Source: Nanobdellota archaeon
Lineage (GTDB): Archaea > Nanobdellota > Nanobdellia > Parvarchaeales > Parvarchaeaceae
Assembly: GCA_021852265.1 (NCBI GenBank)
Contig: JAJZNV010000014.1
Location: 1,566 to 65,565 of the forward strand
Direction of reading: 5' to 3'
Length of the DNA: 64,000 nucleotides
Part shown: one piece after another, positions 1 to 64,000 of the stretch
Layout of the letters: the number at the start of each line of letters is the position of its first letter
How positions within the stretch are numbered: position 1 is the stretch's first letter
Translations under genes and position numbers: made by a program
Notes under the pieces: generated by a model
Database searches by the model: none
What the model saw: only the letters and a program-made list of their open reading frames with translations
Told to the model about the DNA's origin: nothing

Positions 1-326
1 TTTAATAAACGGCGCTGGGCTGGAAAGGTAGTCTCATCTCTCGTTCTCGTCGATAATATCCCATGAATTAATATCTCAAATGGCCTGATTTTCTTCGCTT
101 TTATTTTATATATTTTATTCAAGATCTGCAGTGTCTCTGGCAGTTCTTTTATGTCCATATACTAAACGATACATCACTAGATACATAGTGTAAATGCCAT
201 TAAAAGCGTTTAAACCGGCAAGCCGTCTCATAGCAATTAAATAGCATATCGGTAATGACAGAAGACCTCTTACTATAAAATATATATAGTAAAAACCTTC
301 TTTAATTATTCTAATACAATAAACTT

Positions 327-659
327 ATGGAAAACACTAGCAGAGCAGGTGGTATAAAGTACCTCAGCGAAACGTATGATATTAACTTTGAAGAGATTAC
401 ACGTCAAATAAAAGAGAAAAAATATGATAAGGTCGCGATACAGTTTCCTGACGGTTTTAAACTGCACGCCCTTGAGATAAGCGATTTCATAAGTGAAAAA
501 TCTGGCGCGGAAGTGTTTATATGGGGAGGAAGCACTTACGGGGCATGTGATGTCCCAACAGGACTTGAAAAACTCGGTATAAAGATGATAATCCAATTCG
601 GCCATGCAAAATTTAGAGCTGATGAAACGAAAAAACCATCGGATATTAAAAATGAATAG
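327..659 (+). pseudogene. dph2: Dph2 (diphthamide synthesis 2-(3-amino-3-carboxypropyl)histidine synthase) N-terminal fragment. Only about 110 aa where full-length archaeal Dph2 is about 340 aa. Truncated remnant or domain-1-only ORF.
   Basis: The translation KVAIQFPDGFKL...EVFIWGGSTYGACDV...IIQFGH follows the conserved N-terminal domain pattern of archaeal Dph2 (V/L-IQxPEGL ... YGACD ... HLGH). The ORF stops at 659, and the downstream sequence is fully occupied by rnhB in another frame. Confidence 0.5.
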
Positions 660-1314
660 AATCGGAATAGATGAGGCAGGTAGAGGACCGATAATCGGGC
701 CTTTGATTGTAGCAGGTGTAAGTAGTGACCAAGAGACAGCTGCTAAGTTCAAAGTTGCAGGAGTAAAAGACTCAAAACTTCTCAGTATAAAACGCATATA
801 CCTACTTGAGAGACTAATAGTCAGCGAATGCTCGGGCTACAGTGTTGAAAAAATAAGCCCGGAAGCTATCGACTCCAGATTTGCAGACGGTACAAACCTT
901 AACTTTCTGGAACTTGATAGGATGGCAAAGATAGCCAATGCTCTTGTTGGAGATACGGTAATAATAGACTCCCCTAGCGCGAATACCAAAAAAATCAAAG
1001 CGTACATGGCAAAGCAGATACCTAATAAGAATCTTATAGTAGAAAATTATGCAGATAAGAACCATATTGAGGTTTCTGCAGCTTCTATAATTGCAAAGGC
1101 GCTTAGAGAGCGTGAAGTGGAAGCTATAAAAAAAGAATTAGATTACGATTTCGGGAGCGGTTATCCCTCTGATCCTCTAACTATTAAATTCATAAAGATT
1201 ATAAAGGAGAACGGTTTGATACGCGAGGAAAAATATAGCAAACACGTCCGAAAAACCTGGGCAACCTTAAAGAACTTAGATAACAAAAATCTAAATGAGT
1301 TTGTAGACCGCTAA
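652..1314 (+). CDS. rnhB: Ribonuclease HII
   Basis: The IGIDEAGRGPIIGPLVVAG motif is the RNase HII catalytic DEDD N-terminal signature. The likely start is the ATG at 652 (MNRIGIDEAGRG), although the ORF track extends upstream to 604. Confidence 0.9.
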   Translation: MNRIGIDEAGRGPIIGPLIVAGVSSDQETAAKFKVAGVKDSKLLSIKRIYLLERLIVSECSGYSVEKISPEAIDSRFADGTNLNFLELDRMAKIANALVGDTVIIDSPSANTKKIKAYMAKQIPNKNLIVENYADKNHIEVSAASIIAKALREREVEAIKKELDYDFGSGYPSDPLTIKFIKIIKENGLIREEKYSKHVRKTWATLKNLDNKNLNEFVDR

Positions 1315-1332
1315 ACTTTCTAATTGTAACAA

Positions 1333-1731
1333 TTAACGAAGCAATTTATCAATGATGTCTTTCGGAATTGGGACTGCCTTCCACTTATCCTTATCAATAG
1401 CTACCTGTACGATATACCCCTCACAAAGAAGTTCCCCGTCGCGGCGTATCGAGAAATTAAATCTTATCGCTTTCTTAGACAAGAGTTTTGGTAACAATCC
1501 AACATTTATGAAATCGCCGGCTCTTGCCGACTTATAATATTTCGCATTTGACTCAACTACAACAAACCATACATCCTTATTTATGAGCGGAAACATCCTT
1601 CCAGTACGTTCGTTGGCAAATTGCTCAAGCGCGTCGGTAAAAAATCGATAGTAACCTGCGTAATGAACTATTCCCTCTGCATCTGTATCATAAATACGAA
1701 CTGTTTCATTAAAAATGAATTCGTTTTCCAT
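1333..1731 (-). CDS. Hotdog-fold acyl-CoA thioesterase (4HBT/YbgC-like)
   Basis: 132 aa. The RIYDTDAEGIVHYAGYYRFF motif is typical of 4-hydroxybenzoyl-CoA thioesterase family proteins. Confidence 0.7.
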   Translation of the reverse strand: MENEFIFNETVRIYDTDAEGIVHYAGYYRFFTDALEQFANERTGRMFPLINKDVWFVVVESNAKYYKSARAGDFINVGLLPKLLSKKAIRFNFSIRRDGELLCEGYIVQVAIDKDKWKAVPIPKDIIDKLLR

Positions 1732-1812
1732 CTTATTAATACACCTCTCCCAAATTAATAGCTAATACGCTCATTACTAAAGAGTTAAATTAAATTGGTT
1801 CAAAGAGTATCT

Positions 1813-2994
1813 ATGAAGTTCATCCATATCGGCGATACACATATAGGGGCCGTCTATAAAAACGAGAACAGAAACGCTGATGTTAAGGACGCATTCAACC
1901 AGGTTGTGGACGCAGCAATAAAAGAGAAAATTGATTTTATCGTGCATTCCGGTGACTTATTCAATGAGGGAAATCCTTCATTAGAGGCGTTATTATTCGT
2001 AACGGATCAGTTAAACAAGTTGAGGCTTGCGGGTATAAAGTTGTTTATAGTGCCTGGTTCGCATGATGTCGGCATGGGAGAAGAGGATAGTGTAGTGGAG
2101 CTTTTTGACAGGAATGGTCTGCTAATAAATCTAAATTCAAAAAGGTATATCTCCAATGATGATGATTCTTTCAAACTGTCTGGAGAAACTTATAAGGGCG
2201 CATTTATATGCGGTGTGCAGGGGAAACGAAGCAATGTTGAAAATGACATCTTCAAGCGCCTTAGCATTTCAATTGATAATTCCGCATGGATAAAGATATT
2301 CATATTTCACCATACTATTTCGGCACTTGGTGAGCAGTTTAAGGACCTAGATACGGATAGTCTCCCGAAAGGATTTGATTATTACGCCGCAGGACACTGG
2401 CACGGGCATAAGGATGGCATAAAATACGAGAAGGGCATCATCCAGTATCCGGGTTCAACAGAATATTGTGATGAAAAGGAGATTGTGGATAACCCCAATA
2501 GGGGATATTACATAATAGAGTATGATAGTGACGGGATAACCAGCATCGCATATAACATACTAAAAACCCGTGAAAAAGATATCGTAGGGATATCCGCAGA
2601 CAACAAAACGGCAAAGGAACTTTATACTGAGATGCTGTCAAAATTAAAAACTAACTCGGGCAAAATACTAGTCATAAGGATTTCAGGGAAGCTTGTCGAA
2701 AATCGTGGCAGCATAAATCTCCCTGAAATAAAAAAAGCAGCACTCGAGAAGGGGTACTCTTACGTCAGTATAAACACCAGTAAATTGATGGATAGAAATG
2801 ATGAGGTCCTTGAAGTTACCGAAACGGATATCGGCAAGATTGAAACCGAATTCTTGACAAAGAAGGGATATAATAATATAGGATTAAAACTTGCAAAACT
2901 TCTTATATCTGAGACACAAAATAACGACTCTCCGGAGTCAATATTAAAAAAGGCAGAGGAGCTATTCGAAGAGTATGATACTAAAAGAGATTAA
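1813..2994 (+). CDS. mre11: DNA double-strand break repair nuclease Mre11
   Basis: Calcineurin-like phosphoesterase motifs are present: IHIGDTHIG, HSGDLF, GSHD, GHWH. An AT-rich TATA-like box (ttaaattaaatt) lies about 25 nt upstream of the ATG at 1813, and the ORF track start at 1795 is the alternative. The gene overlaps rad50 by 20 nt. Confidence 0.9.
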   Translation: MKFIHIGDTHIGAVYKNENRNADVKDAFNQVVDAAIKEKIDFIVHSGDLFNEGNPSLEALLFVTDQLNKLRLAGIKLFIVPGSHDVGMGEEDSVVELFDRNGLLINLNSKRYISNDDDSFKLSGETYKGAFICGVQGKRSNVENDIFKRLSISIDNSAWIKIFIFHHTISALGEQFKDLDTDSLPKGFDYYAAGHWHGHKDGIKYEKGIIQYPGSTEYCDEKEIVDNPNRGYYIIEYDSDGITSIAYNILKTREKDIVGISADNKTAKELYTEMLSKLKTNSGKILVIRISGKLVENRGSINLPEIKKAALEKGYSYVSINTSKLMDRNDEVLEVTETDIGKIETEFLTKKGYNNIGLKLAKLLISETQNNDSPESILKKAEELFEEYDTKRD

Positions 2995-5371
2995 TCTAAA
3001 AAATATAAGAAGTCACGAGAATACGCTCATAAGATTTTCTGAAGGAGTAAACGTAATAACTGGCAACACTGGAAGTGGCAAATCCTCAATACTTATGGGG
3101 ATACAATACGCTCTATTCGGCAAAATTGGGGAAGGCCAGGGGGAGGGCAAATTATTACTTCGACGAGGGAAAGCAAATGGCGCTATAACTATAAACTTTA
3201 CAGAAGAAGGATCTGAATACATAGTGACGAGGGGACTAAAAAGGGTTAAGGATGCGGTTAGAAATGATGATTCTGAGAATGAGATAATAAAAGACGGTAA
3301 AAAAATAGACTTACAGAACAGAGCAATGGATATAAACAGTTACATTCTTAAAATCTTAAAAATAAGCTCCCCTGCCCCAACAAAGACATTTGAAGCAATA
3401 ACCTACATCAAACAAGATGAACTTAAGGACTTGATCTTCGAAAATGGGCAGTCAAAGCAAGAATATATAGACCAGCTACTCCAACTGAATAAGTATGCCG
3501 ACACTTTTGATAAATTAAAGGAGGTCATCAACAAGATAGAAAGGGAATTAGAGAGCAGTCGCCTTGAAGAATCATTAAGCGGCGACGAGAATGAGATTAT
3601 CCAAATAGAAGCTGATGTCGGTAAACTTGAGCTAAACAATGCAGATGCTTTGAAAAATCTGCATACGTTAGAGTTGGATCTTAAGTCTAATGAAGACTCT
3701 TTAGAAAAAATTGATAGGGATATAAAGATTGCACGAGAAAAACAGAATAAATTCATAAAACTAAATGCTGAACACGACGCGAAATTGCTTCTTGTGGGAA
3801 AATATGCCGATCAAGCGTCTGTATTGAAAACGGACTTAGAAAACAGAGAGAAATCTATAATAAAAATTGACGAAAACACTGTAAATGAACTTAAATCGCT
3901 CAGGAATAAAAAGGACACTGAAATGCGAAAAGTGTTATCGGAAGAGAAAGATTTATACGAGAAATTCTGTACGAACGATATGACTGAAAAAAGCACTCAT
4001 AACATGGTATCTAAAATCAAAAAAGAAGTTGAAACGTTTTCAGCAGATATTAAAAAATTAGAAAGCGCCGTGCAAGAAACAAGACGGCTTATAGAACGAG
4101 TGCGAGAAGGTCCTAATGATGATGAGCTGAAGGGGAGACTAAACCAAATAGACTCTCTCATAAAAGAATTAGAAACGGAAAAATCGACTGCAGAGAAAAG
4201 TGGCATTTGTCAAATTTGTGGAAATAAAATTACAAATAAACAACATCTTAATACGGAGTACGACTTAAAAATAAGAAAGTGTACTTTAGAAAAAGATGAA
4301 CTCTTAAAAGAATCGAGAAAAACTTCTAGTGGGAAGACTAAAAAGGAACTAGAAACCGACTTTGAACGCCTTAATATAAAAATTTCTGAGCTTAGAGACA
4401 GAATATCTTTTAATGAATCTGAACTCGAAAAAATCGACTTGCTTAATATTGCACAAAAAACTTTGGACTCAAAAGAAAAGTATGATGCTACAGTAAAGTA
4501 TTCTAATAATTTAAGGACAGAGATAGATAGGGTAACAAAAGACATCGAATCAATAGACTCTGCAAGGGCAATAATAAATCAAGTCAGAATTAATCGCGAA
4601 AAGTTAGATTACCTCAATTCGGAAGAGAAGAAAGCCAAAGAAGAAGCAGGTATCATAGAAGCAAACATCCAAGAGCTTGGGTTTGATAAGAACCTGCTTA
4701 AAGAACGAGAGGAGGAAGTTGTAGAATTTACTCAGATTATAAAAAATATATCATCTGGTATAGCCGGCATACGGAGCGAAATAAAAGCTAGAGAACGCGA
4801 AGCTGCTGAAAAGAAGGTAAAACTAGAAGAAGTTAAAAAGAGACTCCAAAAGAAAAATGAGCTCCGCAAGAAGATAGAGAAGAGGAGCAGGTTTTTAACC
4901 ATTATGGAAAACCTTAGAAAAGATATACGAGAGATACGGGAGTATGTAAGAAATCGTTTCATATCAGAATTCAAATCTCTCTTCTGGGCCAGATTTTTAG
5001 AGATACGGGCAGATAGTGACTATACCATCGACATCGACAATAATTACAATATAAAAGTTATCGTTGGAAATGAGACCCTAGACGCCAAAACGCTATCTGG
5101 AGGAGAAAAAACGTCTGTTGCGCTTGCGTATCGCATGGCATTGTCTTCTATAGCATCATTGCTTGGAGGTGTTAACAAGAACGAATCCCTTATAATGGAT
5201 GAACCAACTTCTGGTTTAGATAAGGAGGATATAAACGCGCTTTCTACCTGTATAATCAAGATAAAGGATATCCGACAGATAATAATCGTAACGCACGAAG
5301 ACACTATGAAAAATATAGCAGATGCTGTAATAACTGTAACAAAGACGTCAGGAGAATCTAAAGTAAGATAA
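2975..5371 (+). CDS. rad50: DNA double-strand break repair ATPase Rad50
   Basis: Walker A GNTGSGKSSIL is present. There is a long K/E-rich coiled coil with a central CxxC zinc-hook (CQICGNK). The C-terminal ABC signature LSGGEKTSVALAYRMAL and Walker B IMDEPTSGLD are present. Confidence 0.92.
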   Translation: MILKEINLKNIRSHENTLIRFSEGVNVITGNTGSGKSSILMGIQYALFGKIGEGQGEGKLLLRRGKANGAITINFTEEGSEYIVTRGLKRVKDAVRNDDSENEIIKDGKKIDLQNRAMDINSYILKILKISSPAPTKTFEAITYIKQDELKDLIFENGQSKQEYIDQLLQLNKYADTFDKLKEVINKIERELESSRLEESLSGDENEIIQIEADVGKLELNNADALKNLHTLELDLKSNEDSLEKIDRDIKIAREKQNKFIKLNAEHDAKLLLVGKYADQASVLKTDLENREKSIIKIDENTVNELKSLRNKKDTEMRKVLSEEKDLYEKFCTNDMTEKSTHNMVSKIKKEVETFSADIKKLESAVQETRRLIERVREGPNDDELKGRLNQIDSLIKELETEKSTAEKSGICQICGNKITNKQHLNTEYDLKIRKCTLEKDELLKESRKTSSGKTKKELETDFERLNIKISELRDRISFNESELEKIDLLNIAQKTLDSKEKYDATVKYSNNLRTEIDRVTKDIESIDSARAIINQVRINREKLDYLNSEEKKAKEEAGIIEANIQELGFDKNLLKEREEEVVEFTQIIKNISSGIAGIRSEIKAREREAAEKKVKLEEVKKRLQKKNELRKKIEKRSRFLTIMENLRKDIREIREYVRNRFISEFKSLFWARFLEIRADSDYTIDIDNNYNIKVIVGNETLDAKTLSGGEKTSVALAYRMALSSIASLLGGVNKNESLIMDEPTSGLDKEDINALSTCIIKIKDIRQIIIVTHEDTMKNIADAVITVTKTSGESKVR

Positions 5372-5385
5372 GAAATGATTAATTT

Positions 5386-6222
5386 TTAATGCTTCTTTTC
5401 ACCTATTAACAGGATATGTTCGCTTACTCCAAGTATGGACGGTTCCTCAACTGTCTCCATATGCATCTTAAGCCATTGCTTCAAACGACGCTTGTTTTTG
5501 TACAGTTTCGTTATGTGTGAGCCAGCATAACTGCCAAATCCTTCCAGTCCGACCAGCGTAATCTTTCTGAAATCTTTTAAATAAAAAAGCTCCACTAGTT
5601 CACTTGGGAAGAAACCGTGAAATGCAGTAAATCCTTTTTCTCCAAAATAATCTCCTGTTTTTATCCATGTCTTTGTATAATTGTTACCCAACTCATTAGG
5701 AAACTCCGTTAAAAGACCTAATATAAGTGATGTCCTAGTCATTACTGATACAAATATTTTTGCGCCGGGCTTAGCAACTCGTAATATCTCATGTGCAGCT
5801 TTTCTTCTTGCAGTAGTGCTCATTATGTGGGACAGCGGACCACCTAGTGAAATTACTGCATCAAAAGAATTGCTTTTTAACATTGATAAGTCCTCCAATC
5901 TTCCATTTATAACTTTCTTTAAGTGCGATGCATCACCATAATTTTTTACTGCCTTACGCAGGAAAACAAGACTATTTTCGACAGGGTCGAGTGCAATAAT
6001 ATCATTACCACGTTTTGTAAGTTCTACAGTATAACGACCTGGCCCACTACCTCCATCCAATACTAATCCCTTTTTAGGGAGATATTTATTTAAAAAAAAC
6101 ATCGTCGTATAGAATTCTAAATACTTTTGTTTTGGACTTTTTATGAGACGTTTCCATTCCTTCAAAACCGTCTCTGAGTAATAGTCCCTTATCTTCGCGT
6201 GAAGTTTTTCTTTTTTTACCAT
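5386..6222 (-). CDS. Class I SAM-dependent methyltransferase
   Basis: Motif I VLDGGSGPGRYTVEL is present within a Rossmann-fold layout. The substrate is unknown. Confidence 0.7.
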   Translation of the reverse strand: MVKKEKLHAKIRDYYSETVLKEWKRLIKSPKQKYLEFYTTMFFLNKYLPKKGLVLDGGSGPGRYTVELTKRGNDIIALDPVENSLVFLRKAVKNYGDASHLKKVINGRLEDLSMLKSNSFDAVISLGGPLSHIMSTTARRKAAHEILRVAKPGAKIFVSVMTRTSLILGLLTEFPNELGNNYTKTWIKTGDYFGEKGFTAFHGFFPSELVELFYLKDFRKITLVGLEGFGSYAGSHITKLYKNKRRLKQWLKMHMETVEEPSILGVSEHILLIGEKKH

Positions 6223-6236
6223 ATTACGTAATTATA

Positions 6237-6319
6237 TGCAGGGAGAGGGATTCGAACCCTCGAAGGCCTGAGCCATCGGCTCTTGAGGCCGACACGTTTG
6301 ACCGCTTCGCTACCCCTGC
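6237..6319 (-). tRNA. tRNA-Leu (anticodon CAA), no intron
   Basis: Hand-folded. The acceptor pairs GCAGGGG with UCCCUGC, with discriminator A. The anticodon stem-loop is UCGGC-CUCAAGA-GCCGA. There is a long variable arm, and the T arm is GAGGG-UUCGAAU-CCCUC. Confidence 0.85.
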
Positions 6320-6357
6320 TTATTAAGAATATTTAATTACTAAGAATTTATAACGGT

Positions 6358-6615
6358 TTAATTAGAATCAGACTTTTTCTCAACATCCTTGTAAATCCTT
6401 GGCTGATTTGTGCTAATATCCTGGAATAGCTCACTTACGGATTCTTTTAGCTTGGTCATTTCCACTGTAAGGTCGCTTATATTTTTATTGCCTTTCTCTG
6501 AAAATTTCTTTAATTTTTCAAGATAATCTGATATGACGGGGACATTTTGTTTGAGTTCGTCATAATGCATCTTAAATATGTACGGTAAACCAACATAAAC
6601 AGCATCCTTTTCCAT
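6358..6615 (-). CDS. Hypothetical small protein (85 aa)
   Basis: An ORF with a plausible start and no recognizable motif. Confidence 0.35.
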   Translation of the reverse strand: MEKDAVYVGLPYIFKMHYDELKQNVPVISDYLEKLKKFSEKGNKNISDLTVEMTKLKESVSELFQDISTNQPRIYKDVEKKSDSN

Positions 6616-6667
6616 ATACCTTATATTATGTATATCGCTTATAAGTTTTACTAGTTTAGGATTGAAA

Positions 6668-7000
<333 letters not shown>

Positions 7001-7041
7001 TTAATTTATATACATTGCTTATGAAATTTAAAATAGGGTAT

Positions 7042-7311
7042 TCAATGCCCATCGTATCGCAACTTCAACGTTATTACAAAGCTGATGAGCAAAACTGAAA
7101 CCGCATTTGCTAATAAAACTGGTAAGGAATTGATATATATCCCGTATACTAACCAAAGAATCTGGCCGCACCCGATTATAAGGAACATTAAAAGGGACAC
7201 ATCCTCAGCGGACTTGTGACTCATTATTTTTACTATCTGCGGAATAAAACTCCCAGTGGTCAGAATCCCGGCAACTAGTCCTATCGCTGTTATCAAATCC
7301 ATACTACACAT
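7042..7311 (-). CDS. PQ-loop / SemiSWEET-like small membrane transporter (89 aa, 3 TM)
   Basis: There are three hydrophobic helices. The first helix carries a PQ motif (SFIPQIVKI). The size matches SemiSWEET. Confidence 0.55.
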   Translation of the reverse strand: MCSMDLITAIGLVAGILTTGSFIPQIVKIMSHKSAEDVSLLMFLIIGCGQILWLVYGIYINSLPVLLANAVSVLLISFVITLKLRYDGH

Positions 7312-7335
7312 TATCTGCAGGGGGTGGGATTTGAA

Positions 7336-7458
7336 CCCACGAGGGCGCTAAGCCACAGGATATCTTACTTCGCATCAAAGATACGAAATTGACAAGGACT
7401 TAAGTCCTGCACGTTGGGCCAAACTTCGCTACCCCTGCGTCAAGATTAGATTGAATGC
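7336..7458 (-). tRNA. tRNA-Leu (anticodon UAA) with an intron of about 37 nt at the canonical 37/38 position
   Basis: Hand-folded. The acceptor pairs GCAGGGG with CCCCUGC, with discriminator A. The 5' anticodon stem CAGGA is followed by loop CUUAAG. Its 3' partner UCCUG appears only after a 37-nt insertion. The variable arm is long, and the T arm is GUGGG-UUCAAAU-CCCAC. Confidence 0.8.
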
Positions 7459-7547
7459 AGTTTATTTATACGTTGCAGTGTAGTGGGTACAGGCTTCGAT
7501 TTCTGGAACGTCTGCCTTTCAAAGTATATAATTTTGCCAGTTATTGC

Positions 7548-7664
7548 TTAAGCGCTTCTCTCACGAAGCAGCCTTCTTTTTCTCTTTCTTTCAAGCATCT
7601 TCTTCTTCCTAGTCTTCCACCTGTCCTTGTGGTATTTTTTCCAGTTTTTTGAGCTTCTCTTCAT
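7548..7664 (-). CDS. Small, highly basic 38-aa ORF (MKRSSKNWKKYHKDRWKTRKKKMLERKRKRRLLRERSA). Possible small ribosomal or nucleic-acid-binding protein.
   Basis: This minus-strand ORF is absent from the 60-aa-minimum ORF track. There is an in-frame stop immediately upstream of the ATG. The K/R content is extreme. It lies between tRNA-Leu and dcd. Confidence 0.3.
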   Translation of the reverse strand: MKRSSKNWKKYHKDRWKTRKKKMLERKRKRRLLRERSA

Positions 7665-7691
7665 ATCTTTTATTCGTTGTTCTGTTAGAAT

Positions 7692-8213
7692 TTATACCTT
7701 TGCCCCAGTTACTCCGCTACTGCTGTAGTACTTGCCGCGATATGGGACAGTTACTTCACTATTGGTTTTGCCGAACACAAGGTGTAGGAATCTAGTTCCC
7801 GGTTCGACTTTTATTGGCACTGCGCCCCCTATAAGTAGTATAGTCAAATCGCCTTCAAAACCAGCATCTACTATTGTGGGGGGTATGGAAACTCCTAATC
7901 TGGCGAACGTCGATCTTATATTAGAGAACCCTACCAAATCATTTGGTAATCTTATTCTCTCTTTTATTTTTATGAGCATGCGTTCATTCGGATGTATAAC
8001 AAAGGGTCCAGTTACCTGCTCCTTTTTATATATCGTTTCAAGCGCTGCGCTGTTGCCTATTTCTATTTCTTTAGTAGACATGAGAAACCTGGAGATCTCA
8101 TTACCTATCCTTAAATCCACTCCATTTTCACGGATAGTATCCTCAGATAACGGTGATACTGCAAGTTTTCCACTTTCTAGATAGTCCTTTATGTCTTTAT
8201 TACTGAGTATCAT
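7692..8213 (-). CDS. dcd: dCTP deaminase (dUTPase-fold)
   Basis: The N-terminus MILSNKDIKDYLESGKLAVSP...VDLRIGNE matches the conserved Dcd start, and the size is about 173 aa. Confidence 0.85.
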   Translation of the reverse strand: MILSNKDIKDYLESGKLAVSPLSEDTIRENGVDLRIGNEISRFLMSTKEIEIGNSAALETIYKKEQVTGPFVIHPNERMLIKIKERIRLPNDLVGFSNIRSTFARLGVSIPPTIVDAGFEGDLTILLIGGAVPIKVEPGTRFLHLVFGKTNSEVTVPYRGKYYSSSGVTGAKV

Positions 8214-8286
8214 TAATAGTCTTATTACACGAATTATAAAAGGCTTTACTGGATAGAATTAAATAACTTGAGTGCCTAATATCTAG

Positions 8287-8946
8287 ATGGAGTACAAAGG
8301 CACCAGAATAGAGTGGCTTCACCATAACTGTTTCAGGGTAACTGGCAAGACTGAAGTTGTATACACTGATCCATATAAAATAAAAAACGATTACAACGAT
8401 GCCACTCTCGTCCTTATAACCCATGATCACTATGACCATCTGGAGATTGCAAGCATCGAAAAAGTTTCTAATGATAAAACAATAATTGTTGCGCCAAAGG
8501 ACTGTGAAAACCAGTTATCCAAATTAAAGAACCAAAAGGTTTTCGTGTCACCGCACGAAGTAAAGATAATCCGAGGCCTGACCATAAAAACGGTCCCCTC
8601 ATACAACCTAAATAAGTTTAGATCCGGTAAAGAGGTATTCCATCCCAAAAACAAAGGGAATGTCGGCTACGTTTTCATAATGGATTCTATACGATTTTAT
8701 ATTGCAGGTGATACCGATTTTATAGAAGAGATGCAGACCGTAAAGGTTGATGTAGCGTTTTTGCCGGTCAGCGGAATCTATGTCATGACTGCAATGGAAG
8801 CAGCTGGGGCAGCGAAGGCAATAAATGCTGATTTGACTATACCGTCGCATTACGGGTCAGGTATAGGGACGCTGGAAGATGCTAAAAAGTTTAAGGAGCT
8901 AATCAGTAAAATGCTGAGAGTTGAGATACTCGAATCCTCTGATTAG
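8287..8946 (+). CDS. MBL-fold metal-dependent hydrolase
   Basis: The ITHDHYDHL motif (HxHxDH) is present with downstream His/Asp ligands. Confidence 0.75.
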   Translation: MEYKGTRIEWLHHNCFRVTGKTEVVYTDPYKIKNDYNDATLVLITHDHYDHLEIASIEKVSNDKTIIVAPKDCENQLSKLKNQKVFVSPHEVKIIRGLTIKTVPSYNLNKFRSGKEVFHPKNKGNVGYVFIMDSIRFYIAGDTDFIEEMQTVKVDVAFLPVSGIYVMTAMEAAGAAKAINADLTIPSHYGSGIGTLEDAKKFKELISKMLRVEILESSD

Positions 8947-8973
8947 GACTCTGCAAAGATATTTATTTGTAAC

Positions 8974-9789
8974 ATGAATTTTAGGACTATGCTCACTCCT
9001 TTACTTTTAACGATACTAATAATCACGATAGTTGCTGCATCTGCAGTAGTGGCTGTGTATACCCTACACATCCTCATACAGAAGACCGGTGTTGTACAAT
9101 CACTGCAATCGTGTGGAGATCTTAACTTTACATACAGTACTGCAAATTCAAATTATACTGAATATTGCAGTTGGGCTGGTGGTGAGATAAATCTTTCCCT
9201 CTATATCGGTAACTTCCAGTCAGGTTATGTAACGCTTTATAACAAGAGCATATTCCTAAGCGGTGGCAATGGCTCTCTTGGCGTTGCCGGTCTGGGCTGT
9301 GGTAGTACAGTATTTAATAATGGTACGCTAGACGCCGGTATATATAGGGTGGAATTAAGCAATGGTGTGGCCAGCACGAGTCCTTCTTGCAGCCCTATAT
9401 ATAGTAGAGTGAATACAATTTCTGTTTCTCCACAGTCTAGCAACAATGGGACATTAGTAACGGTTACATATGAGAATAATAGTTTTTATGACAACTATAC
9501 CGGTACTTATACTTACCAAGATTATAATACAAATTATTTAACTGAGGTCCTTGATGCTGGCCAGATATTCAGTATACCGATTTATGCGACTAGCAGTTCA
9601 ACTAAGAAATGTTACTTAAACTTTAATACTTCGAATGGATTCCAACTCCAATATGCAAATGAAACCCTTCCACTATATCTTCCCCCTGCTTCTCCCAATA
9701 AACACCTTACACTGTTTATATCTGCTCCGACGGTCGATTATTCTGGACCACTTAACGTTAATTTCCTGTTCACCTGTTACCCGATTTAG
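8974..9789 (+). CDS. Membrane-anchored Asn/Ser/Thr/Tyr-rich surface protein (271 aa)
   Basis: An N-terminal TM helix (LLLTILIITIVAASAVVAVY) is followed by an N/S/T/Y-rich sequence with many N-x-S/T sequons. There is no enzymatic motif. Confidence 0.5.
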   Translation: MNFRTMLTPLLLTILIITIVAASAVVAVYTLHILIQKTGVVQSLQSCGDLNFTYSTANSNYTEYCSWAGGEINLSLYIGNFQSGYVTLYNKSIFLSGGNGSLGVAGLGCGSTVFNNGTLDAGIYRVELSNGVASTSPSCSPIYSRVNTISVSPQSSNNGTLVTVTYENNSFYDNYTGTYTYQDYNTNYLTEVLDAGQIFSIPIYATSSSTKKCYLNFNTSNGFQLQYANETLPLYLPPASPNKHLTLFISAPTVDYSGPLNVNFLFTCYPI

Positions 9790-9884
9790 TACTTTGCCAG
9801 TGCAAATATTGCAGGGTAGATGTAGCATGTTCCTAAATCCATAATTGTGGGAGCAACCTGTGATTAATTTGTTTCGCAGAGCCC

Positions 9885-9902
9885 TTAAAAGGTTTATATA
9901 TT
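9885..9902 (+). promoter_or_regulatory. Archaeal BRE/TATA-like promoter for rps8e, probably giving a leaderless mRNA
   Basis: The sequence aaaaGGTTTATATAtt is centred about 28 nt upstream of the ATG at 9925. No SD is evident. Confidence 0.4.
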
Positions 9903-9924
9903 AACGTAATAATAAGATACAGAT

Positions 9925-10302
9925 ATGTCAAAAAGCACTGCGCCTACTTTGAAGAAGAAGGGTGGCGGATTTAAAGCGAAGCGGCGTGATAAGCGTAAAA
10001 GTGAGTCAATAGACGTGTCGATACCTCTCCAAATAGGAACTGAAAAGAAAAATGCAGTTAGAACACTTGGCGGTCATGAAAAACTTAGACTTCTGAAAAT
10101 AAAAAGCGGCAATCTATTCGATGCAAAATCGAAAACCTTCTCCAAAGTGGAACTGATAAAGGTTATAGAGAACAAAGCGAACAGGTCATACGCAAGACGG
10201 AATATAATCACTAAAGGGTGTATTATAGAAACTTCTGGCGGGAACGCAGTCGTAGTGAATCGACCTGGACAAAGCAGCCAGATAACACTTAGAAAAGTAT
10301 AA
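9925..10302 (+). CDS. rps8e: 30S ribosomal protein S8e
   Basis: 125 aa. The basic N-terminus KKKGGGFKAKRRDKRK and overall length match S8e. Confidence 0.75.
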   Translation: MSKSTAPTLKKKGGGFKAKRRDKRKSESIDVSIPLQIGTEKKNAVRTLGGHEKLRLLKIKSGNLFDAKSKTFSKVELIKVIENKANRSYARRNIITKGCIIETSGGNAVVVNRPGQSSQITLRKV

Positions 10303-10350
10303 GCTTTTAGCTTATAATGGTGTAGATCTTTAATTTATTAGCAATGCAGT

Positions 10351-12741
10351 ATGAGAATAAACGCCGAGAAATATGACAATTGGATAAAGACTCACAAAAA
10401 GCTAATAGTAGTTATCTGGTTGGCGGCATTTATTGTATCAATACCCTTTGCTTCGCACCTGTTTTCTGTTGTGTCCTATAACATATCTGGGAGCTCAAAT
10501 TCTCCAACATCTGGTAATCAAAGTAATTATGCGAGCGGCCAGAATTCTTCACTTAAGCCAAATGCAAGTGATAACGTAAGCACTAGCCAACATCTTGGCA
10601 GTAATTTTAATAATTTAATTTTATTGTTAATAGAAAGCAATAATGTATACTCTAATAGTTCCAAGACATTTGTATTAGGTCTAATGCAGGAATTTCCAAA
10701 GGGCAATGTGACCTCAATTTACGGCACCGAATTGAAATTGCTTAACAAAAGTTATCTTATTATTTCAGGTATGGCACATGAAGCAGAACTTGCCTACGCA
10801 CAGAAGTTCGGAATATCCGGCCCTCTAAATAGAAGCGAATTAAACGCTATTTCGGAGGTCATCATACAAAACTTTACAGGATTTTTGCAGGGGCCAGCAG
10901 CAGCTGCCATGCAAGCAGGTCCAACACTGGACACTTTCATAACTGATATCGTATTCAGTTACCAGAACTCGAGTCCACTTTATGTTTTTAACACTTATAA
11001 TTTCCCGGACTACCCGATTTTGCCCCCACAGACAATTTTACTCCCTCTTGTAAACGGCGCACACAACGTGACTCTCGCCACTGTGATGCCGGTCAATTAC
11101 CAAAATGCATCATCTTTTATAACCTCTCTAGCAGAGAAGTCGGGCACTAATGTATATGTAGCAGGATTTCAGGCTCTTCAAAACTCTATAGAATCAAATA
11201 CGCTAAGCGGTACATTCATAGCAATACTGGTCGGCCTATTGCTTGCAATAATAGTTACCGGAATAATCTTCAAATCGCCTGTAGCCGCTATCATGCCGCT
11301 AATTATATTTGGTATAAATATTGTAATCTCCTATTCTATTTTTTATTTTATTTTCCACTTTATATTAAACACGCAGATATCCTTCTTTGACCCAATACTG
11401 ACATCCATCTTAATGCTTGGGCTATGCACAGATTACATAATCTATATTCTATACCGTTACAGACAGGAAAGAAATGAAGGAAAAACTCAGGAAAAATCTG
11501 CCGGTCTAGCGTTTGGATGGGCGGGCGGAGCGGTGCTCGTAAGCGGGTTGACTGTTATAAGTGCATATATTGTCCTTTCTTTCTTAAACCTTCCATTTAT
11601 AGGCGGCTCAGGTATATTGAACGCAGTTGGAATAAGTGTTGTTCTCTTATCGGGCCTGACGCTTCTGCCATCACTACTGCATTTAAATGGTGATAAACTG
11701 ATATTTCCTTACCATATAACTAAGAGAAGTACAGGCTCTTTATTCTATAAGATAGGTGACTTTGACATAAAAAATGCAAGGGTAATAATTAGTGTGTTCG
11801 CAGTAATCGCCATCATCGCATTTTATGTCTTTATGACTGCGAATACTGACCTGAATATCTTAGGGCTTCTTCCAAATTCATCAATAAAAAGTGCATTCTA
11901 TATTGCTACTAATAATTTTGGCTATGACCCCATAGATCCGTTGTCACTCACATTCCCCAATGCATCGAATGTAACACAAATAAGTTCGATTATTAGTGGT
12001 GTACGGAACATACCCGGTATATACACAGTTATACCGACATTTACGGGCCCTCAGAATTATGAAATATATTTAAAGTACCAAGCGTTCAGCGGGTCTGCAA
12101 CTGAAACTTATAACAGTTTGAATACGTATCTCGAGAATGCGAAAATACCATATTCTCTGTCCGGAACGAGCGCCTTCATAGCAGATGCGTACAATGCAAT
12201 AAACAGTGATGTTTACCCATTGATTGCAATATTGGGTACAGTGATATTTATTATACTGTTCATAATATTGTTCTCCGTATTTACTCCCCTTAGACTAGTA
12301 ATCATGCTAATTTCGATACTTATGATAGCAAATGCCACAACCGTTTTGATATTTTCTGTGCTGCTGTCGCTGCCGTTCATAGCATTTGCACAGGTATTTC
12401 TTATAACCAATATCATGGGTGTTGGCGTAGACTATGATATATTCTTAGTTATGCGAATAAGAGAACATGCAATAAAAGGGGACACGAATACAAAGGCTGT
12501 TAAAGAAGGCCTTGCAAGAAGCGGCCCCGTGATATTAAGTCTCGGGATTATATTATCCTCGGTATTCTTTGGACTTGCAGCGGCAGGAATTCCACTTATA
12601 ACCGAAGTCGGTTTCATAGTTGGTGCTGGGATACTGATAGATACATTTGTTTCTGTCTTAATCATAATACCTTCATTCATGTTTCTGTTATCTAAATTTA
12701 ACTGGTGGCCGAGCAGGGTTGGGCATGTTAAGCGCCATTAA
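10351..12741 (+). CDS. MMPL/RND-superfamily exporter (12 TM in two bundles with two large extracytoplasmic loops)
   Basis: 796 aa. The topology is one TM, a large loop, five TMs, a second large loop, then six TMs. Both loops carry many N-x-S/T sites. Confidence 0.65.
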   Translation: MRINAEKYDNWIKTHKKLIVVIWLAAFIVSIPFASHLFSVVSYNISGSSNSPTSGNQSNYASGQNSSLKPNASDNVSTSQHLGSNFNNLILLLIESNNVYSNSSKTFVLGLMQEFPKGNVTSIYGTELKLLNKSYLIISGMAHEAELAYAQKFGISGPLNRSELNAISEVIIQNFTGFLQGPAAAAMQAGPTLDTFITDIVFSYQNSSPLYVFNTYNFPDYPILPPQTILLPLVNGAHNVTLATVMPVNYQNASSFITSLAEKSGTNVYVAGFQALQNSIESNTLSGTFIAILVGLLLAIIVTGIIFKSPVAAIMPLIIFGINIVISYSIFYFIFHFILNTQISFFDPILTSILMLGLCTDYIIYILYRYRQERNEGKTQEKSAGLAFGWAGGAVLVSGLTVISAYIVLSFLNLPFIGGSGILNAVGISVVLLSGLTLLPSLLHLNGDKLIFPYHITKRSTGSLFYKIGDFDIKNARVIISVFAVIAIIAFYVFMTANTDLNILGLLPNSSIKSAFYIATNNFGYDPIDPLSLTFPNASNVTQISSIISGVRNIPGIYTVIPTFTGPQNYEIYLKYQAFSGSATETYNSLNTYLENAKIPYSLSGTSAFIADAYNAINSDVYPLIAILGTVIFIILFIILFSVFTPLRLVIMLISILMIANATTVLIFSVLLSLPFIAFAQVFLITNIMGVGVDYDIFLVMRIREHAIKGDTNTKAVKEGLARSGPVILSLGIILSSVFFGLAAAGIPLITEVGFIVGAGILIDTFVSVLIIIPSFMFLLSKFNWWPSRVGHVKRH

Positions 12742-13486
12742 AAAATTACTCGGATTCGGCGGCGCCAGTAAGGTGCTTAAAGAAATCAAAAGCGGCAATG
12801 ACACCCTGTCAGTCGTAGACAATGGAGATGAGATTAGCCTAAAACTGAATAATGTAGTCTATTCACGATTAAAGAAGGGCAAGGTTTATACAGGATCTTA
12901 CTGGGATTACTTCTCTCCTCTCCCAGTACTATATAAAAAACCAAACATATTAATGATAGGACTTGGTGGAGGCACTATCGCTTATCAGCTAACTAAGTTG
13001 TATAGGAACGTAAACCTTGATATAGTGGAAATAAGCAAACCGATGATAGAACTGTCAGATTACTTCTTACCAAAAAAACTAAAAAACGTTAGGATAATTC
13101 AAGAAGATGGGTTAAAATACATAAAGAAAAAATTAAACGCTTATGATCTGCTTATCCTAGACGCATATGACGGGGACCACATACCCGAGGATTTTCTTAA
13201 CGATGAATTTGTAGCCGACGCGTATAAGACACTAAGAAAAGAAGGCATACTTGCTATAAATTATGCACTGAATCTTAGTGCATTGGTCTATTTAGAAAAT
13301 TATCTTAACAAGCTAAGAAAATTATTCAAAGTATACACGATAAATAATCCATTTACGTCTGGAAATATGATAATAATAGGTTCAAAAGAAATGAATAGGG
13401 ATGACATATTAAGATTGGTAAGACTCGGCTATAAAGAGAATAAGGATAACAAGTCAGTAATGCTCGGTTATAGAGAAATGGCTTAA
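12719..13486 (+). CDS. Spermidine-synthase-fold (aminopropyltransferase/SAM-MTase-like) protein
   Basis: Motifs ILMIGLGGGTIAYQL, VEIS..MIELSDYF and LLILDAYDGDHIPEDF match the SpeE-like Rossmann core. The gene overlaps the exporter's 3' end by 23 nt. Confidence 0.55.
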   Translation: MGMLSAIKKLLGFGGASKVLKEIKSGNDTLSVVDNGDEISLKLNNVVYSRLKKGKVYTGSYWDYFSPLPVLYKKPNILMIGLGGGTIAYQLTKLYRNVNLDIVEISKPMIELSDYFLPKKLKNVRIIQEDGLKYIKKKLNAYDLLILDAYDGDHIPEDFLNDEFVADAYKTLRKEGILAINYALNLSALVYLENYLNKLRKLFKVYTINNPFTSGNMIIIGSKEMNRDDILRLVRLGYKENKDNKSVMLGYREMA

Positions 13487-13678
13487 ATTAGGATTTTATT
13501 TAGTTTAAGAACAACATTGTTGATTGGTAATTTCTTAGCGACAAGGAGCGTATAATTTGAGACTCTTAAATAAATGTCAGGAAGGACTTTATCAGATTTG
13601 TTATGTCGGCGCAATATCAACTTAGATGTATTATCATGTTAAGATATTTTAAATAAATTAAACCTATAAAATCGGCGA

Positions 13679-15154
13679 TTGCATAAGAAAACCATGGAGT
13701 TCAAAAGACCGATTTTTACAAAGGTATCTGATGTAATCTGGGAGATGCCAAAGGAGTTCAAGCGCGGTATGCTTGTCCCTGGTAGAATATACGCCACTGA
13801 AAAACTGCTAAAGGAGATGGATAATCCTGTCTTTGATCAGCTAGCAAATGTTGCTGCACTGCCGGGCATCCAAAATTATGTTTTTGCACTTGGCGATGCA
13901 CACAGTGGATACGGATTCAATATAGGCGGTGCCGCTGCTTTCGACCCTGAAGAAGGCGGGATTATCTCCCCTGGAGGGGTAGGCGTAGATATAAACTGTG
14001 GTATGCGATTAATTCTTACGGATTTAACAGTAGATGAGGTAAAACCAAAGGTAAAGGAGCTAGTAGATAATCTTTTCAAGGCAGTACCGGTTGGAGTAGG
14101 TGCTAAAAGTGCCTTTAAGATACGAGAATCAGAATTTAAGACGATTGCGGAAGAAGGGGCAAAATGGGCGATAAAAAAAGGATATGGCTGGAAAGAAGAC
14201 ATTGAAAGAACTGAATTGAACGGCACTGCGGAGTGGGCAGATAGCTCAAAGATATCGGATAAAGTAATCGCAAGAGGCATAAATCAGATGGGTACTCTTG
14301 GATCAGGAAACCATTATTTAGAGATCCAGTTCATAAGAGACGAGAATATAGTAGACAAGCGCATTGCTAAAAAATGGGGTTTATTCAAAAATCAAGTAGT
14401 AATAACGTTCCATTGTGGTTCCAGAGGGGCAGGTCACCAGATAGCCACGGATTATCTACAGAAATTTCTGCCAATTATGGAGACTAAGTATAAGATAAAA
14501 ATACCTGATAAGGAACTCGCATCTGTTCCATTTAACTCCAGCGATGGACAGGATTATTATAAGGCCATGGGTTGTGGTGTCAATGTAAGCTTTGTCAATA
14601 GGCAGCTGATAATGCATAATGTGCGCACAGTATTCTCCAAGATATTTAATAAAGACCCGGAAAAGTTAGGGATGCGTCAGCTATTTGATATAGCGCACAA
14701 CAGGGCGTCTGTTGAGAGGTATAATATAGATGGAGTTACAAAGACGCTGGTTGTCCACAGGAAAGGTGCGACTGCAAGTTATTCTCCGGGAAGGAAAGAG
14801 ATTCCAAAAATATATAGAAGTGACGGTTTGCCTATAATAGTCGGCGGAAGCATGGAAACGGGTTCATATCTCTTGAGTGGAGGAGACCGCTCAGAACAAA
14901 CTTTTTGCACGACAGCACATGGGGCGGGCAGGACAATGAGTCGTACTAAGGCAAGAGGGCTTTTTAAGGGAGAGGATATACAAAAATCGATGTTTGAGCG
15001 CGGGATATACGAAAAAAGCAACTCTTGGACTGGACTAGCGGAAGAAGCTGGACAGGCGTATAAGGATATCGATGAGGTTGTAAACTCGGCAGAAATGGCA
15101 GGTCTTTCACGTAGAATTGTAAAATTACTACCCATCGGCGGAATAAAGGGATAA
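13679..15154 (+). CDS. rtcB: RNA-splicing ligase RtcB
   Basis: Motifs GDAHSGYGF, GSGNHYLEIQ, HCGSRGAGHQ and TTAHGAGR are the conserved metal- and GMP-binding motifs of RtcB. The true start may be the internal M of MEFKRP. Confidence 0.9.
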   Translation: MHKKTMEFKRPIFTKVSDVIWEMPKEFKRGMLVPGRIYATEKLLKEMDNPVFDQLANVAALPGIQNYVFALGDAHSGYGFNIGGAAAFDPEEGGIISPGGVGVDINCGMRLILTDLTVDEVKPKVKELVDNLFKAVPVGVGAKSAFKIRESEFKTIAEEGAKWAIKKGYGWKEDIERTELNGTAEWADSSKISDKVIARGINQMGTLGSGNHYLEIQFIRDENIVDKRIAKKWGLFKNQVVITFHCGSRGAGHQIATDYLQKFLPIMETKYKIKIPDKELASVPFNSSDGQDYYKAMGCGVNVSFVNRQLIMHNVRTVFSKIFNKDPEKLGMRQLFDIAHNRASVERYNIDGVTKTLVVHRKGATASYSPGRKEIPKIYRSDGLPIIVGGSMETGSYLLSGGDRSEQTFCTTAHGAGRTMSRTKARGLFKGEDIQKSMFERGIYEKSNSWTGLAEEAGQAYKDIDEVVNSAEMAGLSRRIVKLLPIGGIKG

Positions 15155-15155
15155 T

Positions 15156-15587
15156 ATGCCATACAAATTCTTAGAAAATGTAGCGATAGCCGATGTTGCT
15201 TTTGAAGTTAGGGCGCAAACTATAAACGGGCTTTTTGAGGACTGCGCCCGCGCTATGACAAATGTGATGATTAGAGACTTAAGTGATTTATCCCAAAAAG
15301 TCGTCAGGAAGTTTTCTATGGTAGCAGCAAACATAGAGAATTTATTGTTCAACTTCCTCAACGAGCTAGTATACTATAAAGATGTTGACTTCTTATTATT
15401 TGGAAAGTTTAAGGTCAATATAAGAAAAAAAGAAGACGGATTCGAAATGAAATGTATTGCGTATGGGGATAAAATAGATCCAAAAAAACTTAAGCCGGTG
15501 GTAGATGTTAAGGCAGTAACGATGCATATGTTTGAAGTAAAAAAAACGCAGAGGGGGTGGCGGGCCAGAATAGTACTGGATATCTGA
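15156..15587 (+). CDS. Archease (RtcB activator)
   Basis: 143 aa, immediately downstream of rtcB. The N-terminal pattern ADVAFEVRAQTINGLFEDCARAM is archease-like. Confidence 0.75.
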   Translation: MPYKFLENVAIADVAFEVRAQTINGLFEDCARAMTNVMIRDLSDLSQKVVRKFSMVAANIENLLFNFLNELVYYKDVDFLLFGKFKVNIRKKEDGFEMKCIAYGDKIDPKKLKPVVDVKAVTMHMFEVKKTQRGWRARIVLDI

Positions 15588-15588
15588 T

Positions 15589-16713
15589 ATGGAAAAAGAG
15601 ATTTTAAGTGTCCATTATAACGAGATTGCACTTAAAGGTAAACAAAGAGGGAAATTTGAAAGAATGTTGATAAATAACATAGCTTCATTGACAGGCTGTA
15701 GGCCCGTACCGAGATCTGGACGGCTCGTCCTTTTGCACTTTGATAAAGACACCGTTGAACTACTAAGGTTCATACCTGGGATATCATGGATAGGCGAAGG
15801 TCTTGTGATAGAACGCGATATCCGTATACTGAAAAAATGCGTATCTGAGCTTTTATCTAGCAGAGGTTGCAGCAGTGTAAACCTAGACGTTAAGAGGGTA
15901 GACAAAAATTATTCCATGACATCATTAGACTTGAAAAATGAGCTTTTAAAAGAATTCCATTTAAGAATTGATATACAACAGGGGTATAAAATAAAAATAG
16001 AGATAATGCCGGACTCGTTCATAATAAACAAGAATATAACCAAAGGTATCGGCGGAATGCCGATTGGAAGCGCTGGTAAAGTACTTTCACTTTTTTCTGG
16101 AGGTATCGACTCTGCGATTGTACCGTTCGAGATGATGAAACGGGGTTGCACTGTAGATTTATTGCACGTTTATGCATTGCCAACGAGAGATGCAGTGCTG
16201 CGGAGTAAAATAATTGAGTTGGTTGGTAAAATCTCAAAAATCTCTAGTTTTAAACTGTTCTTAATTCCATTCCATCTTTTTGGCTTGGAGATTATGAAAA
16301 TTGACTCCCGCTATGAGCTAGTCCTCTTCAAGAGATTTTTGCTAAAGCTTACAGAAAGACTTGCAAAGGAGTATGGGTACAAAGGAATCTGTACTGGAGA
16401 CGCCTTATCACAAGTCGCATCCCAAACCCTCGACAATTTAAATGCGATAAGCTATGGATTTGACCTACCCGTCTTCAGGCCGCTGCTTACATATAATAAA
16501 GATGAGATAATAAAAAAGGCAGAATTTTACGGAACATATGAGAGTTCTATAAAAGAATATAAGGATTGTTGCTCTATAGTCTCCAAAAATCCGGCTACTG
16601 CATTATCTCAGCAAAAAGTAAAGGACCTAGAATCGAAAATTAACCTTGAAGAGATAATAAATAAAAGCATCGCAGAGCTACGAGTTGAAGAATTCACTGT
16701 GAACTCTAAATAA
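15589..16713 (+). CDS. thiI: tRNA 4-thiouridine synthase ThiI (THUMP plus PP-loop ATPase)
   Basis: The N-terminal THUMP-like region (HYNEIALKGKQRGKFE) and the PP-loop VLSLFSGGIDSAI are present. Confidence 0.85.
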   Translation: MEKEILSVHYNEIALKGKQRGKFERMLINNIASLTGCRPVPRSGRLVLLHFDKDTVELLRFIPGISWIGEGLVIERDIRILKKCVSELLSSRGCSSVNLDVKRVDKNYSMTSLDLKNELLKEFHLRIDIQQGYKIKIEIMPDSFIINKNITKGIGGMPIGSAGKVLSLFSGGIDSAIVPFEMMKRGCTVDLLHVYALPTRDAVLRSKIIELVGKISKISSFKLFLIPFHLFGLEIMKIDSRYELVLFKRFLLKLTERLAKEYGYKGICTGDALSQVASQTLDNLNAISYGFDLPVFRPLLTYNKDEIIKKAEFYGTYESSIKEYKDCCSIVSKNPATALSQQKVKDLESKINLEEIINKSIAELRVEEFTVNSK

Positions 16714-16783
16714 AAATTATTTAAAAAATGTTATTTTTAGGTAGTTAAAAAGTATTTATATTAGTGGTTATCATATAAACCAC

Positions 16784-17047
16784 ATGGAAACAGACGATAG
16801 TTTTAAGATGTACGAACAGATGTCAAAAGACCGAACAGAAATGAATAATCGTATCGAAGCGCTTTTGAAGAGCTCAGATAAGAGTATGGATGGATTTTTC
16901 GACAAAAATGCTGCATATACTAAAGAAGGGCAGTACAATAAGGTAATTGGGCTGCCAGAGTCAAAGTCGCGCTACGTAAGGTTTATTGATAGACTTGATC
17001 GATTTATGGACAAGCTTTACTCTTTGCCATATCGATTCTACAAATAA
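16784..17047 (+). CDS. Hypothetical protein (87 aa)
   Basis: ORF only. Confidence 0.3.
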   Translation: METDDSFKMYEQMSKDRTEMNNRIEALLKSSDKSMDGFFDKNAAYTKEGQYNKVIGLPESKSRYVRFIDRLDRFMDKLYSLPYRFYK

Positions 17048-17063
17048 CGGGATTCTTTTGTTT

Positions 17064-17918
17064 TTATTTAATTTTGTTAAGTCTCGAATAATTGTATATA
17101 TATAGTTGTGCATAGCCTGCGTACTTACCAAAGTAAGCGGTCATGACTTCTCTCTTTGACCTGTAACTTTTAGCTTTTCCTAGCAAGTTTCCATAGTGCT
17201 TCGACAGGACTCTAAGCATCCAGACGTCCATCGGGAATGCACTTAAGTCATGTATTCCATACAGGAGGATACAGTCTAGGACCTTATCACCAACTCCTTT
17301 TATTTCCAGCAAGTGTTTCTTTAGCTGATTTAGCTCCAATTTCTCAGATAGTATATGGGTGCTAAAATATTCAGCTGCTGAGAATACAAACTTTGTTCGA
17401 AAACCAAGTTTAAACTGCTTCAATTTTTCGCCCCCGCTTTCCAAAATATCAATGTAAGTTGGAAACTGATGGATTTCCTTATTAATTATCTTTGCTGGTT
17501 TTCCATAAGCAGCTGACAGATTGTTTATCCTCTTCAAGATCAATGGGATATTAGACTGAATAGATAAAATAAAACTGAGGGTTGCAGGCCATAACCCATC
17601 GCTTACAACTCTAAGACCATTGGAATATTCTATCGCTTTATCTAAAAAATCATCTTTATCCAATTCTGCCTTTATTGAAGTTATGTCATCGCTAAGGCCT
17701 AATAATTTTTTAATTTCGTCTTTACTGGCACCGTAAAATTCCAGTTTATTCTCAGAGGGTTGTCTTATTGCGACAGGCTTGTTTACAAAGGATACCCAAT
17801 AATCGCCAGTATTCTTCCACACGAAAGTCTGGCCAGAAGCAAGAGTCTTATTCAGTGAAAAGTTATTTACATCTATTTCCATAGCAGTATTAAAATCAAT
17901 TGTTATATTGTAATACAA
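17064..17918 (-). CDS. ogg: 8-oxoguanine DNA glycosylase / AP lyase (Ogg, HhH-GPD family)
   Basis: The helix-hairpin-helix GPD motif LLEIKGVGDKVLDCILLYG...AFPMDVWMLRVL includes the catalytic Lys/Asp pair. Confidence 0.8.
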   Translation of the reverse strand: MYYNITIDFNTAMEIDVNNFSLNKTLASGQTFVWKNTGDYWVSFVNKPVAIRQPSENKLEFYGASKDEIKKLLGLSDDITSIKAELDKDDFLDKAIEYSNGLRVVSDGLWPATLSFILSIQSNIPLILKRINNLSAAYGKPAKIINKEIHQFPTYIDILESGGEKLKQFKLGFRTKFVFSAAEYFSTHILSEKLELNQLKKHLLEIKGVGDKVLDCILLYGIHDLSAFPMDVWMLRVLSKHYGNLLGKAKSYRSKREVMTAYFGKYAGYAQLYIYNYSRLNKIK

Positions 17919-17957
17919 CCAATAAGTATATAGCTTTGATTTGGTAAAAAGCAGTAT

Positions 17958-18052
17958 GCCGGGTTGGCTGAGCGGTTATAGCGCTGGTCTTGAGTAAATA
18001 TAAGTAAACCAGTTCCCGAAAGGGTCCGTAGGTTCGAATCCTGCACCCGGCG
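17958..18052 (+). tRNA. tRNA-Ser (anticodon UGA) with a short (about 12 nt) anticodon-loop intron
   Basis: Hand-folded. The acceptor pairs GCCGGGU with ACCCGGC, with discriminator G. The anticodon 5' stem CUGGU is followed by loop CUUGAG, a 12-13 nt insertion, then 3' stem ACCAG. The long variable arm UUCCCGAAAGGGUCC has a CCC/GGG stem and GAAA loop. The T arm is GUAGG-UUCGAAU-CCUGC. A T6 run at 18053-18058 serves as terminator. Confidence 0.7.
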
Positions 18053-18152
18053 TTTTTTAATTCTGTATAAATTATAAATGATTTACACTGTATGGAGCCA
18101 GTGGTTTTTACCAAAAATAACGTATTTATAGTAGTTATATTCTAATAACTGC

Positions 18153-18917
18153 ATGACAATCGAAGATTCATTAGCAGAGTCCGAGGCTGCGATTAATGCA
18201 TATTTAGCAAAGAAGAACCGCAAGACGGCGCCCATATCACCGTATCCAAATCGCCTAAATAACAGAATTCCTTCGGGTGCTGGCATGTCTGCTTTCGAAA
18301 AACAACTTGCACAACAGGAGGGTGGCGGAATTGGAGATATTTATAGCAATCAGCAACTGGCGGAATTAAATGTCGAATCTGAACAGGCTGAAGCTGAAAG
18401 AGTTGGACAGCAGGCTGGAATAGCGCAGGAAAGGCGCCTTGCCCTGACCGAAGAAGAAGCTATCATGCCACCGGATGAGATAGGCCCTGATAAAAATGGC
18501 AAACGCCTCGAGATATTCGAAAGGCCTTACATAGCCCCTTATGTTTTAGCGGATGGTACTATGCTGTATAAGATGCAGGTAACATATGGCGCAAGATTCT
18601 ACCAGTCATTTAATGATGCTATCCGTGATGTTGATACAGACTCTCTTCTAAACAAGATATACAGACATGCAAAAATTAATGGCGTCAGATTACAGGGAAT
18701 GGCAAGAAATCTGATTAATCCGACGTTATATGACAGAGACGTCGAAATGACTTTTTATGGTCCCTATAGAAAGAACCTCCTTAAAGGTCTAGTTGTGGGA
18801 ACTAGAGTAGAGATAGTTACTAACTACGTATCTGCAGAACGACTTAAAAAAATAATAATCGCACTTGAGCCGGAAAGCGTTTCAAGTCTTGCTTCAAAAG
18901 AAGAACGGGGAGAGTAA
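18153..18917 (+). CDS. Hypothetical protein with Q/E/A-rich N-terminal half (254 aa)
   Basis: ORF only. The N-terminal roughly 110 aa are low-complexity (QQEGGGIG, EQAEAERVGQQAGIAQERR). The C-terminal half is globular. Confidence 0.4.
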   Translation: MTIEDSLAESEAAINAYLAKKNRKTAPISPYPNRLNNRIPSGAGMSAFEKQLAQQEGGGIGDIYSNQQLAELNVESEQAEAERVGQQAGIAQERRLALTEEEAIMPPDEIGPDKNGKRLEIFERPYIAPYVLADGTMLYKMQVTYGARFYQSFNDAIRDVDTDSLLNKIYRHAKINGVRLQGMARNLINPTLYDRDVEMTFYGPYRKNLLKGLVVGTRVEIVTNYVSAERLKKIIIALEPESVSSLASKEERGE

Positions 18918-18922
18918 ACGAT

Positions 18923-19243
18923 TCACGCCAGTTCAACTATATCCGACTTATGTACCCTTAGACCTATTACCAAAACACCATCTTGGATCAATTTTTCCTT
19001 TTTTATTTCCAGTGTACTAACATCGTTCTTTAGGCCGATGGTATACCCTCCCAAGTGTCCATCTGATCTGACCACTCTATAGCAAGGGTAAATGTCCGGG
19101 TGGGAGTTCTCACTCGGTATTTTACCTACATATCTCGGATTTATACCGAGCTTTCTGGCAATTGATCCATATGTAGTTACCTTGCCGTTTGGTATCTGCT
19201 TCAGAAGTGAGTATATTTTTTGGTACTTAATTTTCATGGACAT
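18923..19243 (-). CDS. MGMT-family DNA-binding/alkyltransferase domain protein (106 aa)
   Basis: PCYRVVRSDGHLGGY corresponds to the MGMT active-site PCHRV motif with the Cys retained. A wHTH lies upstream (TYGSIARKLG). Only the C-terminal domain is present. Confidence 0.65.
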   Translation of the reverse strand: MSMKIKYQKIYSLLKQIPNGKVTTYGSIARKLGINPRYVGKIPSENSHPDIYPCYRVVRSDGHLGGYTIGLKNDVSTLEIKKEKLIQDGVLVIGLRVHKSDIVELA

Positions 19244-19244
19244 C

Positions 19245-19937
19245 TTATTGTTCCCCGGCTATTTCCTTTGTGATATCATCAAGCTGTCGGAGTTCTTCAA
19301 CACCTAATTTTTTAAACCAGTTATTTATGTTGTTTATATCTCTTTCTAGGTATTCTTTTGTCAGGCTCGTAAGTTTTAATGCCTGTGAAAAATCGATTAT
19401 ATATGGGTCACCATTTGCATTCAATATATTGTAAGCGCTTAGATCCCCATGTATTATTCCTCTCTTGCCTAAGGTTACTATAGAGTCTATGATTGTTCCA
19501 TACCATTTTTGGACATCGAATGATGTATCTTTCACTGCTAGCCTTGCAGGAGTCTCATCCTCCCCAATGAATTGCATAACTATCACATTTTTAAAGAGCC
19601 GGTAAGGTTCTGGTGTTTTAATCCCTGCATCGAAAGCCTTTGACTGAAAAGTAAATTCATATCGGCTCCAGTCATCTATCCTCTTCAAGAAACCGCCAGT
19701 TCTTGTACCGCGCAGTTTCAAGTATGCAGGTATCTTATTAAATGAGGCTATCTCATGACGGTGTATCTTCACAGCCACTTTCCTGCCCCGATAGTCCGTG
19801 CTCATATAAACGTAAGATTCCTTACCAGAACCTATCGGACCTATAAGTTGACCGATGTATCCGTCACTTTCAAGCTTATTAAGATTGTAGACAGAGTCTT
19901 TGTCGAAGACATGCAAAAAAGTTTTATTCACCGGCAT
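19245..19937 (-). CDS. rio1: RIO-type serine/threonine protein kinase (Rio1-like)
   Basis: Glycine-loop GSGKESYVY, catalytic [11 protein letters not shown] and metal-binding IIDFSQ motifs are present. The gene overlaps the lon 3' end by 14 nt. Confidence 0.85.
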
Positions 19938-21846
19938 ATCTCTTTTTGAATGACTGCTTTATTGATTTAACTAGTTTTCGTTTACTCGCGTTGTCTACCA
20001 TTGCATTTTCAATAACATCTATTATGTTCTTAACAGGGATTATTTTTATGTGAACATTATTCTGATGCACTACATCACCAAGGTTCGAAAAAGGTATTAT
20101 TACCTCTTTTATACCGGCGTTGGCCGCAGCTTCTATTTTAGAGTTAACGCCACCTATAGGTAGTACCTCTCCTAATATAGAGACTGAACCAGTCATCGCC
20201 GCAGACTGTTTTATTGGTATTCCTGTAAGAGCGGAGAGTATACTTACTGCGACGCTAATACTTGCACTGTCCCCCTCTACACCGGAGTAAGCCTGCAAGA
20301 ATTGGATGTGTATATCATAATTTGTAAGTGGCTCCTTTGCATATAGTTTGATTATAGCGGATACGTTCTTAACAGCTTCTTGTGCTATCTCACCAAGCTT
20401 TCCGGTCGCAATTATCTCTCCGGCACCCTTGCGCATGCTTTTCGTTACTATTGCCTCTATAGGCAGAAGCAGACCTGAATCAGAATTCTCAATTACTGCA
20501 AGACCATTCACCCTGCCGACTCTAGATCCGCTGATCTGTATTACATCGTAGTCCTTCTTCTCCCGTATATATCTCGATGCAATTTGCTGCTCAAATGAGT
20601 TTGCAAAGCTTTTCGCCTTTTCAACGTCCTCAACCGTAACGGCAGCGTGTTTGTTCTCTTTTGCTACATCTCCTGCGACACGTATTATGCCACCCAGCTC
20701 CCTAAGCCTTAACGTAAGTGCGTTTTTTCTGCCAGATTTGACTCTTGCCTCCTTCACTATTTCTGCGGCAGCTCCTTTAGAAAAGGGAGGGATCTTCTTG
20801 TCTTTTGCAACCTCTTGAGCAATAAACCTGGCAAGTCTATCCCGATTCTCGACGGTGTCTGGCATTGTATCATTCATATATACCTCATAGCCATACCCTC
20901 TGATTCTTGAACGTAGCGCAGGACTCATATTCGATATAGAGGCGGGATTTCCTGCCCCAACTAGTATAAAATCACATGGCACCGGCTCCGTTTTTACCAT
21001 TGCACCAGCACTTCTTTCACTTCTACCGGTTATGGCTGATTTTCTTTCCTGCATCGCTGTCAAAAGCTGGATCTGCGTTTCTGGGGACAAGTTGGCTATT
21101 TCATCTATAAACAGAACCCCCCCATTCGCCTTGTGTATATCGCCAAGGACCACTCTCTCATGCGCAGGTGTTCCTAACCCACCAGACTGAAATGGGTCGT
21201 GCTGTACATCGCCCAACAATGCTCCTTCGTGTGCGCCGGTGGCGTCTACGAAAGGTGCATGCTTTACATTCGAGTTGTCAAGAAGAAGCTTTGGAGCAGG
21301 CAATGATATCCTTTGTTTACCAAGACGGTACATCAGCAATACTATAAGGAAACCTATCAGCATAGTTATTATAAATAAGGTACCGGATATCTGATTAGCT
21401 GCTGCCAGTATATCGTTTGACTGAGAAGAAGTCCAGATGTTTACTACATAGGTTGCAATAAAGAATGCAACCAATAATCCGAGAAATATCAGCATACTGT
21501 TATTGCCGTTCAAAGCTGCAAGGTTCTTCGCTTTAGCTTGTGCAATTATCCGTTTACCCTCCCCTGCAGGTACTGTTTTTATTATCGGCTCGTTTTCATC
21601 CTTTGGATTCGGTAAAGATATCATATCTGCCAGTTTTTCGGAAGGTAACAATTCAGAAAGCGCCTGCCCGAGCATGCTCTTACCGGTTCCAGGTATGCCT
21701 ATAAGTAAAACGTTGCGTCTCTGGATAGCAGCTTTTTTTATTATTTCTGCCGCTTGTTCCTGGCCTATTACCTGCTCAATCATCTTATTAGGAGTCTTTA
21801 TATCATCCGTTGTTTTAAATGGTATACTAAATACATCATCCGCCAT
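19924..21846 (-). CDS. lon: Archaeal membrane-bound ATP-dependent Lon protease (LonB)
   Basis: AAA+ Walker [14 protein letters not shown] is present. Two TM helices are inserted in the ATPase domain. The C-terminal protease domain carries the catalytic Ser in GDSASI. Confidence 0.9.
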
Positions 21847-21914
21847 ATACTCTCTCAGTTAACATTTGTTTTTATGTCTTTATTTGTATATTTTGCCAAT
21901 TTAGAAACATCTAA

Positions 21915-22193
21915 CTATATCTGAGCAGGAGTCTCCTCCTCTGATGGAGAGGTCACAATATTGGAGATGATTACTATATCATCTATGGCCCTGACCAAGT
22001 TGTGCTGTATGATAGCACCTTTCGCACCTTTTATCATCTTTGAAAGATTAGAAGCTGCACCGGCTTTAACACGCCATCCAACAACCCTATTATCCTGGAT
22101 TATCGCTTCATCTACATCGCCAAAATAAGAACCGCTGTCAGTATAAACCTTAAGACCGTATGTATTTGTTATCTTTTTTAGTTTTAAAGCCAT
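21915..22193 (-). CDS. PRC-barrel-like small protein (92 aa)
   Basis: Size and the pattern GLKVYTDSGSYFGDVDEAIID..RVVGWRV resemble archaeal PRC-barrel proteins. The assignment is weak. Confidence 0.4.
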   Translation of the reverse strand: MALKLKKITNTYGLKVYTDSGSYFGDVDEAIIQDNRVVGWRVKAGAASNLSKMIKGAKGAIIQHNLVRAIDDIVIISNIVTSPSEEETPAQI

Positions 22194-22242
22194 AAGATGG
22201 TTTGTTTTTACTTCTTTAAATACTTTTTTAGCAAAATAAACT

Positions 22243-22773
22243 TTAATAGGGGCATCGGCTCTTATAAACGAGTATTAATCTACACGGACTGTTCTTTGTA
22301 TCATTTATGCTCTCGTTTGTAAACTCGAGGGTATACGCCCCAGAGATATTATTCTTGACCGACAGACTATACAACCCCAGCAATAACCGGTAACGATCGC
22401 CATATCGCCCCGCCGATAAAAACGTTACTTTCCCAGCGTTTATGCCATCTGGAGGAACTACTTTGTACAGAGAGTTTGAGCATGGCTTAAAAAACGTGGC
22501 AAGCGCAGGTTCAATCGGCTTGGCATCATGCATTATCTTAGGTATTGAGATATTGCCTTTGACATCCTTCTTTTTGAACAAAGTATGGAACAATAACCCC
22601 GAACATTTATCTCCCGGATCAAAGTTTCCGTCTATCACCTCCGCAACGAATTGAGTATTCTCATCCAACAATATTTTCATAAGCATGCGTTTGGGATCTC
22701 TATACCCAATAAACGAGAATTCCGTTTGTTTGCCGACCATTTTCTCTAGTTTTGATTCAAGGTTTTTATCCAT
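22243..22773 (-). CDS. Hypothetical protein (176 aa)
   Basis: ORF only. Confidence 0.35.
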   Translation of the reverse strand: MDKNLESKLEKMVGKQTEFSFIGYRDPKRMLMKILLDENTQFVAEVIDGNFDPGDKCSGLLFHTLFKKKDVKGNISIPKIMHDAKPIEPALATFFKPCSNSLYKVVPPDGINAGKVTFLSAGRYGDRYRLLLGLYSLSVKNNISGAYTLEFTNESINDTKNSPCRLILVYKSRCPY

Positions 22774-22808
22774 GTTCTGATATAGATTATATCTAATATT
22801 AAAATCTT

Positions 22809-23243
22809 TTAAAGATCTACTTCCTCCCAGCTTACACGGCCAGTTTCAACAGCATCTTTTACCATCTGTTCCGCTCTATTTAAGCTGGAGTGCCCCGTTT
22901 TCAATTCAATGAATTTTATCTTTACCTCCTTGTCTACGCCATCACGGGCTTCTGACAGGCCTTCAAATATTATATAATCAACCGGACTGCCTAAAAACCT
23001 GAAGTCTGCGAGGTCTCCTAATTTGTTATACAGTACTGGAAATAACTGCTCGCTTATCTTTCCTTTTATTACGGGCCGCTGGATGGCTAATGATTTTGCT
23101 ACCTCTTTTCTCAGCCTTTCTTGCAGCCACATATTAAAAAGTCTTGCGGCTAAACGCTTCACCAGCACCCACATCAAAATAATAAATAAAAGAGAAAAGC
23201 CAAGTGCCCCAATAATTAACCCTTCCAAAAAGTCATATACCAT
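22809..23243 (-). CDS. Membrane-anchored PD-(D/E)xK nuclease-fold protein (Holliday-junction-resolvase-like)
   Basis: An N-terminal TM (LIIGALGFSLLFIILMWVLV) is followed by a D...E-x-K arrangement (PVDYIIFEG ... IKFIELKTG) typical of Hjc/NucS-like restriction-endonuclease-fold proteins. Confidence 0.45.
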   Translation of the reverse strand: MVYDFLEGLIIGALGFSLLFIILMWVLVKRLAARLFNMWLQERLRKEVAKSLAIQRPVIKGKISEQLFPVLYNKLGDLADFRFLGSPVDYIIFEGLSEARDGVDKEVKIKFIELKTGHSSLNRAEQMVKDAVETGRVSWEEVDL

Positions 23244-23556
23244 ATAATAATATGATAACGCGGCAAGGATAATAACTTTAAAAAGCTAAACGTGGCTTTA
23301 TCACATATATTCAGTATTTCCGAAAGTGGCGATCTAAAAATAAACGGATTTAGATATAAAAGCTTTGTGTAAAAAGACATTTTAAGTAAAAATATAGGTT
23401 ATAGATATAAGAAGATTAGATAACTGTAGATTGTATGTTAGAGACTTATTATGATAAAATAAAAAGGCTGGCGGAAGAGGGCTTCGAAGCGTTCTACAAA
23501 AATATCAGAACGAACTAGGGAGCTCACGAAAGCGTTATACAGAAGAGAACCTATAC

Positions 23557-24474
23557 TCAACATCGAACTCCGGGCACGGGGCAAGCTCCTATAATATCAA
23601 AGGAGATTGTTGCTTTGTCAACACCCGTGCCATTGGGATATCTTAAATACATACCAGTTAATAGACTTGGCAGAGAACCTGCAACCGAATTATTAATTCC
23701 AAGACTGCAGTAGAAGTAATGACCGGCATAATATAAGCCACTTTCGTTTTGATAGCATGTTTTATTAAATAAGATTTGACCAGCGGAATTTTGAATCTGA
23801 ATAAGTTTAGTGACACTAAAATTTGCCTCTTCTGGAACTGTAATATTAGAAGCACCAAGGAAAATACTGTTAGAAATTACGAGCACTTTTGACATAGAAA
23901 TTGGAGTAAATGTTGTTACACCATTTGACTCAGTTATATAAAATGCTTGTCCTAAATCGTCTGACGATAAATTTTTGCTCGGTAGAAAAGCAATGCCAGA
24001 AAACGTATTTCCTTTTAAACCATAAAATACATTTGTATACGGACCGGGCAGATTTACTATTTGATAATTATATGGGCTAGTATTATCATTAATATTCAAG
24101 TTTATGCTCGAACCTTCTCCAACGTTATTAAAATTAACTATCTTGCCAAAGAGGGTCGCTGTAAAATTATATTCATAGTATGTGCCACTTACATTAACAA
24201 ATAAATATTTATCAAAATTCGTAGTTAAAGAATAATTAAGAGAATTATTGAACGGACTCACTGACTGCCAATTTACTCTACAAAATCCATTTGAATTTGT
24301 AATACAACTTCCATTGTATGCTGTTGTGAAATAGTCAATTTTGACTATAACGGCAAGCCCCCCGCCCTGCCCAGGCGACATAAGTACAGAGAAAAACCCA
24401 TTCCAAAATAGTATCCCAACGACTATAATTATTAGGAGCACAAATACGACCAGCACTGTACGGCCTTTAGACAT
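23557..24474 (-). CDS. Membrane-anchored Asn-rich surface protein (305 aa)
   Basis: An N-terminal anchor (MSKGRTVLVVFVLLIIIVVGILF) is followed by N/S/T/Y/G-rich sequence with many N-x-S/T sequons. Conserved Cys lie at both ends. Confidence 0.5.
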   Translation of the reverse strand: MSKGRTVLVVFVLLIIIVVGILFWNGFFSVLMSPGQGGGLAVIVKIDYFTTAYNGSCITNSNGFCRVNWQSVSPFNNSLNYSLTTNFDKYLFVNVSGTYYEYNFTATLFGKIVNFNNVGEGSSINLNINDNTSPYNYQIVNLPGPYTNVFYGLKGNTFSGIAFLPSKNLSSDDLGQAFYITESNGVTTFTPISMSKVLVISNSIFLGASNITVPEEANFSVTKLIQIQNSAGQILFNKTCYQNESGLYYAGHYFYCSLGINNSVAGSLPSLLTGMYLRYPNGTGVDKATISFDIIGACPVPGVRC

Positions 24475-24789
24475 AAAATACCTTTCCCCCTGGCAATTAA
24501 TAAACCTTTGTTTTTTATTCGGAAGATTCCGAATTGTTATATTTTACTGACTTATCTCTACTTTGGTTTATAATTTAAAGATATAATAATTGTAACAGGA
24601 TATTCGAAAACCTGTTTGCTTATTCATATAATTTAAATTTAATTATGTTCAGTCGAGCCGACATTTTTGACTGTTTTTAGCATGTGTTTTTCATAAATTC
24701 TTACGTAATAAATTGCTTTGTTTCCTGAAACGATGGCTTTTATTGGTATAAATTTCATTAGAGCTTTATACAAAGGTATATCTCTTCTT

Positions 24790-25385
24790 TTAGCTATTAT
24801 GTATATCTGTAGTCCGTCTTATAACAGTCGTATAACCTATTCCAAAAGCCTCTGCAATTTCTACTTTAGACATTCCTCTCCTAACCAAATATCTTATTTT
24901 ATGCTTTAGCTTTTTAGGATATGGTATCTTATTTCTCGGAAAATATCGGCCGTCCAATTATATACACTCTTAGCGCTTATTCCTAATTTGTAACCGGTAA
25001 GAATTTTGAACGTTCCGTTTAATACCATCTCCCTCACCTTTTGTTTTAATTCCAAAGAGTACTTATCTTTTTTAGGGTTTGGTAACTTCCATTTATATAA
25101 AGTACTGGCAGATAAGTTCAATTGCTTAGCTATTTCTATTTTACTAGCTCCATATTGTGCCATTTTAAATGCGTTATCAAAAACTTCTTTTGGATGTCTA
25201 TTTGTTTTACAATAACCTCTTACCCAAACTCTAACTGTGTTATATAAGACACTCAATTCATTCGAAATTTGTGGTATTGATTTACCATCTTTGGCCATTT
25301 GTTTGGCTTTTTCTACAAGCTCCTTCGAGTGCTCCATATCCATATTAGAAAAGATTTTATTAAAGCTAATTTCTATTATTGCCAA
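24790..25385 (-). mobile_element. Multi-HTH DNA-binding gene resembling a transposase N-terminal (OrfA-like) module. A 159-aa ORF carries three HTH motifs, and a fourth HTH lies in a shifted frame downstream. No catalytic domain follows, so this is a probable IS/integrative-element remnant.
   Basis: HTH-like segments are SIPQISNELSVLYNTVRVW, ASKIEIAKQLNLSASTLYKW and GISAKSVYNW. Out of frame at about 24790-24900 is RRGMSKVEIAEAFGIGYTTVIRR. The element lies about 120 nt from tRNA-Met(CAU). Confidence 0.4.
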
Positions 25386-25509
25386 AATAACTTAAATTCT
25401 AAGTAAATATTTGCAGAAGCTATGGTATATAAAATTAAAGTAATAGGCTACCAGTTGAGTTCTGTGAAGCTCATTGCCAATTTTTTACCTTCAGGAGTAC
25501 TGATATTAT

Positions 25510-25581
25510 TGTCGGGGGTGGGATTTGAGCCCACGACCTCCACCTCATGAGGGTGGCGTACTACCGCTGTACTACCCCGAC
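25510..25581 (-). tRNA. tRNA with anticodon CAU (elongator Met or Ile2/agmatidine type)
   Basis: Hand-folded. The acceptor pairs GUCGGGG with CCCCGAC, with discriminator A. The D arm is GUAC-AGCGGUA-GUAC. The anticodon arm is CCACC-CUCAUGA-GGUGG. The T arm is GUGGG-CUCAAAU-CCCAC. There is no GGG/CCC run in the anticodon stem, so this is not an initiator. Confidence 0.8.
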
Positions 25582-25737
25582 ATAGAATGTGCAGTTATTT
25601 TAAAACCGCCTGCTGATTTTAATTGTATTCTCTTTGCAAATTTATGCTTTTTAGAGTATTCCGTTTTTAGGAAAATACGGCACAGGAGGTGCTTAGTAAA
25701 CTATTGATACCAAATACCTTCTAAGTGAATAATTGAT

Positions 25738-26307
25738 ATGGAGAATGTAAAAAGTTTGGAATCAAGGTTATTAATAGATATGGCAAATGCGCTTAAAACC
25801 GCGATTGATGCCTTCTCAAAAATCGACGGTGGAAAATCAGATTCAACCTTTTATAGGGTATTCGCGGAGGAGTTATACAAGACCGCAGTTGGCAATGATG
25901 CTTATCGAAAGATTAATAGTGAGGTCCTAAACAATAAAATCATACCAAATATTTATGATACTTTGAAGATAGCCGAATCACTTGCACTAGAGGACCCCGC
26001 CACCTTCACAAAGGTTAATAAGATGGCGAAAAGGGAAATAAATAAAACAGAGGGTATACTTAAAGTTATGCCAAATTTTCCGCCGGCATATAACCCGTAT
26101 CACTCACTGAAAGAGTACACGCTAAGTGCCTTAATACATGCATCTGAGAACACAGAGTTTGAGCTTAGAGGTATGGAACCGGTATTCAATCTTTATTTCC
26201 TCATTAACGCCGGTGATACGTACATCGGTAAAAGAACAAGGCTATTACTCTATTTTAAAGAATGGGGTCCAATGGAATATTTCTGCGGTAGTCTACATAG
26301 AGTATAA
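25738..26307 (+). CDS. Hypothetical protein (189 aa)
   Basis: ORF only. It is divergent from the giant-protein operon. Confidence 0.35.
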   Translation: MENVKSLESRLLIDMANALKTAIDAFSKIDGGKSDSTFYRVFAEELYKTAVGNDAYRKINSEVLNNKIIPNIYDTLKIAESLALEDPATFTKVNKMAKREINKTEGILKVMPNFPPAYNPYHSLKEYTLSALIHASENTEFELRGMEPVFNLYFLINAGDTYIGKRTRLLLYFKEWGPMEYFCGSLHRV

Positions 26308-26341
26308 AAACAGGTTAAACTGAATTTTTTATTATAACTGA

Positions 26342-29300
26342 TTATGATTTATAACCTATGTGCAGCGTTACTGTACTACCTGCAGCGGCAGTTCCACTCG
26401 TCGGGCTGAAATAGTAGGAACTGAATGTTCCGGGATTATTCTGACAGTTCTTTGGACTTCCGCCATCCGAACTTACTGACCATTTATAGTTACCGCCTAT
26501 TTCATACCCATAATTCTGATTGTCCCAGAACGCTTCTGAAGAGCCATACTCATTAAGGTTCTGAGAACTGTCATAAGATGGAGTCCATTCACAGTTGTAA
26601 GGATTATTATCAGAAACTGCAAAGGTTGTTATTGTATAAAAATTAAAGGTATATGAACTACCCGGAGCGAGGGTGCCCGGTTCCAGACAGTCTCCATAAG
26701 AACATTGGTATGCATTCGAAGCGAGGGCGCCATATAAAAGTGCACCCGCTGAAGCTTGCGTGTCAGAACTGCCGTTGGTCGAATTCGAAATGTAGTATTG
26801 GCCAGTACTTCCAAACCCATCTACCTTTATGCTCGACGGGGCAGTAGCAGAAGCAGTCTGGCCTAAGTATTTTACACTCCAGCTAAAACCACTAGGTATA
26901 TTGTTTTCACTGAAAGTTGTGTAACAGTAGAAACCTATGTTTTGAGTAGAGGTACCTGGTCCGACATTCACGCTTCCAGAAGAAGGAGAAATTGTCGGAT
27001 TCAAACATTCCGAACCTATGTAGCTTACGCTATACTGATAATCTCCTAATGGGAGGCCATTCAATGTGATTGTTGATGCACTTGAACTAGACCAGCCACT
27101 TGTTCCCTGTCCATTAGTGTATGTAAGATTCCAAAACTCATTTAAGCCCTCGCCTGGATCACCGGTCTCACTAAATGTTAGCGAACAAGAAGTTGGGCTA
27201 AAGCTTATACTATTTATGGTGCCTGCTTCTATACTCCCAGTACCGGGGTTAGGGCTATAGACACAACCTCCTGCATTTGAGTTCGCTGTACTAAACTGAT
27301 AATACGTACTTGCTGTGGTGGAAAAGCCTATTGAAGATGCGGAAGAGCTTTGCGTGACTGCAGTGCTTAATGGATTAAGTGTAACGCTCCATGTGGTACC
27401 GCTAGGAAGACCTGTCTCAATAAATGTCGTTACGCAAGCAGAGTTTTTAGTAAATGCTATCTTAGTGGGGGAACCGCTAATCGGCAGGCTGCCAGAGGAT
27501 GGCGAAGGCGAGTAAGAACCACAAGAACCCACTGAATTTGGAGGATATGCTGTCGCAACCGAGAAAGAATAGCTACCCGCTGGGTTTAGATCGGAAACCG
27601 TCATATTCAAGGCAGTATCGGCCAGTGTAGTACCGCTGGTGTCATTAGCACTCTGAGTCACCCCTGCATATGTTACGTACCATACTGTATTAGCAGGTAG
27701 GCTGCTCTCCATGAAACCTATATTGCAGGTGTCCAAAAAGGTGACTGCATTTGACCCAGATGTCATCGGTGTGTAAGCAATGTAATTTGTCTTTTGCCCC
27801 ACGCCAACATTATTTGGAACATAAACATGCTGTGATGGAGGTGCAGAGAACTCACACTCTCCCCAATAAGTCTGCAAAGCACTTTGGATGAGAGATGAAG
27901 CCTGTGAGATGCTGTAATTTGAAATGATATAATTTCCTGGATTCTGTAAAAGTATCCCGTCGACAGGGGTGGATGCTGCTAAGGTAATATTCGGGCCGGT
28001 AGGGAGGTAAACCTCAGTAGAGCCACTTATATTCTTTACGCACTGTCCTTTGTATATCAAACAATACCACCACTTCAATGATTTTGCCGTATATTTACTA
28101 TAAGTAACACTCCAAAGCGTATTCGGAGGTATATTCGTCCTGTTAAAACTAACATAGGAGGGAGTAGATTTGGCTGAGGATGAGAATTGTACATATGTCG
28201 TCGATCCGGCAGTCACCGTTCCAGAGGTTGGTGAAGGCGGTTCGTCTGTAAGGTTTCCATAGTAGTTAGTCCCATATGAGTAACTATTAAGAGTTAATAC
28301 CCTCCCGGCAGACGGTAGTGTAAAGTAGAATAGCCCCGTATATGAATCATACGCGACGCTGCCCGCACACAAACTCAACGGAAGACCTATTGCTTTTAAT
28401 TTCGCATCAGTTGAATTATAAGCATCTATACTACAATTTCTTGAATTGACTGCGTATAAGTATCCATCTTTTGAATTAAATGTGAATCCTGTAGCAGCAG
28501 ACATCGAGCTTATGTTCTTTATTATGCTTTGCGATAACTGCGAGGATTCGGATTGTGTATTATTCGAGGAGTATACTCTATCTGAAATGTTAAGGATGTA
28601 TAAGCCATACGGCCCCCCTGTATACAACTTCCCATTCGCATAAAGCATTGTGTTTGTATTTATCACGTTTGCAGCAAGATACGCAAATACGGAATTCGAT
28701 GAAGGATTTATTACGCCGACGCCTCCACCAAGATCTACAAAGTAGACATAACCAACCGCCCCGATGTAATCTATCGCTCCCAGCCCTTGTGGTTTCGGAC
28801 CCTTGGTATTTTCATACACTTTAAGTGTAGCGACTATAGAATTAGAGCTAGTTGAGATAATAGAAATTGTCTGGGAAGTCGAATAATAGCCGCAGCCGGT
28901 TCCGCAAGAGCCTTCAAACGTTATTTTACCCTTATTGACAGTATATAGGTCTCCATTAGTAGGGTCATATGTTATTCCCAATGTTGTATTATCAGTATTT
29001 ATCACGGATACTACCGACGTTCCGCTTATAACCGAAATGCTGTTAGAGGCGCCATTTGCAACGTAGATGTACTGATTCTGAGGGTCGTATACAATTGCAT
29101 CTGGATTATTGCCAACGCCGCTTGTTATGTTTGCTATCACGGTATTACTGGTGGAAGAGATCACAGATATGCTATTGGAGGCGCCATTTGCAACGTAGAT
29201 GTACTGATTCTGAGGGTCGTATACAATTGCATCTGGATTATTGCCAACACGCAGAAGGTTTATATCGGCGTTATTTGCATATGAACTTATATTATAAGGA

Positions 29301-32300
29301 TAATTTCCGGCAGGTAAAATCGGGAAGACAATGGATGTTGACGAACCAGACAAAGATGTCTGTGTACTCTTTTTGAGTCCGCCGTAGTTTACTGTCCATG
29401 TATATCCTGCGGGAAGATTGTATTCCGTAAAAGTCGTGATGCAGCGTGTTGAGGAGTTTGCTTTCACATTTAACGTTGAACCTGCTTCCAACTTACCTGC
29501 AGAGGGCAGGAAGGAATAATAGGTTGTACACGTCGGATTTCCATTATTATCATAGGAAGAGTTTGATGCTGCGTACACTGAATAAGAATAATTCCCTACG
29601 TTTGTGAAGAAGCCTATATCTGTCGGGGAAAGTGACGAGTTCTGAGTACCAGCATAATTCACTGTCCAGCGCGCCCCGGAGATTAGTCCACTTTCTGCAA
29701 AGGTTGTTATGCATTTGACTGACGATATATTAAATACAATGTTAACTATGCTACCCGCAGATGCTCTGCCACTCCCAGGAACTGGAGAATATGTAGTGAA
29801 ACAACTACCTGATGAAACGGTTATGTTATCCACAAGAAAGCTAGGTTCTGCAAGTAGGGTGCCATTCACAAGTGCATCTATTTGGCTCACGTGTGATACG
29901 AAGTGTTTACCGGCGTATTTCATCTGCCAGCCAAACGTACTGAGGGTGGACTGAGGCAGCCCACTTTCTATAAATTCGGTAGGAGGATAAAAGGACAATT
30001 TTGATGTGCCTAAAGTCGTATTAACATCATAAACATTCACTGGAACTATGTTATAGCTCTTCGGTGATACTAAGAGGGTATAACTTATATTCCAAAGTGT
30101 CGGAAGATTGTATCCAAGGTAATACTGTGATCCGATGGTAAACGTTGTATTTCCTGGTGTCTGGTAAAGACAACTTACAATGTAGCCATAGAGCCTATTA
30201 TTTATGTTATTGCATTCTTCATCAGAAGATATATTCAAATGCCAGGTCCCCCCTGTGTACTGGGATGAAAATGATCTAGAGTTTCCATTGCTGCAATTAG
30301 CGTTAATACTATATGCGCTTCCGAGTGTGTCATAGACATTCACGGTCGGGTCAGCCGTGTTTCCTGTCTCACTAACACTGTAGAACTGCAACGCGTGAAG
30401 TCCCTGATTTAGGGCTCCAAGGGATAAATATATCCCATTCAAATACTGCTGTGGCAGGCTTTGACCGGAACAGAGTTGGCCTTCTCCCAGACCATACAAT
30501 GCATAATCTATATGATTTCCATTACCGCCGATGCAGTTGGCAGAGGTTCCCCCGGTAAAAATATTCATAGCATAATCATAAATGCTGCCATTCGCTAACG
30601 CAGGTATACCATATATCTTAAAGTACGGATTCTGCAATAGAAGTACATTCAGCAAATCAAAAGGATATACAGATGACTTGAAGAGTGCTGCCTGAGGAAT
30701 GTTAGACAAGAAAAGATTGCTTGGATACAATTTCGTAAAGATGTTATTTATTTCATACTGTGACACTGATAAACCGCTCATGTACTGGTCTTTTACCACA
30801 GCCTGTGACCCGCTCGGTGGAATTGACACATTTGTTGGAACTGTCGCATTGATAACACCTAAGCCTACACCTATTAAAGAGCTATTATCATACTGCAGCA
30901 CATATGAGGCGTTTACCTTGGCTGATATTCCAGAATGATACGCTATGCAACCATCCGTTACTGTTGGCGTCGTGTATCCTTCTGGTGCATTGTTGCAACC
31001 AAGTGGAGTTTGACCGTAACTTCCGTTATCTCCGCCGACTGGGGTTGAAATGAAAGTCGTATTAAATTTGATGTATTTCATTCCAAGACAGGATGTGGGG
31101 AGCGGTGGGATGGATTCATTGTAGGGCATATTATTTGCAGGAAGCGCACACGATTCTATAGTTCCCGAGTATCCTGCGGGGCAAGAATAAGTTGATTTAA
31201 AGTTCATTCCATTAGGACCCGAGAATGTTGTAGTCACTGCTGGCTGTGAAATATTGTATGCGTCCCTGGTTGCAAGGCATCCTCCAACCTCGGCGAGGGG
31301 ATACCCTTGTGCATTATTGGTTGTGGAGTATGGCATCCATTTTACCGCAATCCCACTTTGTATGTTTTCATTAATGAAGTCCGTTACATTGCCACAGAAA
31401 TTACTACTAAGCATTCCCGTCGGATTTGATTCTGAAACGCCTCCAGTAGAAACTGAACTCATAGTGATGCCTGATGAAACCAAGTTGGGAATGCTACCTG
31501 AAACGGTACATGAAAATGTGAGTACACCTGTATCCACGCCTATCTGTGTATTAGAATAGCTTGCTGCACAATTATTACCATTGTTTCCATAATCACACGA
31601 CACGGTTGTATTTGTATAGCGAGTGTGTGGCAAACCGATGCTTTGATTACCTGAGTAATACCAGCCGTTACAATTGAAGGACAGCGTATTTATTTGAATC
31701 TGGTTGCCAGAGTTCTCATTCGCATTCAACTGGTATTTCGCAGTGGCTTGAGAGGGGGCGGATACCTGTCCAGATTCGACTGCGGGAATTGATTCCAGTG
31801 ACAGCGCACCGTCTGTTGGCGCACATGAATATTGAGAAGTTATGAGACAGCCCCCTCCAATATAATCTGCCTTTGAGTTTCCGATAGTGCTATTTGGTAT
31901 CCCTTCTATGCCATCCAATGATCCATTCATAAGCTGAACCCCTCCTGCTATCGGGGCGGTACACGTTGTATAATTCTGCACCGTAGTATTAACAGGACAT
32001 GACATTATACTACCTGCATTCGAATTCAAACTCAATATAACTCCCCCACTTGGGAATGCAGACTGCATCAAAGGCGCAGTATGCGTGGCTAAGAAAGCTT
32101 CGGTCGGATTCTGAGGGTTATATTTTACCCATGAACCGTTTACATTTAATTGTGGCCAGGTAAGAACATACAGTTTTTCGGAGGATACAGTCTGTACACT
32201 GCCTTGACCAGTTATGTTGCCAGTTAATTCACAATTCCCATAAAGTGTTTCATTTAGACCCGATGCAGTCGTCAGGTTGTATATTCCAGGGATATAATTC

Positions 32301-35300
32301 AAGGCAACGGTCTCTCCCCGCGCGCCTGTGTAGTAATTGTTTGCACCCGATTCAGTTGTATACGTTGGTATCTCTCCAAAGATACAATAAGAGCTGGTGC
32401 CAGAGTACTGCAACTTCACACCTTGAAAGCCACTCCCAATAAGTGCGCCTGTCGATGTCTGATATGGATTCTGTATACACGCATTATTCTGCGTTATAAC
32501 ATATGTATCTGTTACAGGGTAACTATTCACTGCCTGAGAAACTATATACGATTTCGAATAGGAACCGTTATATCCAACGTCTTTTGGACCTGGCACGTAT
32601 AACTGTGAAGACATGGACGGTTGGACATAACTAAAGTTGGATATAAGATTATTATTTATATTAAAAGACAGCGCCTGTCCCTCGGAGAGTACACTATCCG
32701 TTACTACTGGCGCGCCATTGAAAAAGCAATAAAGACTCTGTACACTCTGTGAAGGATTTGTTATCTGGTACAAATTGTTCGAGTTATAATTAATTCCGCC
32801 GAAGCCAGTCTCATGCCAGATTAGTTGCTGGTTCGCAGAGTATGAGACTGTGAAGCACTTTGTTATAGAACCATCTACTGTCTCAGCTACTGAAGCCTGT
32901 GATGCAGAAACGTTATTCACGAGAAGATCTCCGACGGTTCCAAAATTACCAATCTTAAATCCTTCTAGGCACGGGCCAAGCGACGCCTTACAATTGCCCA
33001 AAAGAGTGGCAGTGTAAGCATCTGTCGTTACTAGGTCGCTGTATAGTGTAGATGATACATTCATCCAGTTACTGCTGTACGAAGCAGGGGACGGCTGCAC
33101 TCCTGCAAATATAAGATAACTATTGCGGTTGTACGCATTGAGCTTATTGAAAATAAAATCGTAAGTGCATTGTCCCGCAGATGATGAGACTACCTGGTAA
33201 GGTGTTTCAGCATAAGGATATGGTGAATCACCTAAAAATCTTACATTGTTGCACCCTCCCAAGTTCGGAAGAGAGAATGATACTGGGACTGCATTTGGAG
33301 ACGGTACATTTAGTGTAAGATTATAGACTGTGGACGGAGCATCCCCTATCGCAAAGGGTGAAATTTTTATAAAAGCGCCACTTTTTTGGGCTGTAGATGG
33401 AAACTCGAATCCTACTGCTCTTAGAACGTTCTGTCCAGGTGTGTTTTCTATAAAGCTTATACTATATTCTCCATTAGGATTAAGCCCCCCATTACAATTA
33501 TTTTGTGATCCTGAGTAATTTAGTACGCCATTATACACTACTGAATTCTGGCATATCGGAGTATATTTTACACTCGCGGGTGTACCGGGATTAGAGGATG
33601 GTATAGTAGACAATTCACTAAGGTTCAGGTCCTGTGAATCAACTGGCACACCATTATCTGTAATGAAAAGTGAAGATGGCGTGCCTTTGAGGTTATTCAT
33701 ATTTTGTATCGAAACACCGAGCCCGACATCTCCACTTCCAAGATATCCAGAATTAGTTTTGTTTATGAGGACGGCGCGGATATCCTGTACGGGGGCAGTA
33801 ATATTGCATAGTATTGTACCATTTGGTGCATAATATTCCCCAGGATGGCCAGCCGCAGTAACCCCGTTGTTACGCACCTGCCCCACATTATTGATTATAT
33901 TGCAATTGAAGGGAGTGTCGTTTGTGTTATATAGATAAAAGTCTATGTTGTTTATCACCCCATATTGTTGCAATGGTCCAAAAAGCAATGTAAATCCTTT
34001 ATTGCTAGCAGAGGCGGTCATGTTCAAAGACGCCGTGAATGCTGTACTGGAAGAGTAAGGATTAGTTGCATTTGACCACGCTAGTGCAGTTCCTCCCTGA
34101 CTGGTATTTGACAGGTTCATATCCGAGTTATTATACATCTGTACTGTGAACGGCGTCGATGAAGTTAATACCAGACTCGACTGATTCACCTGCTGCGGCG
34201 TATATGACAGCAATTTACTCGCAACGCAACTGGAGGGGGATATGGTTACGGTCTGGGCAGTTGTCGTCAAGCTAGATAAACTGCAGCCTGTAGATTGCCC
34301 ATTCAGATAAAGAACCGCTGTAATTTGCTTATTCACGAAACTGCTGTAATTTGCGATGTTTTGAGTGCCAAATATCCGTATTACAGACTTGTCACCCAAG
34401 AGAGAATTAACATTCAGTGAAAAACCGTATATCGAGGAAGGAACTGCTATCGGAGCAATATTTGGGATTAACCCTAATGCAGTGTATTCAGAAGAAAAGT
34501 TTCCGAACAACTGACTTTCAGCCCCCGCACCAAAGTAAGCAATCGCCTCATCTGCATATTGATTTGTGGAGGATTGATTTATAATTGGACGTTCTATTTG
34601 CATTGAAATGGAAGACGTGGGATATATTGGCAGGTTATTATAGTTAAGCACTGCCTGGTCTGCGTATGGCATGAATAATATACCGAGCCACCTCTTTACG
34701 AGTATATTCGACACAGAGCCATTCGGAGCATAGAAGTTTTGCACAGCATAACGTATATTTGGAGGAGAGACTGCCTGTGTAGTCCAGAATACACTAAAGT
34801 CCTGAATATTGTCCTGAGATGCAAAACATGACACTGACGATCCAGATAAGTTGAAGTCGGGCTGTAATCCAGTTGCCTTATCGCCATATGAACGATATGT
34901 ACGTGTTCCATTAACAAAAGTTACGGTAGGATTCAGTGTAACATTCAGTACTGACTGAGTAGAGTTTGGGGCAGATACTGAGAAATTAATAGAATCAGAG
35001 TAGATTCTACTTGCTCCAAACGGAGCTTTACTAAGATTCATCGAATAGGAAACTAGGTACTGCCACGTAGGTGATGGCGAAGTGCTCTTTGGATCTATAA
35101 TTTCGTTGTTAAAGCTGTTATTAAGGGCAGAAGGATCCGAGGATGGCAGAGGTTCTACATTGATGCTATTTGTGAAAAGCGTCGTAGTTGGAACATTATT
35201 CAAAGAGCCTGACCACGAAACATTGAACATGTTTCCGAAATATACACTTACATTATATTTGCCACCTAATAACTGCTTAAAAACGCCCATTGGAATCTCA

Positions 35301-37924
35301 ACGGTGAATGTGACAGTGCCATTAGGAGCTATTCTCGGGAGGCCGCTATTGCTAGAGTTAGCGTGGACTAGCAGAGTATTTGACGTCCTTATCACATTAG
35401 GTCCATTATTTAGTTGGCCCTGACCTGGAACTGACATCCACAACCCCAATAAGGAGTTATTGTATGGACCTGCCAGGTAGTTCGGATCGTTTGAAAGTAA
35501 TTCTTGCAATGGTACAGGATTTAGAGGATATTGCGGATTATAATAAAACATGTTTGTCTGCAGACTCCCATTGTATCTTACTTCTATAACGCCATTAGTG
35601 GATTGCATCTCTTTAAGGAAGTTATAATATCCAGAATACTGATTTTCTATAGAGGGATTACCGGCATTCTGGTTACTAGTGAACATCTGACTTATGTTTG
35701 TGTCCCGAAACAGCACTACCAAATAAGGATTTGTTATCTCAGAATTTCCTACGTTTTTCATAGTTATCACGAGTGGGACTTCAGAATTGTTTGAGTTGAA
35801 TACGGGACAGGTACCGAGCGTCTGGCCGAAAACCGTAGAATTTGCATAAGGTTTGGTTATGTCCTTTCTGCCTAGGAAATAGCCACAGAAATTGCCCGCA
35901 CCATTTGCAAGATAAATAGAACTTATCCAAGCATCGGTTACGTTTTGGGCAACTATCCCGTTAGGGGTACATTCAATATTATTCATGAATATACCGTCAT
36001 TAAAGTTGATATAAGTGCTATATGATGTGCTAAAACAATTCGTATTGTTAAAGAAACCATTACACTTGCCAATTGCAGAAGTATAATTCTCGCTTGCAAG
36101 CGGGGGAATTATTCTGGAATAGCTAGGAGGTGTATAAACACCTGTATTCTCATTGAAATTCTCTCCATAAAAGCAATAGCTATCAAGCTCTTTAGCCGTA
36201 AAGTTATTCAGAGGGTCTGCGGTATCATATTGTGGAGCAAAAGGTTGATCATTTATAACATTCTTGAAGCCAGAATACCCCTGACCTAATGTCCAGAATC
36301 TTATATAGGAGACCGGATTCACATAACTTGGATTCTCAAATGTGCAGTTTTTATAGATTGTTCCCGGCGGTGTACCTGCTGCATTATTTGTTAATGAGTT
36401 CCATCCGCAAAATGGGAAAACGCCGTCGGTCCTAAAGTAATCATAAGTGTAGGCGTTGCTCGAAGCTCCACTTGATATTCCGGGATAATAAGCCGACTGC
36501 AGATTTGGTACACTATAGGCGTTTTCAGGTAACGCAAGGTAGACACTCTTATTTATAGGGTATGTTATCAGCGGGTTCTCTAATGGATTTTTGAAGTTTA
36601 ACCTAGCGAGATTAGCTACGCTTAACAGTGAGAGGTTAGTCTCATACGGCACGATTGGTATCACTACAGACTGTCCGCCTATGCTTGGAGGATTACCGGT
36701 GTTAAAATAATCCGAAGGTATCGACAGTGAGAAAGGTCCTCCTACATTTAAATATTGCTGTTCACCTTTATTTCCGGCTGGGAAAGTCGCATTATTTAGA
36801 GTCGGCAAGGCAAAATTAAATGCAGATAAGATACTGGACTCTGCGGTTGGTGCTGCCAAATAATCATTTGCAAACGGTGGCCAGAAAACGTTGCCGAATA
36901 CATAAGTTATACTTACCCCGACCCCGTTATATGCAGCTAGACCTACTGAGGGGGTATAACCACTAAGTGACATTATTGCGGGTATACCGCTTTTCCCTGG
37001 AAATTTGAAGTTCACATAATTATTAGGAAATGTTCCACCGCAGGATATTGCGGGAATTATAAGTGTAGAAGGAGCCGGCAGAGCCGATGGACTGGTCTGT
37101 CCTCCCTGATTATTGCTTGGCGGGTAGAATGCAGGATTCAGCGCATAGTAATATGGCGATGAGCCGTACTCATAAAGATATTTTGATGCACTCCAGTTAA
37201 AGAAGTTCGGATATGTTGCACTAGGATCATTGGCATAAGAGTTACCTGCGACAGTTATCGTGCTGCCCGTAGGGCTCGGTAAACAATAATTTGGATTTGA
37301 TACGTCAAACCCATTTAATTCTGCAGCGATTAAATCTGGAAAATTAAATGAACCGCTATTGCCAGGCTTACAGCTTTGAGCCCCGCTCTCAACTGCGCCG
37401 CCACTTTCTGTTTCCGGAAATCCTAAGTATCCCACTATATTGGAATATGTTTGCACTGTGGCGCTGCCTGAGACAGTATAAAGCCATGGGAAGCATGGAC
37501 CGCCTGGCCATAGAGGTGGAAGGTTAAGTGCACATCCCCATTGCCAATGAGGGGGCGTCAAATAATTCTCTGCACTGCAAGCCCCTGTACCGCCCGTATT
37601 TGCAGCCCCACTTATAAATTTCTCATTGAACCAGAAGTTAGAGTTTATGACGCCGGAACCGCCGCACGTGCCAGCCCCTCCGATACACTCACTACTCTGT
37701 ATTGCAGAGCTTACACCCGAGCTGGCATAAGTATTTACACCTATGTGCATACTTTCAAGCGCCGTTATATTCTGTTGTGACGGCCCTTGGCGCATACTAT
37801 AAGTAGACCCGTTATTTGTGATTCCAACACTATAATTGTTTAAAAGTAGGTGCGTTGACGATATAATAAGTAGTGCAACTATCCCCACTATCAGCATATA
37901 ATTTATGGATTTCATATTCCCCAC
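26342..37924 (-). CDS. Giant secreted or cell-surface glycoprotein (3860 aa). It has an N-terminal hydrophobic anchor, YVTN-type beta-propeller repeats, and about seven C-terminal ~100-aa repeated Cys-anchored modules.
   Basis: This is an uninterrupted 11.6-kb ORF. The N-terminus is MGNMKSINYMLIVGIVALLIISS. Composition is dominated by N/S/T/G/Y with hundreds of N-x-S/T sequons. Repeated 41-44 aa units NPDAIVYDPQNQYIYVANGASNSISVI match YVTN beta-propeller blades. The C-terminal third repeats C-[IV]-TTF-x-E-x-[GN]-[LI]-P-x-G-x-x-W-x-V-x-Y at least seven times. Confidence 0.8.
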   Translation of the reverse strand: MGNMKSINYMLIVGIVALLIISSTHLLLNNYSVGITNNGSTYSMRQGPSQQNITALESMHIGVNTYASSGVSSAIQSSECIGGAGTCGGSGVINSNFWFNEKFISGAANTGGTGACSAENYLTPPHWQWGCALNLPPLWPGGPCFPWLYTVSGSATVQTYSNIVGYLGFPETESGGAVESGAQSCKPGNSGSFNFPDLIAAELNGFDVSNPNYCLPSPTGSTITVAGNSYANDPSATYPNFFNWSASKYLYEYGSSPYYYALNPAFYPPSNNQGGQTSPSALPAPSTLIIPAISCGGTFPNNYVNFKFPGKSGIPAIMSLSGYTPSVGLAAYNGVGVSITYVFGNVFWPPFANDYLAAPTAESSILSAFNFALPTLNNATFPAGNKGEQQYLNVGGPFSLSIPSDYFNTGNPPSIGGQSVVIPIVPYETNLSLLSVANLARLNFKNPLENPLITYPINKSVYLALPENAYSVPNLQSAYYPGISSGASSNAYTYDYFRTDGVFPFCGWNSLTNNAAGTPPGTIYKNCTFENPSYVNPVSYIRFWTLGQGYSGFKNVINDQPFAPQYDTADPLNNFTAKELDSYCFYGENFNENTGVYTPPSYSRIIPPLASENYTSAIGKCNGFFNNTNCFSTSYSTYINFNDGIFMNNIECTPNGIVAQNVTDAWISSIYLANGAGNFCGYFLGRKDITKPYANSTVFGQTLGTCPVFNSNNSEVPLVITMKNVGNSEITNPYLVVLFRDTNISQMFTSNQNAGNPSIENQYSGYYNFLKEMQSTNGVIEVRYNGSLQTNMFYYNPQYPLNPVPLQELLSNDPNYLAGPYNNSLLGLWMSVPGQGQLNNGPNVIRTSNTLLVHANSSNSGLPRIAPNGTVTFTVEIPMGVFKQLLGGKYNVSVYFGNMFNVSWSGSLNNVPTTTLFTNSINVEPLPSSDPSALNNSFNNEIIDPKSTSPSPTWQYLVSYSMNLSKAPFGASRIYSDSINFSVSAPNSTQSVLNVTLNPTVTFVNGTRTYRSYGDKATGLQPDFNLSGSSVSCFASQDNIQDFSVFWTTQAVSPPNIRYAVQNFYAPNGSVSNILVKRWLGILFMPYADQAVLNYNNLPIYPTSSISMQIERPIINQSSTNQYADEAIAYFGAGAESQLFGNFSSEYTALGLIPNIAPIAVPSSIYGFSLNVNSLLGDKSVIRIFGTQNIANYSSFVNKQITAVLYLNGQSTGCSLSSLTTTAQTVTISPSSCVASKLLSYTPQQVNQSSLVLTSSTPFTVQMYNNSDMNLSNTSQGGTALAWSNATNPYSSSTAFTASLNMTASASNKGFTLLFGPLQQYGVINNIDFYLYNTNDTPFNCNIINNVGQVRNNGVTAAGHPGEYYAPNGTILCNITAPVQDIRAVLINKTNSGYLGSGDVGLGVSIQNMNNLKGTPSSLFITDNGVPVDSQDLNLSELSTIPSSNPGTPASVKYTPICQNSVVYNGVLNYSGSQNNCNGGLNPNGEYSISFIENTPGQNVLRAVGFEFPSTAQKSGAFIKISPFAIGDAPSTVYNLTLNVPSPNAVPVSFSLPNLGGCNNVRFLGDSPYPYAETPYQVVSSSAGQCTYDFIFNKLNAYNRNSYLIFAGVQPSPASYSSNWMNVSSTLYSDLVTTDAYTATLLGNCKASLGPCLEGFKIGNFGTVGDLLVNNVSASQASVAETVDGSITKCFTVSYSANQQLIWHETGFGGINYNSNNLYQITNPSQSVQSLYCFFNGAPVVTDSVLSEGQALSFNINNNLISNFSYVQPSMSSQLYVPGPKDVGYNGSYSKSYIVSQAVNSYPVTDTYVITQNNACIQNPYQTSTGALIGSGFQGVKLQYSGTSSYCIFGEIPTYTTESGANNYYTGARGETVALNYIPGIYNLTTASGLNETLYGNCELTGNITGQGSVQTVSSEKLYVLTWPQLNVNGSWVKYNPQNPTEAFLATHTAPLMQSAFPSGGVILSLNSNAGSIMSCPVNTTVQNYTTCTAPIAGGVQLMNGSLDGIEGIPNSTIGNSKADYIGGGCLITSQYSCAPTDGALSLESIPAVESGQVSAPSQATAKYQLNANENSGNQIQINTLSFNCNGWYYSGNQSIGLPHTRYTNTTVSCDYGNNGNNCAASYSNTQIGVDTGVLTFSCTVSGSIPNLVSSGITMSSVSTGGVSESNPTGMLSSNFCGNVTDFINENIQSGIAVKWMPYSTTNNAQGYPLAEVGGCLATRDAYNISQPAVTTTFSGPNGMNFKSTYSCPAGYSGTIESCALPANNMPYNESIPPLPTSCLGMKYIKFNTTFISTPVGGDNGSYGQTPLGCNNAPEGYTTPTVTDGCIAYHSGISAKVNASYVLQYDNSSLIGVGLGVINATVPTNVSIPPSGSQAVVKDQYMSGLSVSQYEINNIFTKLYPSNLFLSNIPQAALFKSSVYPFDLLNVLLLQNPYFKIYGIPALANGSIYDYAMNIFTGGTSANCIGGNGNHIDYALYGLGEGQLCSGQSLPQQYLNGIYLSLGALNQGLHALQFYSVSETGNTADPTVNVYDTLGSAYSINANCSNGNSRSFSSQYTGGTWHLNISSDEECNNINNRLYGYIVSCLYQTPGNTTFTIGSQYYLGYNLPTLWNISYTLLVSPKSYNIVPVNVYDVNTTLGTSKLSFYPPTEFIESGLPQSTLSTFGWQMKYAGKHFVSHVSQIDALVNGTLLAEPSFLVDNITVSSGSCFTTYSPVPGSGRASAGSIVNIVFNISSVKCITTFAESGLISGARWTVNYAGTQNSSLSPTDIGFFTNVGNYSYSVYAASNSSYDNNGNPTCTTYYSFLPSAGKLEAGSTLNVKANSSTRCITTFTEYNLPAGYTWTVNYGGLKKSTQTSLSGSSTSIVFPILPAGNYPYNISSYANNADINLLRVGNNPDAIVYDPQNQYIYVANGASNSISVISSTSNTVIANITSGVGNNPDAIVYDPQNQYIYVANGASNSISVISGTSVVSVINTDNTTLGITYDPTNGDLYTVNKGKITFEGSCGTGCGYYSTSQTISIISTSSNSIVATLKVYENTKGPKPQGLGAIDYIGAVGYVYFVDLGGGVGVINPSSNSVFAYLAANVINTNTMLYANGKLYTGGPYGLYILNISDRVYSSNNTQSESSQLSQSIIKNISSMSAATGFTFNSKDGYLYAVNSRNCSIDAYNSTDAKLKAIGLPLSLCAGSVAYDSYTGLFYFTLPSAGRVLTLNSYSYGTNYYGNLTDEPPSPTSGTVTAGSTTYVQFSSSAKSTPSYVSFNRTNIPPNTLWSVTYSKYTAKSLKWWYCLIYKGQCVKNISGSTEVYLPTGPNITLAASTPVDGILLQNPGNYIISNYSISQASSLIQSALQTYWGECEFSAPPSQHVYVPNNVGVGQKTNYIAYTPMTSGSNAVTFLDTCNIGFMESSLPANTVWYVTYAGVTQSANDTSGTTLADTALNMTVSDLNPAGSYSFSVATAYPPNSVGSCGSYSPSPSSGSLPISGSPTKIAFTKNSACVTTFIETGLPSGTTWSVTLNPLSTAVTQSSSASSIGFSTTASTYYQFSTANSNAGGCVYSPNPGTGSIEAGTINSISFSPTSCSLTFSETGDPGEGLNEFWNLTYTNGQGTSGWSSSSASTITLNGLPLGDYQYSVSYIGSECLNPTISPSSGSVNVGPGTSTQNIGFYCYTTFSENNIPSGFSWSVKYLGQTASATAPSSIKVDGFGSTGQYYISNSTNGSSDTQASAGALLYGALASNAYQCSYGDCLEPGTLAPGSSYTFNFYTITTFAVSDNNPYNCEWTPSYDSSQNLNEYGSSEAFWDNQNYGYEIGGNYKWSVSSDGGSPKNCQNNPGTFSSYYFSPTSGTAAAGSTVTLHIGYKS
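29046..29250 (-). repeat. Perfect in-frame tandem duplication (at least 72 identical nt, period 132 nt, 44 codons) inside the giant gene, duplicating one propeller blade
   Basis: ggaggcgccatttgcaacgtagatgtactgattctgagggtcgtatacaattgcatctggattattgccaac occurs at 29046 and again at 29178. The antisense ORF 29056..29376 correspondingly shows QRRCTDSEGRIQLHLDYCQ twice. Confidence 0.85.
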
Positions 37925-37985
37925 ATAACGTTCTTAAATCTAATCGAATCTGTTAAATTTAACTTTTTATTGTGTTTCATACGGT

Positions 37986-40900
37986 TTAACCAGACCAACA
38001 ATTCCAGCTATTGGCGCAATTGCTTGCGCTTGTAATTACCTGGAAATTTGGATAAGCAAGATTATACTCTCCATAAAGTTGATTGATATTGAATTGCGGG
38101 GCATATGGAGAATACGTTGCATTTAACATCTGTATATTTAATTCTGGGTTACCTTGAGGCGTTTTTACAGTGACGCATGCAAATTGAGCATAATATTGAG
38201 TGAGCGTTGAGTTGTAGACATATGGTGCCAGAGGACCTGTTCTAATTAAGTCTAGGGGATGTGACCTCTGCATAATGCGATTAGATTTTGACTGTGAATA
38301 GTTAAAATTAAAAGGCCAGTTTAAAGAGCTATTAGAGAAAAAGTATGGGAAAACACTTTTTCCGGAGTCAGAATGTGGACTTATGTCATACGCCGCCGGC
38401 CCATAAACAACGTATATAGCAGATGGGGCTGTTTTGCCTATATTTACCCATATGATTCCCCCTTGCTGTATTGTAGTTTGGTTCCACCAAGATAATAATT
38501 CAGAATTATCTGAGGATGCATTGACTGCAAATATCTCTATGTAAGGCGCACTAAAGAATGAGTTATAGTTGAAATTTGAATCCAGTTTTAGTTTCAGTTG
38601 ATATGCACTGTTTGAGTGGATTGGATTCAAAAGAATTACATTGTAGTATGCATTGTTTGTATTTGACAATAATCCAAATGATTTTGAGAGAGAGGGATTT
38701 AGGGATGCAGCTGACTGGTATGGAAGTATCATATTTACTGGATTATACCCACGTATGTAGTTGGTAACGAACAGATAATCAACATAGTCAGAAGTAGGTT
38801 TATCATCAGTGGAAAGCGCAAGCAAATTGACTGGATTATTAAACACCGTTCCACTAATTGCACTCGAATAATTTATTGTGGACTGTAATACCGAATTTAG
38901 AGTAAAAGTAAAATTATATCCAGATGCCGACGTACCATAACGATTAATTTGCAAGTTATTTTCAGAACCTGCTGATGCAGAGTTACGCGAAGCCGCTAAT
39001 TCATTTAAGGTGCCAGTCCCTCCATTGTAATTATAAACCACATTTGGATAATTACCATTATTCAACTGGAATATTGTATCAATATGCCCAATAGTTGGGT
39101 ATGTGCTCATTACAAAATTAAAACTTGGGGAAGGCCCAGTCTGCACAACGCCCGCATAGATTGAGAAATTGTCCGGAAGGTTAAGATTTGTCGAATTGAT
39201 TGAGACAAAAGTCCAATTTTGCGGAGAATCTTTAATCGAGTTAATCCCTCCTCCTGAGGAGGATATCAATCCATTCGGGATAGCAACGTATTTTGACGTT
39301 GATTGTGAATTTGAATAAGTAAAGTTATATGAAACGCCACTAGCATTTATGAGTGCATAATTCGGACAGTTGTTACTTGCGGTTAACCAACGCTGGTAGA
39401 AGCTGGGTTGCGTCATAAGGTTTATTCTTATTCCGCTACAAAATATGTTGTTACTATTAGAGATTTGCTTACATGTCCCCCCCTGCGAGTTTATTTGGCT
39501 CACAAGTGCCACAGAGTCTATATTCTTACTAGACGAATCAAACTGTACTGAGGTAATGCACGTCGTATTCAGGAAATTCTTTGCAAGCACAGGCGCACAA
39601 TTGAAATATGTAGCACTTGGTGACGCCAGCGTCTGTACAAATCCTGGGAAGCCGTCTACATATGGATTATTTTTTATCCCACAACTTTCTGTTGGAGCAA
39701 GGCTAAGATTATTTTGATAGCCAAAATTTAGTGAGATCGGCAGACCAAGGGTTTCTGAAGAGATATTACTAAATCTTTGAGGAGAGAATGAGTATGTATA
39801 ATTTACGGTGGCGTTATAATTTGCATAATTATTACAGCTGCTTGCTTCTTGTGCACTTACTGAGAGATTCAAAACGTTCACATTAAAAGGAGTGCCAGAA
39901 AGAAAACTTACCTCGGCAGGGACCTGGTAGTCCAGCAGGTTCTTGAGGTCTTCTTCTAAAGTTTGAGATAAAAGCGTCCTACAGTATTGCATGTCTGAAG
40001 AATTAATACTACAGTTATAGATTACCGTCCCATAATACGGTTGCGCTACGCGACTTAACTTGTTTATAATATAAGACGTACCATGTTCTATTGAACCCAT
40101 AGATAACAAAAGCGCGCTGTACCAGTCATATTTTGGCTGGCCATTAACGGAAACCGTCTTTAGATTTACTCCGTGTACAACGTTATTAAGATAATTATAG
40201 AGAGCGTATTGTGCGAATCCAGTTATGTTCCGATTACCAAGCGGAAAGCTCTCATTTACAAACGCGACGCCCGTTTGCATTAGTTGACTTAGATAATCGG
40301 ATGTCGTTACGTATCCGGATACACTTAAGCAGTTCTGCAGTGTGAATTGCAACTCATTATACGAAAGGCAAACTTCCGGATTATAAAGCGGGAAAAGTGA
40401 GACGGAAACCCTCAATGGCTGGTAATTTGAAAACAATAAATTTTGTCCTGAGCTTAGATCAAATTGATTTATTATATACTTGTAGTATACGAATTGTGGT
40501 TGAAGTGGTACTATGGCATAGTTTTCAGGTATTATATTGAAGACTCCATTTGGATAATTCGTTACAGTAAAATTATACTCCGTACCGGCAAATGAAAACA
40601 CACTATTATTTACCAATGTAATCATAGATGGCACCCCTGCAGCATTATCGGCTGCGATCGCTGCGCTTAGTGTGTATAGATTCGGATTCGCCAATGGAAC
40701 TAGGAAAAACTGTGTCACGGTTTTTCCACCTTGAAGAGACTGTGCATCAAACACTATCGCAGACAGACCATCTTGAAGAGTTATTACAGTGAACTGCGAA
40801 CTTGAGGCCGTAAGTGACCCAATTGTGCCTTGGAAAAACGCGGATCTGATTGTTGGCTGGCTAAGCACGCCCGTCACAATATCCGATTCTGGGAACAGTA

Positions 40901-41597
40901 TGAACTGACTTTCATTAAGGGCGAATAATGAACCGGTTGGCCCAGAAAATATCTGTATCGGCACTGGGCACGAATTTTTAAGATTGCAATTTACATTACC
41001 TAGATCATAGACCTGGAAGGTTGCACCGGTAGAATTACTCCTGTTGTATAGAAACTCATACTTATCACCCAAATAAGGGGCGCTAAATGTCGCCTCAAAA
41101 ACCCCCTGATTATCTGTTTTGGTAAAATTCAAATCTAAAAAGGACTGGACGTTTAATCCACTGCTATTTACGAATGAAAATTGGCTCTGATTTAATAACT
41201 GCGTCAATCCGTACAATATCTCTTGGTTGTTAGGCAAGCAGGTCTGTCCCTCTAAATTATGCCAGTAGTAGACTTTATCAACCGGAATAAACGGCAGCCG
41301 TGTTGTCGTGTTTATATAACCACAATTGAGTGTAGACATTGTCGGATTTAATGTAAACGCATCGAACAGCTGTGCTTTATCAAAAAGATAATGTGCCTGC
41401 TGTATTAGGTAATCTTTTACAGCAAGACTCTGATAGATACTGCTCTGTGCCGTTATTGTTATAGTAGAGCTTAAGCCTACGGTGTTGATGTAAGTAAAAG
41501 CGTTTAGCATTACAAATATCGTTGCGGCAATCATGCCTACCATCGCAATTATATTCGCTTGTCCTTTTCGATTTTTCATATCAGCTAAGCACTCCAA
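37986..41597 (-). CDS. Large pilin-like (class III signal peptide) Asn/Ser/Thr-rich surface protein (1203 aa)
   Basis: The likely true start is MKNRKG|QANIIAMVGMIAATIFVMLNAF, which gives basic residues, Gly at -1, Gln at +1 and a roughly 20-aa hydrophobic stretch. The remainder is N/S/T/Y/Q-rich with many sequons. The gene overlaps the upstream gene by 17 nt. Confidence 0.7.
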   Translation of the reverse strand: MECLADMKNRKGQANIIAMVGMIAATIFVMLNAFTYINTVGLSSTITITAQSSIYQSLAVKDYLIQQAHYLFDKAQLFDAFTLNPTMSTLNCGYINTTTRLPFIPVDKVYYWHNLEGQTCLPNNQEILYGLTQLLNQSQFSFVNSSGLNVQSFLDLNFTKTDNQGVFEATFSAPYLGDKYEFLYNRSNSTGATFQVYDLGNVNCNLKNSCPVPIQIFSGPTGSLFALNESQFILFPESDIVTGVLSQPTIRSAFFQGTIGSLTASSSQFTVITLQDGLSAIVFDAQSLQGGKTVTQFFLVPLANPNLYTLSAAIAADNAAGVPSMITLVNNSVFSFAGTEYNFTVTNYPNGVFNIIPENYAIVPLQPQFVYYKYIINQFDLSSGQNLLFSNYQPLRVSVSLFPLYNPEVCLSYNELQFTLQNCLSVSGYVTTSDYLSQLMQTGVAFVNESFPLGNRNITGFAQYALYNYLNNVVHGVNLKTVSVNGQPKYDWYSALLLSMGSIEHGTSYIINKLSRVAQPYYGTVIYNCSINSSDMQYCRTLLSQTLEEDLKNLLDYQVPAEVSFLSGTPFNVNVLNLSVSAQEASSCNNYANYNATVNYTYSFSPQRFSNISSETLGLPISLNFGYQNNLSLAPTESCGIKNNPYVDGFPGFVQTLASPSATYFNCAPVLAKNFLNTTCITSVQFDSSSKNIDSVALVSQINSQGGTCKQISNSNNIFCSGIRINLMTQPSFYQRWLTASNNCPNYALINASGVSYNFTYSNSQSTSKYVAIPNGLISSSGGGINSIKDSPQNWTFVSINSTNLNLPDNFSIYAGVVQTGPSPSFNFVMSTYPTIGHIDTIFQLNNGNYPNVVYNYNGGTGTLNELAASRNSASAGSENNLQINRYGTSASGYNFTFTLNSVLQSTINYSSAISGTVFNNPVNLLALSTDDKPTSDYVDYLFVTNYIRGYNPVNMILPYQSAASLNPSLSKSFGLLSNTNNAYYNVILLNPIHSNSAYQLKLKLDSNFNYNSFFSAPYIEIFAVNASSDNSELLSWWNQTTIQQGGIIWVNIGKTAPSAIYVVYGPAAYDISPHSDSGKSVFPYFFSNSSLNWPFNFNYSQSKSNRIMQRSHPLDLIRTGPLAPYVYNSTLTQYYAQFACVTVKTPQGNPELNIQMLNATYSPYAPQFNINQLYGEYNLAYPNFQVITSASNCANSWNCWSG

Positions 41598-42171
41598 AAA
41601 CGGTATATGGGTTTTCTGGATTTACTGGGTTAAAAACTGACAGTGAACAGACCGTTGAACCAGATGAAGCAGGCGGAATCTGATTCAGATAAACTTTCAT
41701 CCCCAGAGTCTGTAGCGTAATCGCGGAGCCGGATGCTATGTTGTTGAATGAACTTACTGAAAAAGAGGAAAAATAATTTATGAAATTTGAAAATAACGAA
41801 GTAAAATTAGTAAGCGAGTTTGACAAGACTGTATAACCGAGATTACAGCTTGTGCCACAATGAGCGGATAGAGAGGTCTGTTGGGAGGATAATGCAGTTT
41901 CGTACTGGGAAGGATGCTGCAAAGCAAGCGTATTTAGTGCCGCTGGCGTATCTACATAATAGCCGCTAAATAAGCTATCTAATGCAAAATTACATGTTTG
42001 GATAGAGGGTTCCTGGTTTACTGCAGTTATTAGACTGGCAGTCTGATTTTGTAAAAATGCTACTGCCAAAACTGATAAGATAACCGCCACCATAGGTACT
42101 AATACCAAATCCAGTATTGTTAGCTGCCCTCTTCGTGATTTGATTAGTTCCATATCAAGGTGATATCCCAT
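41581..42171 (-). CDS. Small pilin-like protein (196 aa) with class III signal peptide
   Basis: MELIKSRRG|QLTILDLVLVPMVAVILSVLAVAFL has RRG followed by Gln at +1 and a hydrophobic helix, loosely matching the euryarchaeal pilin QxSxExxxL pattern (here Q-x-T-x-L-D-x-x-L). There are 17-nt overlaps on both sides. Confidence 0.65.
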   Translation of the reverse strand: MGYHLDMELIKSRRGQLTILDLVLVPMVAVILSVLAVAFLQNQTASLITAVNQEPSIQTCNFALDSLFSGYYVDTPAALNTLALQHPSQYETALSSQQTSLSAHCGTSCNLGYTVLSNSLTNFTSLFSNFINYFSSFSVSSFNNIASGSAITLQTLGMKVYLNQIPPASSGSTVCSLSVFNPVNPENPYTVFGVLS

Positions 42172-42955
42172 AGCTTATTCCTACTTCTAAAACGCCCGTG
42201 TCCTGGTATAACGGCTGCCCTTGTGCGTTACTGAACTCTATATCGACCGGAAATGATTCAGTATACGTATCCTGAGCTGCGAGCGCAGATAAAAGAGAGT
42301 ATTGAGGAGCTATACTGTTGTGCGAATTTGAGGCCACCGCGACTATAATATTAAGTCCAAGTGAAGCAAAACTAACGGAGCTGAGCGCAACGCTAGCAGC
42401 TATGCTTGCGGCCATTGCCGCGTATTCCGCATATTTTGCTTCAGTATTAATTGAATTTTCCAGTCCTGGAAATTTTGAACCTATATTCAGTTGCGGGTAG
42501 TTCGAGAGTGTTATGGTGCCACTTGGTCCTAGATCACTCGGATTTTGCGTATCGACTAACGTTAAAGAAATTCCAGTAAAAGCGGCAAGCTGACTTGGGA
42601 GTGCTGGCAGGTTTGTTGCACCTCCAAAGTATATATATTGTATACAAGAAAGGAAATTATTTGTCACGAACTTATTAAAGTCAACGACGCCGGGCTGCGT
42701 ATCTGTAACCGAGAATATCGGACCACCTTGTATACCAGAATTATTATTATAATAATTCATGTTCGACTGGTAAGCGAAGCAATTCGGAGAAGTTATCAAT
42801 CTCGTACCGATAGCCGCTGCTACGGATTTCGCGTTCGCAAACACTGCAACACTGTTAATATTTGAAACGTTTACGGAAAGAACTATCAGCAATAGAGCAA
42901 ATGACATAACCAGGATGCCTGCATTTGTAAACGCCATTAGTTGGGTGAGTGCCAT
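42155..42955 (-). CDS. Membrane-anchored S/A/N-rich protein (266 aa) with N-terminal hydrophobic segment and a second hydrophobic Ala/Ser-rich segment
   Basis: The ATG lies immediately after the stop of the 858-aa gene (GGAGGTTAA-ATG) with a GGAGGT SD. The N-terminus is MALTQLMAFTNAGILVMSFALLLIVL. Confidence 0.55.
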   Translation of the reverse strand: MALTQLMAFTNAGILVMSFALLLIVLSVNVSNINSVAVFANAKSVAAAIGTRLITSPNCFAYQSNMNYYNNNSGIQGGPIFSVTDTQPGVVDFNKFVTNNFLSCIQYIYFGGATNLPALPSQLAAFTGISLTLVDTQNPSDLGPSGTITLSNYPQLNIGSKFPGLENSINTEAKYAEYAAMAASIAASVALSSVSFASLGLNIIVAVASNSHNSIAPQYSLLSALAAQDTYTESFPVDIEFSNAQGQPLYQDTGVLEVGISYGISP

Positions 42956-45532
42956 TTAACCTCCAGATAACACCTTTAGTATGGGCGTGAACCCAAATAG
43001 ATTTGTATTCGAAAGCGAGTTTGATACATAGGTACCCCCAAGAGAATTATAATTATTTGGGTATATGCCGAATAGAAGGCTATCTGAAACTGAAGTTATA
43101 TTGAAATCTGAGACGCCATCCGCCGCGATGGTCTTAACGACCGTAAAAGTAACATTTGCATAATCGGTAGGATAATAAGAAAGTGCATTATTACCTGCGT
43201 CATTTAACAGTGCCGAAACAATGTAGCTTCCAAGCGCATTCTGTCCAGATACTTGTAGAGAATTCAATGCGCCCTGTAATTTACTCTGCCAGTTCTTACC
43301 TAAGAGAGATACCATAAAATTAACCGATGGCGAATCCACACCCATAGACTGCTTAACTGTGGGAGATGGACCACCTATAAAATTACTCGTGGATTGGAAA
43401 GTTGAACTTTCTTGGGGGTTTATCGTTAGTTGATTTGGATAATCGCCTGGTGGTATCGAGAAGCCTACCTGCGAGGGATCATTGAAGAGAAACGAATTTT
43501 TGTTAATGTTACTGCCCAGGTTAAATGCACGCTCACCAAATATTAGATTTTCATGTCCATTTGTAAGATTCGTAACGTTTATGCATGACATAGTAAGTCC
43601 GTACTCAGTAAGATATCCTTGACCAAGTCCGTTTCCACTGGGGGCAATCTCCGAGAAGGGGTTCCCATTTCCATCCAATAACATCCTGTTCAAACAGATT
43701 TTTGAACTGCCGGTAGAGTTTGACAATGATACGGAAAACTGCGACGGCACGAGGATGCTTACGGTAAATGTATTTTGTTTATCTGTTAGCATCTGATTAA
43801 CCATGTCTGAAATAGTTTTTGGGTATAGTGCACTTAGGCTTGAGCACATAGTGTTGTACATCCCCTGTGTCAATGAGAACGAGATATCTCCGTTGCCAGC
43901 AGGAAATACTAACGTAGCTAAATTACCATTCACATCTGGAGTAGTGGTTGCGATACTACATAGGTCGGACAGGTCTGTTATTATTGGTGCCCCACTCAAG
44001 GTTGGTATTCCATTTGACTGGCCGTTAACGTATAATTCACCACCATAACCAACAAAATAGGTACCGATATTCGTCACGACATTTAGTTTATTGTAGAAAT
44101 CTACTGGACTAGTTATTTCCCCGTATGCCTGCAGCCCTTTGCTTAAGATATTGTTTAGGCTTATTCCCTGTGGCATTGAACCTAAACACGAGGCAGTTTG
44201 TGCATACACCAAAAGGGATTTTCTTGCAAGAAAACCAACTGAGGAAAGCAGAGGGTCCCCTGCTCCATTAAACTTGACATTGCCTATAAATGAGTTATCC
44301 GCACTAAGAGAGGCTGGAGTTCCAACGCCGGCAGAAGGCGTATTATAAGCACCTACAGCGGGTTGGTTTGCAGCATATTGTCCCAGTTGACTAAAAATCT
44401 GTTGCTGGAGATTAGCGTTACCGATAACTAATTGTATGGCATTATAAGTCTGTGGATTTACAGTTTGACTACTAGCAAAATCGCCCGCAGATGAAGCGAG
44501 TGTAGTATACTGCTGTAATTGCAGGTTTATAGCCGCGTCCTGTGATGCTATTGGCGCGCCAGTATCATAGCTAGCCGCAACGGTGTTTGCCTGTACTTGC
44601 GCATTGGAAGGTATCCCACCTATTGTATTACCTGCTACAGAGAACCCGTTGGTGATAACATTATAAACCGTGCTAAAAGGATTAGTAACTACGCTAGAGC
44701 CAGGGGCGCCTGCTGATAGCCAGAAAACCAAGCCTATCTGCCCTATATTAGCACCTAATTTAGTCAGAAAATTTGCATTTCGATATGTGTCGTAAATGTC
44801 CTGTACTTTCTTTATGTTTGAATATGCCTTTCCAAGATAAGAAAGTACCAATTCAGAGTAGCTTGTGGGTGTGATTATCCCGCTAAATACATCGCTCTTC
44901 TGCTGAATAAATCTCTTTGCTTGGGCAGTTAGACTCGGATTATCTGCCCTATTAAATAAAGCATCCAAGCCTTCCATTGCTTGAGCTTCCCGCTCCGGGC
45001 CGAATTGTTCGTTAAAGGCTAATCTTGCAGACCTATAAGTACGCTTATATATTGTTGTCGCCAATGCTTCCTCCCCAAAATCATTTTCTGCACTAATTGC
45101 GGCTTCACTAAGTGAGTCAACCTCTGCAGAGGCCTCATCTGCTGCTGATGCAGCTTTCGGACCTGGCGGACCGACAGTCAACATAAAACACAGTGCTACG
45201 CTGAATGTATTCGTGCCCACATCCAGAGTAGGGCCGCTTGCGTATGATACATTGTATATTTTGGACCCTCCGCCGCAATTATATGCATCTGTAGAGGGGT
45301 CCCAAGTACAAAGTGAGTTATTCCCAGATAAGGTTATGCTCAAAGAAGAAGGCGCCATATAGAGTGCATTTTTCACTGCGGCCAGATTATTAGCAAATAA
45401 CTGCAGAGAGTTCGCACCGTTCTGAAAAAAGAGCCCTTGCATGTTTGCAAAATAAATCCCTACCAAAAGAAATGCTGCGGAGATTATGACTATCGCTATA
45501 CCTATGACTATCTGTGCATTCTTGCCTAACAT
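42956..45532 (-). CDS. Large pilin-like or membrane-anchored Asn/Ser/Thr/Gly-rich surface protein (858 aa); first gene of the operon
   Basis: The N-terminus is MLGKNA|QIVIGIAIVIISAAFLLVGIYF, giving Lys, Ala at -1, Gln at +1 and a hydrophobic helix. There is an internal Ala/Glu-rich helical segment. A TATA-like element lies about 33 nt upstream. Confidence 0.65.
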   Translation of the reverse strand: MLGKNAQIVIGIAIVIISAAFLLVGIYFANMQGLFFQNGANSLQLFANNLAAVKNALYMAPSSLSITLSGNNSLCTWDPSTDAYNCGGGSKIYNVSYASGPTLDVGTNTFSVALCFMLTVGPPGPKAASAADEASAEVDSLSEAAISAENDFGEEALATTIYKRTYRSARLAFNEQFGPEREAQAMEGLDALFNRADNPSLTAQAKRFIQQKSDVFSGIITPTSYSELVLSYLGKAYSNIKKVQDIYDTYRNANFLTKLGANIGQIGLVFWLSAGAPGSSVVTNPFSTVYNVITNGFSVAGNTIGGIPSNAQVQANTVAASYDTGAPIASQDAAINLQLQQYTTLASSAGDFASSQTVNPQTYNAIQLVIGNANLQQQIFSQLGQYAANQPAVGAYNTPSAGVGTPASLSADNSFIGNVKFNGAGDPLLSSVGFLARKSLLVYAQTASCLGSMPQGISLNNILSKGLQAYGEITSPVDFYNKLNVVTNIGTYFVGYGGELYVNGQSNGIPTLSGAPIITDLSDLCSIATTTPDVNGNLATLVFPAGNGDISFSLTQGMYNTMCSSLSALYPKTISDMVNQMLTDKQNTFTVSILVPSQFSVSLSNSTGSSKICLNRMLLDGNGNPFSEIAPSGNGLGQGYLTEYGLTMSCINVTNLTNGHENLIFGERAFNLGSNINKNSFLFNDPSQVGFSIPPGDYPNQLTINPQESSTFQSTSNFIGGPSPTVKQSMGVDSPSVNFMVSLLGKNWQSKLQGALNSLQVSGQNALGSYIVSALLNDAGNNALSYYPTDYANVTFTVVKTIAADGVSDFNITSVSDSLLFGIYPNNYNSLGGTYVSNSLSNTNLFGFTPILKVLSGG

Positions 45533-45554
45533 AACAGATAGTAAATAGATAAAT

Positions 45555-45575
45555 CCCGGTTATTTATAGCTTAGA
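45555..45575 (-). promoter_or_regulatory. Candidate archaeal TATA/BRE promoter for the surface-protein operon
   Basis: The reverse complement reads gcTATAAATAAccggg, centred about 33 nt upstream of the ATG at 45532. Confidence 0.3.
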
Positions 45576-45766
45576 TTCTTTGCTACTCAATTAAAGATAA
45601 AAACAATTAGAAACCCTTTTTCTATAAAGGACGCCCACCTCTAATTTTTCAGATAATTTGGGGCGAACGAGCCGGTTTTATTATAGAAAGAGACACAAAT
45701 TATTGTGGCTGCTCCAATAAACCCTCTCCTTTTTATTCAAAAAGGCACAAGAATATAAAACTAAAC

Positions 45767-45837
45767 GCCTCGAGCAGGATTCGAACCTGCAACCCTTTGG
45801 TTAACAGCCAAATGCTCTGCCGTTGAGCTATCGAGGC
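45767..45837 (-). tRNA. tRNA-Asn (anticodon GUU)
   Basis: Hand-folded. The acceptor pairs GCCUCGA with UCGAGGC, with discriminator G. The D arm is GCUC-AACGGCA-GAGC. The anticodon arm is UUUGG-CUGUUAA-CCAAA. The T arm is GCAGG-UUCGAAU-CCUGC. Confidence 0.8.
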
Positions 45838-45844
45838 TTCTAAA

Positions 45845-47080
45845 TCAATTTTTATTTATAGATTTTGATGATATAAATTCTTTTAATTTTTTGTTGATGA
45901 AGACCTCAAAATCTTTTATATTATATGGCTTATCGTAAGCTGCAAATTCACCATGTATATAGGCATTTTTATGCTCCTCTAAAAATCTTCTGAAGTTCTC
46001 TACATCCAACCATACCTCAGGACCCAATACTCTTCTGGTTTTTGCACTTGGGATGTTTGCGACTTGTAAGAAAAGATGGACTTCATCTTCCTTGTAGACA
46101 GGATTACAATCATAAATTAGTATATCATTATCCGCCAGCTCTTTCAATAGTTTAAACATGTTTTTATTGTACATCGACAGAAACTTATCTTTTGGCCCAA
46201 TTATTTTCGTCTTATACTTGAACAATTTTACGCCTCTCCTTTTAGAAAGTGTCAAAACCTCTTTTTTAGAGTCCTTATCTATAAAAAACCCAAGGGAAGG
46301 ATTTGCCGTAAAATTTTTAATGGCGAACACGAACTTCGCAAAGTTTTCTGTATTTAGCGACCCACACACATTCCTCTTAGGATTTGTTGGATCCACAAGT
46401 ATCAACGGGCTGCCACGTGCACCTATCATATCTAATGCCTTTCCCATATCAGGGTATATATTTTCTATATCAACGTAAACTCCTGGTTTCCAAGAAAGCG
46501 CTTCCGTAAATAAATTTAATATCCCACCATATCTTATCGTTAGCAATTCAAGCGAATATCCCGAAAAGCCATGAATGTATGTTTCTGATCCATAACAGCT
46601 ATTTGCCTTACAAAATTGTTTTAAAATTATTATGTCTTTTCTTAGTCCGTTATTTAATTTGTTCTTTATGTAATCCGCATGTAATATTGATAAATCAATG
46701 GAGTTTTTCACCCCCGCTATATCCTTGAATTTTACTAAAGGAATTATCTCTACGACTATCCCATTTATTTTTCCTCTATAATAGATTCTGGTTCCATGTT
46801 CCTGTGAGAAATCTTTCGGCACCAGTTCTCCTAGTTTACAAGTCGCCTTTTCAGAGTCGAATAAAACAAAGATATCAATATCACTTTCCTTTTTTATCCA
46901 GGTATTTTTAGCGTACGAACCAGCAAAACTTATCTCAATGCGGGCTTTCACAGATTTTGTTTGGTTCATAAGGAACGATTTTATTTTTTCTGCTGCAATA
47001 TCTACATTCCTTCTATCCCGTACATCTGGTACGAAAGCTTTATAGGCAGATTCGATTACACTATTAGTTTTATTAGGCAT
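45845..47080 (-). CDS. cca: Archaeal class I CCA-adding tRNA nucleotidyltransferase
   Basis: GSYAKNTWIKKESDIDIFV matches the pol-beta nucleotidyltransferase motif (GS...DIDxFV) of archaeal CCA enzymes. The length of 411 aa is typical. Confidence 0.8.
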   Translation of the reverse strand: MPNKTNSVIESAYKAFVPDVRDRRNVDIAAEKIKSFLMNQTKSVKARIEISFAGSYAKNTWIKKESDIDIFVLFDSEKATCKLGELVPKDFSQEHGTRIYYRGKINGIVVEIIPLVKFKDIAGVKNSIDLSILHADYIKNKLNNGLRKDIIILKQFCKANSCYGSETYIHGFSGYSLELLTIRYGGILNLFTEALSWKPGVYVDIENIYPDMGKALDMIGARGSPLILVDPTNPKRNVCGSLNTENFAKFVFAIKNFTANPSLGFFIDKDSKKEVLTLSKRRGVKLFKYKTKIIGPKDKFLSMYNKNMFKLLKELADNDILIYDCNPVYKEDEVHLFLQVANIPSAKTRRVLGPEVWLDVENFRRFLEEHKNAYIHGEFAAYDKPYNIKDFEVFINKKLKEFISSKSINKN

Positions 47081-47107
47081 ATGTATGTCTAAGGCGTTAT
47101 AATATTT

Positions 47108-49807
47108 ATGGATATCCTAAGTGATAAGCTACAAAAAATATTGAGGGAAGCCGGGTTCGGTGAATTAACTGAGATACAGAAGCTTGCGATACCTAGAATA
47201 AGTGCCGGAGAGAACCTCATACTCGGTGCCCCGACAGGATATGGAAAGACTTTGGCTGCTTTCCTTCCTTTTTTGGACAAGATTGATACTGGAAGCGGTA
47301 ATCTGCAGCTTCTCTACGTCACGCCATTAAGATCGCTTAATCGTGATATATTCAAGAATATAATAACTATAAGCAATAAGATGGGTGTCGAAGTCGATAT
47401 AAGACACGGTGACACTTCTGCAACAGAACGTGCAAATCAGGCTAAAATGCCACCACACTGTTTGGTAACCACTCCTGAAACGTTACAGTCGATGTTCTTA
47501 AGCAAACGACTTGTAGAGCACCTAAAAAATGTAAAATACATTATAGTAGATGAAGTACAAAGTCTGATGGAATCAAAAAGGGCAACGCAATTCAGTGTCG
47601 CCCTTGAACGCTTGAGACGGATAACTAAATTCCAGACTGTAGGAATAAGCGCAACGATTGCAGATTTTAATGCATCAAAAGAATTTCTGGATTGCAAAGA
47701 CAGTATAGAATTTAAGGGTGAAAAAAAGTACGGCATAGAAGTAATTTATCCAAACATAAAAAGAGAAGATGAGACTGCAGCTTCAGAAGAGAGCATGAGT
47801 GAAGTCGTGGCTAATTCATTGAGGTATATACGAGATGAGCTTGAGAGCTCAAAATCCACGCTCATATTTACTAACACTAGAGAAACTGCTGAGCTCTTAG
47901 GCTCGCGGCTATCGAAGTTCTTGAAAGACAAGCATCTTGAAGTCCACCACAGCTCCCTCTCAAAAGAAGTTAGGATGGAGATAGAAAATAAGTTTAAGGT
48001 TGGAGAAGTCAATCTGATGATAGCGACCAGTTCATTGGAATTGGGAATCGACATAGGTGATGTTGACCTGGTTATCCAATATATGTCGCCTAGACAAGTA
48101 ATAAAACTGATACAGCGAGTCGGACGTTCTAACCATAATCGTAGTGGTGTTGCAGAGGGCAGAATATTGACTATAAACTTAGATGACTACTTAGAAAGCC
48201 TAGCTATAAATAATTGCCGCATTGCAAATAAACTGGAAAGCATACCTATGCCGTCGGGAAGTCTTGATATTCTGGCGCATCAGATAGTTGGCGTGGTTAT
48301 AGACGGTGTAGGAAAGCCTGATGAAATATTCAGGACGATACAAGAAGCATACGCATATAAGAACCTGACTAGGAAAAAATTTAATGAAGTTCTTGATTTC
48401 TTGATGAAACATTACCTAATAAGATATTATGGTGAATATCTAATAAGAACACGCAAAGGCCTCCTTTTCTATATATCAAATATTTCATCCATCCCGGATA
48501 GAAAAACGTTTATCGTAATTGATAGCCAACTCAACAAAAAGATAGGTGTTCTTGATGAGGGTTTTGTTGCAGAAAATGGGAAAGAAGGCAATCAATTCAT
48601 AATGCGCGGTGAAACTTGGAAGATAGTAAAGATAGAAGGGCCAAAAATAAGTGTTATTAGGAGTAACGGTTCACTTGGTGCGATACCTGCGTGGGAAGGA
48701 GAGCTTATGCCAGTTCATAGATTTGTCGCAGAGGCGGCATCAAGATTAAGAAAAGATTACATATCAAAATTCGCTATCCTTAAAGAACAAGATGCTAATT
48801 TTTATTTACCGGATCCGGAAAATCTTTTGTTGGAGAAGATAGAGGATTACGTAATAATACACTCTCCATTTGGTAACCGAATAAATGAGGGACTGTCAAA
48901 AGCTGTCTGCGCCGTAATCTCTGAGATTATAGGAGAGAGCGTTCTAAGTAAGATAGATCCGTATAGAATAATGATAAAAACGCACCTCCCACTAAAGGAA
49001 GTCAACAAATTACTTGTTTCTATCTCAAACATAGAGGAACTTATAAAGGAGAATATAAGGCGTACCTCTCTGTATGAATACAGATTTCTTAATGTCGCGA
49101 AAAGATTCGGTATAGTAAGTAAATATGCTGACTTCACTAAAACGCGGCTCCACACGTTAATAGATCTTTACAAAGGAAGCATCATTGAGGAGGAGGCCTT
49201 CAATGAGATATTTAGAGACAAAATAGACATCCCTGGCGTAATAGATATTGTAGAGAAGATAAAAAAAGGGCAGATAAAAATAAGATTAAACGAAGGGGAG
49301 CCATCACCACTTGCTTATGAAGGAATAGAAAGTTCCTATGGTGGATCCCTCGTAAAGCCTGCCGAAGCCAAGAAACTGTTAAGAGAGCTCATTATAAACA
49401 GATTAAATGAAACGCGCATGTTTTTGCAGTGTCTCAACTGCGGGAATGAAATCGGAGAAGTGGCCACAAGCAATACTGACGGATTAAAATGCGGAAAGTG
49501 TGGTGCAAAGTATCTTGGATTTTACAAAGCCAAATATCATGATGAATATGGGCTGTTGGTAAAAAAATGGCTTAAACAGAAGAAACTAACGACGGAGGAG
49601 AGTAGAATTTTGAACGGAATAAAGCTGAATGGGGGGCTGTACCTTGCATACAGTGGAAAAGCTTGCTTCGTCGGTGCTTCTTATGGTGTTGGGCCTAGAA
49701 TGGCCAGCAGGATCCTATCCACATATAGCAAAACTGAGGAGCAGCTTATTGATAAGATAATAGAAGCAGAAAAGAACTATATAGAAACGCGAGAGTATTG
49801 GGGTTAA
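47108..49807 (+). CDS. lhr: Lhr-type large superfamily-2 ATP-dependent helicase
   Basis: Walker A GAPTGYGKT, DEVQ box and helicase motifs are present. A long C-terminal extension carries a Cys4 zinc ribbon (CLNCGNE...CGKCG). At 899 aa the size matches Lhr-core. Confidence 0.8.
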   Translation: MDILSDKLQKILREAGFGELTEIQKLAIPRISAGENLILGAPTGYGKTLAAFLPFLDKIDTGSGNLQLLYVTPLRSLNRDIFKNIITISNKMGVEVDIRHGDTSATERANQAKMPPHCLVTTPETLQSMFLSKRLVEHLKNVKYIIVDEVQSLMESKRATQFSVALERLRRITKFQTVGISATIADFNASKEFLDCKDSIEFKGEKKYGIEVIYPNIKREDETAASEESMSEVVANSLRYIRDELESSKSTLIFTNTRETAELLGSRLSKFLKDKHLEVHHSSLSKEVRMEIENKFKVGEVNLMIATSSLELGIDIGDVDLVIQYMSPRQVIKLIQRVGRSNHNRSGVAEGRILTINLDDYLESLAINNCRIANKLESIPMPSGSLDILAHQIVGVVIDGVGKPDEIFRTIQEAYAYKNLTRKKFNEVLDFLMKHYLIRYYGEYLIRTRKGLLFYISNISSIPDRKTFIVIDSQLNKKIGVLDEGFVAENGKEGNQFIMRGETWKIVKIEGPKISVIRSNGSLGAIPAWEGELMPVHRFVAEAASRLRKDYISKFAILKEQDANFYLPDPENLLLEKIEDYVIIHSPFGNRINEGLSKAVCAVISEIIGESVLSKIDPYRIMIKTHLPLKEVNKLLVSISNIEELIKENIRRTSLYEYRFLNVAKRFGIVSKYADFTKTRLHTLIDLYKGSIIEEEAFNEIFRDKIDIPGVIDIVEKIKKGQIKIRLNEGEPSPLAYEGIESSYGGSLVKPAEAKKLLRELIINRLNETRMFLQCLNCGNEIGEVATSNTDGLKCGKCGAKYLGFYKAKYHDEYGLLVKKWLKQKKLTTEESRILNGIKLNGGLYLAYSGKACFVGASYGVGPRMASRILSTYSKTEEQLIDKIIEAEKNYIETREYWG

Positions 49808-49910
49808 AATAACCTAAAAATCGGAAATCTGAACAAAAACTATGAGATCTTCCAATAGACCAGCGAGTTTCTACAAAGAAGACACGACTAGAAATTCTTT
49901 GTAAGGTATT

Positions 49911-51491
49911 TTATTGAATGCTTCCGAAGCTTACGGAAGGCATCACACCATTTGGAGGATACGCGCGAACCCGCGCCCATTGGATGTTTATGTAAGATGA
50001 TGGATCACAACTACCTAAACCAATAGCAGGATACACCAGTGTAGGTGCGGCGAGGGCAGTTTCGGAAAAGCTCGCAGCTGTGTAGTTTGTATATAATACC
50101 TCGGAATTTCCGCTTATCCACGCTATACCTGCAATCCCATGACGTAATACTGTACCTGCAGTATACCCTCCATAACCTGTAGCTATACTGCCCTTTACGA
50201 AATCATAAGACCAACCAGCTGATGGATAACTGCCCCAAGAGTACATGTATTGCGCGCTAGAAATACTGTTACCATTTGATTCTGCTACTCCTGAAGGACC
50301 CACACTACCATTAGCTGATATAATATCTGTATCAAATATCACAGGTGGAGTAAAACCTATAACTGAAACTAATCCGACATCAGATGAAGTGGAATTCACA
50401 TTTAAAGATAATTTATTGTTAACAGCTACCCTATTAGATATAGCGTAAGGAACAGCGCCGTTATCACACATATAATTAATACCGCCTGCACCATAATTCC
50501 ATGAACTATTTAATGAGCTAATAGAATTGCTGTTAAAATTCCAGTAATCTACGAAAATTTCGGCACCATCATCATACTGTCCATATGCTACTGATAACTG
50601 AGGGGCTTCTCCGATGTTGTTGGTGTTGAAGAGATTCGAAGTTGTCGGGGCGAAGCCCATGTAGATGGTCTGCTTGCTGCTAGACCCCAGTCCTCCGTTC
50701 AGCTTAAGCCAGAAGATGGAGAATGTAGAACTCTTTGAGCCATTGGATTCGAGCCATGAGGGGATTACTTGCCCATTTGGATAATAGAATATCACATTCT
50801 GGAGATTAGGTGCCCCATAAGATGTGAAATTAGCCGCTGAAAGGTTGATCATCTGCTGGAATGGTGCTGGAGTGGCTGAAGATTGAGAATTAGTTATATT
50901 TAGCTGTTCTTTATGTGATAATCCTAATACAACCATGTTCTGGACCGAGAAAGATATAGAATTTGAGGGCGTTCCCTGCACGGTACCGCTGGAGAAATAT
51001 GGTCCCTGGAATGTCTGCCCCGGTTCTGTGTAAGTGACTGATACCTTTAATGAGTAGCTGCTACCCGAAGAACAAAGTGATGTCGAAGAGAGGAATATTG
51101 TATTTTCCTGATTTGGTGTCAATAAGATATTTGTATTTAATGTGTTTGAATAACCTGAGTCCGAAGATATGTTTATCTTTGTTATATTCATTTGGGCTCC
51201 TGCTGAATTTCCTAACGTTATTAGTAAACCTTGGTTTCCTGAACATGCAGCTTGCACACTACCAAGACTGCTGAAGCCAGTTACTGTAGTTCCAGCAGAA
51301 TTTGTTGGAGAGAAGATTCCCAGAGAGTATAATCCTGCTGCCACTATGACTATGATCAATATGGCCCAGCCATACGTCATCATGTACTCAAGGGCAGATT
51401 GAGAATGCTTCGAAGAAAATGTCGTCAGTTTAGTTGTGCGTGTAGATATATAGGAAGATTTATCCGCATTGCTTTTCTTAGATGTAAACAT
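49911..51491 (-). CDS. Pilin-like (class III signal, DUF361-like QxxxE) Asn/Ser/Thr-rich surface protein (526 aa)
   Basis: After a Ser/Thr/Lys-rich leader comes KHS|QSALEYMMTYGWAILIIVIVAAGLY, with Gln at +1, Glu at +5 and an approximately 20-aa hydrophobic stretch. The remainder is N/S/T/G-rich with many sequons. Confidence 0.6.
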   Translation of the reverse strand: MFTSKKSNADKSSYISTRTTKLTTFSSKHSQSALEYMMTYGWAILIIVIVAAGLYSLGIFSPTNSAGTTVTGFSSLGSVQAACSGNQGLLITLGNSAGAQMNITKINISSDSGYSNTLNTNILLTPNQENTIFLSSTSLCSSGSSYSLKVSVTYTEPGQTFQGPYFSSGTVQGTPSNSISFSVQNMVVLGLSHKEQLNITNSQSSATPAPFQQMINLSAANFTSYGAPNLQNVIFYYPNGQVIPSWLESNGSKSSTFSIFWLKLNGGLGSSSKQTIYMGFAPTTSNLFNTNNIGEAPQLSVAYGQYDDGAEIFVDYWNFNSNSISSLNSSWNYGAGGINYMCDNGAVPYAISNRVAVNNKLSLNVNSTSSDVGLVSVIGFTPPVIFDTDIISANGSVGPSGVAESNGNSISSAQYMYSWGSYPSAGWSYDFVKGSIATGYGGYTAGTVLRHGIAGIAWISGNSEVLYTNYTAASFSETALAAPTLVYPAIGLGSCDPSSYINIQWARVRAYPPNGVMPSVSFGSIQ

Positions 51492-51552
51492 AATAAGTTT
51501 ATGTAAATTTTTGGATTTAAATGTTAAGCGTATAGTAAAGTGAAATTATAAA

Positions 51553-52650
51553 TTAATTGTTTCCTGTCACCAAGCATATAATATTTTTGTTATTGAGCTT
51601 CGAGGGGCTGCGTTTGTAAAGCTTTAGGAAACCGGCAAATGCTGCTGCGCCGCCTTCTTCTGCATAAATATGCGATTTATGCAGCGTTTTAACTGCATCC
51701 GCTATTTCCTTGTCTTTCACCGCAATCGCCATGCCTTTACTTTTTCTGAGCGCTGAAATGCCTTCAAAACCGAATGTTGGATACCCAACTGCGATGGCAT
51801 CCGCACCCGTATTTGGACTTACATACTGTATTTTTTTATGTACATTAAACGCTCTAACCAATGGATTGCAACCCTCTGCCTGTACGGCAACCAGTCTAGG
51901 TAATCTTTTAATTAGTCCGAAGCGCTTGAACTCTAATAGTCCTTTGTAGATGCCTGCTAATAGTGTGGCGTTTCCTACCGGAAGAACTATAAAATCTATA
52001 GAAGTCTTAGATTGTTCCAGTATTTCATATGCTATACTCTTCTGGCCTTCCTTTCGGTAATGATAATCGCCGCAAAGAAATGCATTATTAACTCTGGCGA
52101 ATAATTCTGCAGTCTCAAGAGCTTTATTAAAGTCTCCCTCAAGTTCGATTATCTCGGCTTTTTGTGCCTTTATCTTATTTATTTTTGCAGGCTTTGCATC
52201 CTTGCTTATGAAGATCCTGCATTTTAGTCCGAACTTTTTTGAATATGTCGCGACGGATAAACCCATGTTCCCGGTTGATGCACAGCAAACCTCTTTAAAC
52301 CCGAGCTCCTTCGCCTTGCTTATCTCAAGCGCAGACCCTCTGTCTTTGAACGAGTGGGTTGGATTTTTAGTTTCTAACTTTAATGCCAGATTCACGCCAG
52401 CAAATTCATATTTCACAAGAGGAGTACCTCCCTCACCCAGCGTAAAAAACTTCCCACTGAGTGGAAACAGTTGCTTATATCTAGAATTTTTTATCTTTGA
52501 CTTATGAAGAGTTATTGATTTTGGATATGCGTATGACACTTCAAGTATTGATTTGCATTTATTGCACCTGAATATCGGATTTTTAGGGCCATATTCTTCG
52601 TCGCAACTGGAACATTTTAAAATGTATCGCATAACTGCTATACACGTCAT
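51553..52650 (-). CDS. thrC: Threonine synthase (PLP-dependent, with N-terminal zinc ribbon)
   Basis: The PLP-lysine motif NPTHSFKDRG is present. An N-terminal CxxC...CxxC ribbon is present. The fold-type II layout is present with the glycine-rich loop. Confidence 0.7.
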   Translation of the reverse strand: MTCIAVMRYILKCSSCDEEYGPKNPIFRCNKCKSILEVSYAYPKSITLHKSKIKNSRYKQLFPLSGKFFTLGEGGTPLVKYEFAGVNLALKLETKNPTHSFKDRGSALEISKAKELGFKEVCCASTGNMGLSVATYSKKFGLKCRIFISKDAKPAKINKIKAQKAEIIELEGDFNKALETAELFARVNNAFLCGDYHYRKEGQKSIAYEILEQSKTSIDFIVLPVGNATLLAGIYKGLLEFKRFGLIKRLPRLVAVQAEGCNPLVRAFNVHKKIQYVSPNTGADAIAVGYPTFGFEGISALRKSKGMAIAVKDKEIADAVKTLHKSHIYAEEGGAAAFAGFLKLYKRSPSKLNNKNIICLVTGNN

Positions 52651-52701
52651 TAACTAATAAAGTTATTTAGTCAGTATAGCCAAGAATTAACTAATTTGAG
52701 T

Positions 52702-53406
52702 CTATAATCCAATATCGGATACATTATGATTTTTCCCATGTGAAACGCATATAAGATCTGGGTTAAGGTCTCTGATCTTTTTTACACTCCCCAAGAGCGC
52801 GATGTAATCATCATAGAACTTCGGCGCAATCAACTTATCCGTGTTTCCAAACATAAGGTCACCGACGATTACAGTCTTTGAGTCGGCGAGGTATATCGAG
52901 ATGGAATCCTGAGTGTGCCCCGGCGTCTCAAGAACTCTTGCATTTAGGTGCATATGTTTTGGAAAAATGCCCTCCTTCAGGATCATATCTGGTTTTACAA
53001 ATTTTGGCTTTTTGGCACCGACAAACCGTTTGGCTATCTTCAGCATTATTCTTGTTTTCAAATTTTTTGCTTTTGAGGCATCTGGAAACTCTAAACCGGA
53101 TGAGCCGTCTACAAAGCCGATACCCCTCTCATTAATACCTAACATTGCATTCGAAAGCTTTTTTATATCTGCTGCGCTGCCCATATGGTCTATATGCGCA
53201 TGGGTGAGCAGGATATATTTAACATCGGAAACTGATTTACCTATACTGTTGATATAACTAACTATCTTCTGCTGACTGTTCGGCATGCCAGTATCAACGA
53301 GGATTAAACTGCCATCCATTGCCTCGAGGAGAAAAACTTTTACACTTCCTAAGTATATCTCATGAAGTGACTGATTTATTTTTTGCCCTAATAGTCTATT
53401 TTCCAT
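52702..53406 (-). CDS. MBL-fold metallo-hydrolase
   Basis: LLTHAHIDHMG (HxHxDH) is present with downstream His/Asp ligands. Confidence 0.7.
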   Translation of the reverse strand: MENRLLGQKINQSLHEIYLGSVKVFLLEAMDGSLILVDTGMPNSQQKIVSYINSIGKSVSDVKYILLTHAHIDHMGSAADIKKLSNAMLGINERGIGFVDGSSGLEFPDASKAKNLKTRIMLKIAKRFVGAKKPKFVKPDMILKEGIFPKHMHLNARVLETPGHTQDSISIYLADSKTVIVGDLMFGNTDKLIAPKFYDDYIALLGSVKKIRDLNPDLICVSHGKNHNVSDIGL

Positions 53407-53509
53407 CTAATTCATTAAGTTTTGCAGCTTATAAATCTTGGGCTCAGAAGCTACCCTTATCATCATCGTTTCCTCAGAAGGTGTTCACTTAATCATCGCC
53501 CGTTTATGC

Positions 53510-54094
53510 CTAGCCCGGAAAGCTCGGAACGCTACCCGAATTATTAGTACTACCTGTTTGTCCACTGTAATATATAAGTATGAAGTTTGTGGTTGAGGAG
53601 ATCGAATTCAACTTGATCTGGGACAACGAAACGTTACCTGGTGAGATACTGCCATAGCCCGTGTACGGAAGTGCGGAATTGGTCCCGGTTATTGTGAATA
53701 GCTCCCACGAAGCAGTTGCATTGTTGCATAAGTCCCTCAAAAATTGCTTTGAGGTGACACAGATTAATCGCCCTCCCGACTCTACATACGAAAGATTTGC
53801 ACTCGACAGTATAAAATTTGTTAATTCCAGCAGATTTGTTGCATTGGTGCTCGCAGTTATACTAGAGACGGGAGTTTGTGCTATTCCCCCCAGATCAGAA
53901 ACATTAATATTTGAGAATCTTGCAGGCGATAGTGAATAAAATACTGATGTTGAATTTATTAGATTATTTGGAGTGAGTATTTCATATGATAGAGGTGTCG
54001 AATTTGGGACTTGCGGAATAAAGAATATTATCGAACCAACAAATGCCACTGCTATCATGATTGCAACTATCTGTTTCAGTCTCCTATTTACCAT
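53510..54094 (-). CDS. Membrane-anchored Ser/Thr/Asn-rich surface protein (194 aa)
   Basis: An N-terminal TM (IVAIMIAVAFVGSIIFFI) is followed by an S/T/N-rich sequence with sequons. Confidence 0.45.
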   Translation of the reverse strand: MVNRRLKQIVAIMIAVAFVGSIIFFIPQVPNSTPLSYEILTPNNLINSTSVFYSLSPARFSNINVSDLGGIAQTPVSSITASTNATNLLELTNFILSSANLSYVESGGRLICVTSKQFLRDLCNNATASWELFTITGTNSALPYTGYGSISPGNVSLSQIKLNSISSTTNFILIYYSGQTGSTNNSGSVPSFPG

Positions 54095-54111
54095 GATTTA
54101 TTATCTATTAA

Positions 54112-55431
54112 TCACTTTATTAGAACGTAACCGAGTAGGGATACTGCTATTATTATCGCCAAGCCCACCAAAAATGCCGCGGGCGATAAAAGTATAAGCG
54201 CTATAAGCAAAATTCCGACAAAAATACCGAACGCCGCTCTAGCACGATCCCGTGTTCTTACGTAATGGTATCCATAGCCTATCGCAAAGAAAACGAAAGC
54301 GGATGCAAAGGAAAGCGCACTAAGGATTATTATAGGTATATAGATAAATAAGGCCCCAGGCACTAATGTTACTATATTAGAGAATATAGTTATAAGTGCA
54401 ATCGGCACTGCTGCGGTTATTAATAACTTCAGGTTCTGATCATTTATTAAGAATCTGGGCATTAACCCGTCTCTTGCCATATCGCCGAGGGTATGATTGG
54501 CGGCGTTTATAACTGTTAATGCCATTGTCAATATCACGACTATAGAAAGACCAATTATTATATCTTCAAAGGTAGTGCCTAGGCCGGAGGTCAATACATT
54601 GGCGGTGAATACACTGACTGGATTTAATTGTATGCTTGAAAGATTAATACCGGAGCTGTTCCAGAAGACAAGAAGCTGCATTACTGCAAATATGACTATC
54701 GCACTGAAAAGAACATATATCAATACTCGCGCAACCTTCGAGCGGTCCTTTCCTCTATAAGCGATTGCTACACTCTCAAATCCACCATACATCCAAAGGA
54801 ACAAAAGGATAGCCAGCGCAAATGGTGCAAAGGTATAGGCTGGAAAACTTATTGAAGTACTAGCAGAATTGATTCCATTTCTAAACACTGCTATTGCACC
54901 CACCACTATAAGCAGTAAAACAAAGAAAATTTTAAGCGCACCGGCAAAGTTTATAGTGCGTCGAGTATGATTATAGAAGAGCAGCACCCACATAAATAGG
55001 AAAATGACGTCCACTATTGCTATGGCGACATAAACATCTACACCGAAAAATTCTGACAGTTCTCCTACAGATGCAATGCCTGCTGCAGTTATAGTTATGA
55101 TAAAGGAAATCAGCATCAGAAAACCAAATATGAATGAGTATTCTTTATTTGAAGTAACCTTTAAGAAATTATATGGATCGTGACTGTGAGTCAAAGATAT
55201 ATCATATATTAAAACCGCAATCAGCAGTGCAATGAAACCTGCACCAATTACTAAGTAAACTGATAGAGGCCCTCCATAGACAAGTGAAACGAAAATCGGC
55301 AGTATCAGGATCCCAAGCCCTATTATACCTGCAAGCCCATGTAAGTATAACTCGGAAACCGAGTGTTCTTTCGAAGCTTTCGCGGCTTTAACCTGTCTTT
55401 TTGCCTTAGTTCTCCTAGTGGATTTTGGCAT
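54112..55431 (-). CDS. APC-superfamily-like polytopic transporter (probable amino-acid permease)
   Basis: 439 aa with about 12 TM helices, a basic cytoplasmic N-tail, and a glycine-rich first helix pair. Confidence 0.45.
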   Translation of the reverse strand: MPKSTRRTKAKRQVKAAKASKEHSVSELYLHGLAGIIGLGILILPIFVSLVYGGPLSVYLVIGAGFIALLIAVLIYDISLTHSHDPYNFLKVTSNKEYSFIFGFLMLISFIITITAAGIASVGELSEFFGVDVYVAIAIVDVIFLFMWVLLFYNHTRRTINFAGALKIFFVLLLIVVGAIAVFRNGINSASTSISFPAYTFAPFALAILLFLWMYGGFESVAIAYRGKDRSKVARVLIYVLFSAIVIFAVMQLLVFWNSSGINLSSIQLNPVSVFTANVLTSGLGTTFEDIIIGLSIVVILTMALTVINAANHTLGDMARDGLMPRFLINDQNLKLLITAAVPIALITIFSNIVTLVPGALFIYIPIIILSALSFASAFVFFAIGYGYHYVRTRDRARAAFGIFVGILLIALILLSPAAFLVGLAIIIAVSLLGYVLIK

Positions 55432-55751
55432 ATTAAATTAACGTGAGAGTTAGTATAAATACTTAGCTAGATTCGTCGCACGAAGGCTTAAGCCTTACCT
55501 CGCCAGCCACCGAGAAGGATATACCTCAAAAGAGGATACTTATCTCGCCCCATCTTGTATTCTTCAAAACTGTTGTACTATTTAACCGGTCTACCGGTTT
55601 CTTTAGCAATAATGGTAGTTGGCATAGAGTATCGAACCGAATAGAAGATTACACTGCCACATCTACGCAAAATAACTTCTAATTTCATTTGTATGGTAAG
55701 GTTACCACTGCTTAACTGATTAATTTTCCCTTTTGAAGAGCACCATCTGCT

Positions 55752-57149
55752 CTACAGGTATTTGCTCTCTTTCTTGCCTGCTTCTGTAAGTTTAACAAAC
55801 TGTGCATTCTTCCTGAACTCTTCCAGATTCCTAGAATTTAGATATGTCATTGCCGATTTTACCCCGCCCACTAGATTTGTTACTATTTTTGTTACACTTC
55901 CTCTATAGGGTACTAAGGTTTCTGTGCCTTCCGGAGTATATCCTTCTAAATCGGCAGTTTCATTTGTCCTTAACGATTTGTCAGAGAATGCGTCTATTGA
56001 AGCCATCCCTCTATAAAACTTATAATTTGTGCTTGATTTTGTGACTATCACACCGGGACTCTCGTCCGTTCCTGCGAAAAGCCCCCCAATCATCGCCACA
56101 CTGGCCCCTGCCGCAATAGCCTTTGATAAGTCGGCGGACTTCTGAATACCTCCGTCTGCAATCACGGGTATTCCATTCTTTGCGCATTCCATTATTGCAC
56201 TAAGTTGTGGATAACCGACACCAGCAACGGGGCGTGTTAGGCAGGCACCACCAGGACCTATCCCTATCTTGACACAATCCGCGCCTGCCTTTTTGAGATT
56301 TAGAACTCCCTCTTTCGTTGCGATATTCCCGGCGATTACTTCAACTCCGAATTTTTTCTTTACGGTCTTTACTACATTGGCTGTTTTTTCTAAATAGCCA
56401 TTCGCTACATCTACCACTATGAAATCTGCACCTGCGGTAATCAGTGCATCCGTACGCTGTAAATAGTCGGAGCCTATGCCTATTGACCCTCCAACGATGA
56501 GGCGCCCTTGTTTATCTTTGGAAGCAACGCCATAACTTTCAGCCATCTTTATATCCTTCGCAGTTATCATGCCGACCAGATTATTGTTGGAATCAACTAA
56601 TGGAAGTTTTTCTTTCTTATTCTTTAACAGTATCTTCTTAGCTTCGTCTATTGAAGTGCCTGCCTTTGCTGTTATGACGTCGTGTGTCATCATCTCTTCC
56701 ACTCTTTTTTCGTCATCAGTCTCAAACTGAAAATCCCGTTTTGTTATTATACCAACTAACTTTTTGCCTTTCAAAACTGGAAAACTACTGACGCCCTTGT
56801 CATGGATTAGTTCCTTGAGCTGTTTTAATGTAAACTCGGGCGCAACCACGTATGGCTGACTTATTATTACGTTCTGTTCCCGTTTTACCTTTGAGACTTC
56901 CTCGGCTTCCTTTTCGATAGTATTAAATCTGTGAATCGCACCAACGCCGCCCATCCTAGCCATCGCTATCGCCATTTGAGATTCCGTCACTGTATCCATA
57001 TTTGAACTCATAATCGGGATAGAAAGTTTTATCTTTTCCGTCAGTTGTGTTGTCGTATCAACCTCTTTTCTTGATGAAACATTAGATACTCTTGGAATTA
57101 AAAGAACATCATCGAATGTTAGTAACTGCCTAATCTCCATATAAACCAA
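55752..57149 (-). CDS. guaB: IMP dehydrogenase with CBS pair
   Basis: The N-terminus [13 protein letters not shown] is conserved. A tandem CBS insert is present. The catalytic-loop region [11 protein letters not shown] and MIGGLFAG are present. Confidence 0.9.
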
Positions 57150-57234
57150 AGTCTTTATGTATTTCGGTTTTAAATATATTTCGGCTCAAAAAAGAATGCT
57201 TATATTAAGACGGGGGCGTATCTATATCAGTTAC

Positions 57235-57322
57235 GGGCCGATGGCGCAATTGGCAACGCGCTCCCCTTGCAAGGTTTTCCCAACAGCGGGAGAGACTCCG
57301 GGCTCAAATCCCGGTCGGTCCA
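57235..57322 (+). tRNA. tRNA-Ala (anticodon UGC) with a roughly 15-nt intron in the anticodon arm
   Basis: Hand-folded. The acceptor pairs GGGCCGA with UCGGUCC, including the Ala-identity G3:U70 wobble, with discriminator A. The anticodon stem pairs CUCCC with GGGAG, interrupted by 15 nt after the loop CUUGCA(A). The T arm is CCGGG-CUCAAAU-CCCGG. A T6 run at 57324-57329 serves as terminator. Confidence 0.75.
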
Positions 57323-57410
57323 CTTTTTTAGATATAATATTTGTGGGACTATTTTGTATTCCAAAAATATTTAAGCTTAGCACGGTTTTAGTACTTATCT
57401 AAATTATAAT

Positions 57411-57665
57411 ATGTACGTATCTCTTTTTGGAAAAAACCTTAGAAAAGTAACGGCGGAACTGATTGCTTCTGCAGTCATAATATCTTTCATTGAAGAATTT
57501 GCGCTGATGCGTGCTGGATTTTTAGCTATACATGGATTACTAGATTTCTTTGCGATAACTGCGATACTGGCAGTAATTGAGCTTATACTGATGTTTATGG
57601 TGGAAGAATTCCTTATCGCTGCAAAACACGTAGTTAAGAAAAGAATAAAAAGAAGACGTTCTTAA
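57411..57665 (+). CDS. Small hydrophobic membrane protein (84 aa)
   Basis: An ORF with two predicted TM helices and a basic C-tail. Confidence 0.3.
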   Translation: MYVSLFGKNLRKVTAELIASAVIISFIEEFALMRAGFLAIHGLLDFFAITAILAVIELILMFMVEEFLIAAKHVVKKRIKRRRS

Positions 57666-57707
57666 TTGTGCATTTGAGTGTATCTCCGGGCGCTTTTTAA
57701 AATTAGA

Positions 57708-57783
57708 TGGGTCGCCTGAGATTTGAACTCAGGATCTCTCGATTATCAGTCGAGTGCTCTAAGCCGGGCTGAGCTAGCGACCC
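57708..57783 (-). tRNA. tRNA-Ile (anticodon GAU)
   Basis: Hand-folded. The acceptor pairs GGGUCGC with GCGACCC, with discriminator A. The D arm is GCUC-AGCCCGGCUUA-GAGC. The anticodon arm is CUCGA-CUGAUAA-UCGAG. The T arm is CUGAG-UUCAAAU-CUCAG. Confidence 0.85.
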
Positions 57784-57823
57784 ATGTTAAGCTTTTAATT
57801 CCTTAAGCATAAATGCTTTACTT

Positions 57824-58372
57824 TTAACCAAGCACTGCTCTTACGCCATTTTGAATAACGGTGTATAAGACCGATCCGCCACCGGTGCCTATCACGAGAT
57901 ACACCATAACGATTATTATAGCGGCATCGATTAGTATTGGGATAATATCCAATACGGGTATCCAAAAAGTCACAAAAAATATCTTCGTAAGAACCAGTCT
58001 GATTACCTGTATTATAAGTATTATCAGAAGCGTGGATTCTGACACTAGCGTCATCGCCTGTACAGTTGAACTACTATGTAAACCCAAAGTAACCACCCCG
58101 TACATTAACGCCCCCGGCAACCCGGTTGCAAGCAGTAAAAATGCGCTTAGTATAGCAGACACTGATCCCTGTCCATAAAATGCGGCTGCAAGTGCAGCCC
58201 CCAACAACAAAAGGGCGATAATAATCTCGGATTTAAGTTTTTTAGGTACTAAGTCTGCAATAAGAAGTATGAGAAGATAGCCTATCAGCCAGATTGCATT
58301 CAGGTGCAGGGCTACATATGCAAATATTGTACCGATTATACCGAATGAGTATACATAGTCCAGCACACGCAT
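57824..58372 (-). CDS. Polytopic membrane protein (182 aa, about 5-6 TM), function unknown
   Basis: The sequence is hydrophobic throughout with no soluble domain. Confidence 0.4.
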   Translation of the reverse strand: MRVLDYVYSFGIIGTIFAYVALHLNAIWLIGYLLILLIADLVPKKLKSEIIIALLLLGAALAAAFYGQGSVSAILSAFLLLATGLPGALMYGVVTLGLHSSSTVQAMTLVSESTLLIILIIQVIRLVLTKIFFVTFWIPVLDIIPILIDAAIIIVMVYLVIGTGGGSVLYTVIQNGVRAVLG

Positions 58373-58440
58373 AACCTACTTTAAGATACCTGCGTTAATA
58401 TGTCTTAAAAACAATTAAATACATGGTAATTTAGTATAAC

Positions 58441-59631
58441 ATGAACAAAAATATCACAATCTATCGCAGCCACACAACTCCTATTGAAAAGCAGAAAGTG
58501 GAGATAGTTGAACGAAAAGGGTTGGGGCATCCAGATTTTATGGCCGATTCTATTAGCGAAACGTTCTCCAGAAATTTATCAAGGTACTATCTAAGTAATT
58601 TTAATAGGATACTGCACCATAATGTCGACAAACTTGAGGTTATAGGGGGTGAGACATCACCGAAGTTCGGAGGGGGAAAAGTAATCAAACCGATCTCAAT
58701 ACTGTTCTCCGGCCGCGCAACCAGCGCATTTGAAGGAAAAACGATACCTGTGGAAGATATAGCAATAGATTCCTCAAAAATGTGGTTAAAGGATAACATG
58801 CGATTCTTGGACCCGGAAGGCGTACGATACATTTTTGAAACGAAAAGCGGCTCAGCTAATTTATCCAGTGCATTTGACCGGAAAGGAAAAATAGGCTCCA
58901 ACGACACTTCCTTTGGTGTTGGATATGCACCATTGAGCGATGCAGAGAAAACTGTTCTCGAAATCGAGAAATTCACCAATTCAAAGTCATTCAAAGATAA
59001 ATTTCCTTTTTCTGGAGAAGACGTAAAAGTCATGTGCGTAAGGCGAGGAAATAAGATTGAGATAACTATGGCGATGGCATTTGTAGACAGATATATCAAT
59101 TCTGTTTCTGATTATTTCGATAAAAAATCGGCTGTGCTAGTTGAGCTAAACAAAAAATTCGAGTTTACGGAACTAAATCGTAAGATAAAGATAAGCTTAA
59201 ATGGTATGGATAGCAAAAAACTCGGTTTATCCGGCTGTTACCTAACTGTGACTGGCTCGAGTGCTGAGCACGGTGATGATGGTGCAGTAGGCAGAGGAAA
59301 CCGTGCAAATGGATTGATAACGCCTAACCGGCCGATGAGCCTAGAAGCAACTGCTGGAAAAAATCCTGTAAACCATATCGGTAAGATATACAACCTGTTC
59401 TCTATCGAGCTTTCTAAACGTTTATACGAATTGTATAACGTAGCCGTAAATGTTAGAACAGTCGGACGAATAGGCAGGCCACTGGAGGAACCACTTGTGC
59501 TATCAATTGAAACGACTAACAAAATCGACTATGATATTAAAAAGAGAATGCTATCAACGATTGGTGAAGAGCTTTCTAATATAAAAGATATTACGGATAA
59601 ATTATTAAACAATAAATTGTCCGTCTGCTAG
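58441..59631 (+). CDS. mat: Archaeal-type S-adenosylmethionine synthetase
   Basis: [18 protein letters not shown] matches the archaeal MAT N-terminal signature (ERKGxGHPD). The size of about 400 aa fits. Confidence 0.85.
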
Positions 59632-59639
59632 CCTTATTT

Positions 59640-60725
59640 ATGACAATGGACGAATTTGAGACTCTGAACCTTATAAAATACTTAGAAGGGATAAGGGGCC
59701 GGCATACGGAACTGGTTACAGTTTATGTACCTGCGGGATTTAATTTAGACATAATACGTGGACAGCTTTCAGAAGAAAAAAATACTGCCTCTAATATTAA
59801 GGATAGAAACAACAGAAAAAATGTCGTTGATGCTCTAGAGAAAATATCAAATGAGCTAAGACTTATACGATTAACCCCTGTTAATGGATTGATTGTATTT
59901 TGCGGCAATGTTTCTGAACGGGAAGGAGAACCAGATATAAAGATATGGGATGTCGAACCGCCGCAAAAATCGGACATAAGATTGTATCGCTGCGACCAGC
60001 ATTTCATAATAGAACCATTAAAGGCGATGTACCGCCAGGGTAACGCTTACGGACTAATAGTTCTGGATAATAGAGAGGCTACTTTTGGGGTTCTTGAGGG
60101 TGCAAATATAACCGCATTGAAACACATAAAATCTTTGGTACCGGGAAAATTCTCAAAAGGGGGCCAGTCTGCACAGCGATTTGCGAGGGAGAGAGAGGGC
60201 TTAATAAGAGATTTCTATAAAGAAATAGCAAATACTGCTAAATCCTTATTTTTTGAAGAAAACCTGTCAGGCATACTTGTCGGAGGACCTGGCCCTGCAA
60301 AAGAGAATTTTCTAGATAGCGGATATCTTGTAACTGACCTCAAGAAAAGGGTCAAAGGCATTAAAAGCATAAGCTATACCGATGAAAGTGGCCTGAAAGA
60401 GCTTGTGGAAAAAAGCAAGGATGTCTTGGCTAACGAAAGGGCTTTCATAGAAAAGGAGCTAGTACAAAAGGTCATGGCCAGTATAGCGCGAAATGACAAT
60501 TTGTCTGCATACGGCGAAATGGCAGTAAGGAAGGAGATAGCGGCGAACAATGTGGAACTCCTGCTGCTATCTTCCGGCTTAGAAGACACCATAAAAAATG
60601 AATTCTACTATGCTGCAAAGAAAGGGGATGTCCGGGTCGAATTTATTTCAAAGGAGTCTAGTGACGGCGCACAGCTTTACAGCCTTGGAGGAGTTGCAGC
60701 TATACTCCGAAGACCCTCAAAATAA
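59640..60725 (+). CDS. prf1: Peptide chain release factor aRF1
   Basis: The GGQ motif (KFSKGGQSAQRFAR) is present. The codon-recognition loop is TASNIKDRNNR, a NIKS-type motif with Ser replaced by Asp. Confidence 0.85.
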   Translation: MTMDEFETLNLIKYLEGIRGRHTELVTVYVPAGFNLDIIRGQLSEEKNTASNIKDRNNRKNVVDALEKISNELRLIRLTPVNGLIVFCGNVSEREGEPDIKIWDVEPPQKSDIRLYRCDQHFIIEPLKAMYRQGNAYGLIVLDNREATFGVLEGANITALKHIKSLVPGKFSKGGQSAQRFAREREGLIRDFYKEIANTAKSLFFEENLSGILVGGPGPAKENFLDSGYLVTDLKKRVKGIKSISYTDESGLKELVEKSKDVLANERAFIEKELVQKVMASIARNDNLSAYGEMAVRKEIAANNVELLLLSSGLEDTIKNEFYYAAKKGDVRVEFISKESSDGAQLYSLGGVAAILRRPSK

Positions 60726-60812
60726 TTTTGTGTGTCGATACTTGTTATTTATAACCTTCGAGTTCGAAGCCTTTGTCCAAAAAGTTAAATAGTTGGTTAT
60801 TCTTTAAAGGGT

Positions 60813-61391
60813 ATGGACTTAATGCTTGCAGATAGCAAAATATTACAGCATATAATTGAGGATTCACTTAAGCATAGTGTGGGTGAAGAAGGTGCAGAGA
60901 AGTTATACGCAACCTTGAGACTCAGAGATGAAAAAGCAAACAATTTGTTTAAAAGTCTGAATGAAATGCTGGCTAAGGGTGGCTACAGCTTAAAAATGAA
61001 GGATGTCTTTGAAAGACTTACTGAAGAGTTGTCTTCACGGGTGGATATGAAGATTACGCCCGATAGTATTTCATTGGTGCAAGAAGGTAGCGATTATGTG
61101 AATGTGGAGCTATCGAACAGATTCGATGTTCCGTTGGTATTTGATGTCACTCTTGAAGACAGAGATAACTTTCTACCAGTGATATTCAATAAAATAGAAG
61201 GTACGTATTTCAATAATTTTTCGATGGAAAAAGTAGTTGACACTGGTGATATCGCAAAATTCAGATTCAAAATTGGGTGGGACGGAATGAGCAAAGCCAA
61301 CGGAACCACGCTATTTGTAGTTATTCGATCTAGGGACATTGAGGGATTAAACCGTATAGGTAAAATGCACCTTAATTTTATAAAATCTTAG
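60813..61391 (+). CDS. Hypothetical protein (192 aa)
   Basis: ORF only. Confidence 0.35.
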   Translation: MDLMLADSKILQHIIEDSLKHSVGEEGAEKLYATLRLRDEKANNLFKSLNEMLAKGGYSLKMKDVFERLTEELSSRVDMKITPDSISLVQEGSDYVNVELSNRFDVPLVFDVTLEDRDNFLPVIFNKIEGTYFNNFSMEKVVDTGDIAKFRFKIGWDGMSKANGTTLFVVIRSRDIEGLNRIGKMHLNFIKS

Positions 61392-61502
61392 CTTTTCTTA
61401 GTATAGCCGTCCAAAACCTTAGAAAGTCTTATACTATCCAAAGCCTGTAGTCGCCTAGCTCCCCTTTTTTTTGCTCTGTGTTTAAATGCTAATTTTGCCA
61501 TA

Positions 61503-62021
61503 TTATATTTTAATCCACCCTATCTCGTAATACGTCACCGCGTCCTCATCATCAACCACTGCAAATAGCGCCTTTTTTCTGACGCTATGTGCGACCCTAT
61601 TAATTGCTGCAAAACTCGAAAGTGGCATAGACTCGTGTTCAGTCGCTGCGTACAATATCCAAGTCGCGTGAGCTTCTCCAGGGTGATCGCCTTTGTTGTA
61701 TACTCTAAAGTCGCCACCATATTTAAATGCTGTTTTCGGAAGATATCCCTCCGCACGCAGGTCCTTAAGCACCGAATAACGCACCCAAAACTTCTTTTGT
61801 CTTTTTTCTGCGGTGTCCAAAAATGATCGCTTGGTTAATTTTTTGCCAGTGTTGTCGTATATATCTAAACCTTTTACCTCCATAAGGTAAAATGCCTCTT
61901 CGAGGGACAGTATCAGTTTCCCATTTTCAAACTCTCCGAAGTAGCCTTTATTGAACGTTTTTGACGCAAGCTTCTGATCAAAGATTATGACTCTATCACG
62001 ACGGAGGATAGTTTTTTCCAT
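61503..62021 (-). CDS. endA: tRNA-splicing endonuclease (EndA catalytic subunit, short form)
   Basis: The C-terminal catalytic motif AFKYGGDFRVYNKGDHPGEAHATWILY (Tyr/His/Lys triad region) is present. At 172 aa the size matches the short alpha-type subunit. Confidence 0.8.
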   Translation of the reverse strand: MEKTILRRDRVIIFDQKLASKTFNKGYFGEFENGKLILSLEEAFYLMEVKGLDIYDNTGKKLTKRSFLDTAEKRQKKFWVRYSVLKDLRAEGYLPKTAFKYGGDFRVYNKGDHPGEAHATWILYAATEHESMPLSSFAAINRVAHSVRKKALFAVVDDEDAVTYYEIGWIKI

Positions 62022-62022
62022 T

Positions 62023-62340
62023 TTATTTTATGGCTGATGAGATATACTCTTCTATTGCCTGTTTCGAAGCCAAACCAGTAAATGAATTTGTCGGAATGCC
62101 TCCTTTGAATGTCAATAAAGTAGGTATGCTCTCGACACCATACTCGCTTGCTATAATTGGATCTTTATCGACATTTACCTTAAAAAGCTTTAACCTCCCT
62201 TCGGTCTTCTGTTCAAATTCCTCTAGTATAGGTGACAAAAGATTGCAGGGACCGCACCACTCTGCCCAAAAATCTACTACAGCTACGTCGAGTTTCTCGA
62301 TAGTAGATTTAAAATTTTCTCTATTTAGGTGCTCGGCCAT
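62023..62340 (-). CDS. trx: Thioredoxin
   Basis: The WAEWCGPC active site is present within a 105-aa thioredoxin fold. Confidence 0.85.
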   Translation of the reverse strand: MAEHLNRENFKSTIEKLDVAVVDFWAEWCGPCNLLSPILEEFEQKTEGRLKLFKVNVDKDPIIASEYGVESIPTLLTFKGGIPTNSFTGLASKQAIEEYISSAIK

Positions 62341-62426
62341 GGACTAAGATAATTGATGTTAGTATTTAAAATTTTAAAAAACAATTTTATATATTACACA
62401 AATACTAGATAAGTATCAGATTAAGT

Positions 62427-63158
62427 ATGGAAGCACTGAATATCGGCACGGTATACATCTGTAAAGTTAAAAAAATATTACAGCATGGGATCATAGTAGA
62501 AATCAGCGACTTGGGAATAGATGGTTTTATTCACATTTCTGAACTTAGCAAACGCTGGGTACGTGATGTAAAAGACATCGCAAAGGAAGGTGACAAAATC
62601 GTTTGCAAATTAATAAAATTAGAACCTCAGTCTACAGAGTTGTCTGCTAAAAGAGTTACAGATAATGAGAAGAAACAGGCCCTCCGAGAATGGTCGATAG
62701 AGAACCGCGTTGGCAGGATACTAGAAGACTCAGTAAAGGATGTTGTCCCGATAAAAAACAAAATTAAGGCGAAATATGGCTCTTACTTTGACTTCTATGC
62801 AGCAATTCTAAAGAATGGCAAGTCTGCAGCTGAAGAATTTAAACTGGGAAAGGATACTGTGAATGCTCTTCTCGATTTTGTTGAAAAGACAAAAAAGAAG
62901 ATAACGATAAAAACCGAATTAACCATACAGGATTTTAGTGAAGATGGAGTGGAAAATATAAAAAAATTGTTATTGGAGCCATACTCAGATAAGAAAAACT
63001 ATTCCATAAAATATATTAAGGCTCCGGTGTACCTTCTGACAGTTAACGCGGGAGAAACCAAAAAAACGCTATCTGAAAATAAAAAAGTAATCGATGGACT
63101 TGAATCAAAAAGCCGACAATTGGGAATAGATTTCAAATACAGAGAAATAAAAGAATGA
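62427..63158 (+). CDS. eif2a: Translation initiation factor 2 alpha subunit (aIF2alpha)
   Basis: An N-terminal S1 domain (GTVYICKVKKI...GIDGFIHISELS) is followed by a helical domain. It is followed by nop10, the conserved archaeal neighbour. Confidence 0.85.
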   Translation: MEALNIGTVYICKVKKILQHGIIVEISDLGIDGFIHISELSKRWVRDVKDIAKEGDKIVCKLIKLEPQSTELSAKRVTDNEKKQALREWSIENRVGRILEDSVKDVVPIKNKIKAKYGSYFDFYAAILKNGKSAAEEFKLGKDTVNALLDFVEKTKKKITIKTELTIQDFSEDGVENIKKLLLEPYSDKKNYSIKYIKAPVYLLTVNAGETKKTLSENKKVIDGLESKSRQLGIDFKYREIKE

Positions 63159-63337
63159 AAAGGATAAGATACTGCCAGAGGTGCGATCGCTACACGCTAA
63201 AGAATACTTGTAGTGTATGTGGTAAAGAGACTATAATAAACACACCGCAAAAATATTCCAGAGATGAGGAGATTGCTAAATATCGTCGTAAAATCAAAAG
63301 ATCCGCAATACTGGACGGCTTAAACGAAAGAATATGA
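63155..63337 (+). CDS. nop10: H/ACA RNP subunit Nop10
   Basis: 60 aa. An N-terminal zinc ribbon (CQRCDRY...CSVCGKET) is followed by a basic helix. The ATGA junction overlaps the next gene. Confidence 0.8.
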   Translation: MKRIRYCQRCDRYTLKNTCSVCGKETIINTPQKYSRDEEIAKYRRKIKRSAILDGLNERI

Positions 63338-64000
63338 AGATAACAAACATAAAATCACTCTATTCGGAGATTAAAAAGAATAGGAACGCCGTAGAAAAAA
63401 TTATAAGCGATGTAAGGACGGGTAACTTCGAAGGATTCACACCACCTTCTACGCTTATAGGTGCATTCAATTATCCAAGGGTGTCAGTTGGCGTGATGTT
63501 CACAATGGATCAAAGTGCCTACCTTTATGATTCTCCAAAATATTGGGTGAAGAACGGTTATGATGTATCAAAAATATTCTCTATGCGTACACTTCTTGTA
63601 AACGCAAAAGAACTGATAAACGTAAAAAAGCCGAATGGGAAATTTATAGAAAGCATTTCATTTGCGACAATGGCCAAGAATGACCTGGCTGTCGGCTTAG
63701 GTCTTTCGAAGATAGGTGCCGGAGGTATTGTCTCTGACACGATAGCACCGCACGGTATAACTGCTACTCTATCTAGCTTTAAAATAAACGAGAATGTTAA
63801 GATTGAAAAGCCGGTAGAAAAGGTATACTATGATAGGGATCTTAGGGCCACCGAGGGGATAACTTACTTGTACGAAAGTGGCATCGATGACAATAAAATA
63901 AGTAAAATCCTGAGCGTCGGTGCACTTGGGATCAGCAGAAAGTTAGTGCCAACAAAATGGTCGATTACCGCCGTTGATGATATCCTTGGTAAAAAACTCA
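63334..64000 (+). CDS. Hypothetical protein, 5' partial (runs off the window end)
   Basis: ORF continuing to the window end, translationally coupled to nop10. No motif recognized. Confidence 0.4.
   Translation, partial: MKITNIKSLYSEIKKNRNAVEKIISDVRTGNFEGFTPPSTLIGAFNYPRVSVGVMFTMDQSAYLYDSPKYWVKNGYDVSKIFSMRTLLVNAKELINVKKPNGKFIESISFATMAKNDLAVGLGLSKIGAGGIVSDTIAPHGITATLSSFKINENVKIEKPVEKVYYDRDLRATEGITYLYESGIDDNKISKILSVGALGISRKLVPTKWSITAVDDILGKKL

Follow-up and report, generated by a model that had tools for sequence, protein, structure and literature searches.

A conserved five-gene cluster of Parvarchaeales as a candidate minor-pilin and adhesin module of a type IV filament system

Results

Organization of the gene cluster

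The window analysed here (the whole stretch of 64,000 nucleotides) comes from a DPANN archaeon of the Parvarchaeum type (ARMAN-4/5-like). Its ORF listing contains five same-direction ORFs on the minus strand, here called genes A to E, in agreement with a preliminary description of this DNA (Table 1). The cluster measures 19.2 kb, which is the 30% of the window that had been estimated. The protein lengths of 858 and 266 aa for A and B were retained, whereas those of C, D and E were revised from 196, 1203 and 3860 to 190, 1197 and 3857 aa; public gene calls and orthologue alignments place the starts of these three genes at internal ATGs. Because of these internal starts, the two 17-nt overlaps previously described are artefacts of taking the longest ORF, and they share their length but not their sequence, so they are not identical. 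The actual junctions at these two places read TGA-T-ATG. The GGAGGT-TAA-ATG junction between A and B and the 61-nt gap before the GTG of the giant ORF were found as described. The TAA-ATG and TGA-T-ATG junctions suggest coupled translation, and a TATA-like TATAAATA, situated where a promoter had been proposed (near 45565), is likely to be the promoter of a leaderless or near-leaderless operon transcript.

A tRNA-Asn gene lies directly upstream and a tRNA-Met gene downstream of the module, with a transposase-like HTH ORF beyond the 3' end. The GC content of the module is slightly above that of its flanks, and on contig L004 the upstream genes differ.

Table 1. Features of the five-gene cluster (positions in the window)
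Feature	Position	Strand	Basis or remark
TATA-like box TATAAATA	45561..45568	-	~30 nt upstream of first ATG; read from sequence
Gene A, 858 aa	42956..45532	-	ORF
Gene B, 266 aa	42155..42955	-	ORF
Gene C, 190 aa	41581..42153	-	Start is the second ATG
Gene D, 1197 aa	37986..41579	-	Start is the second ATG
Gene E conserved core, aa 1 to ~2640 of 3857	29996..37915	-	Orthologue comparison
Gene E C-terminal extension, aa ~2640-3857	26342..29995	-	Orthologue comparison

Composition and family searches

The five proteins are rich in Asn, Ser, Thr, Gly and Tyr, as had been noted, with a combined content of 39-48% compared with 29% in the window's housekeeping proteins. Charged residues make up only 6-10% (25% in the housekeeping proteins), and conserved Cys are numerous. 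The low charge and the conserved Cys point to an extracellular location, and the unusual composition reflects exposure to acid. The proteins had also been described as heavily N-glycosylatable, with hundreds of N-x-S/T sequons, which we could not substantiate. The total is 142 (A 7, B 2, C 2, D 32 and E 99), and when compared with composition-matched shuffles the counts lie at or below expectation for A, B and C (z = -2.2, -1.3 and -0.9) and only slightly above it for D and E (z = 1.7 and 2.2), leaving the sequons as a by-product of composition.

When the five proteins were compared, as single sequences and as family profiles, with Pfam, NCBIfam and sequences from solved structures, only the YVTN repeats of E gave a match. 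The earlier statement that catalytic motifs are absent agrees with the lack of any catalytic domain match in Pfam or NCBIfam. For described pilin and archaellin families the same two databases gave nothing above cut-off, with sub-threshold matches to DUF7248 and Flp1_like only; no module protein had a sequence match to a known PilY1 or adhesin family, and no S-layer domain was found in the conserved parts of the proteins. BLASTP and profile-profile comparison revealed no paralogy among the five.

Class III signals

The strict FlaFind-type pattern, applied to all six frames of the window, matches C and D only. Both signals are canonical (an arrow marks the predicted cleavage site): C begins MELIKSRRG↓QLTILDLVLVP... 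and D begins MKNRKG↓QANIIAMVGM.... In essentially every species C retains [KR][KR]G↓Q-x-T-x-x-D and D retains [KR]G↓Q-A-N, while the leaders vary in length. Across the order, Gly at -1 and Thr at +3 of C are invariant and the residue at +6 is acidic. The signals of C and D are conserved from the acidophilic Parvarchaeum to Haiyanarchaeum, and distant relatives of D mostly begin [KR][G/A/S]↓Q-x-N, the exceptions being one variant and two truncated sequences.

The class III architecture had also been ascribed to a third product, A, where it takes the relaxed form K-N-A↓Q (MLGKNA↓QIVIG...). Gln occupies +1 in every recovered N-terminus of A (~25 species), preceded by A, T, G or S at -1 (Thr in six species), and the Haiyanarchaeum orthologue begins MAEEIP and has no class III motif. 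B has no basic leader in any species and never has the motif, and the N-terminus of E is variable, Sec-type and not class III. Although each product does have one N-terminal hydrophobic segment, as first reported, the picture of five giant pilins does not survive the Sec-type start of E, the missing basic leader of B and the loss of the motif from A in Haiyanarchaeum. Judged by these N-termini, the cluster most likely encodes two or three pilin-type proteins together with a giant secreted protein.

Proteins A, B and C

In conservation and composition profiles, A opens with ~120 highly conserved residues, continues with a region rich in Ala and Glu that is charged and variable (~aa 125-260) and is beta-rich from there on. 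It matches its Haiyanarchaeum orthologue with an E-value of 2e-12 and has no sequence match in Pfam, NCBIfam or PDB. Besides the N-terminal hydrophobic segment MALTQLMAFTNAG-ILV..., B has a second, weaker one around aa 189-207, and it carries a conserved SPNCFAY motif; an orthologue was found in L039 (E-value 5e-22), and neither Pfam nor NCBIfam gave a family match. C, with four conserved Cys, appears from its sequence to be the most pilin-like member of the module. Its AF2 model is weak overall (mean pLDDT 56), with a helix at residues 12-46 and a C-terminal three-stranded beta-sheet at pLDDT ~80, and this model had no significant fold match, pilin folds included.

Protein D and its predicted lectin-like domain

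D consists of an N-terminal module of ~185 aa and a central module, both common to its distant relatives, and a beta-rich C-terminal part for which a ConA/galectin-like lectin fold is predicted; many of its Cys are invariant. The predicted beta-sandwich jelly-roll superposes on galectins, legume lectins or CBMs. The AF2 models of module proteins have low overall confidence (pLDDT 55-56), that of D falling below 50 in its N-terminal 144 residues, and D has no Pfam match. Lectin-like beta-sandwiches are very common among protein folds. An exhaustive profile search of 1.84 billion representative proteins yielded only 30 relatives of D.

The giant protein E

The core of E comprises a variable Sec-type N-terminal signal or anchor followed by a Cys-rich, low-charge region that is predicted to be extracellular, and its last ~470 aa are its best-conserved part. 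The core is collinear with a Haiyanarchaeum giant protein (E-values 5e-12 to 3e-7) that itself carries a significant Pfam Laminin_G_3 domain. The E orthologue of L041 has a clear Sec cleavage site (...SIAQA↓IDC), and E looks to be Sec-secreted. BLASTP detected no internal repeats.

Beyond the core, the C-terminal extension contains YVTN beta-propeller repeats (aa ~2885-2990, nt 28946-29263), which match the YVTN domain of PDB 1l0q with an E-value of 3e-17 and bring TIGR02276 above its cut-off. Everything beyond ~aa 2885 is missing in three compared orthologues, and the remainder of the extension is only partly shared. Pfam and NCBIfam show only YVTN/lactonase-type repeats in E, which has homology neither to the C-terminal propeller of PilY1/PilC nor to the DUF2341 domain found in archaeal PilY-like proteins. 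Homologues of the extension are YVTN/YncE propeller surface proteins. A Thermoplasmatales host was considered as its source and rejected: these relatives are spread over many lineages and single out no specific donor.

Conservation and position of the module

The order A-B-C-D-E and its tight packing are kept in 28 species-representative genomes, ARMAN-4 and ARMAN-5 among them, and the five genes recur at 20-30% identity in three distant lineages that include Ca. Haiyanarchaeum; metagenomes were scanned for distant copies with a four-sequence alignment of D relatives. This sharing of gene order and N-terminal motifs by ~30 species and three distant lineages exceeds chance. E is the last gene of the operon in all species. 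The module lies between CCA-adding enzyme/Lhr and Hjc-like nuclease/LonB in genomes that are only 37-55% identical, and this constant position indicates vertical inheritance. Orthologue comparison showed divergence to be proportional across all five genes.

In the distant relatives, several small class III proteins are encoded directly upstream of A-E (MKAQ↓GLPLNTIVL..., MKRG↓... and MKKG↓...). They are conserved among the three lineages, and Pfam gave only sub-threshold Flp1-like matches for them. Neither the six-frame pattern in the window nor the surroundings of the module in Parvarchaeum yielded a small major-pilin candidate, and a true filament may therefore not exist in this lineage.

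Assembly machinery

We looked for assembly genes with Pfam on 30 larger flanking ORFs, with a Walker-A scan of both strands at ~37 loci, among multi-TM ORFs with a GxGD motif and in a 10-kb extension to the right. As previously reported, no pilus ATPase, platform or prepilin peptidase is encoded in the window, nor in the 10 kb beyond its right end, and in ~30 loci none of these genes lies within 10 kb of the module. Such genes do exist in related genomes, to which the published machinery data refer rather than to the window's own genome: the arCOG01818 ATPase is listed in 44/44 genomes, FlaK (K07991) in 41/44, including 15/15 acidophilic Parvarchaeota with ARMAN-4 and -5, and TadC arCOG01812 in 14/15 acidophilic Parvarchaeota (Rao et al. 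2023, Table S6). The same table has PilA-type pilin arCOGs almost absent from acidophilic Parvarchaeota, which therefore appear to possess a machinery without annotated substrates. The earlier suggestion that the assembly genes lie elsewhere accords with this table, and a cognate prepilin peptidase is accordingly listed for the related genomes, its gene lying outside the window.

Discussion

A proposed adhesive module for host attachment

Parvarchaeales are ultra-small DPANN archaea of acid mines whose cells are attached to those of other archaea, and cryo-ET has revealed pili-like and Velcro-like contacts between ARMAN cells and their hosts. We think it probable that genes A-E form one operon and encode a type-IV-filament minor-pilin/adhesin module for host attachment, that is, the adhesive, non-motor part of an archaeal type IV pilus-like system. 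In this proposal C, D and, in most species, A would be made as prepilins and cleaved between Gly/Ala and Gln by the genome's FlaK/PibD-type peptidase. A single FlaI/VirB11-type ATPase and a TadC platform, both encoded elsewhere, would pull the N-terminal hydrophobic helices from the membrane, and the extracted helices would then come together as a short stalk or as a pilus-tip (priming) complex. D would act as a modular pilin that presents its lectin-like domain, and B may be an accessory membrane-anchored or non-canonical pilin-like subunit. E would be a Sec-exported, non-pilin giant adhesin, held by the complex as PilY1 is by bacterial minor pilins, and its variable C-terminal end (here the YVTN propeller) may touch the host surface. 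The data establish the gene order, the motifs and their conservation, the prediction of a lectin-like fold, the linked pilin-like genes of relatives and the machinery of related genomes; that the proteins are cleaved and assembled, in what stoichiometry, that E is tethered and that the module serves host attachment are our inferences. Of the surface fibre or adhesin system originally suggested, we retain a surface or adhesin system that has pilin-type components and its assembly genes elsewhere, for which the class III signals of C and D, the predicted lectin-like domain, the pilin-like neighbours in relatives and the published machinery table speak.

The module offers a concrete, testable set of candidates for the means by which DPANN archaea recognize and grip their hosts, the classic ARMAN/Parvarchaeum lineage having no named attachment proteins so far. 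It occurs throughout the lineage, occupies a very large portion of a very small genome, holds the only class III signals of this region and would complement a motor and a peptidase that have no annotated substrates. If the proposal is right, cryo-ET with antibodies or tags against D and E could show where the contact apparatus lies, and metagenomes could yield predictions of host range through the variable end of E.

Alternative readings

Against a type IV filament stand the absence of adjacent assembly genes, of known-family matches and of a major-pilin candidate, the low confidence of the AF2 models, an A that has a relaxed motif or none and a B that is never class III. In a more novel version, the product would be a tip-only organelle without a filament: conventional pilins would have been lost in acidophilic Parvarchaeum, and the sole remaining motor and peptidase would assemble only this module, with processed A, C and D as a membrane-rooted stub that holds the 2,600-3,900-residue Sec-exported adhesin. 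We regard this version as unlikely; were it true, the organelle would be the Velcro-/synapse-like contacts of ARMAN with Thermoplasmatales hosts, and the fast-evolving C-terminal end of E would set host specificity. Rather unlikely, too, is a cell-envelope or S-layer-associated complex unrelated to pilus machinery, in which the N-termini are uncleaved anchors or ordinary Sec signals and five membrane-fixed proteins contribute to the ARMAN cell wall or make up a static 'Velcro' adhesion layer. Such a complex would fit the single N-terminal hydrophobic segment of all five proteins, the lack of a class III motif in B and E, the missing assembly genes nearby and the constant position among housekeeping genes, which suits a core envelope component; a low-charge, Cys-rich composition suits any acid-exposed wall protein, and the Methanosarcina S-layer YVTN domain is the sole relative, for any part of the proteins, with a solved structure. 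That YVTN part, however, is missing in compared orthologues, and the conserved parts have no S-layer family domain. Moreover, although the leaders differ in length, Gly at -1, Gln at +1, Thr at +3 and the acidic residue at +6 are strictly kept exactly where cleavage is predicted, which is more than a mere anchor needs, and in relatives small class III pilin-like genes directly adjoin the module.

The module might instead be a bindosome-like or pseudopilus scaffold near the membrane that positions D and E to capture host glycans or nutrients, rather than for cell-cell adhesion. The large globular class III-signal proteins of the Sulfolobus bindosome provide a model, lectin- or carbohydrate-binding-like folds occur in D (predicted) and in the Haiyanarchaeum giant, no major pilin is recognized in Parvarchaeum, and the closely coupled translation points to a complex whose stoichiometry is fixed. 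We nevertheless hold this to be quite improbable: none of the five has a solute-binding or transporter domain, there is no adjoining ABC transporter, a 3857-aa propeller protein is more typical of adhesins, and DPANN biology favours host attachment. A mobile (viral or integrative) island with receptor-binding proteins, inserted beside a tRNA gene, was rejected because the chromosomal position is conserved in divergent genomes, and it seems to us scarcely credible. The flanking tRNA genes, the transposase-like HTH ORF, the raised GC and the different upstream genes of L004 would be expected of it, but genes for an integrase, capsid or terminase are absent, amino-acid composition accounts for the GC shift, and the five genes have diverged in proportion.

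Comparison with known systems

No module protein has been characterized to date in the literature, where we also found no named attachment gene cluster for ARMAN or Parvarchaeota. The propeller of E resembles the YVTN/PKD fragment of a Methanosarcina mazei surface-layer protein (1l0q), a similarity limited to aa ~2885-2990 and to an extension that orthologues lack. The size of the proteins had been considered far beyond the usual range of pilins. They are indeed large, but precedents exist both for large class III proteins and for large adhesins at pilus loci, and size alone is therefore less exceptional than it had seemed. The Bas system assembles the Sulfolobus bindosome from sugar-binding proteins that bear class III signals. 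This combination of large, globular, non-filament class III proteins with pilus-like assembly resembles what we propose for the module, and it follows that size is no bar to processing by a prepilin peptidase. The module differs in having no solute-binding domains or transporter neighbours, with a predicted lectin-like fold and a propeller instead.

SPEARE proteins have been described as having protease, adhesion and nuclease domains. They are extracellular proteins of several thousand residues in the Nanohaloarchaeota, which are likewise host-dependent DPANN, and a role in host contact has been proposed for them (PMC6642349). E resembles them in these respects, a comparison made by description only, but it lacks such domains in Pfam and is embedded in a pilin-like operon.

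Archaeal type IV filament (TFF) loci combine FlaFind-positive minor pilins with one or two large, adhesin-like or S-layer-like, Cys-conserved proteins that have signal peptides (Makarova, Koonin & Albers 2016, PMC4858521; bioRxiv 10.64898/2026.04.22.720090), as the module does. Archaeal pilins evolve fast and escape family models, and 'dark-matter' pilins of DPANN have been noted (same sources). In contrast, an ATPase and TadC next to the pilin genes define those loci, whereas the module never has either within 10 kb, and none of the five proteins matches a pilin, DUF2341 or adhesin Pfam model.

Among the minor-pilin complexes located at the tips of bacterial type IV filaments, several class III proteins are co-encoded in GspH-I-J-K / FimU-PilVWX plus PilY1 of diderm bacteria and in PilA-PilB-PilC of Streptococcus sanguinis (PMC9934059, PMC8179133), as they are here. 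C recalls a minor-pilin tip complex in being the only small subunit that keeps an acidic residue near its N-terminus, and E recalls PilY1 in being a very large non-pilin, Sec-type adhesin candidate of the same operon. Unlike them, the module is archaeal; Gln stands at +1, and its acidic residue is at +6, not +5. Its proteins share no sequence homology with the bacterial ones and are two to four times larger (D 1197 and E 3857 aa). The propeller of E is of the YVTN type rather than the PilY1 type and is missing in compared orthologues, and the module lies apart from assembly genes, in an acidophilic lineage without a recognized major pilin. S. sanguinis PilC is a modular minor pilin with a ConA/galectin-like lectin domain, as predicted for D, and with D the idea of 'modular pilins' would be extended to archaea and to ~1200 aa, well beyond the bacterial examples.

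Organization and composition of the operon

All five co-directional minus-strand open reading frames of the preliminary description are present in the window; we call them and their products A to E in operon order, E being the giant and A-B-C-D-E the module. Protein lengths were taken from public gene calls on contigs with an identical first protein (A). The junction between A and B reads GGAGGT-TAA-ATG, as first described. Because gene calls and orthologue alignments both back internal ATG starts, the two "identical 17-nt overlaps" reported further downstream, which are equal in length only, are artefacts of taking the longest frame, and both true junctions in their place are TGA-T-ATG. A TATA-like TATAAATA lies ~30 nt upstream of the first ATG of the operon. 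One NCBI assembly holds a single 449-aa product (P0023) that, judged from its length and its membership of the shared B/C cluster only, is apparently B (266 aa) joined to C (190 aa); the two frames most likely run together because a single base differs at the TGA-T-ATG junction, through a frameshift or a mistake in the assembly. In a genuine fusion the class III (prepilin) signal of C would be buried inside a larger protein.

Coordinates of features in the window and in the compared loci
Feature	Location	Strand	Remarks
A	42956-45532	minus	858 aa (public gene call)
B	42155-42955	minus	266 aa (public gene call)
C, longest ORF	41581-42171	minus	190 aa by public gene call
D, longest ORF	37986-41597	minus	1197 aa by public gene call
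E, longest ORF	26342-37924	minus	3857 aa by public gene call
Ala/Glu-rich stretch of A	~44750-45160		aa ~125-260; poorly conserved
tRNA-Asn(GTT)	45766-45837	minus	same strand as operon, ~230 nt upstream
526-aa ORF	49911-51491	minus	adjoins Lhr gene
"tRNA-???"	17957-18053	plus	97 nt, four-base anticodon tgag (ARAGORN)
Interval with extra genes	23557-26307		operon end to Hjc-like nuclease gene
189-aa orphan ORF	within 23557-26307	plus	
305-aa orphan ORF	within 23557-26307		
Transposase-like HTH ORF	24906-25385		between operon and Hjc-like gene
tRNA-Met(CAT)	25509-25582		between operon and Hjc-like gene
L034, D-position open frame	9995-14710		1572 aa (stop to stop) vs ~1150
L036, A-position frame	4742-8602		1287 aa vs ~820
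L039, longer cluster	796-6492		genes beside the module; co-directional, unannotated
L040, longer cluster	428-6227, 19224-22814		genes beside the module; co-directional, unannotated
L041, longer cluster	930-5395, 17749-21614		genes beside the module; co-directional, unannotated

Asn, Ser, Thr, Gly and Tyr together make up 39-48% of the five products, compared with 29% of eight housekeeping proteins of the window, and Lys, Arg, Asp and Glu only 6-10%, compared with 25%. The N-x-S/T sequons, thought at first to be unusually many, total 142, with A, B and C at or below a composition-matched expectation and D and E slightly above it. We read this composition as the mark of exposure to very acidic water and not of unusual glycosylation. 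Charged residues in A reach ~23% at aa 101-200 as opposed to 3-12% elsewhere in the protein, which is odd for a region presumed to face water of pH ~1; this stretch could be a flexible linker or face a protected compartment.

Class III signals in C and D

Each of the five products has a hydrophobic N-terminal segment, as had been stated, and B has a second, weaker one. The N-termini were compared across about 30 species (arrow, predicted cleavage site). C always begins [KR][KR]-G↓Q-[LIV]-T-x-[LIV]-D (Ala at -1 once) and D always begins [KR]-G↓Q-[AV]-N-[IMF]-I. Every recovered N-terminus of A has Gln at +1, with Ala (17 species), Thr (6), Gly (1) or Ser (1) at -1. In B (MAL-x-E-M-M-A-F-L-N-A-G-I-L...) a basic residue never precedes the hydrophobic stretch, and the N-terminus of E is not conserved. 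All ORFs of at least 60 aa in the six frames of the window were compared, at each of their start codons, with a strict FlaFind-type pattern, and only C and D matched. Thus, of the three class III N-termini originally proposed, those of C and D are canonical and that of A is borderline; B and E are not class III. The N-terminus of E looks Sec-type, and its orthologue in L041, one of two more distant lineages compared, has a clear ...AQA↓ cleavage site.

Leader length varies in the C family, and conservation starts exactly at the predicted cleavage site. In the order-wide alignment Gly at -1 and Thr at +3 are invariant, +6 is acidic and a Cys...V-[YF]-[ND]-P motif lies at the C terminus. AF2 models are weak overall (mean pLDDT 56 for C and 55 for D); in that of C a long helix begins directly behind the cleavage site and the C-terminal sheet is better supported, and a fold search with this model gave no significant match.

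Conservation and reach of the families

With the D-family alignment as query, species-representative genomes yielded 28 loci, including Ca. Parvarchaeum acidiphilum ARMAN-4 and Ca. P. acidophilus ARMAN-5, the remainder being MAGs labelled Parvarchaeota, Nanoarchaeota, Woesearchaeota or simply archaeon. The A-B-C-D-E order is kept in every locus as far as the contig covers it, with orthologues of ~800-920 (A), ~270 (B), ~190 (C), 1140-1270 (D) and 2550-3310 aa (E); the E of the window is the largest. The small proteins B and C are best conserved, and A and E diverge fastest. The five families have no detectable relationship to one another. The oversized frames in L034 and L036, each from one species, suggest inserted extra modules.

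A word-indexed search with D returned only 41 clusters, all full-length, and an exhaustive HMMER search of 1.84 billion representative proteins with the D profile returned 30 proteins at E <= 0.001. Past the orthologues, the relatives are proteins of 690-940 aa that have the N-terminal ~185 residues and the central module in common with D and are rich in charged residues, and so come from non-acidophiles. Most start [KR]-[G/A/S]↓Q-x-N after a leader of 2-9 residues, the exceptions being one MKG↓QEG and two sequences that start within the hydrophobic stretch. One belongs to Ca. Haiyanarchaeum thermophilum (locus L039), which has the same five-gene module (674, 278, 213, ~820 and 2537 aa), matching the window in A (E = 2e-12), B (E = 5e-22), D (E = 1e-10) and E (E = 5e-12 plus further collinear segments); its C-position protein starts MSRG↓ILTVFEL. 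The module is also present in L040 and L041.

The Haiyanarchaeum giant contains a Pfam-significant Laminin_G_3 (ConA-like) domain. In the E of the window, YVTN propeller repeats lie at aa ~2885-2990, inside an extension that is absent from the compared orthologues and whose relatives are YVTN/YncE surface proteins of many lineages. Residues 1-2885 match the whole 2895-aa orthologue of locus L008, and among three orthologues conservation runs to about residue 2640, so that the compared orthologues lack the final ~970-1200 residues or have them only in part.

Gene neighborhood and assembly machinery

Directly upstream of A in L039, L040 and L041, successive genes encode small proteins whose class III signals are of textbook archaeal type, so that in these relatives the module makes up the downstream half of a cluster of pilin-like genes. 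A protein of 115-164 aa starting MKAQ↓GLP(L/I)NTIVL occurs in all three, together with several proteins of 47-66 aa and ~129 aa starting MKRG↓, MKKAQ↓ or MKKAA↓ and larger ones starting MKKG↓ (265 aa), MRKG↓ (219 aa) and MKRKA↓ (497 aa). Conservation of these families extends over the three lineages, and no homologue of them was detectable either in the window or at any of the Parvarchaeum loci; the acidophilic lineage retains just A to E at this site. In all three the module is part of a longer co-directional stretch of unannotated genes. On its upstream side this stretch encodes proteins of ~335-543 aa and of ~470-500 aa that have a hydrophobic segment at the N-terminus, several tiny class III proteins, and a ~250-290-aa and a ~215-aa protein that form a pair; on the downstream side, L040 and L041 encode a protein of ~300 aa with thrombospondin type 3 repeats and one of ~1000 aa.

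The flanks carry archaeal housekeeping genes (CCA-adding enzyme, Lhr, LonB, Hjc-like nuclease, RtcB/archease, Mre11/Rad50-like, aIF2-alpha and aRF1), with a ribosomal-protein/SecY cluster past the right end of the window, and one window protein clusters with near-identical sequences that bear the name "Candidatus Parvarchaeota archaeon". The 526-aa ORF has no Pfam family and only weak membrane-protein NCBIfam matches, and is kept in close relatives (cluster members 489-526 aa). The tRNA-Asn keeps its position in seven other Parvarchaeum-type loci (L004, L006, L008, L011, L017, L019 and L037), even in L004, whose genes further upstream differ, and is absent in L034 and Haiyanarchaeum; Asn content of the operon proteins is 8-11%, and the pairing may be functional or mere conserved synteny. 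The extra genes beyond the operon end may be a small insertion at tRNA-Met, which occurs at the corresponding site in L006 and L037; L008 has none of them, and its Hjc-like gene follows E by ~200 nt or less. The "tRNA-???" is probably an archaeal tRNA with an intron; the window also encodes a tRNA-splicing endonuclease, RtcB and archease.

No pilus ATPase, platform or prepilin peptidase is encoded in the 64-kb window, and none of the fetched loci has a FlaI-type Walker A motif within 10 kb of the module. Among the 44 genomes tabulated by Rao et al. 2023 (Table S6, PMC10134863), all 44 have an arCOG01818 VirB11/FlaI-type ATPase and 41 have FlaK (K07991), including 15/15 acidophilic "Ca. Parvarchaeota" with ARMAN-4 and ARMAN-5, of which 14 have TadC (arCOG01812). 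For the lineage, this supports the earlier guess that assembly genes are located elsewhere, through related genomes rather than the window's own. PilA-type pilin arCOGs (03871, 02420) are, bar one genome, confined to Jingweiarchaeum and Haiyanarchaeum (PMC10134863). The machinery of this lineage is without annotated substrates, for which C, D and A are obvious candidates.

A putative minor-pilin/adhesin module

The best-supported reading of these sequences is that A to E are a type-IV-filament-related minor-pilin/adhesin module. On this view C, D and usually A would undergo processing as prepilins and build a stub or pilus-tip complex from their N-terminal helices, D being a modular pilin bearing a lectin and B an accessory subunit; E would be a Sec-exported giant adhesin held by this complex, much as bacterial minor pilins hold PilY1. 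The tight junctions, probably translationally coupled, would fit a fixed-stoichiometry complex better than a highly expressed major pilin. The likely role is attachment to host cells, which would agree with what is known of these archaea: they depend on hosts, and cryo-ET shows pili-like and Velcro-like contacts between ARMAN and Thermoplasmatales.

Against the pilin/adhesin reading stand the non-canonical A and B and the low-confidence models; A to E have no sequence homology to known pilin or adhesin families, and the module has no linkage to motor genes. An envelope-anchored surface complex in which the pilus machinery plays no part is unlikely, although less so than a bindosome-like capture scaffold, which we regard as improbable. 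The chromosomal position of the module is constant in genomes only 37-55% identical, which argues for vertical inheritance and against a mobile island, an explanation to which we give very little credence.

Relation to known systems

Archaeal pilus loci have been modelled before as minor pilins with one or two large adhesin-like proteins carrying conserved cysteines, and "dark-matter" pilins in DPANN are on record (PMC4858521; bioRxiv 10.64898/2026.04.22.720090), the 2026 TFF survey adding PilY-like and Ig-rich adhesins (bioRxiv 10.64898/2026.04.22.720090); in bacteria, modular lectin-bearing pilins and tip complexes are established (PMC9934059; PMC8179133). The kind of system proposed for the module is therefore already known. 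What is new is the A to E families themselves, uncharacterised and of extremely narrow distribution, the size of D (1197 aa) for a predicted canonical class III protein, a five-gene architecture that is stable throughout an order of DPANN archaea, the separation of the module from motor genes and the apparent absence of any conventional pilin from the acidophiles.
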